Positions 1-64,000 of a stretch of DNA of 64,000 nt are shown here, in pieces (within the stretch, counting starts at the first letter, position 1; every line of letters starts with the position of its first letter). The translations under genes were made by a program, and so were the position numbers. The notes beneath the pieces were generated by a model. The model was not told the DNA's origin. It did not search any database and was given only the letters and a program-made list of their open reading frames with translations. The DNA comes from Eledone cirrhosa (taxonomy: Eukaryota). The stretch is from the NCBI GenBank assembly GCA_964016885.1, contig OZ024743.1:154132001-154196000 (forward strand), in the 5' to 3' direction.

Positions 1-920
1 CAATCATCGTGCCTACGGGTGCTCTCTACATTCCCGAGATGCAACTCAATTGGCATGCCGCATTCACGCCCTATCAGCCGCCATGCACCCCCGACCCTTT
101 CACTGCCTAGGCATGGCAGTCTTGAGGGACCGAGTCACAACCCTACCATCGTCAACCCCTCCCCTCTCCGTTCCCTGCACGTCGTCGTCCCACTGCATCG
201 TCATGCATCACCATGCCGCATCAATGCTCTGTCATCCGCCATCCCCTCCTCGGCGCTTTCTTTTGTCTGCCCGCAGTGCTCCTTCAAGACTGCCATGGCT
301 CACGATGCGGAATCCTTGCCACCGTCCACCCCTGCCCTCTTACTTGCCTGCTGGCCGTCGTCCCACTGCATCGTCATGCCTCAGAATGCCGCATCCATGC
401 ACTGTCAGCCACCATCCTATCCTCGGCCCTCTCTTTTGCGTGACCGCCGTGCTCCTTCAAGACACCCATGGCTATCTATGCCGCATCAATTCCTTGCCAC
501 CCACTTAAACGTCATCAGCATGGCTTATTGTTGCTCCATTTAACCACCGATTTTCGCATGCTAAACACAATACCAACGCGCGCGATAGTACATGGTAAAT
601 CTTTTTAGTTACATGTTCATCATGCTAAGCAAAGGATTAATAGCAACTCTTTCATTTCTCCTGACATCCCTTTCTGTCAATTATGGCCGAGAAGCATCCT
701 GTGTAGCATCGCGTCTTCTCAAGCGATCATTGTGCCTTCCACTGTCCTCACAATTGACACACAACGCCGCATCTATTCCCTGCGACGCCCCTAAACATCA
801 TTAGCATGGCTTATTTTTCTGCCGTGTTTAACCGGCCCTCATTCTAGGCCATACACAACAAAACCGCACAATGATTCTGGTCAACATGTTCAGCAAAACA
901 ATTGTACCAATTCTTCCTAT
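1..920. repeat. Degenerate C-rich tandem repeat array
   Basis: GTCGTCCCACTGCATCGTCATGC...GTGCTCCTTCAAGAC recurs with ~173-bp period (184/357). CCGCATC...AGCATGGCTTATT recurs at 481 and 767. The ORFs here are repeat artefacts. Confidence 0.75.
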
Positions 921-1558
921 TCACCTCCAAGGCCTATCCATTACATCTTAGAGGTCACGATTCGCAATTTCTACGATTTCAATATTGACACAACAGTCCG
1001 TCAGGTTTCTCGGCACATGTTGCTCCCATAGGAATATGAATGTGATTTTCACTTAATTCGTAAGTGTTCAGACTTCCATATGCTTTTATGTTTTATTGAT
1101 ACAACACCGACTAAAATCATCTAACTTCACTTTGTAGGCTAGACGCGAATCACAAGGAAAACAATCCTCTGATATTCAACCCCACCAAATTCTTTGGTCT
1201 ACCTAGATTTCAATGGCTATCTCCTTTGCTTTTGTACGGTTGTACATTTGACAATGTCGCAAAACATTATTCCACTTGATTCTTACCTTTCAGCTATGAA
1301 TTGGGCAGTGCCTTAAAATCCCGGTTTATTTGCGTGCAACTTTTTGGTATCTTATGAATGGAGAATCGAAAACCCTTTTTCTCATAACCTGATACATGCG
1401 TTACACATGCTCCATCGATGTTTGTGGACTATTTTTTCAAAATACCAATATCACAGATTGGAGCACAAAAAGAAACGTTCGTTTGTTCTTCATTTAATTC
1501 AGTTAAAACATCCTGTTGGAATTTAGCGCAGACCCGTTTAAATAAAACGCCTTATAAC

Positions 1559-2299
1559 CCCGAGTGTAACCGGGTACACCAGCTAGAAAGACAAATGGAA
1601 ACATTGTTTCCTCGGTCCGATTTAACGAAAGTCGATTTAGTTCCACAACAAATTAACAAACCATACTTGAAGACAGGTTGAGGCTGTTGCAAAGGGCAAT
1701 AACCCTAGACACTATTTGGATCAACTTTCTTTCACCTATAGCAAATTTACCGGAACAGGTTTTTAGCTACTCAAATCTACTTTAGAGGTCACACATTCAT
1801 GTAAAAAATCAATAAAACCGAAGCGGGGGGTTCAACTTTACGCAAAAAACATGGCAAAGTTACACATGGGAACACTTTTTACAAGAACGTCCGATTTTCT
1901 TGAAAACTGTCGCAAAAGACTCGCCATTATGCCGCGGTTCAGATAGAGTCCCTTTTATTTCTTCTTCTGCACATGTGAGTAAGTGAGTGCGAAAATTGTA
2001 AAAACAAAAAATAAACTGAAAAAATCGACTTTTTCACCCTTCTTTAAAAATCAACTGAAAATTCAATTTCAAGTGAATTTGACTTCCGTCAGTCGTGCAA
2101 AGAACAATTTCAACGATACACTGTGAACCTACAATTGATCCATTATGTATGCTCAATTACACACCTGCGTCTACTAACCTTTGTTATGTTCCTTGAGGTT
2201 CGAAGGTTTTTGCACCTGTGATCCGCGGGAAGTAACTTTCACACGTTTTAACAACAGAGCAAAGGTCGACATACACCCGGGCAAGGCCAGGTACTTCTG

Positions 2300-2303
<4 letters not shown>
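1559..2303 (+). mobile_element. 3' part of a non-autonomous Helitron with two stacked 3' termini (5' end not identified)
   Basis: CCCGAGTGTAACCGGG hairpin then CTAG (1559-1586). CCCGGGCAAGGCCAGG hairpin then CTGA|T (2276-2303). Both match the hairpin + CTRR Helitron end. Confidence 0.6.

Positions 2304-2388
<85 letters not shown>
2303..2388. repeat. (TA)n microsatellite
   Basis: Directly visible. Confidence 0.95.
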
Positions 2389-2393
<5 letters not shown>

Positions 2394-2464
2394 TTTATAC
2401 ATTTTGGTATATAAACACGGGAAAATGTGCCAAAGTAGAGTATATTATATATTTATTATATTAA

Positions 2465-2670
2465 CGGTATCAATAGAAATAGGGACACTATGCTTTGCAG
2501 CATAGAGTTACAGCCCTTTACGGTCTGATTTCAAATCCTGCTGAGGTTAACTTTGCCTTTCATCCTTACGAGGTCGTTAAAATATATCACCAGTAACATA
2601 CTAGGATCAATTTAATCGACTTTCCCCTCTCCCAAATTACTGCTCTTTTGCCTATAATATAAATAATGAT
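2465..2670 (+). mobile_element. tRNA-derived SINE, OK/OR-like family, older long variant
   Basis: Shares GAGGTTAACTTTGCCTTTCATCCTTACG core with other copies and carries an extra ~30-bp segment before the 3' end. Confidence 0.75.
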
Positions 2671-3639
2671 ATTAATGCACAGTAATAATGCGGTGATAAT
2701 GTGCATCTCCACCAATAATACCCCCCCCCCCCCCCCTAAAAAAACCAGATCCATATGTGGAAGACATTGTCACCTGCTCTCGTAACATGACAACTCATCT
2801 AACCCATGCAAGCATGTAAAATAGACATTTAACGGTGATTTGGATTGTGTTCAGCAGCAATTCATAGAGTCAGAGGAGCAACAGAGAGTAATCCCAATAA
2901 TACACACACACTCACATACATAAACACACACACATACTCACTCACATACGCACACAGACACACACACACATATTGTCCGTCTACATTTCCACTTAGAGTA
3001 AACATATGATTCTTACAATAGCTTCAACTTTTTACAGTTTAAGTCAAAATAGTCTTTGTCTGTTTTGTGATTAATTAATATATGTATGTAAGCAAGTATA
3101 TATGAATAGACGTCTGTATATTTGCGTGTGCATGGGAAGACTCACTCAATTAAATTATAGACCACACACAGTTATTAGCTTCTATAACAACATTTCTTTG
3201 ATGTTATTATTTGTTGACATTCAACCAGTGTTCTTGCTGTGATTATTGTACCATTTTACAGTGCACATTTTGTTCAGGCTTTAATTTTCCAATATGAGAT
3301 TCCCGTTTTAAAACGATCGAGAAAGGTTTGGGAGAAGCAAATGCTAATTTGAGCAGGCCTCACAATATCATAGAGACTACCTCCCAGTTTGTCTCTGCAA
3401 ATATAAAAATATATGCACGCAGGCATACCCACATACACACTCATGCAGCCACAGATGCACACATACGCATGCGCAGACACACAAATAGAAAAATAACATC
3501 ATCATTAATAGCCTCTCAAGATTAAAAATTTGTTTCTAGAAGCTTCACCACACCACCTTACTAAAACCATGTTCATACTAAAAACAACCACTATGTTTTG
3601 ATTGAATGCAGCTTACGTACCTCAGCTGTAACTGCCATA

Positions 3640-3730
3640 ACTAAGGTAGCCTCTATAAGATTGCTTAATCTGCTAAAAAGTGCAGTCAAATCTCCCTCGA
3701 ACCATACCTACTGTTTTAAATAAGGAAAAG
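3640..3730 (+). repeat. Old dispersed repeat fragment
   Basis: By-eye similarity to 33700-33905 (+), 38440-38625 (-) and 4235-4405 (-). Confidence 0.4.
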
Positions 3731-4486
3731 AACCAACAATCCTGTTGTAAATTATTGTATCACTGGAAGTGTAACTAACCAGACTGCCACTTTCTGTATC
3801 ATATGATAGATCACTACATTTAGGATAGTATAATGTGTTGGCAACTAAGCAGATGTACATTATGATTGGAGCACTAAATTTATGTATCCAACTAAGGTAA
3901 TTTTAGTGATTAACTCATGACTGGAGGTCAGCAACCAAAATAACATGAAACTAACTATAACAAAAATAATAAACTACATCAACAAACAACAACAAAAACA
4001 ACAGCAGTAGCAGCGTTGCTTTGATATGTGATTATTGCATGTTACAGGGGGTATTTATATTAATTGCAAATCATTTTTCTATTACAGAGATCCAGAGTAA
4101 TTATGACCCTAAGGTGGAGAACTAGTATCAACATATACATTGAAACCTTTCTGGACCTAAATTATTGTTTCTATGTAAGGCAATTCATTGTGCTACTTTG
4201 TTTCTCCCTTATTGGCAACTCCATTTAACAAGCATTGTTTATTAGACCCAAGTCAGCATTGATAGAACAGATCTATAAACTAAAGCATTCCAACTGTAAC
4301 TCACTCATATGTTCAGTTATATGGCAGTGTGTAGTTTAAAGGAAAATGTTTGTCTGTTAACTTCAGGAAATAGAATGACCAAGAAGAAGCTCTCTCATTG
4401 GTTTGTAATAAATGCTATTAGAAGGACACCTCATTGTAATATACTCCATCAACATGCAACTATGTTAAAATTTGGAAATAAATAAT

Positions 4487-4672
4487 TGTTTCTACTTTTG
4501 GCACAAGGCCATAAATTACCCAGTGCATTACTGGTACTTTATTTTATCGACCCCGTAAGGATGAAAGGTAAAGTTAACCTCGGCGGGATTTGAACTCAGA
4601 TCATAAAGGGAGGTAACTCTATGCTACAAAGCATGGTGTCCGACCCTCTACCAATACTGCCAATCCACCGCC
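4487..4672 (-). mobile_element. Full-length tRNA-derived SINE (OK/OR-like) with target-site duplication
   Basis: Minus strand begins GGCGGTGGATTGGCAG, B-box GAGTTCAAATCCC. 18-bp TSD AATTTGGAAA(T/G)AAATAAT at 4469-4486 and 4673-4690. Confidence 0.9.
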
Positions 4673-5489
4673 AATTTGGAAAGAAATAATACCATTCATA
4701 TTAGTATGAAGACATAAATATAAAATTCACAGGAAACAATGAAAAAAACTATATGTCATTTTTATTACGAAGAACATACAACTGTCAAGAAGATATTCTC
4801 CAATTTTCTAAAGCCATCAGCAATCTAATTTTATTTCTATCAATCATATATATATTCCATAGATATCATATATCTAGAAATATGTAGAGTATAATATATC
4901 TAAGTTTCAAAGCCATATAATTTAACTAGGACAAACAAGAAAATAGTGTTCTGTGATCAGCTATCTGATATCTAATAATTTAAATTTGAATATTTTATTT
5001 ATATCCAACGAATGTTGTATATATAATATCAGCTTACAGTTTCTTTAAGCTAATATCATATATACAACAGCTGTTGTATATAACAGAGACCATATCCTAT
5101 ATTACCTATAATGTTCTCTTTGTTTTTCTGTCTTATGATCGTACTTGTAATTAATAAGACTTCAAAATGCAGTAATATGGAGGTAGGTTCATGCCAGCGC
5201 ATCGCAATGATATAAAAAAACATTTCAGGAACAAGAATATTACAAACAAAAACAATAGTACATGTTACTACATAATATATTTAATATAATAGCACATTGT
5301 CAAAACATTTTTTAAAAAATAAGAGAAAGAATTGGTTAGAATGAAATGATGTATTTCATAAAAATAATTTTTATGAAACTGTTGATGTCTGTGCATGTAT
5401 GAGTATATCATTTTGTGTTCGTTTGTGTGATTTTTTATAGCATCAAGGGGGTAACATGTGAGAATATATTATGTATGTATTATGTATAT

Positions 5490-6552
5490 GTGCGAGTGAT
5501 GCTTTCAAAAAGCTAGAAAGGCACCTATGTGGTCGGCCAGACATATGCAATAAGACAAAGGTAAAGGTGTACAAGGCATGTGTGTTCTCTTCTCTTCTTT
5601 ATGCTTGCGAGACCTGGGTCATATATCGACACCACCTTAAACAATTGGAGCGATGTGTCTCAGACGGATCCATGGTGTTCACTGGAGGGACCACATCAGT
5701 AATGTCGAGATTTTGGAAAGCTCTCTATGTGAAAGTATAGAAGCTCTTGTGCTTAGACAAAGACTCCGATGGAGTGGTCACCTTGCCAGGATGAATGATT
5801 CTAGAATAACAAAAAAACACTTTCATGGAGAGTAGTTAAAGGAAAATGACATCCACATAAACCAAGAAAAGAGGTATAAGTATTCGGTGAAAGCGTCTTT
5901 GAAAGACGCTAACATCTCTGCTGATACATGTGAAAGTGTAGCTGCTGATCGTAATAAATGGAGAAAGACTGTATATAATGTATATAAGAGCAAAGTTGCT
6001 TTAGAGGCATCTCGAATGGCATACAAAAAAGTAAAAAGGGATGTGAGGAAGGTAATTGTTGTTGCATTTCCAGACATCGAATGTCCTCCTATGGTGCTAA
6101 CATGCAGCATCTGTGCGAGACTCTGCCTCAGCAAAGCTGGACTCAAAAGTCATCTTCACAGTCATAAAGTGAGACCAGTGGTTGACTACCAGTCTGCTGT
6201 TGGAGAAGCTACTCCTCATGCATGTCAAGCATGTGGAAAAGAGTGTAGATCAACAGGAGGGCGCAAATGACATGCAAAAGTACATGCAATCCAACCACAG
6301 CAGGCTATTGCTAGTGAATGTTTTGGTTGCCAACTTTGTGCAATACATTTTAGATCATTGGCTGGGCTAAAATGCCACATTCGATTACAGCACCGTTAAT
6401 TGTTATTGTGTGTGTGTGAATATGTATGTGTGTATGTATATATGTGTGTGTGTGCATGTGTGTATGTATGTGTGTGTGTATGTGTGTATGTATATTTATG
6501 TGTATGTATATTTATGTGTATAGATATGTATATGTGCGTGCATGTGTATGTA

Positions 6553-6592
<40 letters not shown>

Positions 6593-6735
6593 CTTTTGTT
6601 TATATTATTATTATTGTTGTTATTGTTATAATTATATATGTATATATATTTTTCCTGCAATGGCCATACTTGATAACGAGATAGGCAGGCAACATGTATG
6701 TATGTACTATGTATGTACTATGTATGTATGTTATG
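5490..6735 (+). mobile_element. 5'-truncated RTE-clade LINE, 3' fragment with three C-terminal C2H2 zinc fingers (pseudogenised)
   Basis: TKVKVYKACVFSSLLYACETW, CLRRIHGVHWRDHISNVEIL, QRLRWSGHLARM, then three CxxC..H..H fingers ending at TAA 6399. 3' motif GCAATGGCCATACTTGATAACGAG + (TATG)n at ~6657-6735. Confidence 0.85.
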
Positions 6736-6739
6736 TTGG

Positions 6740-7530
6740 GTCACACTTGAGTGCTACTGGTAACATGTAACCCAGTACAACATGTAACATGGTTGGGTCG
6801 TCGGCGACTGAAATAGTACGCCACCATGTTTACTTGGTGAGGAGGGTGATTTTGGACACCCAGCAGGACAAAAACAAAACCTGACAAATGGCGGAAGAAC
6901 TCATAATATTCAATGGCCATCCAGAAATGTGTAAATATGTATATACATGTGTATGTATGTATATATATGTATATACATGTATGCATGTGTATCTATATGC
7001 GCAGGGACATAGAAAGAATCGGGCTGCATACCCAATAGCGTGGTTAAACCACTGGGAGTGAAGGACCCCTAGCCTTTGTCAGGGCATTCTTCTAGGAGAA
7101 GGCAACTCAGGAAACTGGGATAACTCCAACATAAAACTTGCGGCTAACGATGATGTTGATCTTTTCTTTTTTTAAGGTTATAGCTACTATCGCTCAGAGA
7201 GTAGAATTGGCTCAGTGCACAGTGTTTCCTCACTTTAAAAAAAATCTTTTTGCACAGGCATTGTACGATAGCAGTATCGGTAGAGGGTCGGACGCCATGC
7301 TTTGACGCATGGAGTTACGGCCCTTGCCATTCTGAGTTCAAATCCCGCCAAGTTTAACTTTGCCTTTCATCCTTACGGTGTCGATAAAATAAAGTACCAG
7401 TAATGCACTGGATAATTGCTGGACTTGTGCCAATAGTAGAAACAATCAATTGATAATTATTAATAATGTTATATCGTGCAATGGCCATACTCGATAACAA
7501 GGGGGCAGCCATCATGTATGTATATATCTA
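6740..7530 (+). mobile_element. Non-coding RTE-derived element (5'UTR-like part plus RTE 3' tail) interrupted by a microsatellite and a SINE
   Basis: 7000-7268 recurs at 47708-47985. 7478-7525 repeats the RTE 3' motif seen at 6657. Confidence 0.5.
7270..7447 (+). mobile_element. tRNA-derived SINE (OK/OR-like)
   Basis: Near-identical to the 53888-54072 copy. Confidence 0.9.
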
Positions 7531-9739
7531 TGTTCATATGTGTAGGTGGGAGCATATTGTCTTTGCATGTAGGTATGTGTCTATTGCTGTGAAGTGATGT
7601 GAACACAGTATAACAGTTTGCAGGCACATGAAAGATGGATTGTGTTTAATTGGGACTAATGTATTGTGTGTATTATGCGTATGTGTGAGAGAGAGAATGT
7701 GTAGAAACAGTGGTATGGCAGTGTATCAGATGGTGTTATACATGTGTGTGGGTGTTAAGCAGATTTAATTTTACTAGTAGAAAAATAAAGTCCATTATTT
7801 GCCAAAAAAGTGAATTGTATATTGAGGTGCAATATAGTTGTTCCATGTAACAATATGCCACTGTTGATGAAGCGCTGGAGATATGTAGGATTAAGGGTAT
7901 TGAAGTAATGTTTCAGGTTGTATTAATCTAGTGTTGATACCCCAGACATCTAAAAGATACTTTCCAAAACGGCCTGATAGTCATTGACTGATTACACCAA
8001 TATACACACTACAAAATAGGCATTTAGGTCTTGGAAATGAGAGTCTTACTTTGATACTACTAAATTGTATTATTGATGGGTTCCAAACCTAAACCGATAT
8101 TAACTCATTACTGCAGTGCACTAAGCTGTGTGCTTCATTCCACAATGGACCATCTGGATTCCTCAATCTAAGATACCTCACACACATTTATCTACATAAA
8201 TATCCCTTGACACATAATCAAAGACATTTTAAGATATTTTATCTGTTAATCAACTTACGCATCAGAACGCTCTCTTTTTCAGAAAAATGATATTTCTGTA
8301 AAGCCAGTTGATAAGATTGATACTGTAGTGGTGTGGATGTCAGACCGTTACAATCTCATGTGCTTCTCAACAATTTAATTGCTGTAAATTTCCTTCTCCC
8401 TATGCCAACTGCATTTAGTATCTTGTATTCAAAAGCATCTTTTCCCTTCTTGCTTCTCTCACACAGCAATCAATCTCATCTCCTACACACATTTTACCTC
8501 CCTCGTGTTATTCTTCTCTAAGATCCACAAAGCCGACCACCCTTGCAGCCTCTCTCTGACTGCAATTGCCCAAGGCAAGTCATCTCCTAATACTTGTACC
8601 AGCACTTCTCACATTTCAATCGCACATACATGACACAGACATCCACATCCTTAAACCATTCACATTCGTCTGTGTCACCTGTCTCCATTTCACTATGGAT
8701 TTAACACAATGGTAGGCTATTATATCTAACATACATTCAATACTGTTGTATCACACTAGAGCATAACCCTCTACTATCATCTTCCTCACCAAACTTTCAT
8801 CTCTTCCAGGGACCTCTATCAAGGATGCTAGTGTGCCAATAGGAAGCAAGATAGGCTATCATGGTTTTTGGACATTGTGAGGCTCAAATCCAACATTCGC
8901 TTTGAAATTTATTTTTATTTTGCACATTTGCATTAAGAGCAAATCATTATGATCAGATTTAACCTTCTTAGAGGACACTATTTCTGAACTATGTGTTACG
9001 TTAATTTTGAATGGAGTACACATTAAACACGTACTACAAATCTCCTCAATGTATTTGCTGATTGATCTATCCATGGACATAGTTGATTTGTTTTTAAAGT
9101 GTGTAGGATGCACTACACAGCACTTTGTGTCTCGTTTTTATTTAAACTTTAATTCCACTTTTATCTCATACTGACCTCAGACATTCCCTATATATTATTT
9201 CAATAATATTTGTTGTGCACAGAGATTAAATGAAATGCATAAAATTGTTATTACTTGGCATGGATATAGGGTGGCAAACTGGCAAAGTCATAATGGTTTC
9301 AGATTGACAATGCTTCAGTAATATTTATGGCTCGCTAAGATCGGAGTTTGAAACATGCCAAGGTCAATTTACATTTCATAATTTTGGACTGGTTTCGATT
9401 CTCACTTGTTCTGAGAAAAAATAACTATGCTTCAATATATATGCGGGCTCTACCGGTTTAAACTAACAACGACACGTGTTTCAAAATGGTGCCACCTTAA
9501 CTTCACCAGGTGTTAAGTCTCGTTACGATATTAGAATTATTATATTTAGCACAACTTTGAAACAACTCACAGGAAGACGTGATCATTAGTGTGTTCCAGA
9601 ATCCCATATTTTACACAAAACTGTTTTTTTCTTAGCTCCCTATGCATTTTCTCATGCCATTTTGTATATTATCAATTTATAATGTAATTTTGATTATTTC
9701 AGACTAATTTAAGTCTTGCCTAATAGTTACAAATTGGCA

Positions 9740-12018
9740 GAATAACAGCGGAAACGAGTGGGCCTAGTAGTAGCTACTCGCTCCGTTGTGATGATCGAGA
9801 TATATGGCCAAACAAAATACCAACAAAGGGGATGTTCTAAGATATTTCTTCTACCTGAAAGATGGTCCTATGAAACACGAAAAGCATGTGAACATCAATT
9901 GTGCTATTGCAGATAGGCTTGTGATGGAAGTAGTTAGTCAGTAGGAAAAAGCTCGTGTGGCGACTCAAGTGAAACGGAAAATTATGAATATGTATAGTGA
10001 ACAAAGAAATTTCCAAAAAAACAAAGGTTCTAAGTCAAACAAAGAAAAGGAAGCACTATTTATTTCTGAATTGAATTCGTATTTCTGCATTGCACATACT
10101 GATGCTGAAAAGAACATTATGAAAGACCGTCTTTGTAATAATGAAGAGAAAATAAAAGATGCTACATTTCTCAAGGCCCTGCGTTGCCAAAAAACAGTAC
10201 CTCTGGGTGCTGAAGACAAGGGTTACCAGAAAAATTTATCTTCAAAGTTTAAGCGTGATCAGGTTTCTGTGGCTCGTCGAGAGTCAGAGAACCATAGAAA
10301 GCGTATGTCAGGATCTGTAGCAGCACACCTTCCACGTAATGAACTAAGTGATTCAAGTTCAACCAATGATGAAACTGAAGATGAACAGGATCCTGAATTT
10401 CAGGCCACAAAACCACACAGAGACAGCTCAAAGTCAGACAAAAAACGAAAACTCTAGCTGGAACTGCCAAAGAATCCATTTCAAAGTCCAAAAATTTCTC
10501 TAATGGCTGATCGTTTAAACCTGACACTGAGCCAGAGAACAGCATTTATGGCATCGCTTATTTCTGAGTGTGGGACTGACATAGACGCCATAACTCTCTC
10601 CAAGAATAGAAGCAGACGTGTAGCTAAGAAGATCAGAACTGTGGCGACGGAACACATAAAGGAACACTTTGCTGTAATAGACTTTGTTACCTTGCATTGG
10701 GATTGCAAAATAATTCCTGGTGACCACGAGAGGCAATGTGTGCTATTTGCTGGAACTCCGGACTTCTGAGAAGGTAAACTCCTCGGTGTTCCCATAATTC
10801 CTGATGGCACTGGAACCACCCAAGCCAAAGCATCATTTGATCTTGTTAAAGATTGGAATGTTGATGGGTCTTCGATACAACTGCTTTGAATTCAGGATGG
10901 AAAAATGGTGCCTGCGTGAAACTAGAAGAGATGCTCAACAAAAAGGTGTTTTACTTTGCTTTTCGGCACCATGTCATGTAGCGTATCTTGTGTGCAGTCT
11001 GGAAACAACTATTCAGAGCAATGTCCAGTCCAGATACCCCCAGAGTTCAAGGATTTCAAAAATGATTGGGTGTCACTCACGGGCAAGACCAACTTTAAAA
11101 CATTGAACGTTTTCGACCGGAGACACAAGCATCCGTGTTCTGAGAACATCGAGTTCCTCCAAGATTTGCTGACATTCGACGATGGGGAAAATGAGTTCTC
11201 TTCCATGGGACGACTACCGAGAATGTGCCGAGTTGATGTTGATCTTGCTTGGTGTCACCCCTCCTCGTGGCATTCATTGGATGCTGCCTGGTGCACATCA
11301 TAACGCTCAGCGGATGTCCACAATCATCTACAGTGCAAAGATGTATGCATTTGGTGAGCGACTCAATTACGATCAAGCTAAAATGGAAAGGTTGCGCCGG
11401 ATCTGTATGTTCAATGCTCTCTTCTACGTGCGATACTGGCTGATAGCAGTCAAGTGTGCTGATACACCATCCAATGACCTTCAATTCTACGTGGAGTTGA
11501 CACAGTACAGTAATGTTGATAGAGATCTCTCGCGGGCAGCCACTACTGCTCTGAGCAGGCATCTTTGGTACCTGATGGAGGAAGCCATTCCGCTAGCGCT
11601 GTTTTCAAGTCGGGTCCAAGAGTCCGAGAAGAAACAAATAGCCCAACATCTTGTCAAAACGAAAACATCTGGGCCTCTCGAGCGTGGTGCTCCAGTATTT
11701 CCCGAGTTGAAGTCGTCCACGAAGTTGCCTCATCTAGTTGGGAAGAAATCAAGGCTTCTGTTCGATCTCCCTGGTCTCGACGATACTTGGCTTGAGCTGT
11801 CACCTGCATCTTGGTAATCACAAGTGTCATATCAAAATGCCTGTGCTGTGGTTCACAATATCAAGGTAGTCAACGGTCTGGCGGAGAGAACAGTCAAGTT
11901 GATAACTAATTGTGTTGCCATCATCAAGAATGAGGAGAAGCAGTGTGTTCTTCAAGTAGTCGCATCTTATCGTCGCAAGGTCCCGGATTTCCAAAAAGAT
12001 ACTCTGAAAAATATATGA
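9740..12018 (+). pseudogene. hAT-superfamily (hATm-like) DNA transposase relic
   Basis: Fragmented motifs LHWDCK, VFDTTALNSG..GAC..LE..FRHH, PGAHHNA, RHLWYLMEEAIPLALF, VVNGLAERTVKLI. Many stops and frameshifts. TIR pair not found. Confidence 0.75.
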
Positions 12019-13332
12019 CTGGAGTTAACTTAACTGAACTTGTTTCTTCCTTGTACGCCTTTATATTCAAAGCTGGTTTTCTAAATATAATGGATTAATA
12101 AAATAAACAATTATTGTATGGTTATATTTGGTTTCACATTTTCATGATTCCAGGCAACATCATCACACTTTCCACTATAATCACCATAATATAAGCAAGA
12201 CTCACAATAATTTAATTTATACAAAATATGTTTCATTTTACCAATTGGGGCATTTATAACGGGAAAATACCCAGAGAGCGTTAGGATAGTGACCTTGCTT
12301 TTTATGGCACACTCTAGTGATCATTCCAGGTAATTAAGAAAATATTTTTGATAAGATTAACCCACAAAGCTCCATCATATCTTATTTGGATGCAAAAGAT
12401 AACTATGAATCAATAAGTCAACCTTAATTGGACCTCATCAGGTTTTGGAGCAAGTGTAATTTGTATAGTTAAAATTAAAAAAGAGCTAAGAGGAAATAAC
12501 CAAAATATGTTAATACAATGAATGTATTTGCATGGTCAATTTAAGGGCATATACTAAATATTTTACACAATAACATCAAATTAATTGTAAATTTCTTCTG
12601 AGTCAGAGAATGAAATTAAAACCATTACCATAATTGTCAGCAGCTCTGAAAATGTGGAAAAAATTTCAAGAAATTACGGGTAAATGATTAGGATTAGAAC
12701 TGAAGTATGGGGCCATTGTTGATTTGCTTCAAATTAAAGAACAGATTATCATTTCTCCATCCCAAGTATGATAATCCCATCCTCCAGGATGTATATACAT
12801 TTCTTGAAATTACCTCTTCTCTTTAATAATTACTACAGTTGCAGCTAGGTTTCTAATTTGCTACTCTGGTTCAGTCATATCAATAAGTAAAAGTATTATT
12901 TTGCATGACAATCAGTATAATTCCACTGAACGCTTTCATATTATTCTATCACCTGGACATACTTTGTCAAATATAATTTTTATTTAAGATAGCAGGTTGT
13001 CACTTGAAGTAGAGTTGTATTTCATTTCTACTGGATGAGAACCAATATACATGATTCTGTGCTGAAATACAATGACGTCATCTTAATTATTGGACAGTGA
13101 AAACAACTACCCCCCCCCCTCCATCTCTAATTCACTCCCTCTCTCGCTCTCTCTTTTCCTGTGTCTCTCTTCCCTCTCTTTCCCTTTGTCCTTCTTTGCA
13201 CTTTCTATTTCCTTCCTGAAGAGAGTTGTTGGATGAGGCAAAAGTTACTTGAGTGGGTGTGATAGGGATTGAGAACATATTTTTGTTACATAAACTTTGT
13301 TATTATGTTAGCACCATTTATAAGGATATTAA

Positions 13333-13367
13333 ACACACACACAGACAGACAGACACACGCACACACA

Positions 13368-13462
<95 letters not shown>

Positions 13463-13470
13463 TTATATAT
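13333..13470. repeat. (CA)n/(TA)n microsatellite
   Basis: Directly visible. Confidence 0.95.
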
Positions 13471-14689
13471 AGAGTTCTTAACACGTTGGATTGATAATGT
13501 TTTTGAAAAAACTAATTAACCTGAGTGTATATTATTTTTTTCTTTTCTCGTGTATCGTGGTTGTCTCCCCTTCCCGCTTCGTTACGCTATGAAACTTCCT
13601 CAGTCAAAAAACTGCTGGGATTTCAAATTTGGCGGTCATTCGATGCATGAGGGAGCGGCTTAGCAGACACGATTCTTAACTGCGGTAAGAATTTTTTCTT
13701 ATATCAAAGTTTAATGGGCTTCCACTGAAGAGTTATAAGTGCCCACCTAAATATATTCTTACATGAATATATGTTAGACTTCTACATAAACTGGAAACAT
13801 TCTCCCAATTTGTAGAAAACTTATAATGAAACAATTGTTTGGAAAGAGAGATATACTTTAACTTTAATTATATCTCATAAAATAATACAACTGGCTTTCC
13901 ACAAAATACATATAGTTAGCACCCCAAACACATAAATTGGGTTATACTAACATATAACCTAATGTTTGTTGAGTGAAATGGTTACCAGTCGGAGTTTAGC
14001 CTTAAGCTATCTCTGTTATTGTATTAAATATATTTATATATATATATGTTTATATATGTATATGTTTGTATGTATAAATGTCAACATTGTATTATTTATA
14101 TTATATTTAAATATATGTATATTAAAAGTTGATACAATGTTTTTTGTTGAATATGTATTGATCACAATCTCTGTTGTAGTCAACTCATAAAAAAATATAT
14201 TGAAGTAATTTTTGTTGAAACACAACTCCCTCAAATTTCAATGTTTACATTTGTTATTTGTCTACTCAAATTATCTTTTGAAGAACATTAATGTATATCA
14301 ACTAAAAATATTTTATTTTTAATATAGTGTTATGTTAAATATTTAATCTTATTCTATTTATGATTTAAAGTATAATCTTATTTTCTGAAGAGAACTGCTA
14401 TTGTTATTTGAATATTCTTATATATTTACTATTGAAACAGTAGCATGAATCATTAGATTTATCATTTAGAAAAGGGTCATATAGAATCTTCAATTATAGC
14501 AAAATACACGGAAATAAATATTTCATAATGCTATACCAGTAATTTCCCACTGCATATGTAATAATTCCTATACAAGTGTTAATACTAATTTGACTTCCTG
14601 AATACTTATAACATATTTCATTTATATAATGAATAACTGTGGGGGTGCATGTAGTAAAATAATCAACAATAAGAACAAAACTGCCCTGT

Positions 14690-15420
14690 CTTTGTCAGCC
14701 ACTTTAATGTCACTTGATCAGCATTTAGTAATGTGTTCTTTTATTCACTCATGGTATATACTAAATATTTAGATTAAGTAGCCTTGAACTCCATCTAATC
14801 CAGGAGACTTGAAGTTGCTATTCTTATTTCTGGTTTCCTTCATGTCTCTAGCTGAAATGACTACTTCTGTCTGTTGTGGGCAAACTGTTGTTTGTTTAAG
14901 CTCTTCTATCCATTGAAAGTCCTTCTTGTGTTCCTCAATGTTCCAAATGTCGCTCCAAACCTTTTGACCTTCAATGTTATCCGTTATAATCACTACATCT
15001 GCACACTCTCCATTTATTTCTCAATAAAATCTCTTTTTGTCTACTCTGAATTGTCTATTTTGATGATATTGCTTTATTCTTTGTTTGTATTTAACTATCT
15101 TTGCTTTTTTTTGATGTGAAACATTGCTTGAGTTCTTCCATTACTACATTTAGTATTTTTCTTTCAATGTCATACAGTACTCTGTATTTTCCTTTTCATT
15201 TTGAAGTACTCTCCCTTTTATTTTCGGACTAAGACATAAATATCCTTCAAGAGGGTATCTATAAAGACCTGTTTTCTCCTTTATCACCATGATGCTTGCT
15301 CACCATGAGGCTTGCTGAATTTATCAGGTCATTTGTTTCTGTGATATTATTTGTTTTGATGTATTTCAGAACTACATTCACCTTATATGTTTCTTGGTTC
15401 AGCTTGCATTGGTCAACCTT
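14690..15420 (-). mobile_element. R4/Dong-type non-LTR element, N-terminal fragment
   Basis: WSDIWNIEEH..., NFKSPGLDGVQGY, homologous to NWKSPGPDSVQGYWIK of the 23966-26380 copy. Confidence 0.75.
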
Positions 15421-15461
15421 TATGATTATTATAATAATAATTATTATTATTTGGTTATTTG

Positions 15462-15625
15462 GTATTCGGTAGACCGTTGGACACCGTGTTTTGCGACAGA
15501 GAGTTATGGCACTTTACGTTCTGAGTTCAAATCCTGCCGAGGTTAGCTTTGCCTTTCATCATTAAAATAATGTACCAGTAATGCACTGGATAATTGCTGG
15601 CCTCATGCTAAAAGTAGAAACAATT
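15462..15625 (+). mobile_element. tRNA-derived SINE (OK/OR-like), internally deleted
   Basis: GAGTTCAAATCCTGCCGAGGTTAGCTTTGCCTTTCATC...GTAGAAACAATTATT. Confidence 0.85.
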
Positions 15626-15639
15626 ATTTTTATTGTTGG

Positions 15640-17270
15640 TCAAGATCAGTTTGTTTGCTGCGAGCGACATATTTGCCATGCCGTGGTTTCTGATCCCATT
15701 TTGATGATAATTGCTCTTGCCCTATTGCTTTTGCCATTAATTTTTATTTGCTTAGCAGCATCAATTGCAACAGTATCCTTTGCCTGTCCAACCCGAGGAT
15801 CAAGCATGAGATCAGTAGCATATTTGTTGCTCTCCCTCCTTCAAGATAGAATGAAGCTTCCTATTCCTCTCTTGTTTTTCAACAAATTTCAGCAAACAGT
15901 CGTTTGTTGTTTTATGGTATTTGGACAGTCCAATAGTGGTGGTCTTGCAGTTAAGTTCAAATGGGATCAAGCCACGACCTCCTTGAGTTCTAGGAAAGTA
16001 AAGATGATCCGCATATGCTTTTTGGTGGTGCATCCTATTACAAGTCAATAACATACATACGTTGGTGTCAATTCTTTTAATTTCACTCATATTCTAGTTA
16101 AAAAGAATTAAAGCCATACATGAAAACTGGAACTGCCAAGGAATTGATGGCTACCATCTTGTTATGGGCATTTAGTTCTGATCTCAGAACTGCACGTTCT
16201 CTCCTGTAACATTCCTTCCTTATCTGCGCTTTCATACTTGTATGCTGAATGCCAGAACCCTCATCAATCCCTAGGTATTTATATATTTGTTCCTGCTCAA
16301 GTTCCTTCATGACTGTTTCAGCATCTAATCCAACTGAGTTTGAGTTGACAAAATTACCCCTCTTGAAAGTGGCTTTAGTGCACTTTTCAAGTCAAACTCC
16401 ATCCTGATGTCATCACTAAATGTTTTTACTGTCTGCAAAAGGCCTTCCAGCTCGTCATTGTCTTTGCATTATAGCTTTAACTCATCTATATAAAATAGGT
16501 GGCTTATCTTCTTGTTGTCAATTTTTCAACCATACCCTGTTCTTTTAAGTTTGGTTATAAGGGGTATTAAAGCTATGCAAAAACGTAAGTGAGAAAGTGA
16601 GTTACCTTGGAAAATGCCACGGTTGATATTTATATTCTTAGAACTTAGTACTCCATTGGAATTAAATAATTGGATATTTGTGTTCCACAAAATAATTGGA
16701 TATTTGTGGAAAATGCCACAGTTGATATTTATATTCTTAGAACTTAGTACTCCATTGGAATTAAATAATTGGATATTTGTGTTCCACAAAATAATTGGAT
16801 ATTTGTGTTCCACAATGACATCCAGGTAAAGAATCGGAGGAGAGTTTCTGCCACAGGAGGATGTTTTGATCTCAGGCTGGCACCTTCCTGAGGGATGGGC
16901 TTCCTGATTAACCATAGGCCAAACGATTTGGTGTCCTGTATTAATTGTGTTTCAGGAAGGTTCGCAGGTGAGATTTCGTAGATGTCCAGTGATTTAAGAA
17001 TCTATGAGTGCTGTATTCAGTCAAAAGCTTTTTTGTATCGATCTATGCAGAACTGAGATTTCTATGTTTATTATGACAGTTCTCAAGGATCATACGATTA
17101 AGAAAGTGTTTATCTTTACAACCATATGAACCTCGTCGGCATTGTTTATGTTCATTGGGGAAAAGATTATTTTCCTCCCAAAACACATATGCTTTTTTCA
17201 TGAGAATAGAGGTTAATAGCTTATAAGTGGTGGACAAGCAGGTTATGGGCCGATGATTTACGTAATGCAT
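15640..17270 (-). mobile_element. R4/Dong-type RT fragment, rearranged
   Basis: HRPITCLSTTYKLLTSI, RGSYGCKD, RGIFQGNSLS, YKYLGI, LYFPRTQGGRGL. Contains a 99-bp tandem duplication and a 130-bp insert. Confidence 0.85.
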
Positions 17271-17299
17271 AGTAATATGCGTATGTTACTTCTTCATAC

Positions 17300-17870
17300 T
17301 TTTCTCGGGTCCATTTCATCCTTTTACATTTTTCTTTTTAGGGTGACTTGAGTGGGGGGATCTGGGGCAATCCCTGTTCATGTGACCATCCAGGTAAAGA
17401 ATCGGAGGAGAGTTTCTGCCACAGGAGGATGTTTTGATCTCAGGCTGGCACCTTCCTGAGGGATGGGCTTCCTGATTAACCATAGGCCAAACGATTTGGT
17501 GTCCTGTATTAATTGTTATTTGTTCTTCCCACAATACATACTTACTCACGCATGGAATAGGAAGTCCATAGAATGTTTCCCGGCTCTTTAGGTGGTGCTA
17601 AGTTTGGCCAACAATGAAATCATTATTACCATTATAACAACAGTATAGTTATGGCCATTGCACTTGTTGATTGGGTGATATTGTTATGGCTGGAGCTGTA
17701 AGAGGTGTAAGAGTCGTGTTGGTTGTGGTAGTGGGGGTAGTGATGTTAGAGGTGGGGGTGCTGAGAGTAGTAGTGGGGAGAGTAGCATTGTAGATTATTG
17801 GAGTTGCTTTTCCAGTATTATGTTCTATTTTGTAAATTCATAGTTTTCTTGTTGTTCTTGAGTGTAAGGT
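17300..17870 (-). mobile_element. Possible LINE ORF1-like relic
   Basis: Thr/Pro-rich segment followed by GHMNRDCP (half of a CCHC knuckle). Confidence 0.3.
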
Positions 17871-18165
17871 ATACGTGGGCTGATAGTAGGTTTTCGTATG
17901 TTGTGGCTATTACATGAGTTTCATACACATATATAAATATATATTCATATATACATTATTTTTATTATCATTGTGGTTATTATTACTGTCATTGTTTTTC
18001 CTTTTCCTTCAGTATTGTTTGCGTTATATGTCACGTGTTTTCCTAACACCTAGGGAAAATAAACTCAGTGTATATATTGGTAAGCCAGTTAACACACCAC
18101 ATTGATTATAATTTACAGCTGAAAAAAATAAATTCACATATACATACATACATACACACACACAT

Positions 18166-18201
<36 letters not shown>

Positions 18202-18202
18202 T

Positions 18203-18402
18203 TTATTTTATAGAAGGAGCTTCTACAGGACTAGTACTGTTTCATTCAGATGAAATCTTCAGGAAGCTCCTGCAGATTTCATCTGAATGAAACAGTACTA
18301 GTCCTGTAGAAGCTCCTTCTATAAAATAATTTTTTTTTTTACTCTGCCATGTATTGAGTACCTTACTTACTGTGGTTATCCCCGACTCAACCCGGGACCT
18401 AC

Positions 18403-18403
<1 letters not shown>
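18203..18403. mobile_element. Fold-back mini-element (Penelope pLTR-like) in (TA)n
   Basis: 62-bp inverted arms 18203-18264 / 18268-18329 with one mismatch, plus a unique tail. TA tracts on both sides. Confidence 0.8.
18216..18270 (-). ncRNA. Type I hammerhead ribozyme motif
   Basis: GGAGCTTC-CTGAAGA-tTTCatctGAAt-GAA-ACAG-tactagtc-CTGT-A-GAAGCTCC: 8-bp stem I, 4-bp stem III, GUA site. Confidence 0.85.
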
Positions 18404-18449
<46 letters not shown>

Positions 18450-18977
18450 CACACACAGATACAAATATGTACATATACCTATACATATACATACACATAC
18501 ATACACATATATTAATAACATATATCCATGTACACACACATATACACACCTCCACACATAATCACTAGGAGGGATATCATTCTCACAGAGATAATGCCCT
18601 TCTCAACACGTGTGAAGTACCAGTCAAAACCATTTTTTGCACCTCTATTATTATTATTGTTGTTGTTATGATCTATATATCTAAAACAGAGAATGTCTGT
18701 CTGTCTGTCTGTCTGACTCCCTAAAACTCGAGAACCACCCAACCGATGATTTTCAGACTTTACACATGTGATACTTATGGTGGTGTGAGTGATTTGAGCA
18801 AAGAATATTTCAAATGTTCAATGCTCTAGGGACCGCATTAGGCGATTTAGCGATCTCTCCCTATAATTATTAGTCTTTCCTTTTAGATAGATACATAGAT
18901 ATAACGTTGCCCCCTTATAATATCTGTCTGTATGTCTGGCTGTCATCATTATGACATTATGACATCGCTATCTGTGT

Positions 18978-19029
<52 letters not shown>

Positions 19030-19674
19030 GGGGTAACAGATTATTGTTATAAGTAGTTCACTTAAGTGTAGTCTAGTTATGGTACTCCGGGTAGTGGATG
19101 ATATCAACGCTTGGCTAAGTTTGACTCAACAAGGCGTTTCCATAGTGATGTTGCGAGTACGCTGTAATTCCTATGTTGTAAACACTTGGAGTAATGATAA
19201 ATCAGGAAAGAAAAGTGACACGGTTTGCTATACAAAAATGGTTTTTAATCTCATTGCTGACAATTGTTTCTCTGAACTGGAAGGTCTAGAGATCGCTACC
19301 CGCTTGTTTTCATGTCAATTTTATACATCTGCCTCATGTCAGCTAGTTTTACACGCTAAAATCGTAGATATACCACACTTCCCACCTAGATTGATGTTGT
19401 GATTATTTCAAATAATTGATTGCTAGCCTTGTTAGTATCGTTGTTATTGTTCTGATTGAATGCCATTACTAATATATATAGTAGCCATGCCTGTATATAC
19501 CTTACATTCTCACAAGCTCCAATGAATTGACTGGTTATAAATTTGTATTGGTGATCGAATAACGTGAAAGCAAGCGGGTAGCGATCTCTAGACCTACCAG
19601 TTCAGAGAAAGAGTTGTCAGCAATGAGATTAAAAACCTTTTTTCTATAGCAAACCGTGTCACTCTTCTTTCCTG

Positions 19675-19680
<6 letters not shown>
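19030..19680. repeat. Inverted-repeat element in (TA)n
   Basis: ~119-bp arms 19197-19315 / 19562-19680 with a ~245-bp spacer. Confidence 0.85.
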
Positions 19681-19712
<32 letters not shown>

Positions 19713-19824
19713 TGTAACGTTTTTCGAAATATTTACTTCTGCGTTTACAGATTGATTTTTTTAGTTTCAGAAGATCCCGTTAATGGTGAAAGCAGTGATC
19801 CTTTGCTTTAACTTTAATCTGTTA

Positions 19825-19910
<86 letters not shown>

Positions 19911-19913
<3 letters not shown>

Positions 19914-22655
19914 ATTCTTTCGAACAGGACTTAATGAAAATGATAACCGGAAATCAAATTTACAAACGGAAGGAAAAACGAACTGCAACGAGATATTAAA
20001 ACTCTACTCGACAACCTAAGGAATACCAAAGGAATTATCATAAAGGCAGACAAAACATCGAATCTATACACCCTGGATGTAGAAACATATAATAATTTTA
20101 TACGTAAGGAATTACATAGGAAGTACAAAAAAACAAACGCAACTACACTAACCAACATTAATAACGCAGCATGTGATATTGTTAAGAAACTGAAAATTGA
20201 CGACAGAACGGTACCCCTATCTCCAGCTACACCGACTTTTAATCTGAAGGACCATAAGGATAACTTCGATACTAACCCTAAAATTAGATTAATATGTCCT
20301 TCAAAGTCCGATATAGGTAGAATTAGTAAGTACATATTAGATCGTATTATCCCCCAAGTTAAGGCTAAGGTAGATATTAAATTATGAGGTAATACTCATC
20401 AGGCAATAAGATGGTTCAATAACATTAGGGATAAAAACAAATCTTCTTTTATTCAATTCGATATAGATGAATACTATTCCTCTATTTCACCCGAAACCCT
20501 GCATAAGGCCCTCTCTTTCGCTAAGACTAACTCGGACCTCACAAACGAGGAAATTAATATTATACTTGAAGCTAGACGCACAGTAGTGCACTTTGAAAAT
20601 AGTTATTGGGTCCGCAGAGATAGACCCTCGGAATTCGACATTACGATGGGTTCTAATGATTCGGCGGAGGTCACGGATCTGGTTGGGATCTATATAGCCC
20701 ATATACTCCAGAGCGAATTTATGGACCTCCACGGCGGAATATACCGCGACGATACACTTCTATTAGTCAAGAATATGAACAAACAAAACCTAGAAAGGCG
20801 ACGTAAAAACATTAGGAAACTTTTCTGAGAACTAGGACTTAATATTACCTTCGAACACAATCTTAAGGTGGTCAACTTCTTGGATGTCACCTTCAACCTT
20901 AATAACGGTAATATAGAGCCATTTCACAAACTTAATGAAAATCTCAAGTACGTTAATGTAAAATCGAACCATCCTCATTCCATTATTAAATCTATCCCTA
21001 AAAATATATCCATAAGGATCTCCCGACTGTCGTCTAATTTGCAGACCTTCAACGGGCATGCTGAATAGTATAATGACGCACTTAGAAAAGCTGGTTACTG
21101 CGAGAAAATAGAATATCTAGACGATAACCACACAAGTACTATGAATAAAACACATCTAAGTCGAACTAGTATTGCACCACACACACACATCAATAGGCAT
21201 ACTAATAGGTGCAAACAAGCAAATAGAGTCAGACGTAGAGAGTACATATGGTATAACCCCGTGTACAATTTTTCTATTAGTACTAATATTATCTCACAAT
21301 TCTATACACTAATCAATAAACACTTTACAACTTCACATAAATACTATAACATCTTTAACTCGCGCACCATTAGACTCTCATACTCCACTGCACCTAACAT
21401 AGAACAACTAATTAAAAAACTCAACTCAGCAATACTGAATAAGTACATCCCTAATGACTCAGCGCACCAGCATAGCAACATACTAAGCACTAACACGCAA
21501 CTACAACCCCACCAAACTATCCAGGATTCTACTGCAAAACATAAAAATAATTGTAACTGCACCAAACCAGGTAGGTGCCCACTTAATAACCAGTGCCAAG
21601 CACGCAATATTGTCTACCGATGTACAATAAATTCCGGAACCAACAAATGGTATTACGTCGGATGTACTGCAACTTCTTTCAAGGCTCGCCTATACCAACA
21701 TCGATCTTCGATCAGGCACGAGAAAATGCGCTCCGTAACAACCCTCGCCGATAAAGCCTGGCAGCTCCGGAGGAACATTCAAGCATTCTCCCTTGATTGG
21801 CAAATTATAGCAGCTGCACCTGCATATAAGCAAAATCATCGATTCTGCAAGTTATGCAATTTGGAGATATACTGCATTTTAACGTCGGTAAACAAACTTT
21901 TGGGACAGCAAAATTAAACGTTCTCTATACTGTAACCATAGTTTGAAAACGACTTTTTCTTTTTTAAATGCATATAATGTTACCTTTTTACACCACCGTT
22001 TGCATATTTCTGTTTTATATGTTTATACACAAGATATGGCTTTCTATAATAATAGTACTAAACACTCTTTTCTGGACGCCTTTAGAAATAACCTGCTACT
22101 ATAATAGCCCCAATAACTTGTCTGTGACACTGTACCACTTTGACCCCTTTAACTAAATTTTGTCCGAACAACACCACTAGAAGAATTTACTTCCCCCGCC
22201 AACCCTAACAGGCCTCATTAAGCTAACTGGTGCCAAACATTCTCTCCTTACAATCTCTACTAGTCTGACAGTCTTAAATCCTAAGACTCCCTCCACCTTA
22301 CTCACTTCCCTCTTCCTCTTCTCTTCCTACCTCCTTCTTTATCTTTTATCTAGTGTATAAAATATTTTCATATTCCAATACAAAGGTCTGACGACATGGT
22401 GTGTTTTCTTACAGTGTACCTTCGGTTATGATAATATTTTTATATTATTCAAATAGCGAGGTATAGGTAACCCATACACTATAGAAACAATTGTTACCTA
22501 ATAAATTCTGTATACCCGCATTTCCATTTCATAAACTACTTCTCCATATTTTCTCCGGATTTTAAAACACACTTTATTATACGTTGAGCAATCTCTGACG
22601 TCGGTTGACTCCATCCAATGCAACTACTTAGTAATATTGGAATACAAATTTACTA

Positions 22656-22661
<6 letters not shown>
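19911..22661 (+). mobile_element. Penelope-like element, Naiad-like (RT + GIY-YIG), 5'-truncated, with nonsense codons
   Basis: IKADKTSNLY, LKDHKDNF..NPKIRLICPSKSDIG, FIQFDIDEYY, FDITMGSNDSAEV, GIYRDD, CNC..CPL..C, NIVYRC..YVGCT..FKARL..H. One frame with stops at 20385, 20826 and 21066. TA tracts on both sides. Confidence 0.9.
22384..22499 (+). ncRNA. Type I hammerhead ribozyme in the PLE 3' region, extended stem II
   Basis: AGGT-CTGACGA-[89-nt hairpin]-GAAAC-AATT-GTT-ACCT, then AATAAA. Confidence 0.8.
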
Positions 22662-22689
<28 letters not shown>

Positions 22690-22690
<1 letters not shown>

Positions 22691-23586
22691 GTGGAGAAAT
22701 AAATGTAGGACAACAAACCATTAAAACATGTTTATTTAAAACAGCACCTAAGTACGTTTCGCCCGAATGGGCTTCTCAAGGGCATAAATAACTAAAAAGT
22801 GTTCCGTACATGGCTCGGAATGGGTTTTTAGAGATAAGATCACGTCAGAGTTCATTCTTCGTAAAAAAAAACATGTATTGATTTTGCAGTAGGTCAAAGG
22901 AGATATCTCTGGCCGGTGTTAGTGCAGTCTTTTCCGGACAAATTTTTTATCCGTTACCAGTATGTGGCTACAAACTTACCATTGTCGATACGCACAGTGA
23001 CAGGAATGCAACGTTTGTTTCGAGACGTTTGTTTGCAGCGCCTGTCCACCTGGGTCGATTCATGCTGGGTCTGGGATGCATGGTTAGCTTCCGGATGTTT
23101 TTTGCAGCGCCTGCCCGCCTGGGTGATAAAGATTGGTGCAGGGAGACCCTGTTTACGGTTTCACTGCTCGTTCTTATTTCATCTGGAATAGGATACTTTT
23201 AAGCGGTGTGTTCAGCTTACTGTCGTTTCACCTCTGCTGTTGATGAGCTCGTGGGGTGCCGTTATGGTGGGGTAGAGCTCCTTGAGGTAAAGCTCGCACT
23301 TCCTCTTGAAGTTGTACGGTGCAGCCCTGCCGGCAATTTCCTGTTGCATGGAGAAGCTGATGTTTGAGTCTTTTAATGCTGTGATGTAGTTCGCAAGCGA
23401 AGTGGAGTGTCTTAGTTTCCTGTTTGCGAAAGAGTGGAGATGTGTTCGAAATCTAATTTTGAACGGGCCAGAGGTAGCCCCTATATAATGTTTAACGTTA
23501 TTATAGCTTGTTACGGTGCACCTATATATAACTCTATGAGTCAACCAGTTCACGCTAAGGGGCAGTATGTCCTGTCGCGGCATTGC

Positions 23587-23590
<4 letters not shown>
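22690..23590 (-). mobile_element. Second Penelope-like (Naiad-like) 3' fragment: GIY-YIG + pLTR
   Basis: VIYRCTV..YIGATSGPFKIRFRTH..STSLANYI..KCELYLKE. TA tracts on both sides. Confidence 0.85.
22744..22784 (-). ncRNA. Degenerate hammerhead (U3-A8 core variant)
   Basis: GCCC-TTGAGAA-GCCCattcGGGC-GAAAC-GTAC-TTA-GGTGC. Stems I and III carry mismatches. Confidence 0.55.
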
Positions 23591-23620
<30 letters not shown>

Positions 23621-23778
23621 GTGTAGAGGTATATTTGCATACACAATAACAACAAAATATAAACAAACGTATTTATTTCACGAGGTTCGATAAGGATAAA
23701 TATATATCGAATATATAAGAACCCTAGCGCAAATCCCGAGCAACGCCGGGCCATTCTGCTCGTTATTATTATTATTAT

Positions 23779-23898
23779 CTGAGTTCAAATCCCGCCGAGG
23801 TTAACTTTGCCTTTCATCCTTACGGGGTCGATAAAATAAAGTACCAGTAATGTGCTGGGTAATTGCTAGCCTTGTGCCTAAAGTAGAAACTATTATTA

Positions 23899-23950
<52 letters not shown>

Positions 23951-23964
23951 TATTATTATTATTA
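23779..23964 (+). mobile_element. 5'-truncated SINE (OK/OR-like) with long (ATT)n tail
   Basis: Matches family core. ATT tract at 23891-23964. Confidence 0.9.
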
Positions 23965-23965
23965 T

Positions 23966-26380
23966 TTTTCTTTGAGTCGCAGTCATTGATGTTAGTTAAC
24001 TGGAAAGTTTGTTGAAATGAATATCATGACACTACCTGCAACCTCAGATATTCAGGACGTATCAGAGGGTTCTTGCTGTTCCGAGCAAGCATGCCTTTTG
24101 AAGCGTTCCAAAAAGCGTGACGGGGCCAATTTTCTTTAACCATCCCTGGAAACTTTTCGAGATAGTACCTAGTGAGCCTATGACAATCGGAACCACTTTG
24201 ACTTCATGGCATTTCCAAATCCTTTTTACCTCCCACTTCAAGTCCTGGTATCGGTTAATTTTCTCCCTCTCCTTCTCTTGCACTCTAGTGTCGAATGGTC
24301 AGGCCGCATCCACAATCAGGCACGATCTTTTATCCTTGTCCAAAACCACCAGGTCAGGTCTTATAGTGAGTCTGGGCTAGGTGTTTACACTCGGATACAA
24401 TGTGAGCCACAGATCTCCTCTCTCTCTCCACAGATCTTGCACAGGATTCTCCACCCGACGTTAATTCTCCACCTTTGGTTAATTCTGTTTCCCAGGACTT
24501 CATACTTTTGCTCAACAACTGTCTGATGCTATCTGCCACCTTGAAGATCTCTAGGCTTGTGGTTATCCAAGAATGAGGTACTATGTCGAATGCCTTTTTT
24601 GTAATCTATCCATCCCATGGCAAGACCAGTGTGTCTCCTCTTGCAATTCCTCATTACAATCTTATCAATAAGTAGCTGATCTTTTGTACCACGGGACTTC
24701 TTTCGGCATCCTTTCTGTTCGTCCGGTAACAAGTTGTTTGTGTGGAGGCGATGGTAGATTTTCTCAGACACAATGCTTGTTAACAGTTTCCACATTACGG
24801 ACAGACATGTGATAGGTCTATAGTTTGTAACTATAGATTTGGTCTTTCATTACCAAAACTGTGGTACCTCACCTGACATCAAGCAGTCATTGAACATGGT
24901 TGTCAGTTTCGGGTGGAGGGATGTTATATTTTTAATCCAATATCCCTGCACACTATCTGGGCCTGGTGATTTCCAGTTGGTTAGATTTCTCGCCTGCCCC
25001 TTAAGAGTTTCAACTGTGATACTCAAATCAGTTTGTTGGTATGCTTGTTCACTAATCTCCTTTTGTGCTGTTTCAATACACACTGCCTGATCATTATGTT
25101 TAACATCCTGCTCCCATATTCGTCTCCAGAATGTCTTAGTCTGTTCCGCCTCAGGGATCAAGTCGTTGCCTCTTTCTTTCCCTGCAAGCTGCCCCAAAAC
25201 ATCTTCTGGTTGTTGTCAAACATGCGGTTCTGTCCATACGGACTGACTCTGCTCTCGTATCGCCTAATCTTTGCACTCTTTGCTACAATGCGTTGCTTCA
25301 GTTCCTCTATGATAATATTTAGCTTTTTCTCCTAGGTTTGTACTTTATTTTCAGTCTATTTTTAGTGTCTAAATTTTGTAGTGTCCCATTCAGTAGGGAC
25401 TCAAGCTTTCCAATGTCATTAGTCATTTCCGTGATTTGACCATTCAGTAGTTTCTTCCACCATGTTTCTGATCTTTCTTGATTGTTTTTTCCTCTCGCTT
25501 TTATGCCGAGTAATTTCCTCACCCCATTTGCTGTTGCTTTGAGGATATTGTTGCACTGGTGAAGGTTCATCCCCTCAAGGTATGGAATGACTTTGTTTAC
25601 CTTAGCTGTTGTTTCTTTTAACTTTTTCCTGTCTACAAATATTAGGTTCATAGGTTTCCCACTATCATTGTTCATTTCATCTACCACTAAGTTTAGGATA
25701 TCAACCAAATCTTGTCCTAGCCCGTCAGCATTCATTTCCTCAATGTCCGTATCTTTGTTCCAGGTATTATTTATTTCAGCATTCAGATCATTGTCTGCTT
25801 CAGATGCTTCCTCCGTTCTCTCAACCTCTTCACCTTCATTTCCCAATGGCTCGTTTGCCTGGCATACTCCTCTCTCCATTTCCACCGTAATCTCTCTGCT
25901 CAGTTCATCCAGTTGCAGCTCGCTCATCCACCCATTAGTTATTATTACCCGAGCCTGCCCGGCTAAATTTTGTTCATCTAATTTTAATAGACCAATCTCG
26001 TTCCAGATGTTATGCATCCGTTTCCTATAGCCTTTTCCCTTGGGGTTACACTTCAGGTAACATTGCATAACAGTTCTATTCAATTCTTTCGTCCAGTTGG
26101 TCCTGGCCCCTTTTTTTCTTCTTCTTCCTCTAACACCAGCAGTATTTGGTTGACAGCCAGGTCCTGCTGCTGGGCCAGGGAGCACCTGCTGAGTGAGAGT
26201 CTGTCACATGACATTCCAGTCTGCACTTCACCGTTATTCGAACTGTTTTGGTTCGACATTTTATCACTCATATCGAGGATGGGTGAATGTAAGGTTACAT
26301 AACCACCGGTGATTTCATCACCCCAGTGATTTGATCACCCCCGGTGATTTTAGCGTGGCACTATCACGCTGTAGACGAAC
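23966..26380 (-). mobile_element. R4/Dong-clade non-LTR retrotransposon, internally deleted (RT core missing)
   Basis: WTKELNRTVMQCY N-terminus, [27 protein letters not shown], CxxC-like..HIVSEC knuckle, RPDLVVLD..IVD..EKINRYQDL restriction-like endonuclease. 3' end abuts (TAA)n. Confidence 0.9.
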
Positions 26381-26632
26381 ATAAATAAATAAACAAATAA
26401 ATAGATACAAACTTTTTTAAAATAACCATAAGTTTCATTGTAATGTAATGTTTGAATGTCTAGCTTAGTTTTGTTTGTTTGTTTGTTTTTCTTTTCTTTA
26501 CGTTTTTCGTTGCTGCTGTGCTTTTTTCTATTTTTTATTTTTTTTATTTTAGCTGCATGAGAAGTAGGGCCGTTGCGTTCAAAACTTTTGAAATTTGTTT
26601 CGACTTGTTGCTTCTCATTATTATTATTATCA

Positions 26633-26843
26633 GCCGAGGTTAACTTTGCCCTCCATCACCACCGGGCCGACGAGACAAAGCACCAGCAATGTACTGGGCA
26701 ATTGCAGCAAAAAGCAGCAACAATTATTATTATTATTATTATTATATTATACGGGGTCGATAAAACAAAGCACCAGCAATGCACTGAGCAATTGCCGGCC
26801 CTGCGCCAAAGAAAGAAGAAAAACTAGAAACAATTATTATTAT
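26633..26843 (+). mobile_element. Two tandem SINE 3' fragments with T>C-biased divergence
   Basis: By-eye alignment to the other copies in the window. Confidence 0.8.
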
Positions 26844-26871
26844 AATATCATAGTTTAGATTATTATTATTA

Positions 26872-29800
26872 TTGCGACTGCCATCTCCTCCTCTGTGACT
26901 AACACTGTCTCGATATTTTGGGCGACACCTGCAAAAGAAGTGGTTCCTTTTTCAGCAGCACCACTATTGCTGCCGCTACTGGTCTTACTGGTGGTGCTGA
27001 GATCGCTATTACAGGTATCGATATCATTGTTGATGTTTTCGTTGGTACAGTTGTTGGTGTTGTTGTTGTTTTCGTTGATACTGTTGCTGTTGTTACTGTT
27101 ATTGTGGTAGCTACACAAGCAACGACATTGCCGAAGAGGTCTCCACTACCACCACCAACAGCCGTAGAGCACATACCCCTCCCAGACGCCACAGAATCCG
27201 ACATGGAGTTTGAGGCAGGAGTGAAGTTGCAAACGGTCTGCCACAAAAAACAAAAAACAAAAAAAAACTTATATTCACCCTCCAAAGGCGAAGGCATACA
27301 AAGAGAGGTAAAGGCAGCAAGGAAACTTTCAGCAACACCACCACCATCACCACCACACAACCACTGACAACAACAACCACACCACCACCAGCATCACCAA
27401 ACACACCTACAACGCAAACACAACGACACACACACAAAACAGCAACAAGAAGATAACAGCAACAAAATCACCCCTCCCCCCCAAAAAAAAAAGTACACAG
27501 CCATAAACATGGCCAAAAAAGAACTCATACAATATATAAAGCAGCACAGACATCACAAAAAAAACTACTACACCCCTCCAACACCAATAACTCTCCCGAC
27601 AAACATAAGCATCATTGAAATCTCGATAGAACAGTACAAACCTTTAAAACAAAAATTCCCCAACGCAGATGGAGACTTCAAAGGGTCGGTTACCAAGAGT
27701 ATATAGACTGACATCCTCTTGGAAACACCCATGACCAGCGAAAGGGACGGTTCTACTGTCCCTTCACAACACGATTAAGGTAAGTGGCCCTTTCTTACTT
27801 GCCCCGTTTCTCATCCAACATGGCCGTACTCAGAATAGTCAGTATAAATGCACATGGCCTGGGGTCATCTTGGAATTAGGGTCACCTGCTCCACGACCTC
27901 AGGTCACTAAATATAGATGTGGTGGCCATCAGTGAGACCAGAATCTCCGAGGCACAAGTCTTCGCACCGATCTTCAGCGGCTACGATGTATACGCATCTC
28001 CCAGCCGTCCAGGATCGGGGGGAGGGGTTGCCGTCCTTTCTCGGAGAGGCTTGGATCTCGCCAGACGAGCCATCTTCCTAGACCCAGAAGGTAAGTCGGT
28101 GGTGCTGGGCGTGACCGGCAGCGAAGGCAATGCTTTCAGGCTAGTAGCCGTTTACGCCCCAACAGAGGCAGGACGGCCAGATTTCTTCAGACGTCTGGAG
28201 ACCTTTCTTGGAACGTCCCGCTCTTTAGTGTTAATGGGCGACTGGAACTGTATCTTGGATGCACGCTGGGATTGTGTGGCGCTAGTGGATAGGGAAGGAG
28301 GGTGCAATAGCCTCACCAACCTGCTCAGACGTTTTGAACCGTCTGACAGGTATCGTCTGGATAACCAGAATATGCCAAAGTGGACATGGACAAACCTCAT
28401 CGGGTCATCCAGATCGTATCTCGATAGGGTATTCTGTAGAGAACTAGATAAGGCTAGTATAAGTTGTCCCCAATTTAAAATAGTCGACTACACTGACCAG
28501 AAATTTGTGATATGTGAGATCGACATAGACATACTTCATAGACAAGGGCCAGGTTACTGGAAGCTGAACGCGTCTTTCCCGGCGCGCAAAGACTGCATAG
28601 ACCGGATTAGCGTATTAGTTAAGTGGGCGTTGATGGGAGCGGTCGTCATCATCAGGTGGTGTTCGCCCTGAAAAGTAGAGTCGATAAGGTTTAGCAAAGG
28701 AGTAGTGATAGAGGAAAATAGAGTAGAGGGAGATTAGTCAGAAAGCTAGAAGAGGCGTTTAGGACAGGCATCGCAAACGACGTCCTTGCGGCGAGATTGG
28801 CACTCGACCAATTCTTCAACGCAAAACACGAAGGCTGCGTTGTCAGAGCTAGTGCGCGTGCTCTGAAACACGAGGGGACAAAAGCCGTCCAATGGGCCCG
28901 GGTGGCAGAGGCGCGACGTGGCAAGAAAGCCACAATTCGGTCTTTGTCTGACCAAAACGGATGCGTGATGCTCGAAATCGAGCGGATGTGTGAAGCTTTT
29001 CTGCAGCACTTTGCTGACTGTTCGGGAGCAGCGGCGGCCCAGATCGGGGCATGGACTTCAGTGCATACCTCGACGGACTGCCTCGGCTCTCGACGACCGC
29101 AGCACAGTGTTGCGAAAAGCCAATAACAGCCGGAGAAATACGGGAAGCGATGGCTACTGCACAAGGGGTAAATCGCCAGGTTTGGATGATCTGCCCTACG
29201 AGCTTAATGCATTTATGCGAGACTTGTACGGTGACCTCTTGGCAGATGTTTACTGCAACTGGCAGCAGAACGGGAGCATTCCCAGTTTTGTGAGCCGGGG
29301 AGCAGTGGCGCTGCTGAGAATATACCCAAACCAGGGGGATGTTATCGATAATTTCAGGCCTATAACCCTGCTAAACGCAGAGTTCAAGATTTTGGACAAG
29401 GCGTTAGCAACGAGGCTGGCGCTTGTCGTCAAGCGTATGGTGGGAGAGGCGCAGATATGCGCCATTACGGACAGATCCATACACGACAACCTCCACCTCA
29501 TGCGATGCATCATAGAGAGGGCGGTTAAGGAACCTGGCATGGGTGGGGCCCTGATCAAATTGGATCAATCCAAAGCATTCGATAGGGTCGACCATCGGTA
29601 CCTGGCGGCGGTCCTCGAGACAGCCGGTTTCGGGCCGTTTTCAGGGGTTGGATCGCAACAATGTACAGCGACATCTGCTCAGTTGTGAGAGTGAACGGTC
29701 ACCTGTCGAAGCCGTTCAGCATCATGCGCTCAGTCCGCCAGGGTTGTCCCCTATTGTCCCTCTTTTACGTATTGGCTCTAGAGCCGTTACTGCACAAACT

Positions 29801-31177
29801 GGAGGCGATGAGGGACGTCCCACGAGAACTAGGATGCGGGAAATCCGAGTAGGCTTACGCCGACGACATCACCGTGGTGGTGTCGAGCACCAGACACGTC
29901 CAGATGCTCGGCACCGCTCTCAAGGAATACGAAGCGGTTACAGGAGCAAAGATAAACCAGGAAAAGTCGATGGGCTTGCAGCTCGGCACTTGGAGAGGAA
30001 AGTCCATGCCGTCCGACAGCGTCGTGGAGCGTTGGACGGACGGACTGGTTAAATTGCTCTTCCGCTTTTTGTGGAAGGGACACTCTCCCATAGTCAGACG
30101 ATCCATCTGCTGTCAACACCCGTTGCGTGGAGGACTAGGCATGCCATGCTGATGATGCGTAAACATGCGCTGAGGCTGCGACATCTCTGGTGCTTCCTTC
30201 ACGTTGAACAGGTGTGGTCGCTGTTCGCCAGGCACGTTTTCCCACAGCTCGTCTCCTTGACGGAGCTGCAGTCCTGGGTCAGAAAAATCCCGAGGGATAG
30301 CGCTTGGAAACTGGAATTTCTTCAGGCGCCCACTGCCCTCTGCCAGCTGGGCACCAGTATCGGTGGAACATCCACCTCGGCGTTCTATAGAGGATTAGTG
30401 GAGGGGATGTGCGACGACATTCTCGGAGAGATCCTGGGCGTCGAAGATCAGCTGTTTGCTCTCTTCCGGAGAACTTTCAGCCACGGGGCCTATGGATAAC
30501 TTCCAAAAATCCCTGGCCTGGCAGAGCTACCGGGGAGCGCTGCCGGTTTGAGATAAGCTCTACAGCCGAGCCTATCCGAGATGCGCACAGGGTGGCGAAA
30601 CCGTCGTGCACGCACTCGTTCTGTGCCCGAGCAATGCTGACTTGTGGAGCTTGTCGAACAGTTGCTGTCGCGTGTAGGACTGATCCGGTTATCGACTGAG
30701 TCCATGGTGCAGATGGTCTCGCTGTCTTCCTTCGAGGAGGAAGGGCAGGCGGTTTTCATCTGCCTTGTGACCATGGCAAAATAGATTGTGTGGTGGACAA
30801 GGTTAAAAGGGTTAAAGCCAGATACTTTGAGAGATGGGAAAATTGAGAGAGGGCGCTTGCCCTGGTGGTCAGGATGGCCGTGGTCTTTTGTGTGGTTTTC
30901 GCCACGAGTAACCCTCTATTGGGGAATTTTTCATTGTTTCAATTTTCATTTTTATTGTTTATATATATATGTTTCTATGTCCTTTTTTTTCTTTTCATAT
31001 ATAAATAATAAAAATATTTACACGCACAAAACCCACATCTAACCGTCCTGTACCATCCTGTGCCATCTGTAATGTTTTTCTTGATGTCAGCCCTTGTGGC
31101 CAATAAGGAAATCATTATTATTCTTATTATTATTACTACTACTATTATTACTATTATTATATTATCATTATTATTAA
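26872..31177 (+). mobile_element. Tx1/L1-clade LINE copy A: inverted 5' ORF1 segment, decayed ORF2 (APE + RT + Zn motif)
   Basis: VAISETR, GDWN, SYLDR, GPGYWKLN, FRPITLLN, SVRQGCP, AYADD. Ends AATAAGGAAATC(ATT)n. Homologous to 48045-53886. Confidence 0.9.
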
Positions 31178-31739
31178 TCTTTTTCCCTTTACCAGTACAT
31201 TTCCTTTCCCTATTTTGCTCTTGCTAAATTTTACTTTCTGTGTTCATTTCTCAATATATTATTTTATTATTCATGTTATACTTGTCACCCTTTACCTTTA
31301 TTTACTTTTTACATTTTCTGTTTTTTATCTCTAATACATACCCCCCCCCCCACCCCCATATATATACATATATATTAACAGTACTACGAATACAGCGTAG
31401 TTAATAATAATAATAATAAAAAAAGAAATACACTGTTTATGTTAAATAAACTTACAAGAGTCTTCATATGAATATTTTAAGCTGTGATCTTATCACGTCT
31501 TGTGGAATATTAATCTGACATCAGTAACACATACTCAGTTGTTACTGAGACAAGAATAATCTAGATATTATAAATAGTTTGGTATAAGGAACATTGGATG
31601 GAGTTGCTCATTTGCATATAATGTAAATCCAACATCAGCTTCAGTTGGTGACTTGCATATAATGTGAAATCTATTATACATAAACATATTGTACATGCTT
31701 TTATAGCTGACCCTCTTAGGAAACCCTCTATGTTAATGT

Positions 31740-32200
31740 TATTGCTAATTACATCTTTCTGTTCGAGTTTATACTATCTAGCGTATTCATATCTTGGTGT
31801 GGATTGTGTATATATCACTGATTATCAGATCTGCAAACGTTGAGTATAATGGTTTCTACTTACCATGGGAATTCTCTTGTAGTTTCACTCAGAAGAAGGC
31901 TTCTGTGGTACTCGTTCCTTCCACAAAACTAAACTACATATCTAATTTGACTGCCTAATAAATTGTGCTGTTACTCCTTCCACAACTTTCAAGCATTAAG
32001 CCATTAGTTTTATACCTCTTTTGTGGTTTCTTTCTAGAGCATCATCCTGGTCTTTTCAGTGTCTCAGATATTAATGTTCTAGCAGCTTAAGCATGTTTCA
32101 TGTCTGAATGTTCCTTTGTAACTGATTATTTTGATAGCGAGATCCTCTTTTGAGTTTTCAAAATTCTGCAACAATCGATCAAATTGAACAGGATCTCAGT
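31740..32200 (-). mobile_element. Highly decayed LINE RT remnant
   Basis: Faint PQG..LN..SD and EYA(DD)-like motifs read across frameshifts. Confidence 0.25.
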
Positions 32201-32294
32201 CCTCATTCCCGAACCAATTGCATTGGATCTTGTCAAACTGGACTAAGACATTTCCTTTGCTGATACTATCTACCGGTTACAATCCCTGGAAGAA

Positions 32295-32385
32295 AGAGCA
32301 ATGTGAAATAAACTATCTTCTGGAATTGAGCTCGCAACCTCAGGCTTGTGGATCGAATTCTCTAACCACATGGTTTACCATGTGT
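32295..32385 (-). mobile_element. tRNA-head SINE fragment (family of 60988-61322)
   Basis: GAGCAATGTGAAATAA...GGAATTGAGCTCGCAACC...CTAACCAC is the reverse complement of that head/core. Confidence 0.5.
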
Positions 32386-34489
32386 CTTCCCAGCAAATAT
32401 AGAGATATATTTGGGATGTTGTTCCATTGATTATGTTTTTACAAGTTTTGATTTCAGGAAATTGTTGAGAGTTCATGACAAGTGTTGAAACTATGCATCG
32501 TAAAGTTTGTTAACCTCTCAACTATATACATCGGTTTCTAACTAATATTGGTAGATTATAAATGTTGCTATTTTGGAGGAGACTATTTCTTTGTTTGGTA
32601 ACATATTGGTTCTCCTCTGACAATGTGTATGACAGTAAATCTCAAAGATAACTTAAGATATCATCATTTAAATCATAATTTATTACGTTAAAAGATGATA
32701 ATAGATAAGTATGTAGCTAACAATTCTGAGAAATTATAAAAAATTAAAATTCTTTATGATTTAAAGCAATCAATAAAACGTATTTCTTATCCTATATCTT
32801 AGTTTCATTGATATTAATATCCTTTTTAATGAGCTAAGCCTATCAGTTGGTAAAGGTGCTGTGTTACTGGTGTGGATATTATATGTTCACAGCAGGTGTG
32901 GTACAATTGAGAACATGTATTACTCACCAAATATACAATAACAATTTCACCGTTAGTTCAAGTAGTTAGAATTTGGAAGAGTATTCTACTACACATTGAT
33001 AAATCTATTAGCACCAGATTACACCACAGTTGGAGAAGACATTTAATTCTATGTCTCACAATAACGATTGCTGATTTCAATACAAGCTTGAGGAAGTGTA
33101 TATAATTGCAAGCGACAATATAGTTATGATGTTTATTAAAAAGGTCAATGATCAGATTTACTTTGTCAGAATTATATAATTCGAAGATAAACAGAACAAA
33201 ACTTTGTGTTATTACAAATTTCAGGTCTGGATGAACTAAAATGTGTAAAAAGTTAGTATTTCGCAGGAATGTAAAATGACGTTTCAACAATGGATTTGAA
33301 CTCACTACTTAGGACCACATAAACTATTCGCATATCTGCTTTGCCTTTGCTATATATGATACATGACACTAATTATTTCCAATTTGAACCTACATTAATA
33401 AATATTATTTGGAATTTATATGTGCAGAAATATATATTGATACACATTAATACTAGCATACATATATAAACACATGTACAGGTGAACAAATGTACATTAG
33501 CATGTACAAACACATGTACAGAAAACTGGCAAACCTCTGAATAGAAGCTGATATTTGGTCTTCCTGATTCATTTTTATTCTTTTCAGTTTTACCAGAATA
33601 AATTCTATATCAAACAGTTTTGAAAGTTAAACAGGAAGTAACAGAACATAATCAAAGAAACAATAGCAAACAGTTCTACAGTTATTGAACAGGAAGGTAA
33701 ATCTCTCTGTATTTGACTGACCTACTATAAATAGCAGCAACTCTCTCTCTCAAATAACAGCTATCTGTAAAAGAATAAATGAAAATTAAATTAGGTAACA
33801 TTGTTTTAGCTATACTATCTAAAAACATATTTCATAGTCATGGCATGGTATAAATGCTTTTGATCGTAGATCTGTTCAATAAACTTTAACTTTGGTCTAA
33901 ACAAAATTTGCGAAGCCTACGTTCCTGAAGCCAGTGTGGATTTGGCATGAACTACCTAGAATGTATCAGGACGATGTGTGGTTGGGGGAAGGCTAGGGAA
34001 GTTTAGAAATATGCAATTCCAAAATATGTTTTCTTAAAACGAAGGAGAGCTTATATAATATTCTCCAGTGTACTTATAAAATGATTGGATGACTTTGACT
34101 AAAAAGTATATATTATAAGTCTGAACTACAACACAAACAATAAAAACAACAGCAACAGCAACAATCACTGTGATTCGGTCGTTAAATACTCATTAGTTCT
34201 TATGAACTTGAATATCTCATTCACTTTTAATATATTATCTAATTGTAATAATTTTTAGTTACTGCCATAATTGGCATGGACTAAAAATGACCACCACTAC
34301 TGCAAACATATAACTTTAAAGTGTGAAACATCTATGAACCTCAATATATTACTAATGGTTAACTTGCACATGACATCATTAGACATGATGTTTATCTACT
34401 GTTTGTTCCCTCATGCATTATCTATCAGACACTAGTTGTCATCTTGTTTTCCTTTCAAAACTAAATGTTTCATATTTGATCAGCAGACT

Positions 34490-35070
34490 AATAATATGAA
34501 AGTGGGCAGACAGAGAAATATGAGGAAAATATATGTGAAGGTATCAGCTTCGATTCTCGGGTTGGTCAGTTATGTGTGGACAAAAAGGAGATATGAAGAT
34601 AGAGAGAGTATAAGAAGATGAAGGTAAAGATGGCAAGATAAAACAAGAATATGTATGGGGAAAATAAGAGAAAGATATGTAAGAAAAACGAACAAGAAGA
34701 ATAAGCATAAGTACAAAAGGGTGGTTATAAAGGTGATCAAGAGATGAATCACCACGAAAAATAAATGTAAGGTAACACTATAGTTAAAACGAAGAAGTAA
34801 AAAAGATCAGATAAAAAAAGAAAGCAATAAACTGAAGTGAGTGGAAGATGTGAGAAATTGGAGCAAACAAGAATATTGCTAGAAAAATAGGGAAAAGATA
34901 AATGTAGATTGGAAAATAGAGAAATGGCAGAGAAGAATGACATAAGTGGGAGATAAATAATGGTAGAGATAAATGGTTAGCAAATGAAGAAAGTAACTCA
35001 GATAATAACGTAAAAATACAGAACCTCTAAAGATAAATAGGATAAAATAGAAAAGTAGGGACTTCAAGTG
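34490..35070. repeat. Purine-rich low-complexity tract
   Basis: A/G-rich composition. A complementary pyrimidine-rich tract lies at ~37860-38230. Confidence 0.6.
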
Positions 35071-35263
35071 AAACGTAAGGCGATATTTTAAAATTTACTA
35101 ACATCAAGATGGTCTTCCAGTGTACATTGTTTTATACCACAAGGCCACATCAAATGATAGATTATAGTCCAGCAAAATAATTGGAAGTATTGATAAATGC
35201 TAGATTGAATAGAATCGTTACAGCATCAAGAGAAATGCTTTGAATTATTTCATCAATATTATT

Positions 35264-35410
35264 ACGTTGTAAGTTAGAATTTCACCGTGGTTAGCCTGTT
35301 TTCAACTGTCTAGGGTCGATAAAATAAAGTACCAGTTAGAGATTTGGTTATAATCAACTTTCCCTGAGACCAGAATTGCTGACCTTGTGCCAACATTAGA
35401 AAGAATTATT
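35264..35410 (+). mobile_element. Old SINE copy (long variant)
   Basis: GGGTCGATAAAATAAAGTACCAG...CCTTGTGCC...AGAAAGAATTATT. Confidence 0.7.
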
Positions 35411-36002
35411 AATTATTGGTTTCAGTTATAAAACTGTAACCGTGCTGTAGTACTATCTTTAATTTTTGTTTCAACTGCATTGACCATACAGTAATTTTTG
35501 TTTTATTCTGATCTTTATTTATCGAATAGCTGGTTTACACAGTTTACACTGCTATATATAAACACGAGGTTTGATATATCTACTTGTACATAGTAAAAAA
35601 AGAAGAGACGGTACCACGTATACAGCTTCAAGTTATTACACCGTCCTGTTTAGCAGTTTTCAAAGGGAGTGAAATAGTTGTGTAATAATTATTTGATGTA
35701 TTGTCATCAAACAAGTATTTAAGAATAATGTTATTCTGATTTTGTTTATGATATGCTCGCTAATATAATGAACTCGATGTTGGCATTGTGAGAATATAAT
35801 ACCATAATCTGAATATGTATACGTGAAAACGTCTCTCTTCTCTTTTATAATATGGAGTCTTAGTCTGATACCATGTAAGAAGTACGTTAAGTCATACACA
35901 TCGCGGAATACGTACGTCTGATTACACCACAATTGGTCGAATTCTTGATCAACTAACACTCTGAATATATAGAATAATATATATATATATATATATATAT
36001 AC

Positions 36003-36235
36003 ATTATTTAACCTAATAGTGGGGTTAAGAACCCTCGGAGAAATGGAAAAATATGAGTATTGACGTACATGAACGTACATGTACGTCAATACTCATGTTT
36101 TTTCCATTTCTCCGAGGGTTCTTAACCCCACTATTAGGCTAAATAATTTCTTTAATTTTTTTAGTCAAAATACGGCGATAGCTTACATTTCTAATAATTT
36201 CAAATCAACTCGCTGTTTCGAAAATATTATTACAT
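36003..36235. mobile_element. Fold-back mini-element in (TA)n
   Basis: ~70-bp inverted arms spanning 36003-36147, plus a tail. Confidence 0.8.
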
Positions 36236-36249
36236 GTATGTATATATAT

Positions 36250-36571
36250 CTATATTAGAAAATGAGATTTATTTTACAAAATGAAAAAAAAACGAAATGT
36301 CCTATAAGGAAAAACGATGAAATCGAAAATGCAACTGGAGTCTTTTTAAGATTATTTATTTGGTTCCTTTACCGGTTTCGCAGTTCTTGTGCTTTTCAAA
36401 AGTAGAATTGAGATGGAGGGTTTGTGGGTTTTCTCTCATGCGAGAAAAACCACAAACTCTCCATCTCAATTCTACTTTTGAAAAGCACAAGTACTGTGAA
36501 ACAGTAAAAGGAACCAAACAAATATTCTTAAAAAAGACTCCAGCTGCATTTTCGATTTCATCTTTTTTCCT

Positions 36572-36575
<4 letters not shown>
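36250..36575. mobile_element. Fold-back mini-element in (TA)n
   Basis: ~135-bp inverted arms spanning 36303-36575, centred near 36439. Confidence 0.85.
36367..36402 (-). ncRNA. Minimal hammerhead ribozyme, U3-A8 variant
   Basis: CTT-TTGAAAA-GCAcaagaacTGC-GAAAC-CG-GTA-AAG. A mutated mirror copy lies on the + strand in the right arm. Confidence 0.7.
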
Positions 36576-36635
<60 letters not shown>

Positions 36636-39600
36636 CATACAGTATATTGCCAAATATACTATACATACATTAATGAATACACCGCTATTTCAGAGCACCA
36701 GTACTAATACCTAATTTTTGCTGGACCGGCAACCGCTCTGTTTAACCAGCTCTTAAATGTTACTGGAATTGTATAATAATCCAGCTTCTTTATATCTCGG
36801 CAGAAGCAAGGGAGTGAGTGGTCTTGATAAAGGCTAACAACGAGAAACATCTTGCCTAATAGCAAAGAATTATTGGGTTGTTATGATATAAGTTATCACT
36901 TAATTGGATCTACTTAGATCTCAGATAGGGATGAGCTCTTCACATATCTCCCTGCCCTCTGCGAAATGGCATGGATGTGTTTATCATGTTGATTACCAAA
37001 ACTAGACTAATCGTTACACCCTTTATATATATATAAAAACATTAACTAAAATGGTTTGAAGCGATGAGTGTATATCGATATTGATAAAATTGTCGCATTT
37101 TATTCTCAGCGCGAAGGGTAGCTGTAAACGGCGGAATACTATATTTATAGTAAAATGTTGGGCTAAGATATAACCACACATTGAACGGGGAGCGGGAGAG
37201 AAAGTTAGAAAGAGAAGAGAAGGAAGGAGTTCAATAGAGCAGAACTTTGGAAGAATTGCGAAAACTGGTAAAAGTAATGTAGAAATAGTGGAGAAAGTAA
37301 TCTAACCAAAAAAAAAAAAAAATTAGCGTCATATGAATTATCCGCTTCCTTCTAGTCCAACGCAGTTTCTTTCAGGAGGGTAAAAGTTATGTATATAAAT
37401 CTAGCCCGCGCAACATAACCTACATTTCTGTTATTTTTACCGCTGGAACTTCAAGCAGTGATCTACAGGAAAAGAGGCTGTCTGTTATTTTAATGGGTCC
37501 AACAGTAACAGCAGGTGACAAGAGATCGGAAATATCAGCAGCAGTAATAACAAGAGGGATGTGATAACAGGAGAAACAGCATTTGATGTTAGACAAACAT
37601 ACTTTGTTTTTCTTCTGCATATTCTGAAATTACTAATTACTACTGGTCCTGTACATACAAGCATCAATTACACTCTTTTATTTCATTCATAACACCCATG
37701 ACATTTATAACCACTTTGATTTAATACTCAAGTTCTTTGTTACCGAAAAGTGTACCTGCAATATATTTCACTCAAGTATAATTTATATCCCAAGCTGAAT
37801 TTCATGATTAAAGCCACAATTTATTGAGAAACTGAATACATCTAAATAATCTTTCTTCGTATCATCATAATCTAATGTACTTCTTATCTCCTACTCCTAC
37901 TCCTTACTTTCCCTAGTCATTTCTTCCTTCTATTGTTCTGTCATAAATGCACTCTCTTCACTGTGTCTTCGCCAATTTACTTTAGCCGCTTTCTCTGTTT
38001 TCTTCTTATTATACATATTTATTTATTCTAAATTTTGTAATCTTTCCCATTTATAGTTGCTCACTCTTCTTTTGCTGTGCTTCGGCATTTTATTTACAGG
38101 TCCTCATTTCTCTTTATCTCTCCTTGGTCATTTTTTATCTTTCTCATCTGGATTTTGACTTCCTTCTTTGCTGAATGACTTCTTTCTTTATGTCTTCCTA
38201 TCTGTCATCTTAACTCCTTGTATTATCTCTTAAGTTGAATGAAATCATGATTTGTCATGCATTGATATTTAAGATTTCGTCATTCTTTATATGGACAGCT
38301 TCTTTAATATAGCACAAACTGTCCGTGAATAATTCGTTCTGTACCCTTTTGTTTGTCTGAAAACGTAGATAGAGAAATATTTAAAAGTGTTGCAATAAAT
38401 ATTTCATCAAATATTTCCACATGATGGGGTTTTAAAATAGGGTTGTTGTTGTTCAATCTGATAAAACATACCTAAGATTATGAATGTTCCAGCCTGTATA
38501 TTTTTATCAGGCAATACATATATCCGACATTATTATTCAATGATGCACACTTCCTTTTTTAAAACAGTAGGGTGTGAATCGATGGAGCTTATTTCTAGCA
38601 GATTTAGTGCCAACACAGACTAATTTATTGACTGAGTTAATGAGGTAAAGGATAAGGCTGTTTCCAAGTTTAATGTTCAGACATAGGCGAGGGAAACTAT
38701 TCATTTACTTCGTAGAGAGTTCACTGAGCATATCAAATAAAAGCGTCTATTAAGGAAGACATTGGCAAGCGGACAGAACATTCATGGTTCATATGTCATC
38801 AAAGGCACTGAAATGGATTTATACTGACACATAGTAAGCAATAACGTTGAATATGAAGATGGAAGTAGAAATCTGTACACTGAATTAAAATCACTGTGTG
38901 GTTAAGTGTATCCAAAGATTATACTGCTGAAAAACAATGAAATTACTACTATATTGAGCTTACAGAAATACTGCTGCAGTATATAGGAGTGACCGTAAAA
39001 GGAAAATAATTAATGTTAACTAGTTTGCTTATTCATGCGCGTAACGCCTGTTAAACGGGGCAGCAATATTTCTGAAAACATATCCTACTACTCTGAATCA
39101 TGAAATACATTGGATATTATAAGGATTGGCCATAAATCTTAAACCAGATCGTACAATTGCAATTATTATATGTTTAATAGTACGGCTCTACAGGTAGAAC
39201 TCATCTGAAAATGAATCTAAGCAACATACTGTCATAAAAGGTATCCTTCTTCTAAGTGTATATATATGTAAAGTCTACAATCTTAGTTATTCCTTATCAC
39301 AGAAATATTTTACTGTACATAGAAAAATGTTTGTGTGTAAACGTTGTTCTACACATGACAAGAGCTATTTAATATGTTGCTATAGTTGTGCGGTACATGC
39401 TTAGTGGTATCATAGCCCAATGTCTCTCTTTGGCAGAGTCAGCTGTCGGTTCATTTCTTATATAAGGCTTTCAAGGGAATGCCTAATTTTTTTTTAAGAA
39501 AAGAAGCTCTAGTAATATTCCTCCAACTGTAAATAACAAAACAATGAAAAATATATCATACAAGGTTGTGTGTATTGTGTTTTCGTTTATGTTATTAAGG

Positions 39601-39867
39601 TATACAAAAGGCTGAATGGTTATTGGTCTTTGAGATATGTGTTTATGTTTTAATGTATTCGTTGAGATGTATGGGTGCGTGAAAATAGAATTATTTTCGT
39701 GGGTTTAGATTATTTTGTGTAGCTGTGTGTATGCATATATACATATTCATACTCGTTTATATTCGTGTTGTTAAATATATGCATGGACTGATGAAAGCAT
39801 AACTGTTAGTGAGTGTGTCTCCATATAGTTGCGCCTAAAGTGTGAAGGTTTTGATTTTGTACAGGGA

Positions 39868-39898
39868 TGTGTGTGTGTATGTGTGTATGTGTGTGTGT

Positions 39899-39960
<62 letters not shown>

Positions 39961-39970
39961 GTGTGTGTGT
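39868..39970. repeat. (TG)n microsatellite
   Basis: Directly visible. Confidence 0.95.
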
Positions 39971-40181
39971 AACTAACTATGCGAGTGCATTCACATTGTA
40001 AATGAGTAGGTTATTCATGCATGTATTCTGAGTGTTTAAAAGTGATTCTCGATAATGTGTTTATTATGTGTTGTTGATGTAAGTATACCGGAATTTGTAG
40101 CATGATTGTAAGTTTGCCCTTATATATTCATGTTGTTACTATGTTCATAGCTTGTGTTATGTTTAGACGTGTATTTGTGCG

Positions 40182-40187
40182 TATATA

Positions 40188-40283
<96 letters not shown>
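40182..40283. repeat. (TA)n microsatellite
   Basis: Directly visible. Confidence 0.95.
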
Positions 40284-40285
<2 letters not shown>

Positions 40286-43200
40286 TCTATGCGGGAGGTG
40301 GTAAAGAGGTTTTATAGAGAAAACCTGTTGGAATTAAGGCCATGGGATGAACGTTTGTAAAGTTAGTGAATTTGTTTTCCTTTCAGAGACAAGAGTTCAG
40401 AGAACCTCTGCGCAATGTTACTCAAAAGACAAAGAGATATGTCAGCTGAATGATCCATAGGGTGATAATAGTGTGAGACAGAAATGTTGTCATTAATATT
40501 TCCCTTCTGTGGCACTGTAATTATTCGTTTAAATATTAGTGCGTTTATGCTCATTGGATATAAAATACCTTGTATTTGCCAGTGTAAGAAGTGTGGTTAT
40601 TTCCTGCTAGATAATATTGAGTCTCAAATTGTATTGCTCGCCGATGGGAAACATGAATCACTGTAATAAAATGGTTGATACCAAAATATAAAGGAAGCTG
40701 GTGATATGAGAAATTCCATCCCAATCTAACAATTTTGAAGTATTGCATACCATAGCAAGTAAAGAAAATCACGGCACAATGAATAAATCCGATGCTGTGT
40801 TAAGTAATTTTTTTGTTTGTTCTCTTTATATATTTTACATAAAAAAGAGAGAGAAAAAGAACAATAATCAATGCTTTTTACCTCCATCTACCAAAATGGA
40901 GAAGCAAAACGAACCTAAATTTGACTGTACAATGTGACTACTACTTATGTTCTTTGTCAGATATTTTATATTACCTTTGTTATTTTTCTTCATTCTCTTT
41001 TATTTTGTAGATTAAAACAAAAGACTTTAATAAATAAAATTGATTCTAGCACTCCATTATTGTGTTGATAAAGCGAAAATATCACAAATAGGAATTGGTT
41101 CAGAGACACGGACATAAAGAATTGAATTTTATTAAGTTATATTAAATTCAATTGATTTTAATAGACATGTTTTACATTTCTAATAAACAAAGGATAAAAA
41201 GAAAACAACAAACTAAATCACATGATTTTCCCCCTTAAACAAAAGAAATATGATAGCGAATCAGCAGATAATTGCTAATATTTATATGAATAGTTACGGC
41301 ACTGCACAACAAAAATATTTGCACTAAGTGGTGGGGTCAGAAAGAAAAATAGAAAGATAGAGGTTATTTTCTTCTCGAGAATATCTGATGTATGGGTTTG
41401 CAACGAAATGGTTAGTACCGAAACATAAAGTAAACTGATTATAGAACCCCTACCTCAGTTTAGAAAAGCACATTTCCTTTGTTTAAAAAATATAAATATA
41501 AACCACAGATAAAGGAAAATATGAGAAACAGACTGAAATGTGAAAACAAAAGTGACACAATAAAAATGAAAAGAATGATGTCGATTAAAATAAATGTAGA
41601 GAGACATAGATATAAGTAAAGCGACAGGCAAACAAAGTCGTAAAAAAGCCTAAATTCATCTTCTAGTAATTTGAAATGCCCTGTAACTCCTAGTTATTGA
41701 TGTACTATCTCATGTTCATATAAGGCTCATGAACGATTGTCGTTGCTTTTAGTATTTTAAGCTTAAGTCTAGGACAGCTGCAATTCCTACCATCTTAGAA
41801 AAAGAGGATTTTATAAATAAATATTGGGATGCATGATTTAATACAAAATTACTATGTGAAAAATGGTTTATGTGAATGACATGTTGCGTAAAATGGTTTC
41901 TAACATCTTATGGTCAAACATCCGAATAATCGTTCTACAAAAATTAATGTAAACAAGAAAATGTCAAAATGTGCATAGTTTATAGAATATGCAAGAATTT
42001 ATAAAATACTTTCTGTGTGAAGTATCGGTAATTTTCTTTTTTTTATATTTAACTCATAGAACCCTCTGCAAAAACGAACATGAAAGATGGGGATATTAAT
42101 AATTAGATATTACCAATGTTACATAGACATGATATTACTGTTTCGTCTATCTGTTGAATACTCGCTTATTTATAAATTAATAAAATAATAGATTAAAACA
42201 AAATCGTAAAAATATGTTCTAAATATTAGGACATAAATCAACATTCTAGTAGTTTTGAGTGTGCGGTGTCTTATTTTTAACTTCAAAGTTACTTGTATTA
42301 GGACATCGAAATTTCAACCTAAATTAATTCCTGTCTTGAATTTCTTTAGAAATGTTTTCAGCAATCCTTTTGTAAAAGAGACACTTAAATATTCTGTCAG
42401 TGAAATATCATATATAGCCTATCATTATCGGCCGTACGTATTACACTAATTATTTTATTACAATTAATTTTCAGTAGAATAATATCTATCTAATCTCAAA
42501 ATATATGGAATTTGTAAACTTCAAATTACGCTAACATATAACCTCAAACATTCTAGTTTATCGAAGTAAATATTATATTTTCTTCTTGTGTTTGTAGAAA
42601 TGATTAAGATTAAATTGAAGCCAAATATTTAAAGACTTTAAATTGTTAATGAAAGACATATATAAAACGGAGTATTGATTTATTAACCGAATATATTCAT
42701 TATATATTGTTTAAACATTCACTATAAAACAACTAAGTCAAATGTATAGAGCTAACGTAGAGGATGACAAACACAATGATACATATGATAATCTATGTGA
42801 AGCAATGTTTCTTTTCTGGAAGAAAGGTTATATTTAAAACGTATAGTATTATAGAACATTGCTTCAATAATTATAATGTATCTCAATTATTGAAGTTCAT
42901 TATATATATTCTATTGATTTAAAATCAATGAATACTCTTTAATATTAATGGATAATATAGAAGGACTACAGGATTTAGGAATTAATACGTTTGAAAGTTT
43001 GTAATAGAAGCTGTCAAACAGTTGTACGAAAATTTAACAACTTCGAGGTATAATGTAAAACCTAAAATTATACAAGTCACGGTGGCATAATTCAATGTAA
43101 TAGATCATTCACAAAACCATTTTACAACCTTGAAAGTGGCTTTAATCAATAGACTAGATAAGAGACGTAGGAACTCAATAAAAACGTTGGTATTAGATTT

Positions 43201-44532
43201 GATAGATGTATATGTGTTGATAGATGTATATATATATCACCCACAAATATGTATATATTTTGGGTGGCACCGACAAATATCTCATACAGTTCATTAGACA
43301 TGTTTGAGAATTTCAACCAGAGAGGTGATCTAATTAGCAAAATCACAGAATTCAAAGTAAAGAAACAAGAATACATTTCGAAGGTTGCTGACAGGCCTTT
43401 TTCCGTGTTTGAAATTCAGACTATATGAATCAAGTGCAAAACGCTTAAAACTGTATAATAGCAGGGTCGGAATTTAAATGTGGATCCTGTGGAGAAATAG
43501 GTCAAGTGTGATACATTGGATGTAACATGTTAGTTTGTATAAATGGCAAAGTAAGAGTGTACTGGAAACGGATTTGTAAAACAAAATTTAGGAAAATCAG
43601 GTCTCATGGTTTAATACAAGTGTTTCGTCCCTTTGTATCTTTAACAGAGATCTCTCGGTTGCAAGATTTTGGAGCAAGTCTCCGATTTGGGGATACTTCC
43701 TTCCCGCTTTACCCTCAGTCCCTTCCCTCCGTGACTAAAGATTAAAACAAGTTAAAGTCGGATTGAGAACACGGTTAAACGAATTTATTAGGTTTAAAAT
43801 GGACAGTTCGGTGGAAGACAGATTACAAACCATGCGTTTATCAGATAACAGAACTCATGATCTTGTGGTACAATTTCAGCCAGTTTCAAACATCAAGTGA
43901 ACATATATGTTTAATACTCTCAGTGTGTAGCATACAATTATTAAGAAAATATTTCCTAAGAAAATATGAACTGCTTTCACCAATCCACATGGTATATATC
44001 GTTAAATATTTTCACTGAATGGCAATGTGAATGCTAAGCGATGGTTAAACCCGTTCAAAAGTCCCAATTTCCTTTTACAACTTAATCTTTTGTATTCTGA
44101 ATAGTTTTCATAAATAATGAACAAATAAATAATTGAAAGCAATACACAGATTTCTTCGATATACAGCAAAAGCATTTTTATGAACTAAAAGACATATTAA
44201 ACAAAATGTATCCAAAAGAAGTCATAATTCATTTACAAGTTTTTTTTCCAGATGGAGCTAAATAGTTTTGCAACGAAATATGTTAAAAATTACGAGGAAA
44301 GTAAGCTTTCCTTTACAAAATAGATTTTGACATACCCCTCAAATTTTCCCGTTATATTGGTTTTACTTTGAGTTAAGCCTGCTTTCTATTTAGTTCTAAA
44401 GTCAAGTGATAAATTCGTTCTATTGAATAATATCGCTATTGATAATATATAGTTGATATTTTAAACGTAGACAGTTCGTATAAAACGCCATTCTTTAGAA
44501 TGAAAAATCACTTGTTAGAAAAAGAACACATA

Positions 44533-44576
<44 letters not shown>

Positions 44577-44740
44577 TGTATGTATATGGGTGTGAGTGTG
44601 TATATATGTATGTGCATGTATGTGCTGAAAAAGGGAATGCAGAGTAAAATACTTAGATTTCTAAATGTTTCATTGAATAACTGTACATAAAGAGTTTAAA
44701 GAGTCAAAGGTTTTCTCACCTGCTTTTCAAAGAACTATTT

Positions 44741-45052
44741 TTACCATTCTTCACTTTTGAAATGTTCCTTCCAGCGGGGCATGTCAAAAGCAAACGCAAC
44801 CAGTGGATCCGGCTGAATCCTCGACCAAGACCAGCTGAACTCATAGATGTTATCCAACCGTCCTGCTCGTGGTCCTTCACTAGGCGTTCTGTCGGCTGGT
44901 TTTGCCGCTAAAATATGTCCAGCGATAATTTCCTGAGACTTTCTAATTATGTCTGTATTATTAAAGTCGTGAACTACTGAGTATGCGCTGATTTCCAATT
45001 TAATTTCAGTTTTCCTTGAACAAGATCGTGGAATGTACGTTGTTGCATTGCC
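44741..45052 (-). other. GC-richer unique island with a 103-codon open frame, candidate exon
   Basis: Open frame GNATTYIPR...KEHFKSEEW between TAG and TAA. CAG|GTGAGA donor-like site at 44720. Adjacent (CT)n tract. No recognisable homology. Confidence 0.25.
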
Positions 45053-45105
45053 CTAGGTGCGATAACCTCTCTCACTCTCTCACTCTTTCTCTCTCTCTCT
45101 CCCTC

Positions 45106-45146
<41 letters not shown>

Positions 45147-45169
45147 ATATATATATAAATATATATGCA

Positions 45170-45619
45170 AAAGTTCTATTTAAATTGTTGGGATACAACA
45201 AGCAAATATTTTTATAACTGATATAAAGCACTCGACAAGTATTCGCAGTAAATATACGATATTAACAAATGGAACTATATTTATAAAACCATATCTATTT
45301 TATTATACATATTTCAAGGATACCATGTTAAATTATGGTATACTTTCATCAGACAAAATACAATATATACCAGTTTTATAAATAAATATTGACATACCCT
45401 TTCAAAATGCAACCGTTACTTTTGGAAGACTATCCTGATGTCTTCCAAAAGTAACGGTTGCATTTTGAAAGGGTATGTCAATATTTATTAATAAAACTGG
45501 TATATATTGTATTTTGTCTGATGAAAGCATATCGTAATTTAACATGGTATCCTTGAAATATGTATAATAAAATACATATGGTTTTATAAATATAGTTTCC
45601 ATTTGTTAATATCGTATAT
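45170..45619. mobile_element. Fold-back mini-element in (TA)n with a hammerhead core in each arm
   Basis: ~180-bp arms spanning 45252-45619. CTGATGA-stem II-GAAATATGTA at 45518-45564 (+) and 45306-45352 (-). Confidence 0.85.
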
Positions 45620-46260
45620 ATATATATATATATATAATAAGTTCATAAGGATATATATGTATATATTTAGACATAGTCATACATACATATATGAGTGTGG
45701 CTACCTTCCACAGTGTGGCTCAATGAAAAGATTAATTAAGCAAATAATTATTAATCAGAGCTATATAAAATGATAAATTTGAAGAAGAGTCAGACAAAAT
45801 ATATTCAATTTTTCTTCTCCTTAGTCCGTAGAAATTAATTAGATAAATAATAATTTAAACGGAGCTAAGAGTAAAATGTAACTTCCAAGAAATAACAGAT
45901 AAATGTCACAGACTATCCCTTGTGATGAACAAATAATCAATTAAACGGAGCTATGTCAAAATGCAAGTTGGAAGAAAAAGCATATATAATTCCTTTTATA
46001 TTTTTATTATTTTATTATTATTTTGTTTTATTATGTTTTAACTAGTGCTTGTATATTTTGCTTTTGTGAGCCATCAATTGTATCTGCATCTTGTGAAATC
46101 TACTTGTAACCTAGCATTTAGCTGTGGTGCTTAACAACCCCAACATGTACCCCCTACATGTTCGCCATCTGCGATCTCCCTATCTTTACCCTGTATTGTA
46201 TTCTAATTGTTCGTGTGACTGAGCTTTGTGGAGCTTATACTCAACACTGTGTTTATTAAT

Positions 46261-46303
46261 CTCTGAGGATTCCTACCAAACGGTGAGGATGAAACATTGT
46301 AAG
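46261..46303 (+). ncRNA. Minimal hammerhead ribozyme motif in a solo pLTR-like fragment
   Basis: CT-CTGAGGA-tTCCTACCaaacGGTgAGGAt-GAAAC-ATT-GTA-AG, then AATAAA and a (TA)n tract. Confidence 0.7.
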
Positions 46304-46347
46304 CAAATAAAAACTGTTTGAGTATGTAAGCGTTCTTTGGTTTCTTT

Positions 46348-46350
<3 letters not shown>

Positions 46351-46388
<38 letters not shown>

Positions 46389-46435
46389 ATATATATATAT
46401 ATATATGTATATGTACATATATATATATAAATATA

Positions 46436-46511
<76 letters not shown>

Positions 46512-46550
46512 TATATATATATATGTATATATATATATATGTATGTATAT
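46351..46550. repeat. (TA)n microsatellite
   Basis: Directly visible. Confidence 0.95.
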
Positions 46551-47271
46551 GGAGCTTATATATAGGACAACACACGCTGTCTTTTCGTGGGGTAAGCTTT
46601 TAATTAATTATTGATTCTGAAACATCAAAATACAACAATATTTTGGTCACTGGACTCGGGAATGTCACGACAGAAGTTTGTGGAAGTTACACAAATAGTT
46701 TACTATATTTTACCAGAGCAATCCTTATTTATATTTTACATTTTACATTTACTTACATCTCAATATAACATGGCTAAAATTACAATTTTGCAAAGAGAAC
46801 AAAACGGACAAATGAACTGGATACATCTCACTGTCCCCCGCCACCACAATAACGTCTACACTCTCTCCCCACCATCACATGTCATTACCCTATGTAGACT
46901 AAAGTCATCGACCTGTTGTCAAGCTCTCTACTCTGTTGAATGTGTATATACATATATGTATGTATATGTGTGTGTGTATATACATCACTCAGTCAAACGA
47001 CCAGATTTCAACCCCAACATCTACAACAACAACACCGGCACTAATGTTTACAGCAACAACAGCTTCAGAATGAATTGAAATGAACATTTACAGCAACAAC
47101 GCCAGCGGCGTCAAACGATAAAAACACTAAAAAACACAAACGAACAAAAACTCAAAATAACAAAGCACACACACACACGCACACAACACAACATCAACTG
47201 CCACCACCACCACCACCGCCGCCATCACCATCAACAGCGAGCGGGCCTTAAGAAAACAACTTTAATAATAA

Positions 47272-47422
47272 TATTTTGTCTGCTTTTGGCACGGATCCAG
47301 CAACTGGTCCAGCGCATTACTGGTACTCTCTTTCGTTGACTCTGTGGGGATGAAGGGCAAGGCTGACCTCGGCAGGATTTAAGCTCAGAGCGTGGAGAGC
47401 CAAAGCTCTATGCTATAAAGCA
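47272..47422 (-). mobile_element. SINE copy (OK/OR-like) with T>C-biased divergence
   Basis: By-eye alignment to the 59066-59254 copy. Confidence 0.8.
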
Positions 47423-47525
47423 ATTATAATAATACTGGACTGTAATACGAACGGCTTCAACTATACGAACTCTTGAAAGTCAACAGTTGACATAATCTTG
47501 TAATCTTGTATCAGTAATGACGGTA

Positions 47526-47559
<34 letters not shown>

Positions 47560-47707
47560 AAGTGAGTAGCAGGGTTTTGTTTGTTTGTATGTATGAGTGT
47601 TGCTGTGTGCGCGCATATGTATGCGTGTGTGTGCGCGCGTATGTATGCGCGTGTGTGTATGTCGTACGTATAAGTGTCAATAAGTGAGTTTTTTTTTCTT
47701 TTTTTTG

Positions 47708-47985
47708 GCGCGGGGACAGAAATAATCGGGCTGGATGCTCGATCGCGCAGTTAAACCACTGGGAGTAAAAAAACCCTAGCCCTTTTCAGGGCATTCTTCT
47801 AGGAGAAGGCTTCTCAGGAAACTGGGTTAACTCCGACATAAAACAGGCGGCTCAGTAGTTACCGATGATGTTGATATTTCCTTCTTTTCGGGTTATAGCT
47901 ACTATCGCTCAGAGAGTGGGATCGGCTCAGTGCACAGTCTTTCCTCACTTTAAAAATATTAGTCACGCACAGGCAATGCACGAGT
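47708..47985 (+). repeat. Second copy of the RTE 5'UTR-like repeat at 7000-7268
   Basis: Shared GTTAAACCACTGGGAGT, CAGGGCATTCTTCTAGGAGAAGGC, GGTTATAGCTACTATCGCTCAGAGAGT. Confidence 0.85.
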
Positions 47986-48006
47986 GCATTAATAATTATT
48001 AATAGT

Positions 48007-48044
<38 letters not shown>

Positions 48045-48045
<1 letters not shown>

Positions 48046-51000
48046 GAGACCTACGTAGTAAATCGTATCATCGTGAGCTCCTCAAAGTTTTGTTATTTTC
48101 AGTTGTTCAAAATTGCCATTCATGGAAAATGTTATTGTTAACTCTATATAAGAGCACATACATTGTTATCTGAAAAGGACACCCAAAAAGATTGGGGCTT
48201 TGAGCCCAAAATTTAAACTTTTATAATTATCAAACAAAAATTTTTCTTTGAAACATCATGGCTCACTCAGAGTCACTCCTTTCTCACAAACTAACACATC
48301 ACACCGACACCACCATTGTAAATATTACTACGTTTGCCAACACTAAAAACAATATAAGCAGGAGCAATATTTTAAATTTGTCTCAGGCAGACATTCATTT
48401 CCCGCCATTACCAATGACTGCAGGTGTTAAAGCCGCCACCCCCACCACCACCACAGCGACAACAGAAACAAAAGAAAAAAATTAATTAACTCGTGATATC
48501 GAAATGAATTCAACAAAAATGAACTCTTCCTCACCGAACACCACTGACGCCACCACCACCACAACTGAAACAAATTAATAATAACAAAAATAACGATAAC
48601 AACAACAGCAACAATGATATTAAGAAAACCTCCCTGAGTTTTGCCAGAGTAGCAAAACAGTGCGAAGCATTTCAGTTAACTCAGGAGGAATTAGAAGAAG
48701 CAAAAAAATGGTAAAGAAAGATGGGTACAGGGTCAGCCTCCCCCTCCCACACACCCTTAATAAAATGGAGCATCGGCGCCTATGCACCGTGTCTTATCGA
48801 ACAATTAATATAAAATCGCGCCGAGTGGAATGGTCATCCGAGTTCCAAATCCTAAAAGCTTTTGGACAAGTGTGGGCAAAAAACCCCCACATCAGACGTG
48901 GGCAGAAGTATGGAACCGTGGACGTGTTCTTTGAAACATCACAGGAGGCTAGAGAACACTCCATGGCCCCATTAAGAAGTGACGACTTCACACTCGTGCC
49001 AAGCTATTGTGGCCAGAGATTCGTAAAATTCAGGGTCACCCACGTTCCACCGGCCATCGAAATTCCTTGGCTAATAGCTGCTGTCCTCGCCGGCATCGAA
49101 GCCAACACCAAGATAATCGAAATAGCGAAAGAACATCAAGAGAACTGCTCCGGATCTGGGATGGAGCACCTGATCCAAGCGAACCAAAAAAGCATTGAGT
49201 AGATCCCAGAGGTAATAGGCATCACTGACGGCAGCCACCTCACCGTAAGTGTCGAGGGCAGAAGGCCTAGGTGACTCGTTTGTGGTGAAGGAACCCACCT
49301 AAGGGCTTTCTGTCCTCAGGCTAAAAGGTTGAGGCCACCTCTCCTACCGACCCCAGTGACTCAACCATCGACACCACCAGCAGCAGAGATGGCAGCAATA
49401 AAAGAAGCAACTGTAACAGCAACAACCCCAGCAACAGTAGCAAAACCAACGCCACCACCACCCAACGCGCCAGAACTAGCACCAGCGCCTACACCATCCA
49501 CCACGCCACAAACAAAACTAACGCCTGTGGAGGATTTTCCACTCCCCGGCCTATCACAACTGGAGACAGATTGTGACGACGAGGAGTGTGAAACGGTATC
49601 AGGAAAATTGAAAAAAAGAAACCAAAAAAGAAAAAAAATTCTCTTCCTTCCCCCTCAAAAAACAAAATACAGAGGGAAACAAATAAACTATCAAACAAAA
49701 AAGTTAGGACAAAAAGGTTATGACACCATCCACACCAGCATCACCAACTCCATCACCCCAAACACCAACACCGTCACCATCATTATCCCCAACACCACCA
49801 TCACCTACACCACAAAAGTCACCAAAATGCGAAACAGAAACAAACCCACAACAAACGCAAACAAGACAAAACAACCAAAACGATACACACTACACAGCAT
49901 TAAATTTGAACAACAACCAATTATTACACTACATCCAACACAACACCAGCATCACATAAAAGACTACACAACAGCCCAAAGGTTCACACCACCTCGACAC
50001 ATACAAATCACTCGCATCACGCAGAAAACGTACACGACACTAAAACAAAAATTCCCCAAATATCGGAGACTTCCGACAAGCACTCTCCAGGAGGATTTAT
50101 AAGGACATCCTTCCGGAGCCAGAAGCAGTGAAAAGGATGGAGAAACCGCCCTTCCTCTACGAGAAGTAAGGTAAATGGTCTATCCCATCTTTTCCACTCC
50201 ATTTCAACGTGACCTCACTCAGAATAGGCAGCATAAATGCGCGTGGCTTGGGGTCGTCATGGAAGCAGTGCCACCTGCTCAACGACCTCAGGTCACTAAA
50301 CATAGATGTAGTAGCCATCAGCGAGACCAGAATCTCCGAAGCACGGGCCTTCGTACCGATCTTCGGCGGCTACGATGTGTACGCATCTCCCAGCCGTCCT
50401 GGATCGGGCGGTGGAGTTGCTGTGCTTTTTCGGAGAGGTTTGGATCTCGCCATACGGGCCATCTTCCTGGACCCAGAGGGTAAGTTGGTGTTGCTGGACG
50501 TGACCAGCGGAGACGGGCAAGCTTTCGGGCTTGTGGCCGTTTATGCCCCGACAGGAGCAGGGCAGCCTGATTTTTTTAGGCGTCTGGAGACCTTTCTTGG
50601 AACGTCCCGTCTTTAGTGTTAGTGGGCGACTGGAACGGGATCTTAGATGCACGCTGGGACTGTGTGGGATTAGCGGATAAGGGTGGAGTGTGCAAGAGCC
50701 TCACCAACCTGCTCAAGCGTTTTGAACTGTCTGACAGGTACCGATTGAATTTCCCGAATGTGCCAAGGTGAACTTGGACAAATCACATAGGGTCATCCAG
50801 GTCATATCTAGATAGAGTATTTTGTAGGGAAAACGGTCTAGCATAGGCTGTCCACAATTTAAGATAGTCAGCTACACGGACCACAAATTCGTGATCTGTG
50901 TGCTTGACTTAGATAGGCTTCATAGACGAGGACCCGGCTACTGGAAGCTAAACGCATTCTTACCAGCGCGCGAGACCTACAGAGACCGGATTAGCGAACT

Positions 51001-53886
51001 AGTTAAGCGGGCATTGACGGGAGCCATCGTTAACAACAAGTGGTGGTTTGCTCTGAAAAGAGCGATTCGAATAGAATCCATTAGGTTTTTTTAAGCTTTA
51101 GCAATAGAGAAAAATAGAGCAGAGAGAAAACTAGTTAGAAAATTAGACGAAGCGCTTAGCAAAGGCATCGGGACCGACGTGCTTGCGACGAATTGGCCCT
51201 TGACCAATTCTTCAATGCAAAGCACGAAGGCTGCGTTGTCAGAGCTAGGGTGCGTGCTCTCAGACACGAGGAGACGAAAGCCGTTCAATGGGCCCGAGTG
51301 GCGGATAGCGTCGTGGCAAGAAAGCCACGATCCGGTCTGTGGTGGGCCACGGTGGGCGCATGCTACTCGATCCCGGGCAAATGTGTGAAGCTATTCAGCG
51401 GCACTTCGTTCAGCTGTTCGGGGGCAGCGGTGGGCCGGTTCGAGGGATGGACTTTAGTGTCTACCTCGACGGACTGCCGCAGCTCTCGGCCACTGAGGCG
51501 GAGTGTTGCAAAAAGCCGACAACCACCGCTGAAGTACGGGAGGCAATGACTGGCTGCACAAGGGGTAAATCGCCTGTTTTGGATGGTCTGCCCTATGAAC
51601 TAAACGTACAGATGCCAGACTTGTTCGGAGGCCTCTTGGCGGACGTCTACTGCAACTGGAAACAGGACGGGAGAATTCCCAGCTCTGTGAGCCGAGGAGC
51701 GGAGGAACTGCTGAGAAAGGATCCGAACAAGGGGGATAACATAGATAATTTCAGGCCCATAACTCTGCTAAACACAGAGTTCAAGATTTTGGCCAAGGTG
51801 CTACCAAAGAGGTTGGCGCTTGTCGTTGGTGGTCTGGTGGGAGAGGCGCAGACATGCGCCATTCCTGACAGATCCGTCCACCACAACCTCCACCTCATGC
51901 GATACGTCGTAGAGAGGGTAGCTAGGGAACCTGGCACGGGTGGGTCCTTGATCAATTTAGATCAGTCGAACATATTCGATAGGGACGACCATCTATACCT
52001 AGCGGCAGTCCTGAGGGCGGTTGGCTTTGGGCTCGTCTTCAGATGCTGGATTGCTGCTATGCACAGCGACATCTGCTCTGTGGTGAGAGTGAACGGTCAC
52101 CTTTCGGAACCGTTCAACATCATGCGCTAGGTCCGCCAAGGATGTCCCCTCTCGTCACTCTTGTACGTATTGACTCTCGATCCATTACTGCACAAACTGG
52201 AGACGTTGAGGGGCGTCCCGCGCGAACTAGGATGCGGAAGATCCGTGTCAGCATATGCGGACGATGTCACCGTAGTGGTGTCGAACGCCAAACACATCGA
52301 GGCGATCGGCACTACATTAAGAGAATACGAAGCGGTGACAGGAGTAATGATCAATCAGGAAAAGTCAATGGGCCTGCAGCTCGGCGCCTGGAGAGGCAGG
52401 TCCATGCCGTTCACCAGCGTCGTCGGACGCTGGATGGACGGACCGGTTAAATTGCTCGGGGTCTGTTTCGATCCGGACCTCCAGACGGACAAAAACTGGG
52501 ACGAGGTGACGAGCAGGGTGACTTCTCTCACCCAGAAATTGGTGGAGAAGAAGCTATCCCTGAAAGGTCGGGCGAGGTGGCTAAGGCGTATATCGCGTCT
52601 GTCATCTGCTACCAACTGACCGTCGTACCTTGTCCTAAGCCCCGCCTGACTGCGCTGGAGCGTTTGCTCTTTCGTTTTTTGTGGAAAGGACGCGCTCCGA
52701 TGGTCAGGGGGTCCATCTCTTGTCAACACTCGCTACGTGCAGGGCTGGGCATGCCGCGGCTGATGATGCGCAGACACGCGCTCAGGCTACGACATCTCCA
52801 CCTCTTCCTCGACGGTGATCAGGTGTGGTCGCCGTTTGCTAGACACGTATTTCCCCAGCTCGTTTCCTTGACGGAGCTGCAGTCCTGGGTCAAGCGAAGA
52901 CCGAGAGGGAGCGCCTGGAGACTGGAATGTCGTCAGCCACTCACAGCCCTCGACCAATCGGGCAATGTGATCGGTGGAAACTCCACCTCGGCGTTCTATA
53001 GAGGATTAGTGGAGGGAGGAGCGACTACGTACTTGGGGAAACTCTAGGCGTCGACGAAAATCAACTAGCCAATCTCTTCGGAAGTACTTTCGGGCCGGGA
53101 CCTATGGACAACTTCCAGAAATCTCTGGCCTGGCAGTGCTACCGAAGAGCCTTGCCAGTTCGTGATAAACTCTACAGGCATGTAGGTGCCGTCAGCCGGG
53201 TATGTCCGAGATGCGCGCAGGGCGACGAAACCGTCCTGCACACACTCGTCCAGTGTCCGAAAATTGCTGACTTGTGGGTTTATGTCGAACACCTGCTGTC
53301 GGATGTAGGACGGATCCGGCTATCATCTGAGTCCATCGTGAGGATTGTCCCGCCCTCTTCCTTTAGCCGTGAAGGGCAGGTAGTTTTTATCTGTCTGGTG
53401 GCCATGGCGAAGGAGATAGTATGGTAGACACGTTTGAAAGGGCTGAAGACGAGCACTTACCTTTTCGGTGATACCCTGATTGACCTTTTCAAATTTCATT
53501 TGAAAAGGAAAGTCAGGGTAGAGAGGGAAGTGCTCTCTTCCCAGCATTTTGTTGAAAGATGGGTGAGAGAAGCAAGAATGGCCCGAGTGAATGGGCCTAC
53601 TCTGTGTACGTATCTGTAAATTAAAGGTGTAAAACTGGGAGAGGGCACTTACCTTGGTGGTCAGGGTCACTGTGGCCTTTTACTGGTCTTTCTCCACAAA
53701 TGTCCCTCCGAAGTCTCCCCCCTATTGGGGAATTTTTCATTTTTATTTTTTGTTACGTTCTCTGTTTTTGTTTTTTTACACGCAGAAATGCCCATTTGTA
53801 CCGTCCTGTATTGTCCTGCACTGTCCTTAATGTCTACTTTATGTAAACCCTTGTGGTTAATAAAGAAATCATTATTATTATTATTA
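48045..53886 (+). mobile_element. Tx1/L1-clade LINE copy B, near full length, inactivated
   Basis: ORF1 from 48258 with CCHC-like knuckle (RPR*LVCGEGTHLRAFCP). ORF2 ~50205-53619 with SINARGL, ISETR, FRPITLLNTEFKILAK, AYADD, CPRC..ETVLH..C. (ATT)n on both sides. Confidence 0.92.
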
Positions 53887-53887
53887 A

Positions 53888-54108
53888 TGGTGGATTGGCA
53901 ATATTGGTAGAGTGTCGGATGCCATGCTTTGGCGCATAGAGTTACGGCCCTTGCCATTCTGAGTTCAAATTCCGCCGAAGTTAACTTTGCTTTTCATCCT
54001 TACGGGGTCGATAAAATAAAGTACCAGTAATACATTGGGTAATTTCTGGCTTTGTGCCTAACGTAGAAACAATTATTATTATTATTATTCTTACTATTAT
54101 TATTACTT
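53888..54108 (+). mobile_element. Full-length SINE (OK/OR-like) with (ATT)n tail
   Basis: TGGTGGATTGGCA head, B-box GAGTTCAAATTCC, GTAGAAACAATTATT end. Confidence 0.9.
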
Positions 54109-54124
54109 TTTTTTTTCCAATTCA

Positions 54125-56377
54125 ATGATGTTCCAGAACACTATTAAAGAGATAATTGGCAATTTAGGTTCTGGAACAAAACAGATAATTGGCAATAAGG
54201 GCAGGGGCCCCAGGCTATCACAGCCTCGGCCCGCTCGTCATCGTGCCATTGTAGTAGATCCAAACAAGGCATTTAGTCTTGGATGCTGGAATGTACGGAT
54301 GCTGCTTGACAGGGATTCTTTGGAGCGTCCTGAACGAAGGACCGCTCTTGTAGCAAAGGTGCTTCGAGTTGCTATCTTGACATCGTGGCTTTATCTGAGA
54401 CGAGGTTAGCTGGAGAATATTATTTCTTTATTAACCACAAGGGTTTACATAAAGTAGACAGAATTTTGTGGAGAATATACATTCTTCTGGAAAGGAAGAG
54501 ATGAAGGAACCAGAAGAGAGGCTGGGGTAGGATTTGCTGTTAAGACTGTTCTTGTGAATAAATTAGAAGAATTCCCAGTAGGGATTATTGAGCGTCTTAT
54601 GTCCATGAGAATTCCGCTGGACAAAGGAAGATATGCGACCCTGGTGAGTGTGTATACTCCAACTATGAATTCTGTCGATGAAGAAAAAGTGTCCTTTTAC
54701 CATGCCTTGAAAGGTTTTTTTAGAAATATCCCTCTGGCAGACAAAGTCATCGTGCTTGGTGACTTTAATGCTAGAGTGGGTAGGGATTTTAACACATGGA
54801 ATGTAATCGGAAGGCATGGGTAGGAAAGTGTAACAACAATAGTATGCTCCTGCTGCAGATGTGTGAGGAGCTGTATCTGTGTGTTACCAACACCATGCTC
54901 CAACAAAAGAACAAATTCAAGACCACATGGATGCATCCTGCATCTAAGGAATGGCATCTTTTGGACTACATCCTAGTCAGGATGCGTTACAGACAGGATG
55001 TGCAGTGTGTTCGTGCTCTTCGTGGAGCTGAGTACTGGTCGGACCACCGCCTGGTACGCGCAAAAGTGAAACTAATCACTAAATCTAAAATCCGGGCTCC
55101 TGGTGTTGCCCTGCCCAAAAGATTGAATGCTGCTCGTCTTAAGGATAAAAATGTGAAGAGGACATTGGAAGAAGAGATGCAGGCTGCATATCTTGGTGAT
55201 GATTGGCCGACCCTTAAAAAGTAGGTTTATGATGTAGGCAGGCGTGTTCTGGGATTGGTGCAGAGGAAACATCAGGACTGGTTTAATGAGAATGATGTTC
55301 ATATAGAAGACTTGTTGGCTGATAAGAGGCATGCTCTGTCACGCTACTTGACGGAAAAGCCACAGGAGAGGAATACATTGCATGAGGAACTCAACGATGT
55401 AAAATCATGTGTTAGGCGGAGTTTTTCTCAGATGAAGGATTAGTGGTTGAGTGAGAAGGGTGGTGAGATACAAACTGCGTCAGATTCCAATAACACAAAG
55501 CTGTTAACAGTCTCTTGCGTGAGGTTTATGGACCGTCTTCTTCTCTGGTGACACCGCTTCGCAGCAAGGATGGCAAATAACTTATTCGTGACTCACTAGG
55601 AATTCTCCGAAGGTGGCGAGAGCACTTTGATGATCTTTTTAATCAGCCGTCTGTCGTCAGTGAAGATTTCCTCAATCTCATTCCGGAAAGTACTGTGAAA
55701 GTAGCTCTCGCAGAACCTCCGACGCATGTGGAGGTTGCAGTGGCTATATCGAAGCTGAACAGTGGAAGGTCTCCAGGTATGGATGCCATACATGCTGAGC
55801 TCCTACAATATGGTGGTGAGAGACTCCTGCAACATCTTCACTCTTTGTTTGACGGGATATGGCCTAATGAATCCGTACCTGAGGACTGGAGAGATGCAGT
55901 AATGGTGATCTTGTACAAGGGAAAGGGTAACTGGTATATCATTGCTTTCTGTCGTAGGGAAAGTTTTATCTAGGGTGCTTCTGGACCGTCTGCTGACACA
56001 CATTGCAGATTGTGATCTTCCTGAAAGTCAATCTGGTGTTCGTGGTGGACGCGGCACTACTGATATGATCTTCTCAGCTAGACAGCTCCAGGAGAAGTGC
56101 ATGGAACAAGGTTTGGATCTGTATTAGGTTTTTGTCGATCTGACAAAAGCTTTCGATACTGTTAACAGAGGTGCATTATGGAAGGTTCTCCAGAAGCTTG
56201 GTTGCCCTGATAAGTTCCTTGCTTTAGTTAGGTCTTTCCATGACGACATGAAGGCGTGGGTTAATGTCGGAGGTAACATGTTGGAGCCCATCTCAGTAAA
56301 AAATGGAGTGAAACAGGGGGATATTCCAGCACCGACCCTGTTTGCCATATACTTTGCAATGGTTTTCTGTATTGCAT
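54125..56377 (+). mobile_element. RTE-clade LINE, 5' part (APE + N-terminal RT), 3'-truncated
   Basis: GCWNVRMLLD..RPERRTALVA, LGDFNARVG, TTWMHP.SKEWHLLDY, WSDHRLV, RGTTDMIFSARQLQEKC, GVKQG..APTLF. Confidence 0.92.
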
Positions 56378-57380
56378 TCAGGATTTGCGAGCTAGTTCTT
56401 CGGGGTTGCAAATGCGGGACACGTTTCTCATCACCCGTACCAAATCCGCAATCAGTATGTTGATTTTGGTGTGATCCGAAACAGTTGAGTTTCGGTGGAT
56501 CATATATTTGGAAGTAATGGGTTTGGCATAATGGGAATGGAGGATTTGTTTTGTGTTATTAATGGTTTCTAACCAGAGATCTGTGTCTAGTACAGGTAAT
56601 CGATGGTTGGGGTGTTTTCTTGGGTAGTCTATAGTAATTCTAATACTCTGGTGGATGGAGTTAGCTAATTGCTGGATGCTTTCCATTGTGTTTTTCTATA
56701 ATTCCTGACTGTTCTCTAGTGGGCGTCTTTTTACTACAATGTTTATATCATCAACGTATCGGGAGTACATTATCAGGGTTAAGAGGTTGATGTTTTCTAA
56801 TTGTTCTCTAAATTTAAGTTTATTGGCCCACCATACCATAAATAGGTTAGCTGTGTCACCTGCAACACCAGGGGCTGCTCCCTCCTCTTGGGCATATGTT
56901 TTTCAATTAAATTTGAACATATGTTCCTTAAGGGTTAGTTTTATACTGGCCCAAACCGCATGTGCAATCATTTTCTTTAGTTCATCGTGGTTTTCGGGGG
57001 TCCGTATGGCTCTGGTCCACCCGTTCCATCTTTCTGTGTGGGTTTTCTTGGCCATTGAAGTAATGGTAGGTGGTCTGCCTCTTGCTGGTCCTTTAGGGCA
57101 CAGTTTGCTAAGGTCATATGTATCTAGATAAACATTACTATAGGTAAGTTTAAGTAGGAGTCCCAGCTCACTGGTATCAATCTCATGGAATTCAACATTG
57201 CTCTCACTGATGATTTCTACGCATTTCTCCACAGCAAAATCCACCTCAATGGATGGATATAGGGACACAACATCCATACTACCTATTATATAGTCTGTTA
57301 GGTCCCTAGATCGGTTATTTTCGCTGAGTCTGCTGAGGAGGTCCTCCGTGGTGTCCAATATATCTAGGGACATTTCAATT
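56378..57380 (-). mobile_element. Penelope-like RT fragment of a different lineage from the Naiad-like copies
   Basis: IIGSMDVVSLYPSI, SRYVDD, DYP..HPNHRLPVLDTDLW, HSHYAKPITSK. Confidence 0.8.
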
Positions 57381-57850
57381 GAGCACCATAAATTGAATAG
57401 TATAGGCTGCCATCTCTAGCAGATTGTTCTGTTCATGCCACCGGTTAGTGCCTCGCTCACGTATTTCCCTTACATCTACATGTGCGAAAGGTAGTTTACT
57501 TTAGTTCTCTCTAGTAGTGCGGACAATATCGGCCTTCCACTTGCTGATGCCCACAGGGCCGACTTGGAATCCACTTGAATGGCGAAACATTCTCTTGGTG
57601 AGTATGTACATGTGTGACCTAGGTATGAGGTTGGTTTCTCATTTTAATTTATATTTTTAATTTTAATGTTTTTCCTATGCCACTATTAGCTTATATTCTC
57701 TTCACAATGGTGGTTTGAAATTCCAGTAAAGAAAAACACACTCTTCTGTGCCTTTCCCCTCTATATATTGTATTTTAAAGTGCCCATGAAAAAGCCTTTG
57801 AGCTCATTTAATTACAGGATTCATGCCCGTCCTTTGGTCCGTTATTTTAC

Positions 57851-57866
57851 TATATATAAATGTATG

Positions 57867-57899
<33 letters not shown>

Positions 57900-57926
57900 G
57901 TATATGTATATATATATAAATATATG

Positions 57927-58017
<91 letters not shown>

Positions 58018-58032
58018 GTATGTATATCAATT

Positions 58033-58093
<61 letters not shown>

Positions 58094-58172
58094 ATATATA
58101 TGTATATATATTTATGTCTAAATATGTGTATATATATATATATATGTATATATACATGTATATACATGTATG

Positions 58173-58203
<31 letters not shown>

Positions 58204-58340
58204 GTATATATAGATGTATGTATATATATATATGTATATATATGTATTTATATATATACATATATTTACATATATATATATGTACATATATGTCTATATG
58301 TATGTATATATATTTATATATATATATATGTATATATATA
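57851..58340. repeat. Long degenerate (TA)n/(TATG)n tract
   Basis: Directly visible. Source of the spurious YIYI ORFs. Confidence 0.95.
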
Positions 58341-58474
58341 TTAATTAGTGTATGTGTTTGTTCATCACCGACACAAGGGCAGATCACCCGAATAATTAAA
58401 CACGTGGGTCTGTTTATTCCGGCGTTTATTCATAACCATGAAATACATGTGAAACCTCGTTTATTCCTAAATTT

Positions 58475-58529
58475 TGTTATATATATTTCGGTGATAACCG
58501 TTATGTCACAGTTATGACCTCATCAGACA
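58475..58529 (-). ncRNA. Minimal hammerhead ribozyme in a solo pLTR-like fragment (~58345-58643)
   Basis: TGT-CTGATGA-GGTcATAACTGTgacataACGGTTATcACC-GAAAT-ATAT-ATA-ACA. Confidence 0.8.
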
Positions 58530-58644
58530 GACAGACATTGAAGAGAACTTACAATAAAGAAGAAATAAGGTTTACTTCTGTTGGTTCGATTCATTGATAT
58601 GCCCCGGCCTGATATTTGGTCTTACTTATCAAACCTCCGCTGAT

Positions 58645-58689
<45 letters not shown>

Positions 58690-58882
58690 ACGAAGGAAAT
58701 ATGGTAAGGCACCAGGTGGACCAAAACGCACCAAAGTACTCGATACTTAGGGTAGTATAGTGGGTAATAGGTACGAGTAGGTCCCCGACGGCTGAGCTCA
58801 AGCCGTTTCGACGGCTAATTCTGGCCAGAATCAGCCGTCGAAACGGCTTGAGCTCAGCCGTCGGGATCCTACTCGTTCCTAT
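58690..58882. mobile_element. Fold-back mini-element in (TA)n carrying the 3' half of a hammerhead in each arm
   Basis: Inverted arms 58767-58882 centred on TGGCCA. GAAAC-GGCTTGAGCTCAGCC-GTC in each arm. Confidence 0.8.
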
Positions 58883-58965
<83 letters not shown>

Positions 58966-59065
58966 TTGATCAGAGGTATATCTAGAGGAGTTCCAGTGAA
59001 GCCCGTCACACAATTTAGACAAAACTCTACTAATGAAATTATACATGGTAGCTGGGAAAGGAATA

Positions 59066-59254
59066 TAATAATTGTTTCTACTTTAGGCACAAGGCCAGCA
59101 ATTACCCAGTGCATTACTGGTACTTTATTTTATCGACCCCGTAAGGATGAAAGGCAAAGTCAAGCTCGGCGGGATTTGAACTCAGATCGTAAAGGGACGT
59201 AACTATGCTGGAAAGCATGGCGTCCGACCCTCTACTGATACTGCCAATCCACCG
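59066..59254 (-). mobile_element. Full-length SINE (OK/OR-like)
   Basis: Near-identical to 4487-4672. Confidence 0.9.
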
Positions 59255-60987
59255 TAATAATGAATATAAGAGTGTTCTGAAGCACATTTTCTCTGATAGA
59301 GTAGAAAGTGTCATTAAAGATTGTGATTTCTCCCTCAGGTCATTAGCCTCACGTTACTAATTATCAGATAGATGTCTGAATCCTAATTAGACACCTTTAA
59401 CAGAATGATATTATGCCAGGTTTTAGTATCACTTGTTAATGTCAAAGCCATAGATATTGCCTTCAATGATGTATTCTTTGGCAATGCCCATCGGTTGGAG
59501 TCTACACAGTGAATTCGCCTTTATGAAAACCATAATACGGCGGAATACATCTTTGAATTAATAAAAGTGTCTAGTTTTTCTGCTTTATTCCCATTATCAT
59601 TCCTCATGGGGTTCTTTCCTCAAGCGGGATGTACTCCCTCAATTTTGGGAAGAAAAGCAGTAGCTAAGAGATTAAGGAATCAATGGCGACCAACACAAAC
59701 ATAAGCGGTCTGTAAAATCCCAGTATTTGCCATATATTGTATGTTACATACCAACGGAAGAATATTTTTATGACTCTGCTACCTACTAGCCATGCGATTA
59801 TACTCCAGAATATTTAGATACAGTGGGTGTTGTTGGCTGTTTTCGATGGTAATGCTTTCGTCTTCTTATTTGTGGGGTTCAATAACCACTTCCATTTTTC
59901 TATCATTTCTTTCCCAACCCCCTTTTCAGTTTCCTTCTATTCCTCTTTATTATTTTACTCCTTTAAAGAATAGCTTTCATCATAGAATATTAGTGTTTAA
60001 CAAAAGATTATTTTATTCATTCTTATTTGGTATATCGATAAATATTCACAAAGTCGAAAAGGCTAGTATGGGCGAGAGTCATATAAACTAAGAGTGATGG
60101 TTGGAGCACCTTATTGGGCTTACATACTAGACAATGAGTTATTAGTCATATTGCTTACATGGAATAAGATATACATTCTCTCTTCTGTAATTAGTAGTAT
60201 TTGGAGTTACGACTGCAAGCTAAAAAACATGAAACATTCAACCTCATTATACATTAACTACAACACAACTGAATTTTTCTATGTCTACCTGCATTGGGGA
60301 ATTATCTATACTCATGGCACATATAAACAAATTGCTGACAGTGCTATTGTGAGATAAATAGCTACGTCAGTGATACCAAAAAACTGGATTCTATCATCGA
60401 AATGTGCTGAAATATTCATTTCAATGGCATTGTATAATGACCCCTGCCTCAGTGGCTATACAAATAAACACGTAGAAGTTATTACACACAAATGAATTAA
60501 AACTTGAAGAAATAACGTTAATACCAATTCACTTGAGAGAAGAAAAATATACATGAAATTAAATAAAGTCCTGATTCACTAGAAATAATAACAAAACAAA
60601 CAAATTGACATGAATGGAAATGATAAAAATCCCGTTATTTACAAAGTAACCCATGCGATAACTAAAGCAACTTTGACAATAGACTCATCTGTGGAAACCA
60701 AATTCAATTCAAACAAATATCAACGAGAAATAAATAAGGAATATGCCAATCACATTTAGTATCAGAAACCCATGAAATAAATAATTTAATCAAATAAAAC
60801 AAAATACGCCATAACAAATTACAGAAACGGAACTTCTGCAAGCTATAATCAAGAAAAAAAATTAATAACAGGAATAGTTATACTTGAATATATACATTTT
60901 ACGGTCATTTTATGAAACACATGCATAGGCCATTAAGTGATATACATTAGCGAAAGTTTTAATAAAATTAGGAGTCATATCGCACTG

Positions 60988-61322
60988 TGAAAGCGCATGG
61001 CTTAGTGGTTAGAGGATTGGGCTAGTAATCAAAAGGTTGTGAGTTTGATTCTCCGACAGGATGATGCGTTGTGTTCCGGAGCAAGACCCATTATTTCACA
61101 TTGTTCCAGTTTACTCAGCTCCAGAAATCAGTTCCGACATCACTGGTGTCATGCTGCATCGGCCATTGCTTTTTCCTTGGACATCATCAGTGGCGTGGAG
61201 AGGGGAGACTCGTATGCATGGTGACTGCTGGTTTTCCTCAAACAACCTTGCTCGGACTTGTGCCTCGGAGGGAAACTTTCTAGGTGCAAAACACATGGCC
61301 ATTCGTGACTGAAGTGGGTTTT
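60988..61322 (+). mobile_element. Second tRNA-derived SINE family with CORE-like central domain and RTE-like tail
   Basis: A-box TGGCTTAGTGG, B-box-like GAGTTTGATTCTC, GTTGTGTTCCGGAGCAAGAC core. Second copy at 62356-62625. Confidence 0.8.
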
Positions 61323-61899
61323 CGAATATCGTACTGTAAATAGATATTTCATGCCAGTCATTAAAGACATAATACATATTTCAACCCTAAAATAAAATCT
61401 AAGAATAAAATATATAGAGGGATGATAAACTTATTATTAAATTTAAATAAACTTCAACCAGATGTGCAGAGCAGAGCGGTTAACAATCTGCCACACCACT
61501 GCAGATTGCAATGTCTACTAAATTAAAGTGCGTTTTGCCAGAAAATAGGTCTAGCCTTACTGGCATCATTTATAAAACTAATGACAACTTTTCTAGCTTT
61601 TCATACATTCAGAAACATATATTTTTAAGATACCTTCAATAATTTAATATTCTTAAATGATTATGCCAACATTCAAAACAAAGCCTTTAAGAACAAACAA
61701 AAACTGAGATGATCTAGAGTAGTTATATGGCAAATTTATTTACTACCATTTGTATTATACTAATTATCTAAACTAAAGCAATGTATGAAGAGGTTGAGTC
61801 GTCTGTCTCATATTGTTAATACTAGATAGCAGAAAGATGAACAATATTTCCTACATAATGAGTCGATTAAATAAGACCTTTATTCCCGAGGCAAATTGA

Positions 61900-62300
61900 T
61901 CAAATCAGTTAACACCAAATCACGATACAAACGCTGATGAGAGTTACATCCAATACAGAGTAAACATAAAATAATGGAGATGTTACCAAAGGACGTCTAG
62001 AATAACCCCTGGACGGACAAAATATAATGATTCGATGGAATAAACTAGAGGCTACAAAAGATTCAAAGAATATCCATATTAATAAGAAAGTAAGGTTAAC
62101 ATATGTGGAATTTACGTATCATGATAGCTAAAGATTGACTTGAATGGCTATGTAGTTTTGGCATACAACAAAACTTGGATTAAATTTTTGAAACAACCTC
62201 AAAGCATCTCTCCACATCCGTTATACAAACGATATAAAATATATCAGCAGAAATAGGAACACTATAACTACAAAGAACAAGTAAGAAATTATACACACGA
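61900..62300 (+). mobile_element. Decayed RTE 3' fragment
   Basis: MEM..R..RI.WTDK-like motif read across frameshifts. Confidence 0.35.
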
Positions 62301-62355
62301 GAAAACCAGAAATACATTATATATGGTTAGAACTTTGGACTGATTTTGCTATAAA

Positions 62356-62625
62356 TATTCCCCGACAGGGCCTTGAGCAAACACTCGATTTCATGTTGCT
62401 CTAGTTTACTCAGCTGTAAAAAGGAGTAGTGACCTCACAGGTGCTAAGCTGTACCTGTCTTTCCCTCTCTGTTGACAACATCGGTAGCGTGTAGAGGGCA
62501 GATTGGTATGCATAGGCGACTGATGATCGTCCTTAAAAACACATTGTCCGGTCTTTTTGCTCGGAGGGGACATTTCTTGGTGCAAAACCCGTGGTCATTC
62601 GTGACAGAATGGTATTTTACACATT
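62356..62625 (+). mobile_element. Second copy of the 60988 SINE family
   Basis: CCAGTTTACTCAGCT-like core and GGTGCAAAAC..TGG.CATTCGTGAC tail shared. Confidence 0.75.
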
Positions 62626-63289
62626 TACATGTGATATGAATAATGCGAACGATCTAAATGACCTGCTTAGACAATTATTGAAATACCTTGGATGTGTTGC
62701 TCTAAACTAGGTTTTAACTAAAATGTAATCTTAAAATAAGATGATAAAATAAAAAAAAATATCTTTTGAATTAGATTGCTGCATATAAGTTGAGTTTGAA
62801 GAAACAATTAGAATACTATATTGTGGTCGAAGTCAAATACATTCGTAAACAGAATACAATATTTATCATAAACTTAGAATAAATTTTGCAGTAAGTTATA
62901 GATAAATATGATCTTATGGAGCACGAAGCTAATCCAATTAATTCGTTCCTCCTTATAGATGATATAGCATATTTGGTTATACAGATTGAAGCCCTAATAC
63001 AGATTGAAGCCCTAATTTGCATTGTCTATGCCTACTTGATGATTCCTGATACCTGTTTTCACCATTTCTATTTTATATATGAGGGAATACATAACAGAGA
63101 CCAGCAGCCATGGGTAGGTAGCAATACAATATGGAAAATAATCATTAATAAAAATTCTATCCATTCTGTTAAATTTCTACAGTATTACCAAATCAATAAT
63201 GTTTCAAAATTACTCAGAATTATAGGAAAATCTATCTTCTTCTTCCTTGTGATTTATGTGTAAGCTTACTGCCACCTGGCGTTGCCTAC

Positions 63290-63600
63290 AAACTATGACC
63301 ATTGATTCTTCCCTTAGACATTCTCACTACATCCCTGTAGTGCATACGGAAAAGTAGTAGCTTTATCTGGAGCGATTTCCTGATCTCCTATCAAGTAATG
63401 TTACTTCGAACCTCTTCATACAAGATTCAGAATCTATACGCATCACATATCCATACCCGTGCAGCCTTATCTCTCACAAACTACATGCGGTTCATTTTCT
63501 AATCAGCTTTTCTTTCAAGTTATCCAAGCTTTGTCATTTCGCCCCATTAACCCTGCATATCAATCGGAGTACGCCATCTTAATTTTTCCCCAGAAATAAA
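63290..63600 (-). mobile_element. Decayed RTE 3' fragment
   Basis: RLHGYGYVMRIDSESCMKR resembles RLRWYGHVMRM. Confidence 0.5.
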
Positions 63601-64000
63601 ATGATGATGATATCTATGTGTACATGTGAATGGGTACATGTGTATGTATTGGCTATGCTAAGTACACTGTTTACATATACTATACTTTATAGCTTATACT
63701 ATGGGCAGTGTGGTTTTAGATTGCTATTATATCAATTTTAAAAGAATGCTAGGTTTACTTCTTTTTCTTCCCTCTAATTCCTTATTCTCGGCAAACTCTG
63801 GTATATTTCGCTATTTTTCTTCCTTCCACTATTATATACTGTTTTGTTTGTACTTGGGATCTAATGTAAAGATAAAGAAAAGTGTATTCCTGGTAGGTTT
63901 ACTTAGAAACGTATCTAGGTCTAGTTTGTGTAAATGCTCAAAATTAAAAAAAATGTCCTTCAGTTCACTTCCAGAAGCAAAGGTAATTTTTATAGTCTCT

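What the first reader, a model, noticed from the sequence alone, without database searches (positions are those of the whole stretch)
18203..58882. System-level: hammerhead-bearing fold-back mini-elements that colonise (TA)n tracts
Seen: six short non-coding elements with mutually different sequences (18203, 19030, 36003, 36250, 45170, 58690) share one architecture, (TA)n - inverted arms + one-sided tail - (TA)n. Each carries a whole or half hammerhead motif. In three, the fold-back point lies inside a ribozyme stem: stem I (18203), stem III (36003), stem II (58767). Two solo pLTR-like hammerheads (46261, 58475) and coding PLEs with hammerheads sit in the same context. Known: Penelope-like elements carry minimal type I hammerheads in their pLTRs and often have an inverted 5' pLTR. 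Inference: these are retrozyme-like non-autonomous derivatives or extreme truncations in which cDNA snaps back on the ribozyme hairpins. They would seed near-perfect dsRNA hairpins (ADAR/siRNA substrates) roughly every 10 kb here.
Basis: partly seen in the sequence, partly recalled or inferred. Interest (0 to 1): 0.8.

Follow-up and report, generated by a model that had tools for sequence, protein, structure and literature searches.

The report
Palindromic mini-Penelope retroelements in TA repeats
These are tiny self-folding DNA repeats, found at many places in this animal genome inside TA tracts, that are the tail ends of Penelope-type retrotransposons copied head-to-head, likely because one RNA is reverse-transcribed twice from opposite target strands, and one family carries a tRNA-like head instead of a ribozyme.

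Summary
The six hairpins are real and each belongs to a dispersed family (740-4,580 first-look candidates). Architecture: (TA)n, tailless inverted arm, loop, arm, tail, (TA)n. Three (19030, 36250, 58690) are 3' ends of coding Penelope-like elements (PLEs) found here, 45170 has a 74-77% coding relative, 18203 has linear relatives with the PLE optional tail but no ORF reached. 36003 has no hammerhead: it derives from a 270-nt tandem unit with a tRNA-like head. The fold-back centre is in a ribozyme stem for 18203 and 58690, outside it for 36250 and 45170. The tailless arm starts at one fixed site (172 of 177), both arms share one subfamily haplotype (0 chimeras in 57), and the tailless arm is often the longer one, also in 4.5-kb coding palindromes. 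A single snap-back cannot give that; twin priming at the two known PLE start sites on one RNA can (inferred). The ribozyme looks like a passenger. About one strict element per 27 kb, one short-loop palindrome per 12 kb in 1.19 Mb sampled. No RNA data; ADAR/siRNA role untested. New variant of a known kind.

The parts
18203..18403 (+). Family e1 hairpin mini-element: arms 18203-18329, tail 18330-18403; centre in the 5' strand of hammerhead stem I; intact hammerhead reads on the - strand (core 18262), + copy has a core mutation
   Evidence: linear relatives with optional tail
19029..19680 (-). e2: truncated, inverted insertion of a coding Hydra-type PLE 3' end; tail 19029-19196 (168 nt), tail arm 121 nt, tailless arm 374 nt (tailless arm longer)
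   Evidence: parent with EN at L167, 94.9%
19912..22659 (+). 5'-truncated, stop-interrupted coding PLE (DKT, CxCX5C, C-terminal GIY-YIG: Hydra features) with hammerhead core at 22388, TA tracts at both ends
22690..23589 (-). Endonuclease end plus 3' repeat of a second PLE, U3-A8 hammerhead at 22779-22747
36003..36236 (+). e3 hairpin: from a 270-nt tandem unit with tRNA-like head, no hammerhead; centre at the 3' end of the tRNA-like part; left end shorter than in most family copies
36252..36576 (-). e4 hairpin: arms 36303-36575, tail 36252-36302; U3-A8 hammerhead 36399-36366, centre about 40 nt upstream of the core
   Evidence: coding parent L199 with CX4CxxC linker and GIY-YIG, 78%
45158..45622 (-). 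e5 hairpin: arms 45249-45622, tail 45158-45248; full hammerhead in both arms (45352, 45518), centre about 80 nt upstream of the core
   Evidence: coding relative L207, 74-77%
46031..46350 (+). Solo PLE-type 3' repeat with hammerhead core at 46263 (weak stem I), AATAAA, tail, TA tract
   Evidence: relatives at 74-89%
58341..58645 (-). Solo PLE-type 3' repeat with hammerhead core at 58526 (3-bp stem I), palindromic stem III
58690..58882 (-). e6 hairpin: tail 58690-58766, arms 58767-58882; 3' half hammerhead only; centre in the parent's extended stem II
   Evidence: coding Hydra-type parent L189/L350/L351, window copy 90-91% to it

Best explanation
These are minimal palindromic insertions made from the 3' ends of Penelope-like retrotransposons, likely by twin priming on one RNA. 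Inferred steps: the PLE protein nicks both strands of a (TA)n target; one nick primes reverse transcription at the distal start site (arm plus tail), the other at the proximal site (arm without tail); both cDNAs stop early and are joined head-to-head through a short self-complementary stretch, which in two families is a hammerhead stem. Either cDNA can be the longer, so the loop comes in both orientations and varies between copies while the arms match. Short hairpin copies are likely re-transposed in trans as non-autonomous families, and are also made afresh from coding parents at the same hot spot. The hammerhead is a passenger of the 3' repeat, predicted to be silenced by the antisense arm. 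The 36003 family likely uses the same machinery with a tRNA-like head and no ribozyme.
For: Parents: L189:2202-5069 is RT + CxCX5C + GIY-YIG ending in the e6 arm and tail, with a tailless inverted 5' copy; e2 in L167, e4 in L199, e5 relative in L207. The young e6 parent ends at either of two sites 77 nt apart (9 tailless, 7 with tail of 16 read; 17 fetched) and forms giant versions with 99.3-99.5% arms of 2.0-2.1 kb; in both L350 and L351 the loop belongs to the tailless arm. Tailless arm starts within 10 nt of one site in 172 of 177 inverted tail-bearing copies; where arms differ by 15 nt or more the tailless one is longer in 15, the tailed one in 5; the window's own 19030 is such a case. Loops: 36 distinct in 57 e6 copies, 24 in 31 e5, 26 in 29 e4; e6 sense 15, antisense 20, independent of subfamily. 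Arm haplotypes: e6 37 aa, 20 bb, 0 ab (12 other types); e5 29 of 31 identical. Private changes are mostly one-armed (e6 40 of 42, e5 59 of 67, e4 54 of 61), so arms are not homogenised after insertion. Flank duplications at L011, L082, L087. In vitro a PLE protein nicks and extends both strands, starts at two sites that define the tail, and does not need ribozyme activity (PMC11167929). Loops that contain arm sequence (e1 2 of 2, e6 3 of 11, e5 1 of 9, e4 3 of 12 loops of 12 nt or more) point to hairpin templates.
Against: No RNA or protein data (no RNA holder listed). Most copies were the best hits to the window copies, so lengths and isomer ratios are biased; 15:5 omits long tailed arms that run past my reference parents. 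One e6 variant is shared by 12 tailless arms and 1 tailed arm: possibly ascertainment because the query has it, but it is what whole-unit copying predicts. e4 is less clean (recurrent variants 39 mirrored, 48 one-armed; 21 of 31 concordant haplotypes). In young e1, 8 of 14 singletons are mirrored, which also fits fold-back copying. Self-propagation is not proven: 9 of 11 long e6 loops also match parent-upstream 6-mers, and 2-3 of 14 sampled e6 hairpins carry markers of the active coding parent. No ORF reached for e1 (25 loci); no partner found for e3.
Confidence: 0.68

Rival explanations
1. Single-primer snap-back or self-priming (first reader; self-priming proposed in PMC3846280): one cDNA folds back on a ribozyme stem or palindrome and copies itself; endonuclease trimming removes the tail from the second arm.
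For: Mirrored subfamily variants and absence of chimeras; centres in stem I (e1) and extended stem II (e6; a long loop in L011 keeps the parent's inner stem II hairpin); palindromes at junctions reported in rotifer PLEs.
Against: Cannot make a tailless arm that reaches further into the parent than the tailed arm (15 copies; 445-480 nt in L350, L351); centres outside the ribozyme in e4, e5 and no ribozyme in e3. Survives only as the joining step after two primings.
Confidence: 0.12
2. Same twin-priming chemistry, but the hairpins never move themselves: every copy is an abortive product of a coding parent's RNA stopping at a structural hot spot.
For: All 14 sampled e6 hairpins from several subfamilies have arms of 52-70 nt; some carry the active parent's markers; e2 behaves this way (variable junctions); parent has at least 40 copies identical over 171 nt.
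Against: Loops containing arm sequence; the commonest top-hit haplotype of e6 was seen in none of the 9 linear-class copies or the 16 parent ends (a biased sample); a 60-bp-plus perfect stem is however a hard template, which favours this rival.
Confidence: 0.3
3. Retrozyme-like elements: ribozyme cleavage releases units that circularise and are re-inserted.
For: Intact hammerheads in e1, e5, e4; animal retrozymes derive from PLE repeats (bioRxiv 10.64898/2026.07.22.740005); e3 parent is a tandem 270-nt unit of retrozyme size.
Against: No direct tandem ribozymes; forcing the ribozyme fold costs 72 and 84 kcal/mol in the whole hairpin against 3-5 in a single arm; e6 lost half, e3 has none; centres and ends do not match the cleavage sites.
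Confidence: 0.04
4. MITE-like DNA transposons or post-insertion quasi-palindrome correction.
For: Palindromic, high copy, TA target; loop inversions are known between inverted arms (recalled).
Against: Asymmetric tail, homology to coding PLE 3' ends, singleton changes stay one-armed.
Confidence: 0.04

Closest known systems
Penelope-like elements, Hydra clade (e6, e2 parents, window PLE 19912-22659) and Neptune/Nematis-type (e4 parent); PMC8557442
   Same: 3' repeat with hammerhead, inverted 5'-truncated copy, optional tail at one end, (TA)n target, C-terminal GIY-YIG; CxCX5C linker and DKT for Hydra.
   Different: Units of 190-470 nt with no ORF, a fixed centre per family, tails of 60-170 nt rather than 30-40, tens of thousands of copies by extrapolation.
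Poseidon of Anolis in vitro (PMC11167929)
   Same: Two start sites define the tail; both strands nicked and extended; ribozyme dispensable.
   Different: The text I read (parts 1-2 of 4) does not describe joining of the two cDNAs or palindromic products; that step is my inference.
Animal non-LTR retrozymes (PMC7229834; bioRxiv 10.64898/2026.07.22.740005)
   Same: Short, non-coding, PLE-repeat derived, hammerhead remnants.
   Different: Retrozymes are direct tandems with active ribozymes and circular RNA; these are inverted, dispersed, ribozyme buried or lost.
Non-autonomous Chlamys such as MRC1 (PMC8557442)
   Same: Non-autonomous PLE derivatives sharing 3' ends with coding families.
   Different: Described as head-to-tail with pseudo-LTRs, not self-palindromic.
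L1 twin priming (recalled, no call)
   Same: Two target nicks prime on one RNA and give an inversion.
   Different: In L1 the second primer lands internally, giving inversion without duplication; here both start near the 3' end, giving an inverted duplication.
tRNA-derived SINEs; Helenus/Ajax (search listing and abstract start only)
   Same: tRNA-like head with A and B box-like motifs in e3.
   Different: e3 has PLE-type insertion anatomy (tandem, inverted, optional 35-42-nt tail, TA target); a T5 run follows the head.
Palindromic Harbinger of Xenopus as ADAR substrate (PMC5625713)
   Same: ~200-nt self-folding repeat at high copy.
   Different: DNA transposon; editing shown there, untested here.

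Membership tests
Penelope-like element derivative | Sequence continuity with a PLE RT + GIY-YIG ORF | tested here: met
   e6 (L189, L350, L351), e2 (L167), e4 (L199); e5 relative 74-77% (L207)
Penelope-like element derivative | ORF link for e1 and e3 | tested here: inconclusive
   e1: linear relatives end with or without the tail, ORF not reached in 25 loci; e3: no similarity to sampled PLE 3' ends
Penelope-like element derivative | Optional tail at one end, inverted 5' copy | tested here: met
   172 of 177; e3 ends cluster at monomer 119, 154, 161
Penelope-like element derivative | Mobilisation by the PLE protein | not testable with these tools
   needs in vitro or cell assay
Hydra clade (parents of e6, e2; window PLE) | CxCX5C linker, C-terminal EN, DKT, (TA)n target | tested here: met
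   CxCX5C in L351, L167, L164; DKT in window ORF 19947; definition. No tree built; RWK motif not reached (5' truncated)
Minimal type I hammerhead | Core, three stems, NUH site | tested here: met
   e1, e5 scored; e4 and e6 parent show the U3-A8 variant described in PMC4209133, read by eye
Minimal type I hammerhead | Present in e3 (36003) | tested here: not met
   no core on either strand of the monomer
Minimal type I hammerhead | Self-cleavage | not testable with these tools
   predicted to be blocked in the whole hairpin
Non-LTR retrozyme | Two or more direct tandem units each with a ribozyme | tested here: not met
   ribozymes are in inverted arms; the only tandem unit (e3) lacks one
Non-LTR retrozyme | Circular RNA | not testable with these tools
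   no RNA run
tRNA-derived SINE (e3) | tRNA-related head | tested here: met
   Rfam RF00005 31.1 bits, E 8.4e-05; ARAGORN calls no gene
tRNA-derived SINE (e3) | Pol III transcription through the body and a LINE-derived 3' end | tested here: inconclusive
   T5 run just after the head; no partner found
MITE | Symmetric terminal repeats of a DNA transposon | tested here: not met
   asymmetric tail and PLE homology

The most novel reading that the evidence does not exclude
Penelope-like elements transpose by twin priming on one RNA, and this has bred a class of self-propagating palindromic 'retro-MITEs', including a tRNA-headed, ribozyme-free unit that would be a SINE-like parasite of PLE machinery. 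At about 100,000 copies they are a main source of near-perfect double-stranded RNA in this genome and would explain much of the unexplained hyper-editing load reported for octopus.
Probability: 0.3. Interest if true: 0.85.

Novelty: new variant of a known kind. Interest (0 to 1): 0.66.

Why it matters
How PLEs make their inverted, one-tailed insertions is described as undefined in the papers read. These families give tens of thousands of natural end products with a fixed second start site, one-template arms and two loop orientations, which turns the question into a defined in vitro test with a young parent. They also bear on RNA editing: octopus has an exceptionally high share of loci able to form near-perfect dsRNA and the top hyper-editing signal, with no repeat named as the source in the passages read (PMC5625713). 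In 1.19 Mb here, 1.2% of bases lie in non-simple inverted arms of 95% or more; 51% of these have the TA-bounded layout (18% by chance) and 28% relate to the six families or their parents (not the paper's method). That this genome is an octopod is my recall of a SINE plus genome size, not tested. Annotation pipelines would likely file these as MITEs or unknowns.

Tried and rejected
Rfam scan: only miRNA-type hairpin matches below gathering scores, no hammerhead. First hammerhead scanner was too strict (2 hits); replaced. Pfam found nothing on the PLE fragments; the Atlas gave clusters with RT and GIY-YIG shares. First called the e6 parent Neptune; changed to Hydra after reading the clade definition. 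In one search the first e6 reference had the proximal site mis-set; its 69 rows were dropped and the second reference used. e3 was left out of arm statistics because both ends carry tail sequence and copies were counted twice. A-to-I signature in copies: none. Enrichment of centres in ribozyme stems: among 41 clusters about as many read inside as outside by eye; not a test, since the ribozyme lies where short arms must end. Naiad as e3 partner: no similarity in five 3' flanks. No RNA holder listed. Contigs of public runs X1 and X4 cover arms and tail, some cross the centre; they may be the source sample, so not counted as independent; X5 had 3 and 0 pieces. Earlier findings: none in three look-ups. 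A genome-wide count of linear versus hairpin e6 haplotypes was not obtained. Literature searches with no description of such palindromic PLE minis or a tRNA-headed PLE parasite in the listings; Repbase and Dfam were not searchable, and bioRxiv supplements and the octopus repeat library (PMC13282606, passages only) were not seen and may hold them.
Full report
Observation. Self-BLAST finds all six inverted repeats at the stated places with 91-96% arm identity, bounded by TA tracts. The six do not match each other, though tails share a short GAGT-centred motif (16 of 41 cluster representatives, shuffled mean 3.0, maximum 7; motif chosen by eye from the same data). A relaxed hammerhead scanner scores five sites in the window (13725, 18262, 22388, 45352, 45518) and none in 20 shuffles. 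36250 and the PLE end at 22779 carry the U3-A8 core variant described in PMC4209133 (passages), read by eye. 58690 has only the 3' half. 36003 has none.

Copy number. The window is in a 3.0-Gb genome. Searches gave 4,580 (e6), 740 (e1), 1,222 (e3), 2,607 (e5), 3,239 (e4) and 3,243 (e2) first-look candidates, 40 scored each. For e1, e3, e5, e6 nearly all scored copies span hairpin and tail as one unit; e4 mostly so; e2 copies are mostly linear with scattered inverted forms. In 119 evenly spaced 10-kb stretches (1.19 Mb, large contigs only) there are 98 short-loop palindromes and 44 strict TA-hairpin-tail elements in 24 clusters, 14 of them e6; extrapolated, about 111,000 (80,000-149,000) and 35,000 (19,000-59,000). 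Distinct flanks, one-armed private mutations and variable loops exclude fold-back assembly artefacts.

Parents. L189:2202-5069 is a 5'-truncated RT + CxCX5C + GIY-YIG element ending in the e6 arm and tail, preceded by a tailless inverted copy; these are Hydra features (PMC8557442 section 11). Its upstream region has at least 40 identical copies, several in inverted pairs. Of 17 small stretches fetched, 16 were readable: 9 end tailless, 7 with the tail. e2 continues into an endonuclease at L167 (94.9%), e4 into one at L199 (78%, CX4CxxC linker), e5 has a coding relative at L207. e1's linear relatives end with or without the tail but run into microsatellites before any ORF. e3 comes from a 270-nt tandem unit whose head scores as tRNA, with 3' ends at three sites 35-42 nt apart, tandem and inverted forms, and about 70% identical older relatives.

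Centres. e1: palindromic stretch in the 5' strand of stem I. e6: 3' side of the parent's long stem II; several subfamilies share it. e4 and e5: about 40 and 80 nt upstream of the core. e2: variable. e3: end of the tRNA-like head. None is the cleavage site. I have no test of enrichment.

Mechanism. Shown in sequence: the tailless arm begins at one site in 172 of 177 copies; it is the longer arm in 15 of 20 copies with a clear difference, including the window's 19030 and two 4.5-kb coding palindromes (a third, L352, has the tailed arm slightly longer); loops are hypervariable and come in both orientations regardless of subfamily; arms carry one haplotype (0 a/b chimeras in 57, about 26 expected if templates were independent); private changes are mostly one-armed. 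From the literature: a PLE protein nicks and extends both strands, starts at two sites that define the tail, and inserts without ribozyme activity (PMC11167929, parts 1-2 of 4); inverted junction palindromes were earlier read as self-priming (PMC3846280, passages and part 3 of 5). Inferred: two primings on one RNA, early stops, head-to-head joining by microhomology, through annealing or fold-back of either cDNA. Results against: 12 tailless arms share one e6 variant, e4 is less concordant (21 of 31), samples are biased to best hits, and self-propagation of hairpins rests on a few loops that hold arm sequence. The ribozyme is predicted to be buried: forcing its stems costs 72-84 kcal/mol in the whole hairpin, 3-5 in one arm.

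Comparison. It works like the inverted 5' structure of PLEs reduced to its minimum; it is not a retrozyme as defined (PMC7229834 passages; bioRxiv 10.64898/2026.07.22.740005 part 1 of 5 and passages) and not a MITE. L1 twin priming is recalled, not read. The searches listed under Tried and rejected showed no paper on such families, but repeat databases and supplements were not seen.

Double-stranded RNA. 1.2% of sampled bases lie in non-simple arms of 95% or more, half with this layout. Octopus stands out for such loci and for hyper-editing (PMC5625713 passages). The host being an octopod is recall; expression and editing are untested, and copies show no A>G excess.

Verdict. New variant of a known kind; interest 0.66, mainly for the testable transposition model and the tRNA-headed family.

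Noticed in passing
   Followed up: partly
window 56390-57415 (-): PLE-type RT with a long insertion between motifs A and B (Naiad-like by that feature), interrupted by a LINE fragment; relatives in L222, L268, L232, L298, L208 end at TA tracts.
   Followed up: partly
window 19710-19829: Short unit between two TA tracts that resembles the 3' end of the coding PLE in L262 and hairpin cluster 17; probably another solo PLE end.
   Followed up: no
window 4899-5083: A seventh, older hairpin (80% arms) with a one-sided tail.
   Followed up: no
L350, L351 (4.5-kb units), L156, L160: Giant near-perfect palindromes of coding or long PLE ends, 370 bp to 2.1 kb per arm, stable in the assembly.
   Followed up: partly
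L183:880-1420, L233:1380-1720: Older tRNA-headed tandem/inverted relatives of e3 with apparently conserved hairpins downstream of the head; possible structured RNA.
   Followed up: partly
many loci, e.g. L156, L011, L326, L331: Different PLE minis pile up in the same TA tracts, each insertion leaving new targets; 941 tracts of (TA)6 or more in 600 kb.
   Followed up: no
window 4477-4670, 7271-7472, 15412-15637, 23778-23936, 53876-54100, 59062-59254: Frequent ~200-nt SINE-like repeat in both orientations, recalled as octopus-like; a second source of inverted pairs.
   Followed up: no
window 27816-31129 and 50205-53886: Two decayed copies (about 80%) of an L1/Tx1-like LINE with endonuclease and RT Pfam matches.
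   Followed up: no
window 9945-11817: ORF fragments without Pfam match that look like a decayed DNA transposase (recall).
   Followed up: no
e1, solo 46263 and cluster 33: Recurrent U-U opposition at the base of stem II and very long stem II inserts (90-170 nt) in these PLE hammerheads.
   Followed up: no

Follow-up and report, generated by a model that had tools for sequence, protein, structure and literature searches.

Fold-backs attributed to Penelope-like elements in Eledone cirrhosa, and a probable RNA start site at their turning base

Penelope-like elements, their hammerheads and inverted insertions

The closest described systems are the Hydra-clade members of the EN+ Penelope-like elements (PLEs) treated by Craig et al. 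2021 (PMC8557442), where the formation of tandem and inverted PLE structures is called unexplained and the function of the hammerheads unclear. The element family dealt with here shares with that clade the DKT motif, the CxCX5C linker, CxxC and CxH, as well as a hammerhead in the terminal repeat, a (TA)n target, an inverted 5'-truncated copy and a one-sided tail, but it has RWR in place of RWK, units of 3.1-4.6 kb between repeats (L148, L152 and L151) where the clade is given as 'generally <3 kb', and a tail of about 70 nt rather than 30-40 nt; by eye its N-terminus and its hammerhead also differ from those of Hydra-1_Obim. A fixed 5' stop was not found among the features described in the available text of that paper.

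The Penelope/Poseidon PAc protein of Anolis (Frangieh et al. 2024, PMC11167929) nicks and extends both target strands in vitro, and its reverse transcription begins internally on the RNA, at two sites that delimit the tail, with uncut RNA as the main template. Nicking and extension of both strands, two tail-bounding starts, an AT-rich target and an uncut RNA would all have counterparts at the present locus, as judged from its sequence, although PAc belongs to another clade and its start sites lie in the ORF and not, as here, in the 5' UTR; head-to-head junctions and their location were not found among the subjects of the available part of that study. Inverted-pLTR insertions of Adineta vaga and of the Drosophila virilis Penelope (PMC3846280, PMC2377424) likewise have a head-to-head repeat, a palindromic junction and a tail at one end, and the Adineta pLTR has a comparable pairing of TATA and initiator-like sequences. 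In contrast to the present families, few copies are involved there and self-priming on an antisense template is the explanation offered, and for D. virilis an internal promoter lacking a TATA box is described.

Metazoan PLE hammerheads, for which low activity and a dependence on dimers are reported (Cervera and de la Pena 2014, PMC4209133), resemble the motif at this locus in being of type I, in their location in pLTRs, in a palindromic loop III and in occurring mainly in truncated copies. Opposite-strand pairs of such hammerheads 100-700 bp apart are already known from that work, whereas here both copies abut, and where the published motifs have G-C at 10.1-11.1 the present one has U.U, with a 3-bp stem II and a 4-bp stem III; a U3-A8 core variant among them matches the third family considered below. 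The non-LTR retrozymes (bioRxiv 10.64898/2026.07.22.740005) are also non-coding and have a type-I hammerhead related to that of PLE terminal repeats, but they consist of head-to-tail tandem units each with its own ribozyme, and the locus holds a single head-to-head unit. The architecture of the stub is already published. A search of titles and abstract openings, partial in its coverage, found no paper that ties inverted PLE junctions to a start site, and an earlier description is possible.

The hairpin at 18203-18403 and its hammerhead motif

The fold-back occupies 18203-18403 of the window, the 64-kb stretch of DNA that was analysed, and on its sequence is almost certainly the stub of a PLE. 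Its arms, 18203-18264 and 18268-18329, pair over 62 bp (i+j=36532) around the loop AGC at 18265-18267, with T18259 opposite C18273 as the sole mismatch; the fold, at -102.5 kcal/mol (z about -21), was equalled by none of 200 shuffles, so that the hairpin claimed in the preliminary description is indeed present. The axis is base 18266, half a base away from the axis of the AGCT palindrome. To the left lies the (TA)n target (18178-18200), and no target-site duplication can be read there because the target is a microsatellite. The inverted short arm then runs on the minus strand from element +1 at 18268 to about +68 (18201-18268), ending in an AT-rich, putative second priming zone that spans +60 to +69 in the family. 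Beyond the head-to-head junction (18264-18268) the tail-bearing arm follows on the plus strand as element +5 to +138 (18268-18403), of which 18330-18403 is the one-sided tail, equivalent to the parent 5' untranslated sequence between both putative priming zones, and the right side of the target is (TA)21 at 18404-18445. Coordinate 18403 coincides exactly with the fixed 3' end of the family.

On the minus strand, starting at 18270, the short arm has the type-I core CUGANGA / GAAA / UH with three stems. Stem I is 8 bp long, or 9 bp if the adjoining pair is counted, and is followed by CUGAAGA; stem II has 3 bp and U.U as its closing pair, and GAAA comes after it; stem III has 4 bp and a palindromic loop of 8 nt, and GUA comes last. 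A type-I descriptor applied to both strands of the 64-kb window matches there and nowhere else, and the predicted cleavage site, by sequence and the hammerhead consensus of PMC4209133, falls after GUA between 18224 and 18223 (element +45/+46), where it had previously been placed. The intact motif at 18218-18268 is the same as the native family sequence, and the junction extends stem I to 18216-18270. The 'near-canonical 8-bp stem I' of the preliminary description is thereby misleading: the native stem I of the parent, as seen in copies that extend upstream of the core, is 6 bp, and the window copy has 8 bp because the opposite arm adds bases at the junction. The G10.1-C11.1 pair is absent, being U.U in 8/8 aligned rows. 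Rfam gave no match of any kind at its gathering score over the 64-kb window. With E<=10 as the limit, the region 18150-18450 gave 53 matches without a hammerhead model among them; the best were generic miRNA-hairpin matches, and these matches (generic hairpin, microsatellite) were discarded as likeness of shape only.

An alignment of seven distinct relatives, whose rows are few and related and include one (L011) with a junction-altered 5' end, has 97.8% of its cells paired, with covariation at two stem-I pairs, stems II and III invariant and loop II variable. As a monomer the motif has a different minimum free energy fold, at -9.8 kcal/mol against -6.7 kcal/mol for the hammerhead, and in folding two motif copies pair through loop III at -30.0 kcal/mol with stem II shifted.

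The plus arm carries the second hammerhead copy, in which the single arm mismatch changes A6 to C at 18273 and makes the core CUGCAGA, as the preliminary description had it; from its sequence this arm keeps 2 bp of stem I only. The idea of a design with one good and one mutant arm is not supported, as the tail arm of the 30 closest copies reads CUGAAGA in 28, another damaged core in one, and CUGCAGA in the remaining one, the window copy itself. Contigs of four sequencing runs, none of which spans the locus, have A at 18273 wherever they cover it. On the count of 28 in 30, C18273 is a private change of the window copy or a base-call error. One mismatch in 62 bp is ordinary, since a comparison of the arms in 34 copies of the family gives 22 differences over 1,428 positions, and while the 'recent insertion' first proposed is right in that this is a mobile-element insertion of a young family, its arm divergence is simply the family average.

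Cleavage is not expected in the window copy because a full-length transcript of either strand is predicted to form the 62-bp duplex, in which the ribozyme would be buried, and because the upstream TATA box is absent. Folding bears out the earlier suggestion of a sequestered ribozyme, at -102 kcal/mol for the full hairpin against -16 for the isolated arm. The accompanying suggestion that transcription might start near the centre is one that can be kept as a prediction for the parent element, but not for the window copy, as the TATA box lies outside it.

The window has several other repeats. Fold-backs at 36343-36534 and 45273-45597 (93- and 158-bp arms) adjoin (TA)n and are probably stubs of other PLE families, because similar sequences flank many examined loci. 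Decayed LINE-type elements lie at 27880-29688 and at about 50170-53047 (Exo_endo_phos, RVT_1; 86% alike over 300 nt), a dispersed SINE-like repeat ending in (TAT)n recurs at 2464-2639, 7271-7446, 23718-23893 and 53898-54073, and there is a short imperfect hairpin with 24-bp arms at 5013-5069. The 13 window frames scanned (of 49 listed) gave no host gene near the locus; three had Pfam matches, all of them LINE-type endonuclease or RT pieces.

The parent element and the base at which copies stop

The hairpin is not unique, as the copy-number check proposed in the preliminary description makes plain: the last 24 nt of 18203-18403 have 1,552 exact matches in the genome, with 0 for the reversed control. 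TATA follows in 92 of 100 tail matches examined, which is the (TA)n insertion of the Hydra clade, and two of the remainder run into 5' UTR. With 18203-18403 as the query, a search that favours copies of the query's own shape, 40/40 scored matches (740 candidates) span nearly all of the 201 bp at 94-100% identity. Fold-backs with a spacer of 0-8 nt at the turning point of the window copy number 330 loci in the genome, and 566 arms read through upstream rather than turning.

Long copies allow the sequence upstream to be followed through a microsatellite-rich region to an ORF, into which their arms extend, and a protein search finds open frames of 754-823 codons that are 93-95% identical to the query. 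An ORF with YRDD and YIG is linked to the same repeat in relatives L144, L145, L148, L151 and L152, not in the window copy, and in L148, L151 and L152 the repeat with its hammerhead stands both before and after the ORF, as in a pseudo-LTR. At the front repeat the tail is followed by a leader of about 45 nt and then the start codon (L144, L146, L151, L152). The protein motifs are RWR, DKT, YRDD, CxCX5C, YIG, CxxC and CxH; in the L144 frame the Hydra-clade motifs DKT, CxCX5C, CxxC and CxH are at 125, 576, 676 and 704, and RWR is a conservative variant at the matching place of the RWK of that clade. A Pfam search of the PLE ORFs matched no family, so the domains are assigned from their motifs and from a resemblance, judged by eye, to Hydra alignments in the literature. 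The parent is an RT plus GIY-YIG-type element with Hydra-clade motifs, and the 201 bp are a segment of its terminal repeat and 5' UTR; the window copy is a real but ordinary dead stub of a known element class.

A different family is represented 1.6 kb away by a broken Hydra-like PLE ORF at 19983-21908 (+) with an inverted endonuclease piece at 23188-23580 (-), which is 39% identical to the parent protein. Elsewhere, at L061 5100-7750, one insertion and the microsatellites beside it occur three times in tandem at a spacing of about 1.06 kb, and this is a local duplication and not a retrozyme array.

For the window family, family 1, the 5' ends of copies were mapped by numbering stem I from +1, its first base, which follows the start of the TATA box by 29 nt. 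The map draws on 100 of the 1,552 tail matches, those that come first by position, all on contig C1, which is not a random sample; three duplicates were dropped (n=97), and microhomology blurs the ends by several bases. Twenty-three copies read through, 48 end at -1 to +9, 12 at +10 to +43, one at +44 to +48 and 13 at +49 to +110. Stops at -1 to +9 take 48/71 copies at risk, or 6.8% per nt against 0.29% elsewhere, and 43 of these 48 have an adjacent inverted arm; a fold-back is not required for the stop, as the other five have none. Of the 97 tail copies, 61 adjoin an inverted arm that lacks the tail, and these arms start at +60 to +69 in 58/61 and end at -1 to +9 in 43/61. The first 50 family junctions listed comprise, by eye, 20 perfect palindromes, 16 of the window type and 14 others, and short templated inserts are common at junctions.

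A sister family with 75% protein identity to the window family has a TATA box at -30, and its stem I covaries and is free of the AGCT palindrome. It has 5,190 tail ends, and 1,870 fold-backs (0-14 nt spacer) turn at the same base; stops at -1 to +9 account for 12/21 copies at risk (29 loci, one duplicate of 30 having been removed). Family 3 is Hydra-like, with 51% identity in the RT part, and has 6,559 fold-backs with a spacer of up to 26 nt. In its hammerhead the core is U3-A8 and a TATA-like box lies within the long loop II. Among read-through copies, the distance from the start of this box to the turning point is 29 nt in 22/25, and that from the start of stem I to the turning point is 48 nt in 20/25; the predicted cut lies 41 nt after the turning point. 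Two initiator-like hexamers at -4 and +1, which we take to be such from their consensus, are also present. The stub at 58690-58882 of the window, with arms at 58767-58882 and the tail on the left, is a family 3 fold-back, and it has only the 3' half of the ribozyme, because the promoter-like box of the parent sits inside loop II. An 11-nt motif in the tail (18347-18357 in the window copy) is common to all three families, and in families 1 and 2 the tail ends in a small hairpin whose loop could pair just upstream as a possible pseudoknot; motif and hairpin are a candidate protein-binding or priming signal.

The turning base is thus 29-30 nt behind the TATA-like box in all three families. Neither the palindrome nor stem I nor the cleavage site explains the turning point, which tracks the predicted promoter: the sister family lacks the AGCT palindrome and family 3 turns inside loop II. 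The AGCT palindrome, which the preliminary description had as the centre of the fold-back, is not supported as the reason for that centre, given also that a perfect palindrome is found in just 20 of the first 50 junctions listed. Ribozyme cleavage as the origin of the 5' ends was considered and rejected, ends at +44 to +48 being found in 1/97 copies of family 1 and 1/29 of the sister family. The turning base is quite probably the RNA start site, to judge from its sequence context. The spacing of TATA box and initiator used in this reading is a match to consensus. Contigs of four presumed-RNA runs of another organism have loose ends at the +1 base, but these may come from genomic stubs and contigs cannot show starts, so they are given no weight here.

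Routes to a head-to-head copy

The best overall explanation, and one held with reasonable confidence, is a short promoterless head-to-head PLE insertion. At a (TA)n tract the enzyme of the element would cut the two strands, and an uncut RNA would be copied twice over its first ~138 nt, from two priming sites, one cDNA starting at +138 and the other at about +60 to +69. Both cDNAs would run off the RNA 5' end, the turning base, and be joined head to head by microhomology-type end joining, with the ribozyme of the template left uncut and its cleavage as a monomer predicted to be weak. The step in which two separately primed cDNAs are joined is itself rather likely to be right, and is favoured over a snap-back because an inverted arm longer than the tail arm cannot come from a snap-back copy. 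Long palindromes can lose their centre after insertion, and such a loss could yield asymmetric arms and varied junctions without two cDNAs.

That a single cDNA is responsible has perhaps a chance in four, to judge by the evidence on its two sides. The same element and RNA 5' end would serve, but the tail-primed cDNA would fold back on a few bases, copy itself to +60 to +69 and join the (TA)n, an idea that applies to cDNA the self-priming proposed by Arkhipova et al. 2013 (PMC3846280), where palindromic junctions are read in that way. The 20 perfect palindromes among the first 50 junctions listed would be explained, the second end is AT-rich like the target, and in the sister fold-backs the same loop-II variant is on both arms in 14/14 (8 + 6). 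This concordance also fits a snap-back and excludes two RNAs from a mixed pool, so that a two-cDNA route would have to account for one RNA being copied twice over +1 to +68. Against a single cDNA, 13 of 61 inverted arms reach at least 10 nt further 5' than the tail arm and so hold sequence absent from it, seven of them without any overlap, and a junction with a 5-nt centre is found in both orientations relative to the tail. Seven long two-armed insertions divide between the two readings, the short-end arm being shorter in four and equal in one, which a single cDNA can accommodate, but longer by kilobases in L094 and L095, which it cannot. The extension of both strands in vitro (PMC11167929) also speaks for two cDNAs rather than one.

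A further and doubtful version of the two-cDNA reading has a complex of two RNAs and two enzymes in which the palindromic loop III pairs two transcripts of one locus, each transcript primes one nicked strand, and both cDNAs reach the capped 5' end.

It is very improbable that the stop is set by structure in the RNA or cDNA, with the RT dissociating where stem I has its outer edge, or with the turn being triggered by the AGCT palindrome. The stop does coincide with the first base of stem I in family 1 and the sister family, but the turn at the same base where the palindrome is lacking, and the turn of family 3 inside loop II at 48 nt from the start of stem I, are at odds with this; none of the first 50 family 3 junctions listed goes beyond -6 by eye although the search pattern permitted about -20, and a stall would be expected at the 3' side of the stem, which is met first. 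It is hardly credible that the hairpin is a non-autonomous element in its own right, of retrozyme or MITE type, with a fixed unit of 200 nt and its ribozyme switched by the antisense arm, for although the 40/40 matches over nearly the whole 201 bp suit this, in a search favouring that shape, copies picked by their tail vary in junction, templated inserts and arm ends, the arms of long copies run on into the ORF, and the locus has no tandem array of ribozyme-bearing monomers and a copy without promoter.

With the two-cDNA insertion as the preferred reading, the copies likely record how the elements insert rather than being working ribozymes. In three families of one genome some 8,800 junctions converge on a single base that follows a TATA-like box, and in family 3 this turning base is set apart from stem I of the ribozyme. 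The junction data bear on the origin of inverted PLE ends and make it testable, and they argue against ribozyme-cut RNA as the usual template. Were the two-RNA complex true, head-to-head stubs in their thousands would preserve, as fossils, the positions of start sites, and the main role of the ribozyme at the 5' end would be dimerisation and not cutting; short transcripts of family 3 would then keep the palindrome with half a ribozyme, and a whole one would be found only at the 3' repeat of read-through RNA. For the host, perfect hairpins of 60 bp, present in thousands, could supply RNA editing or small-RNA pathways wherever its transcripts run through them.
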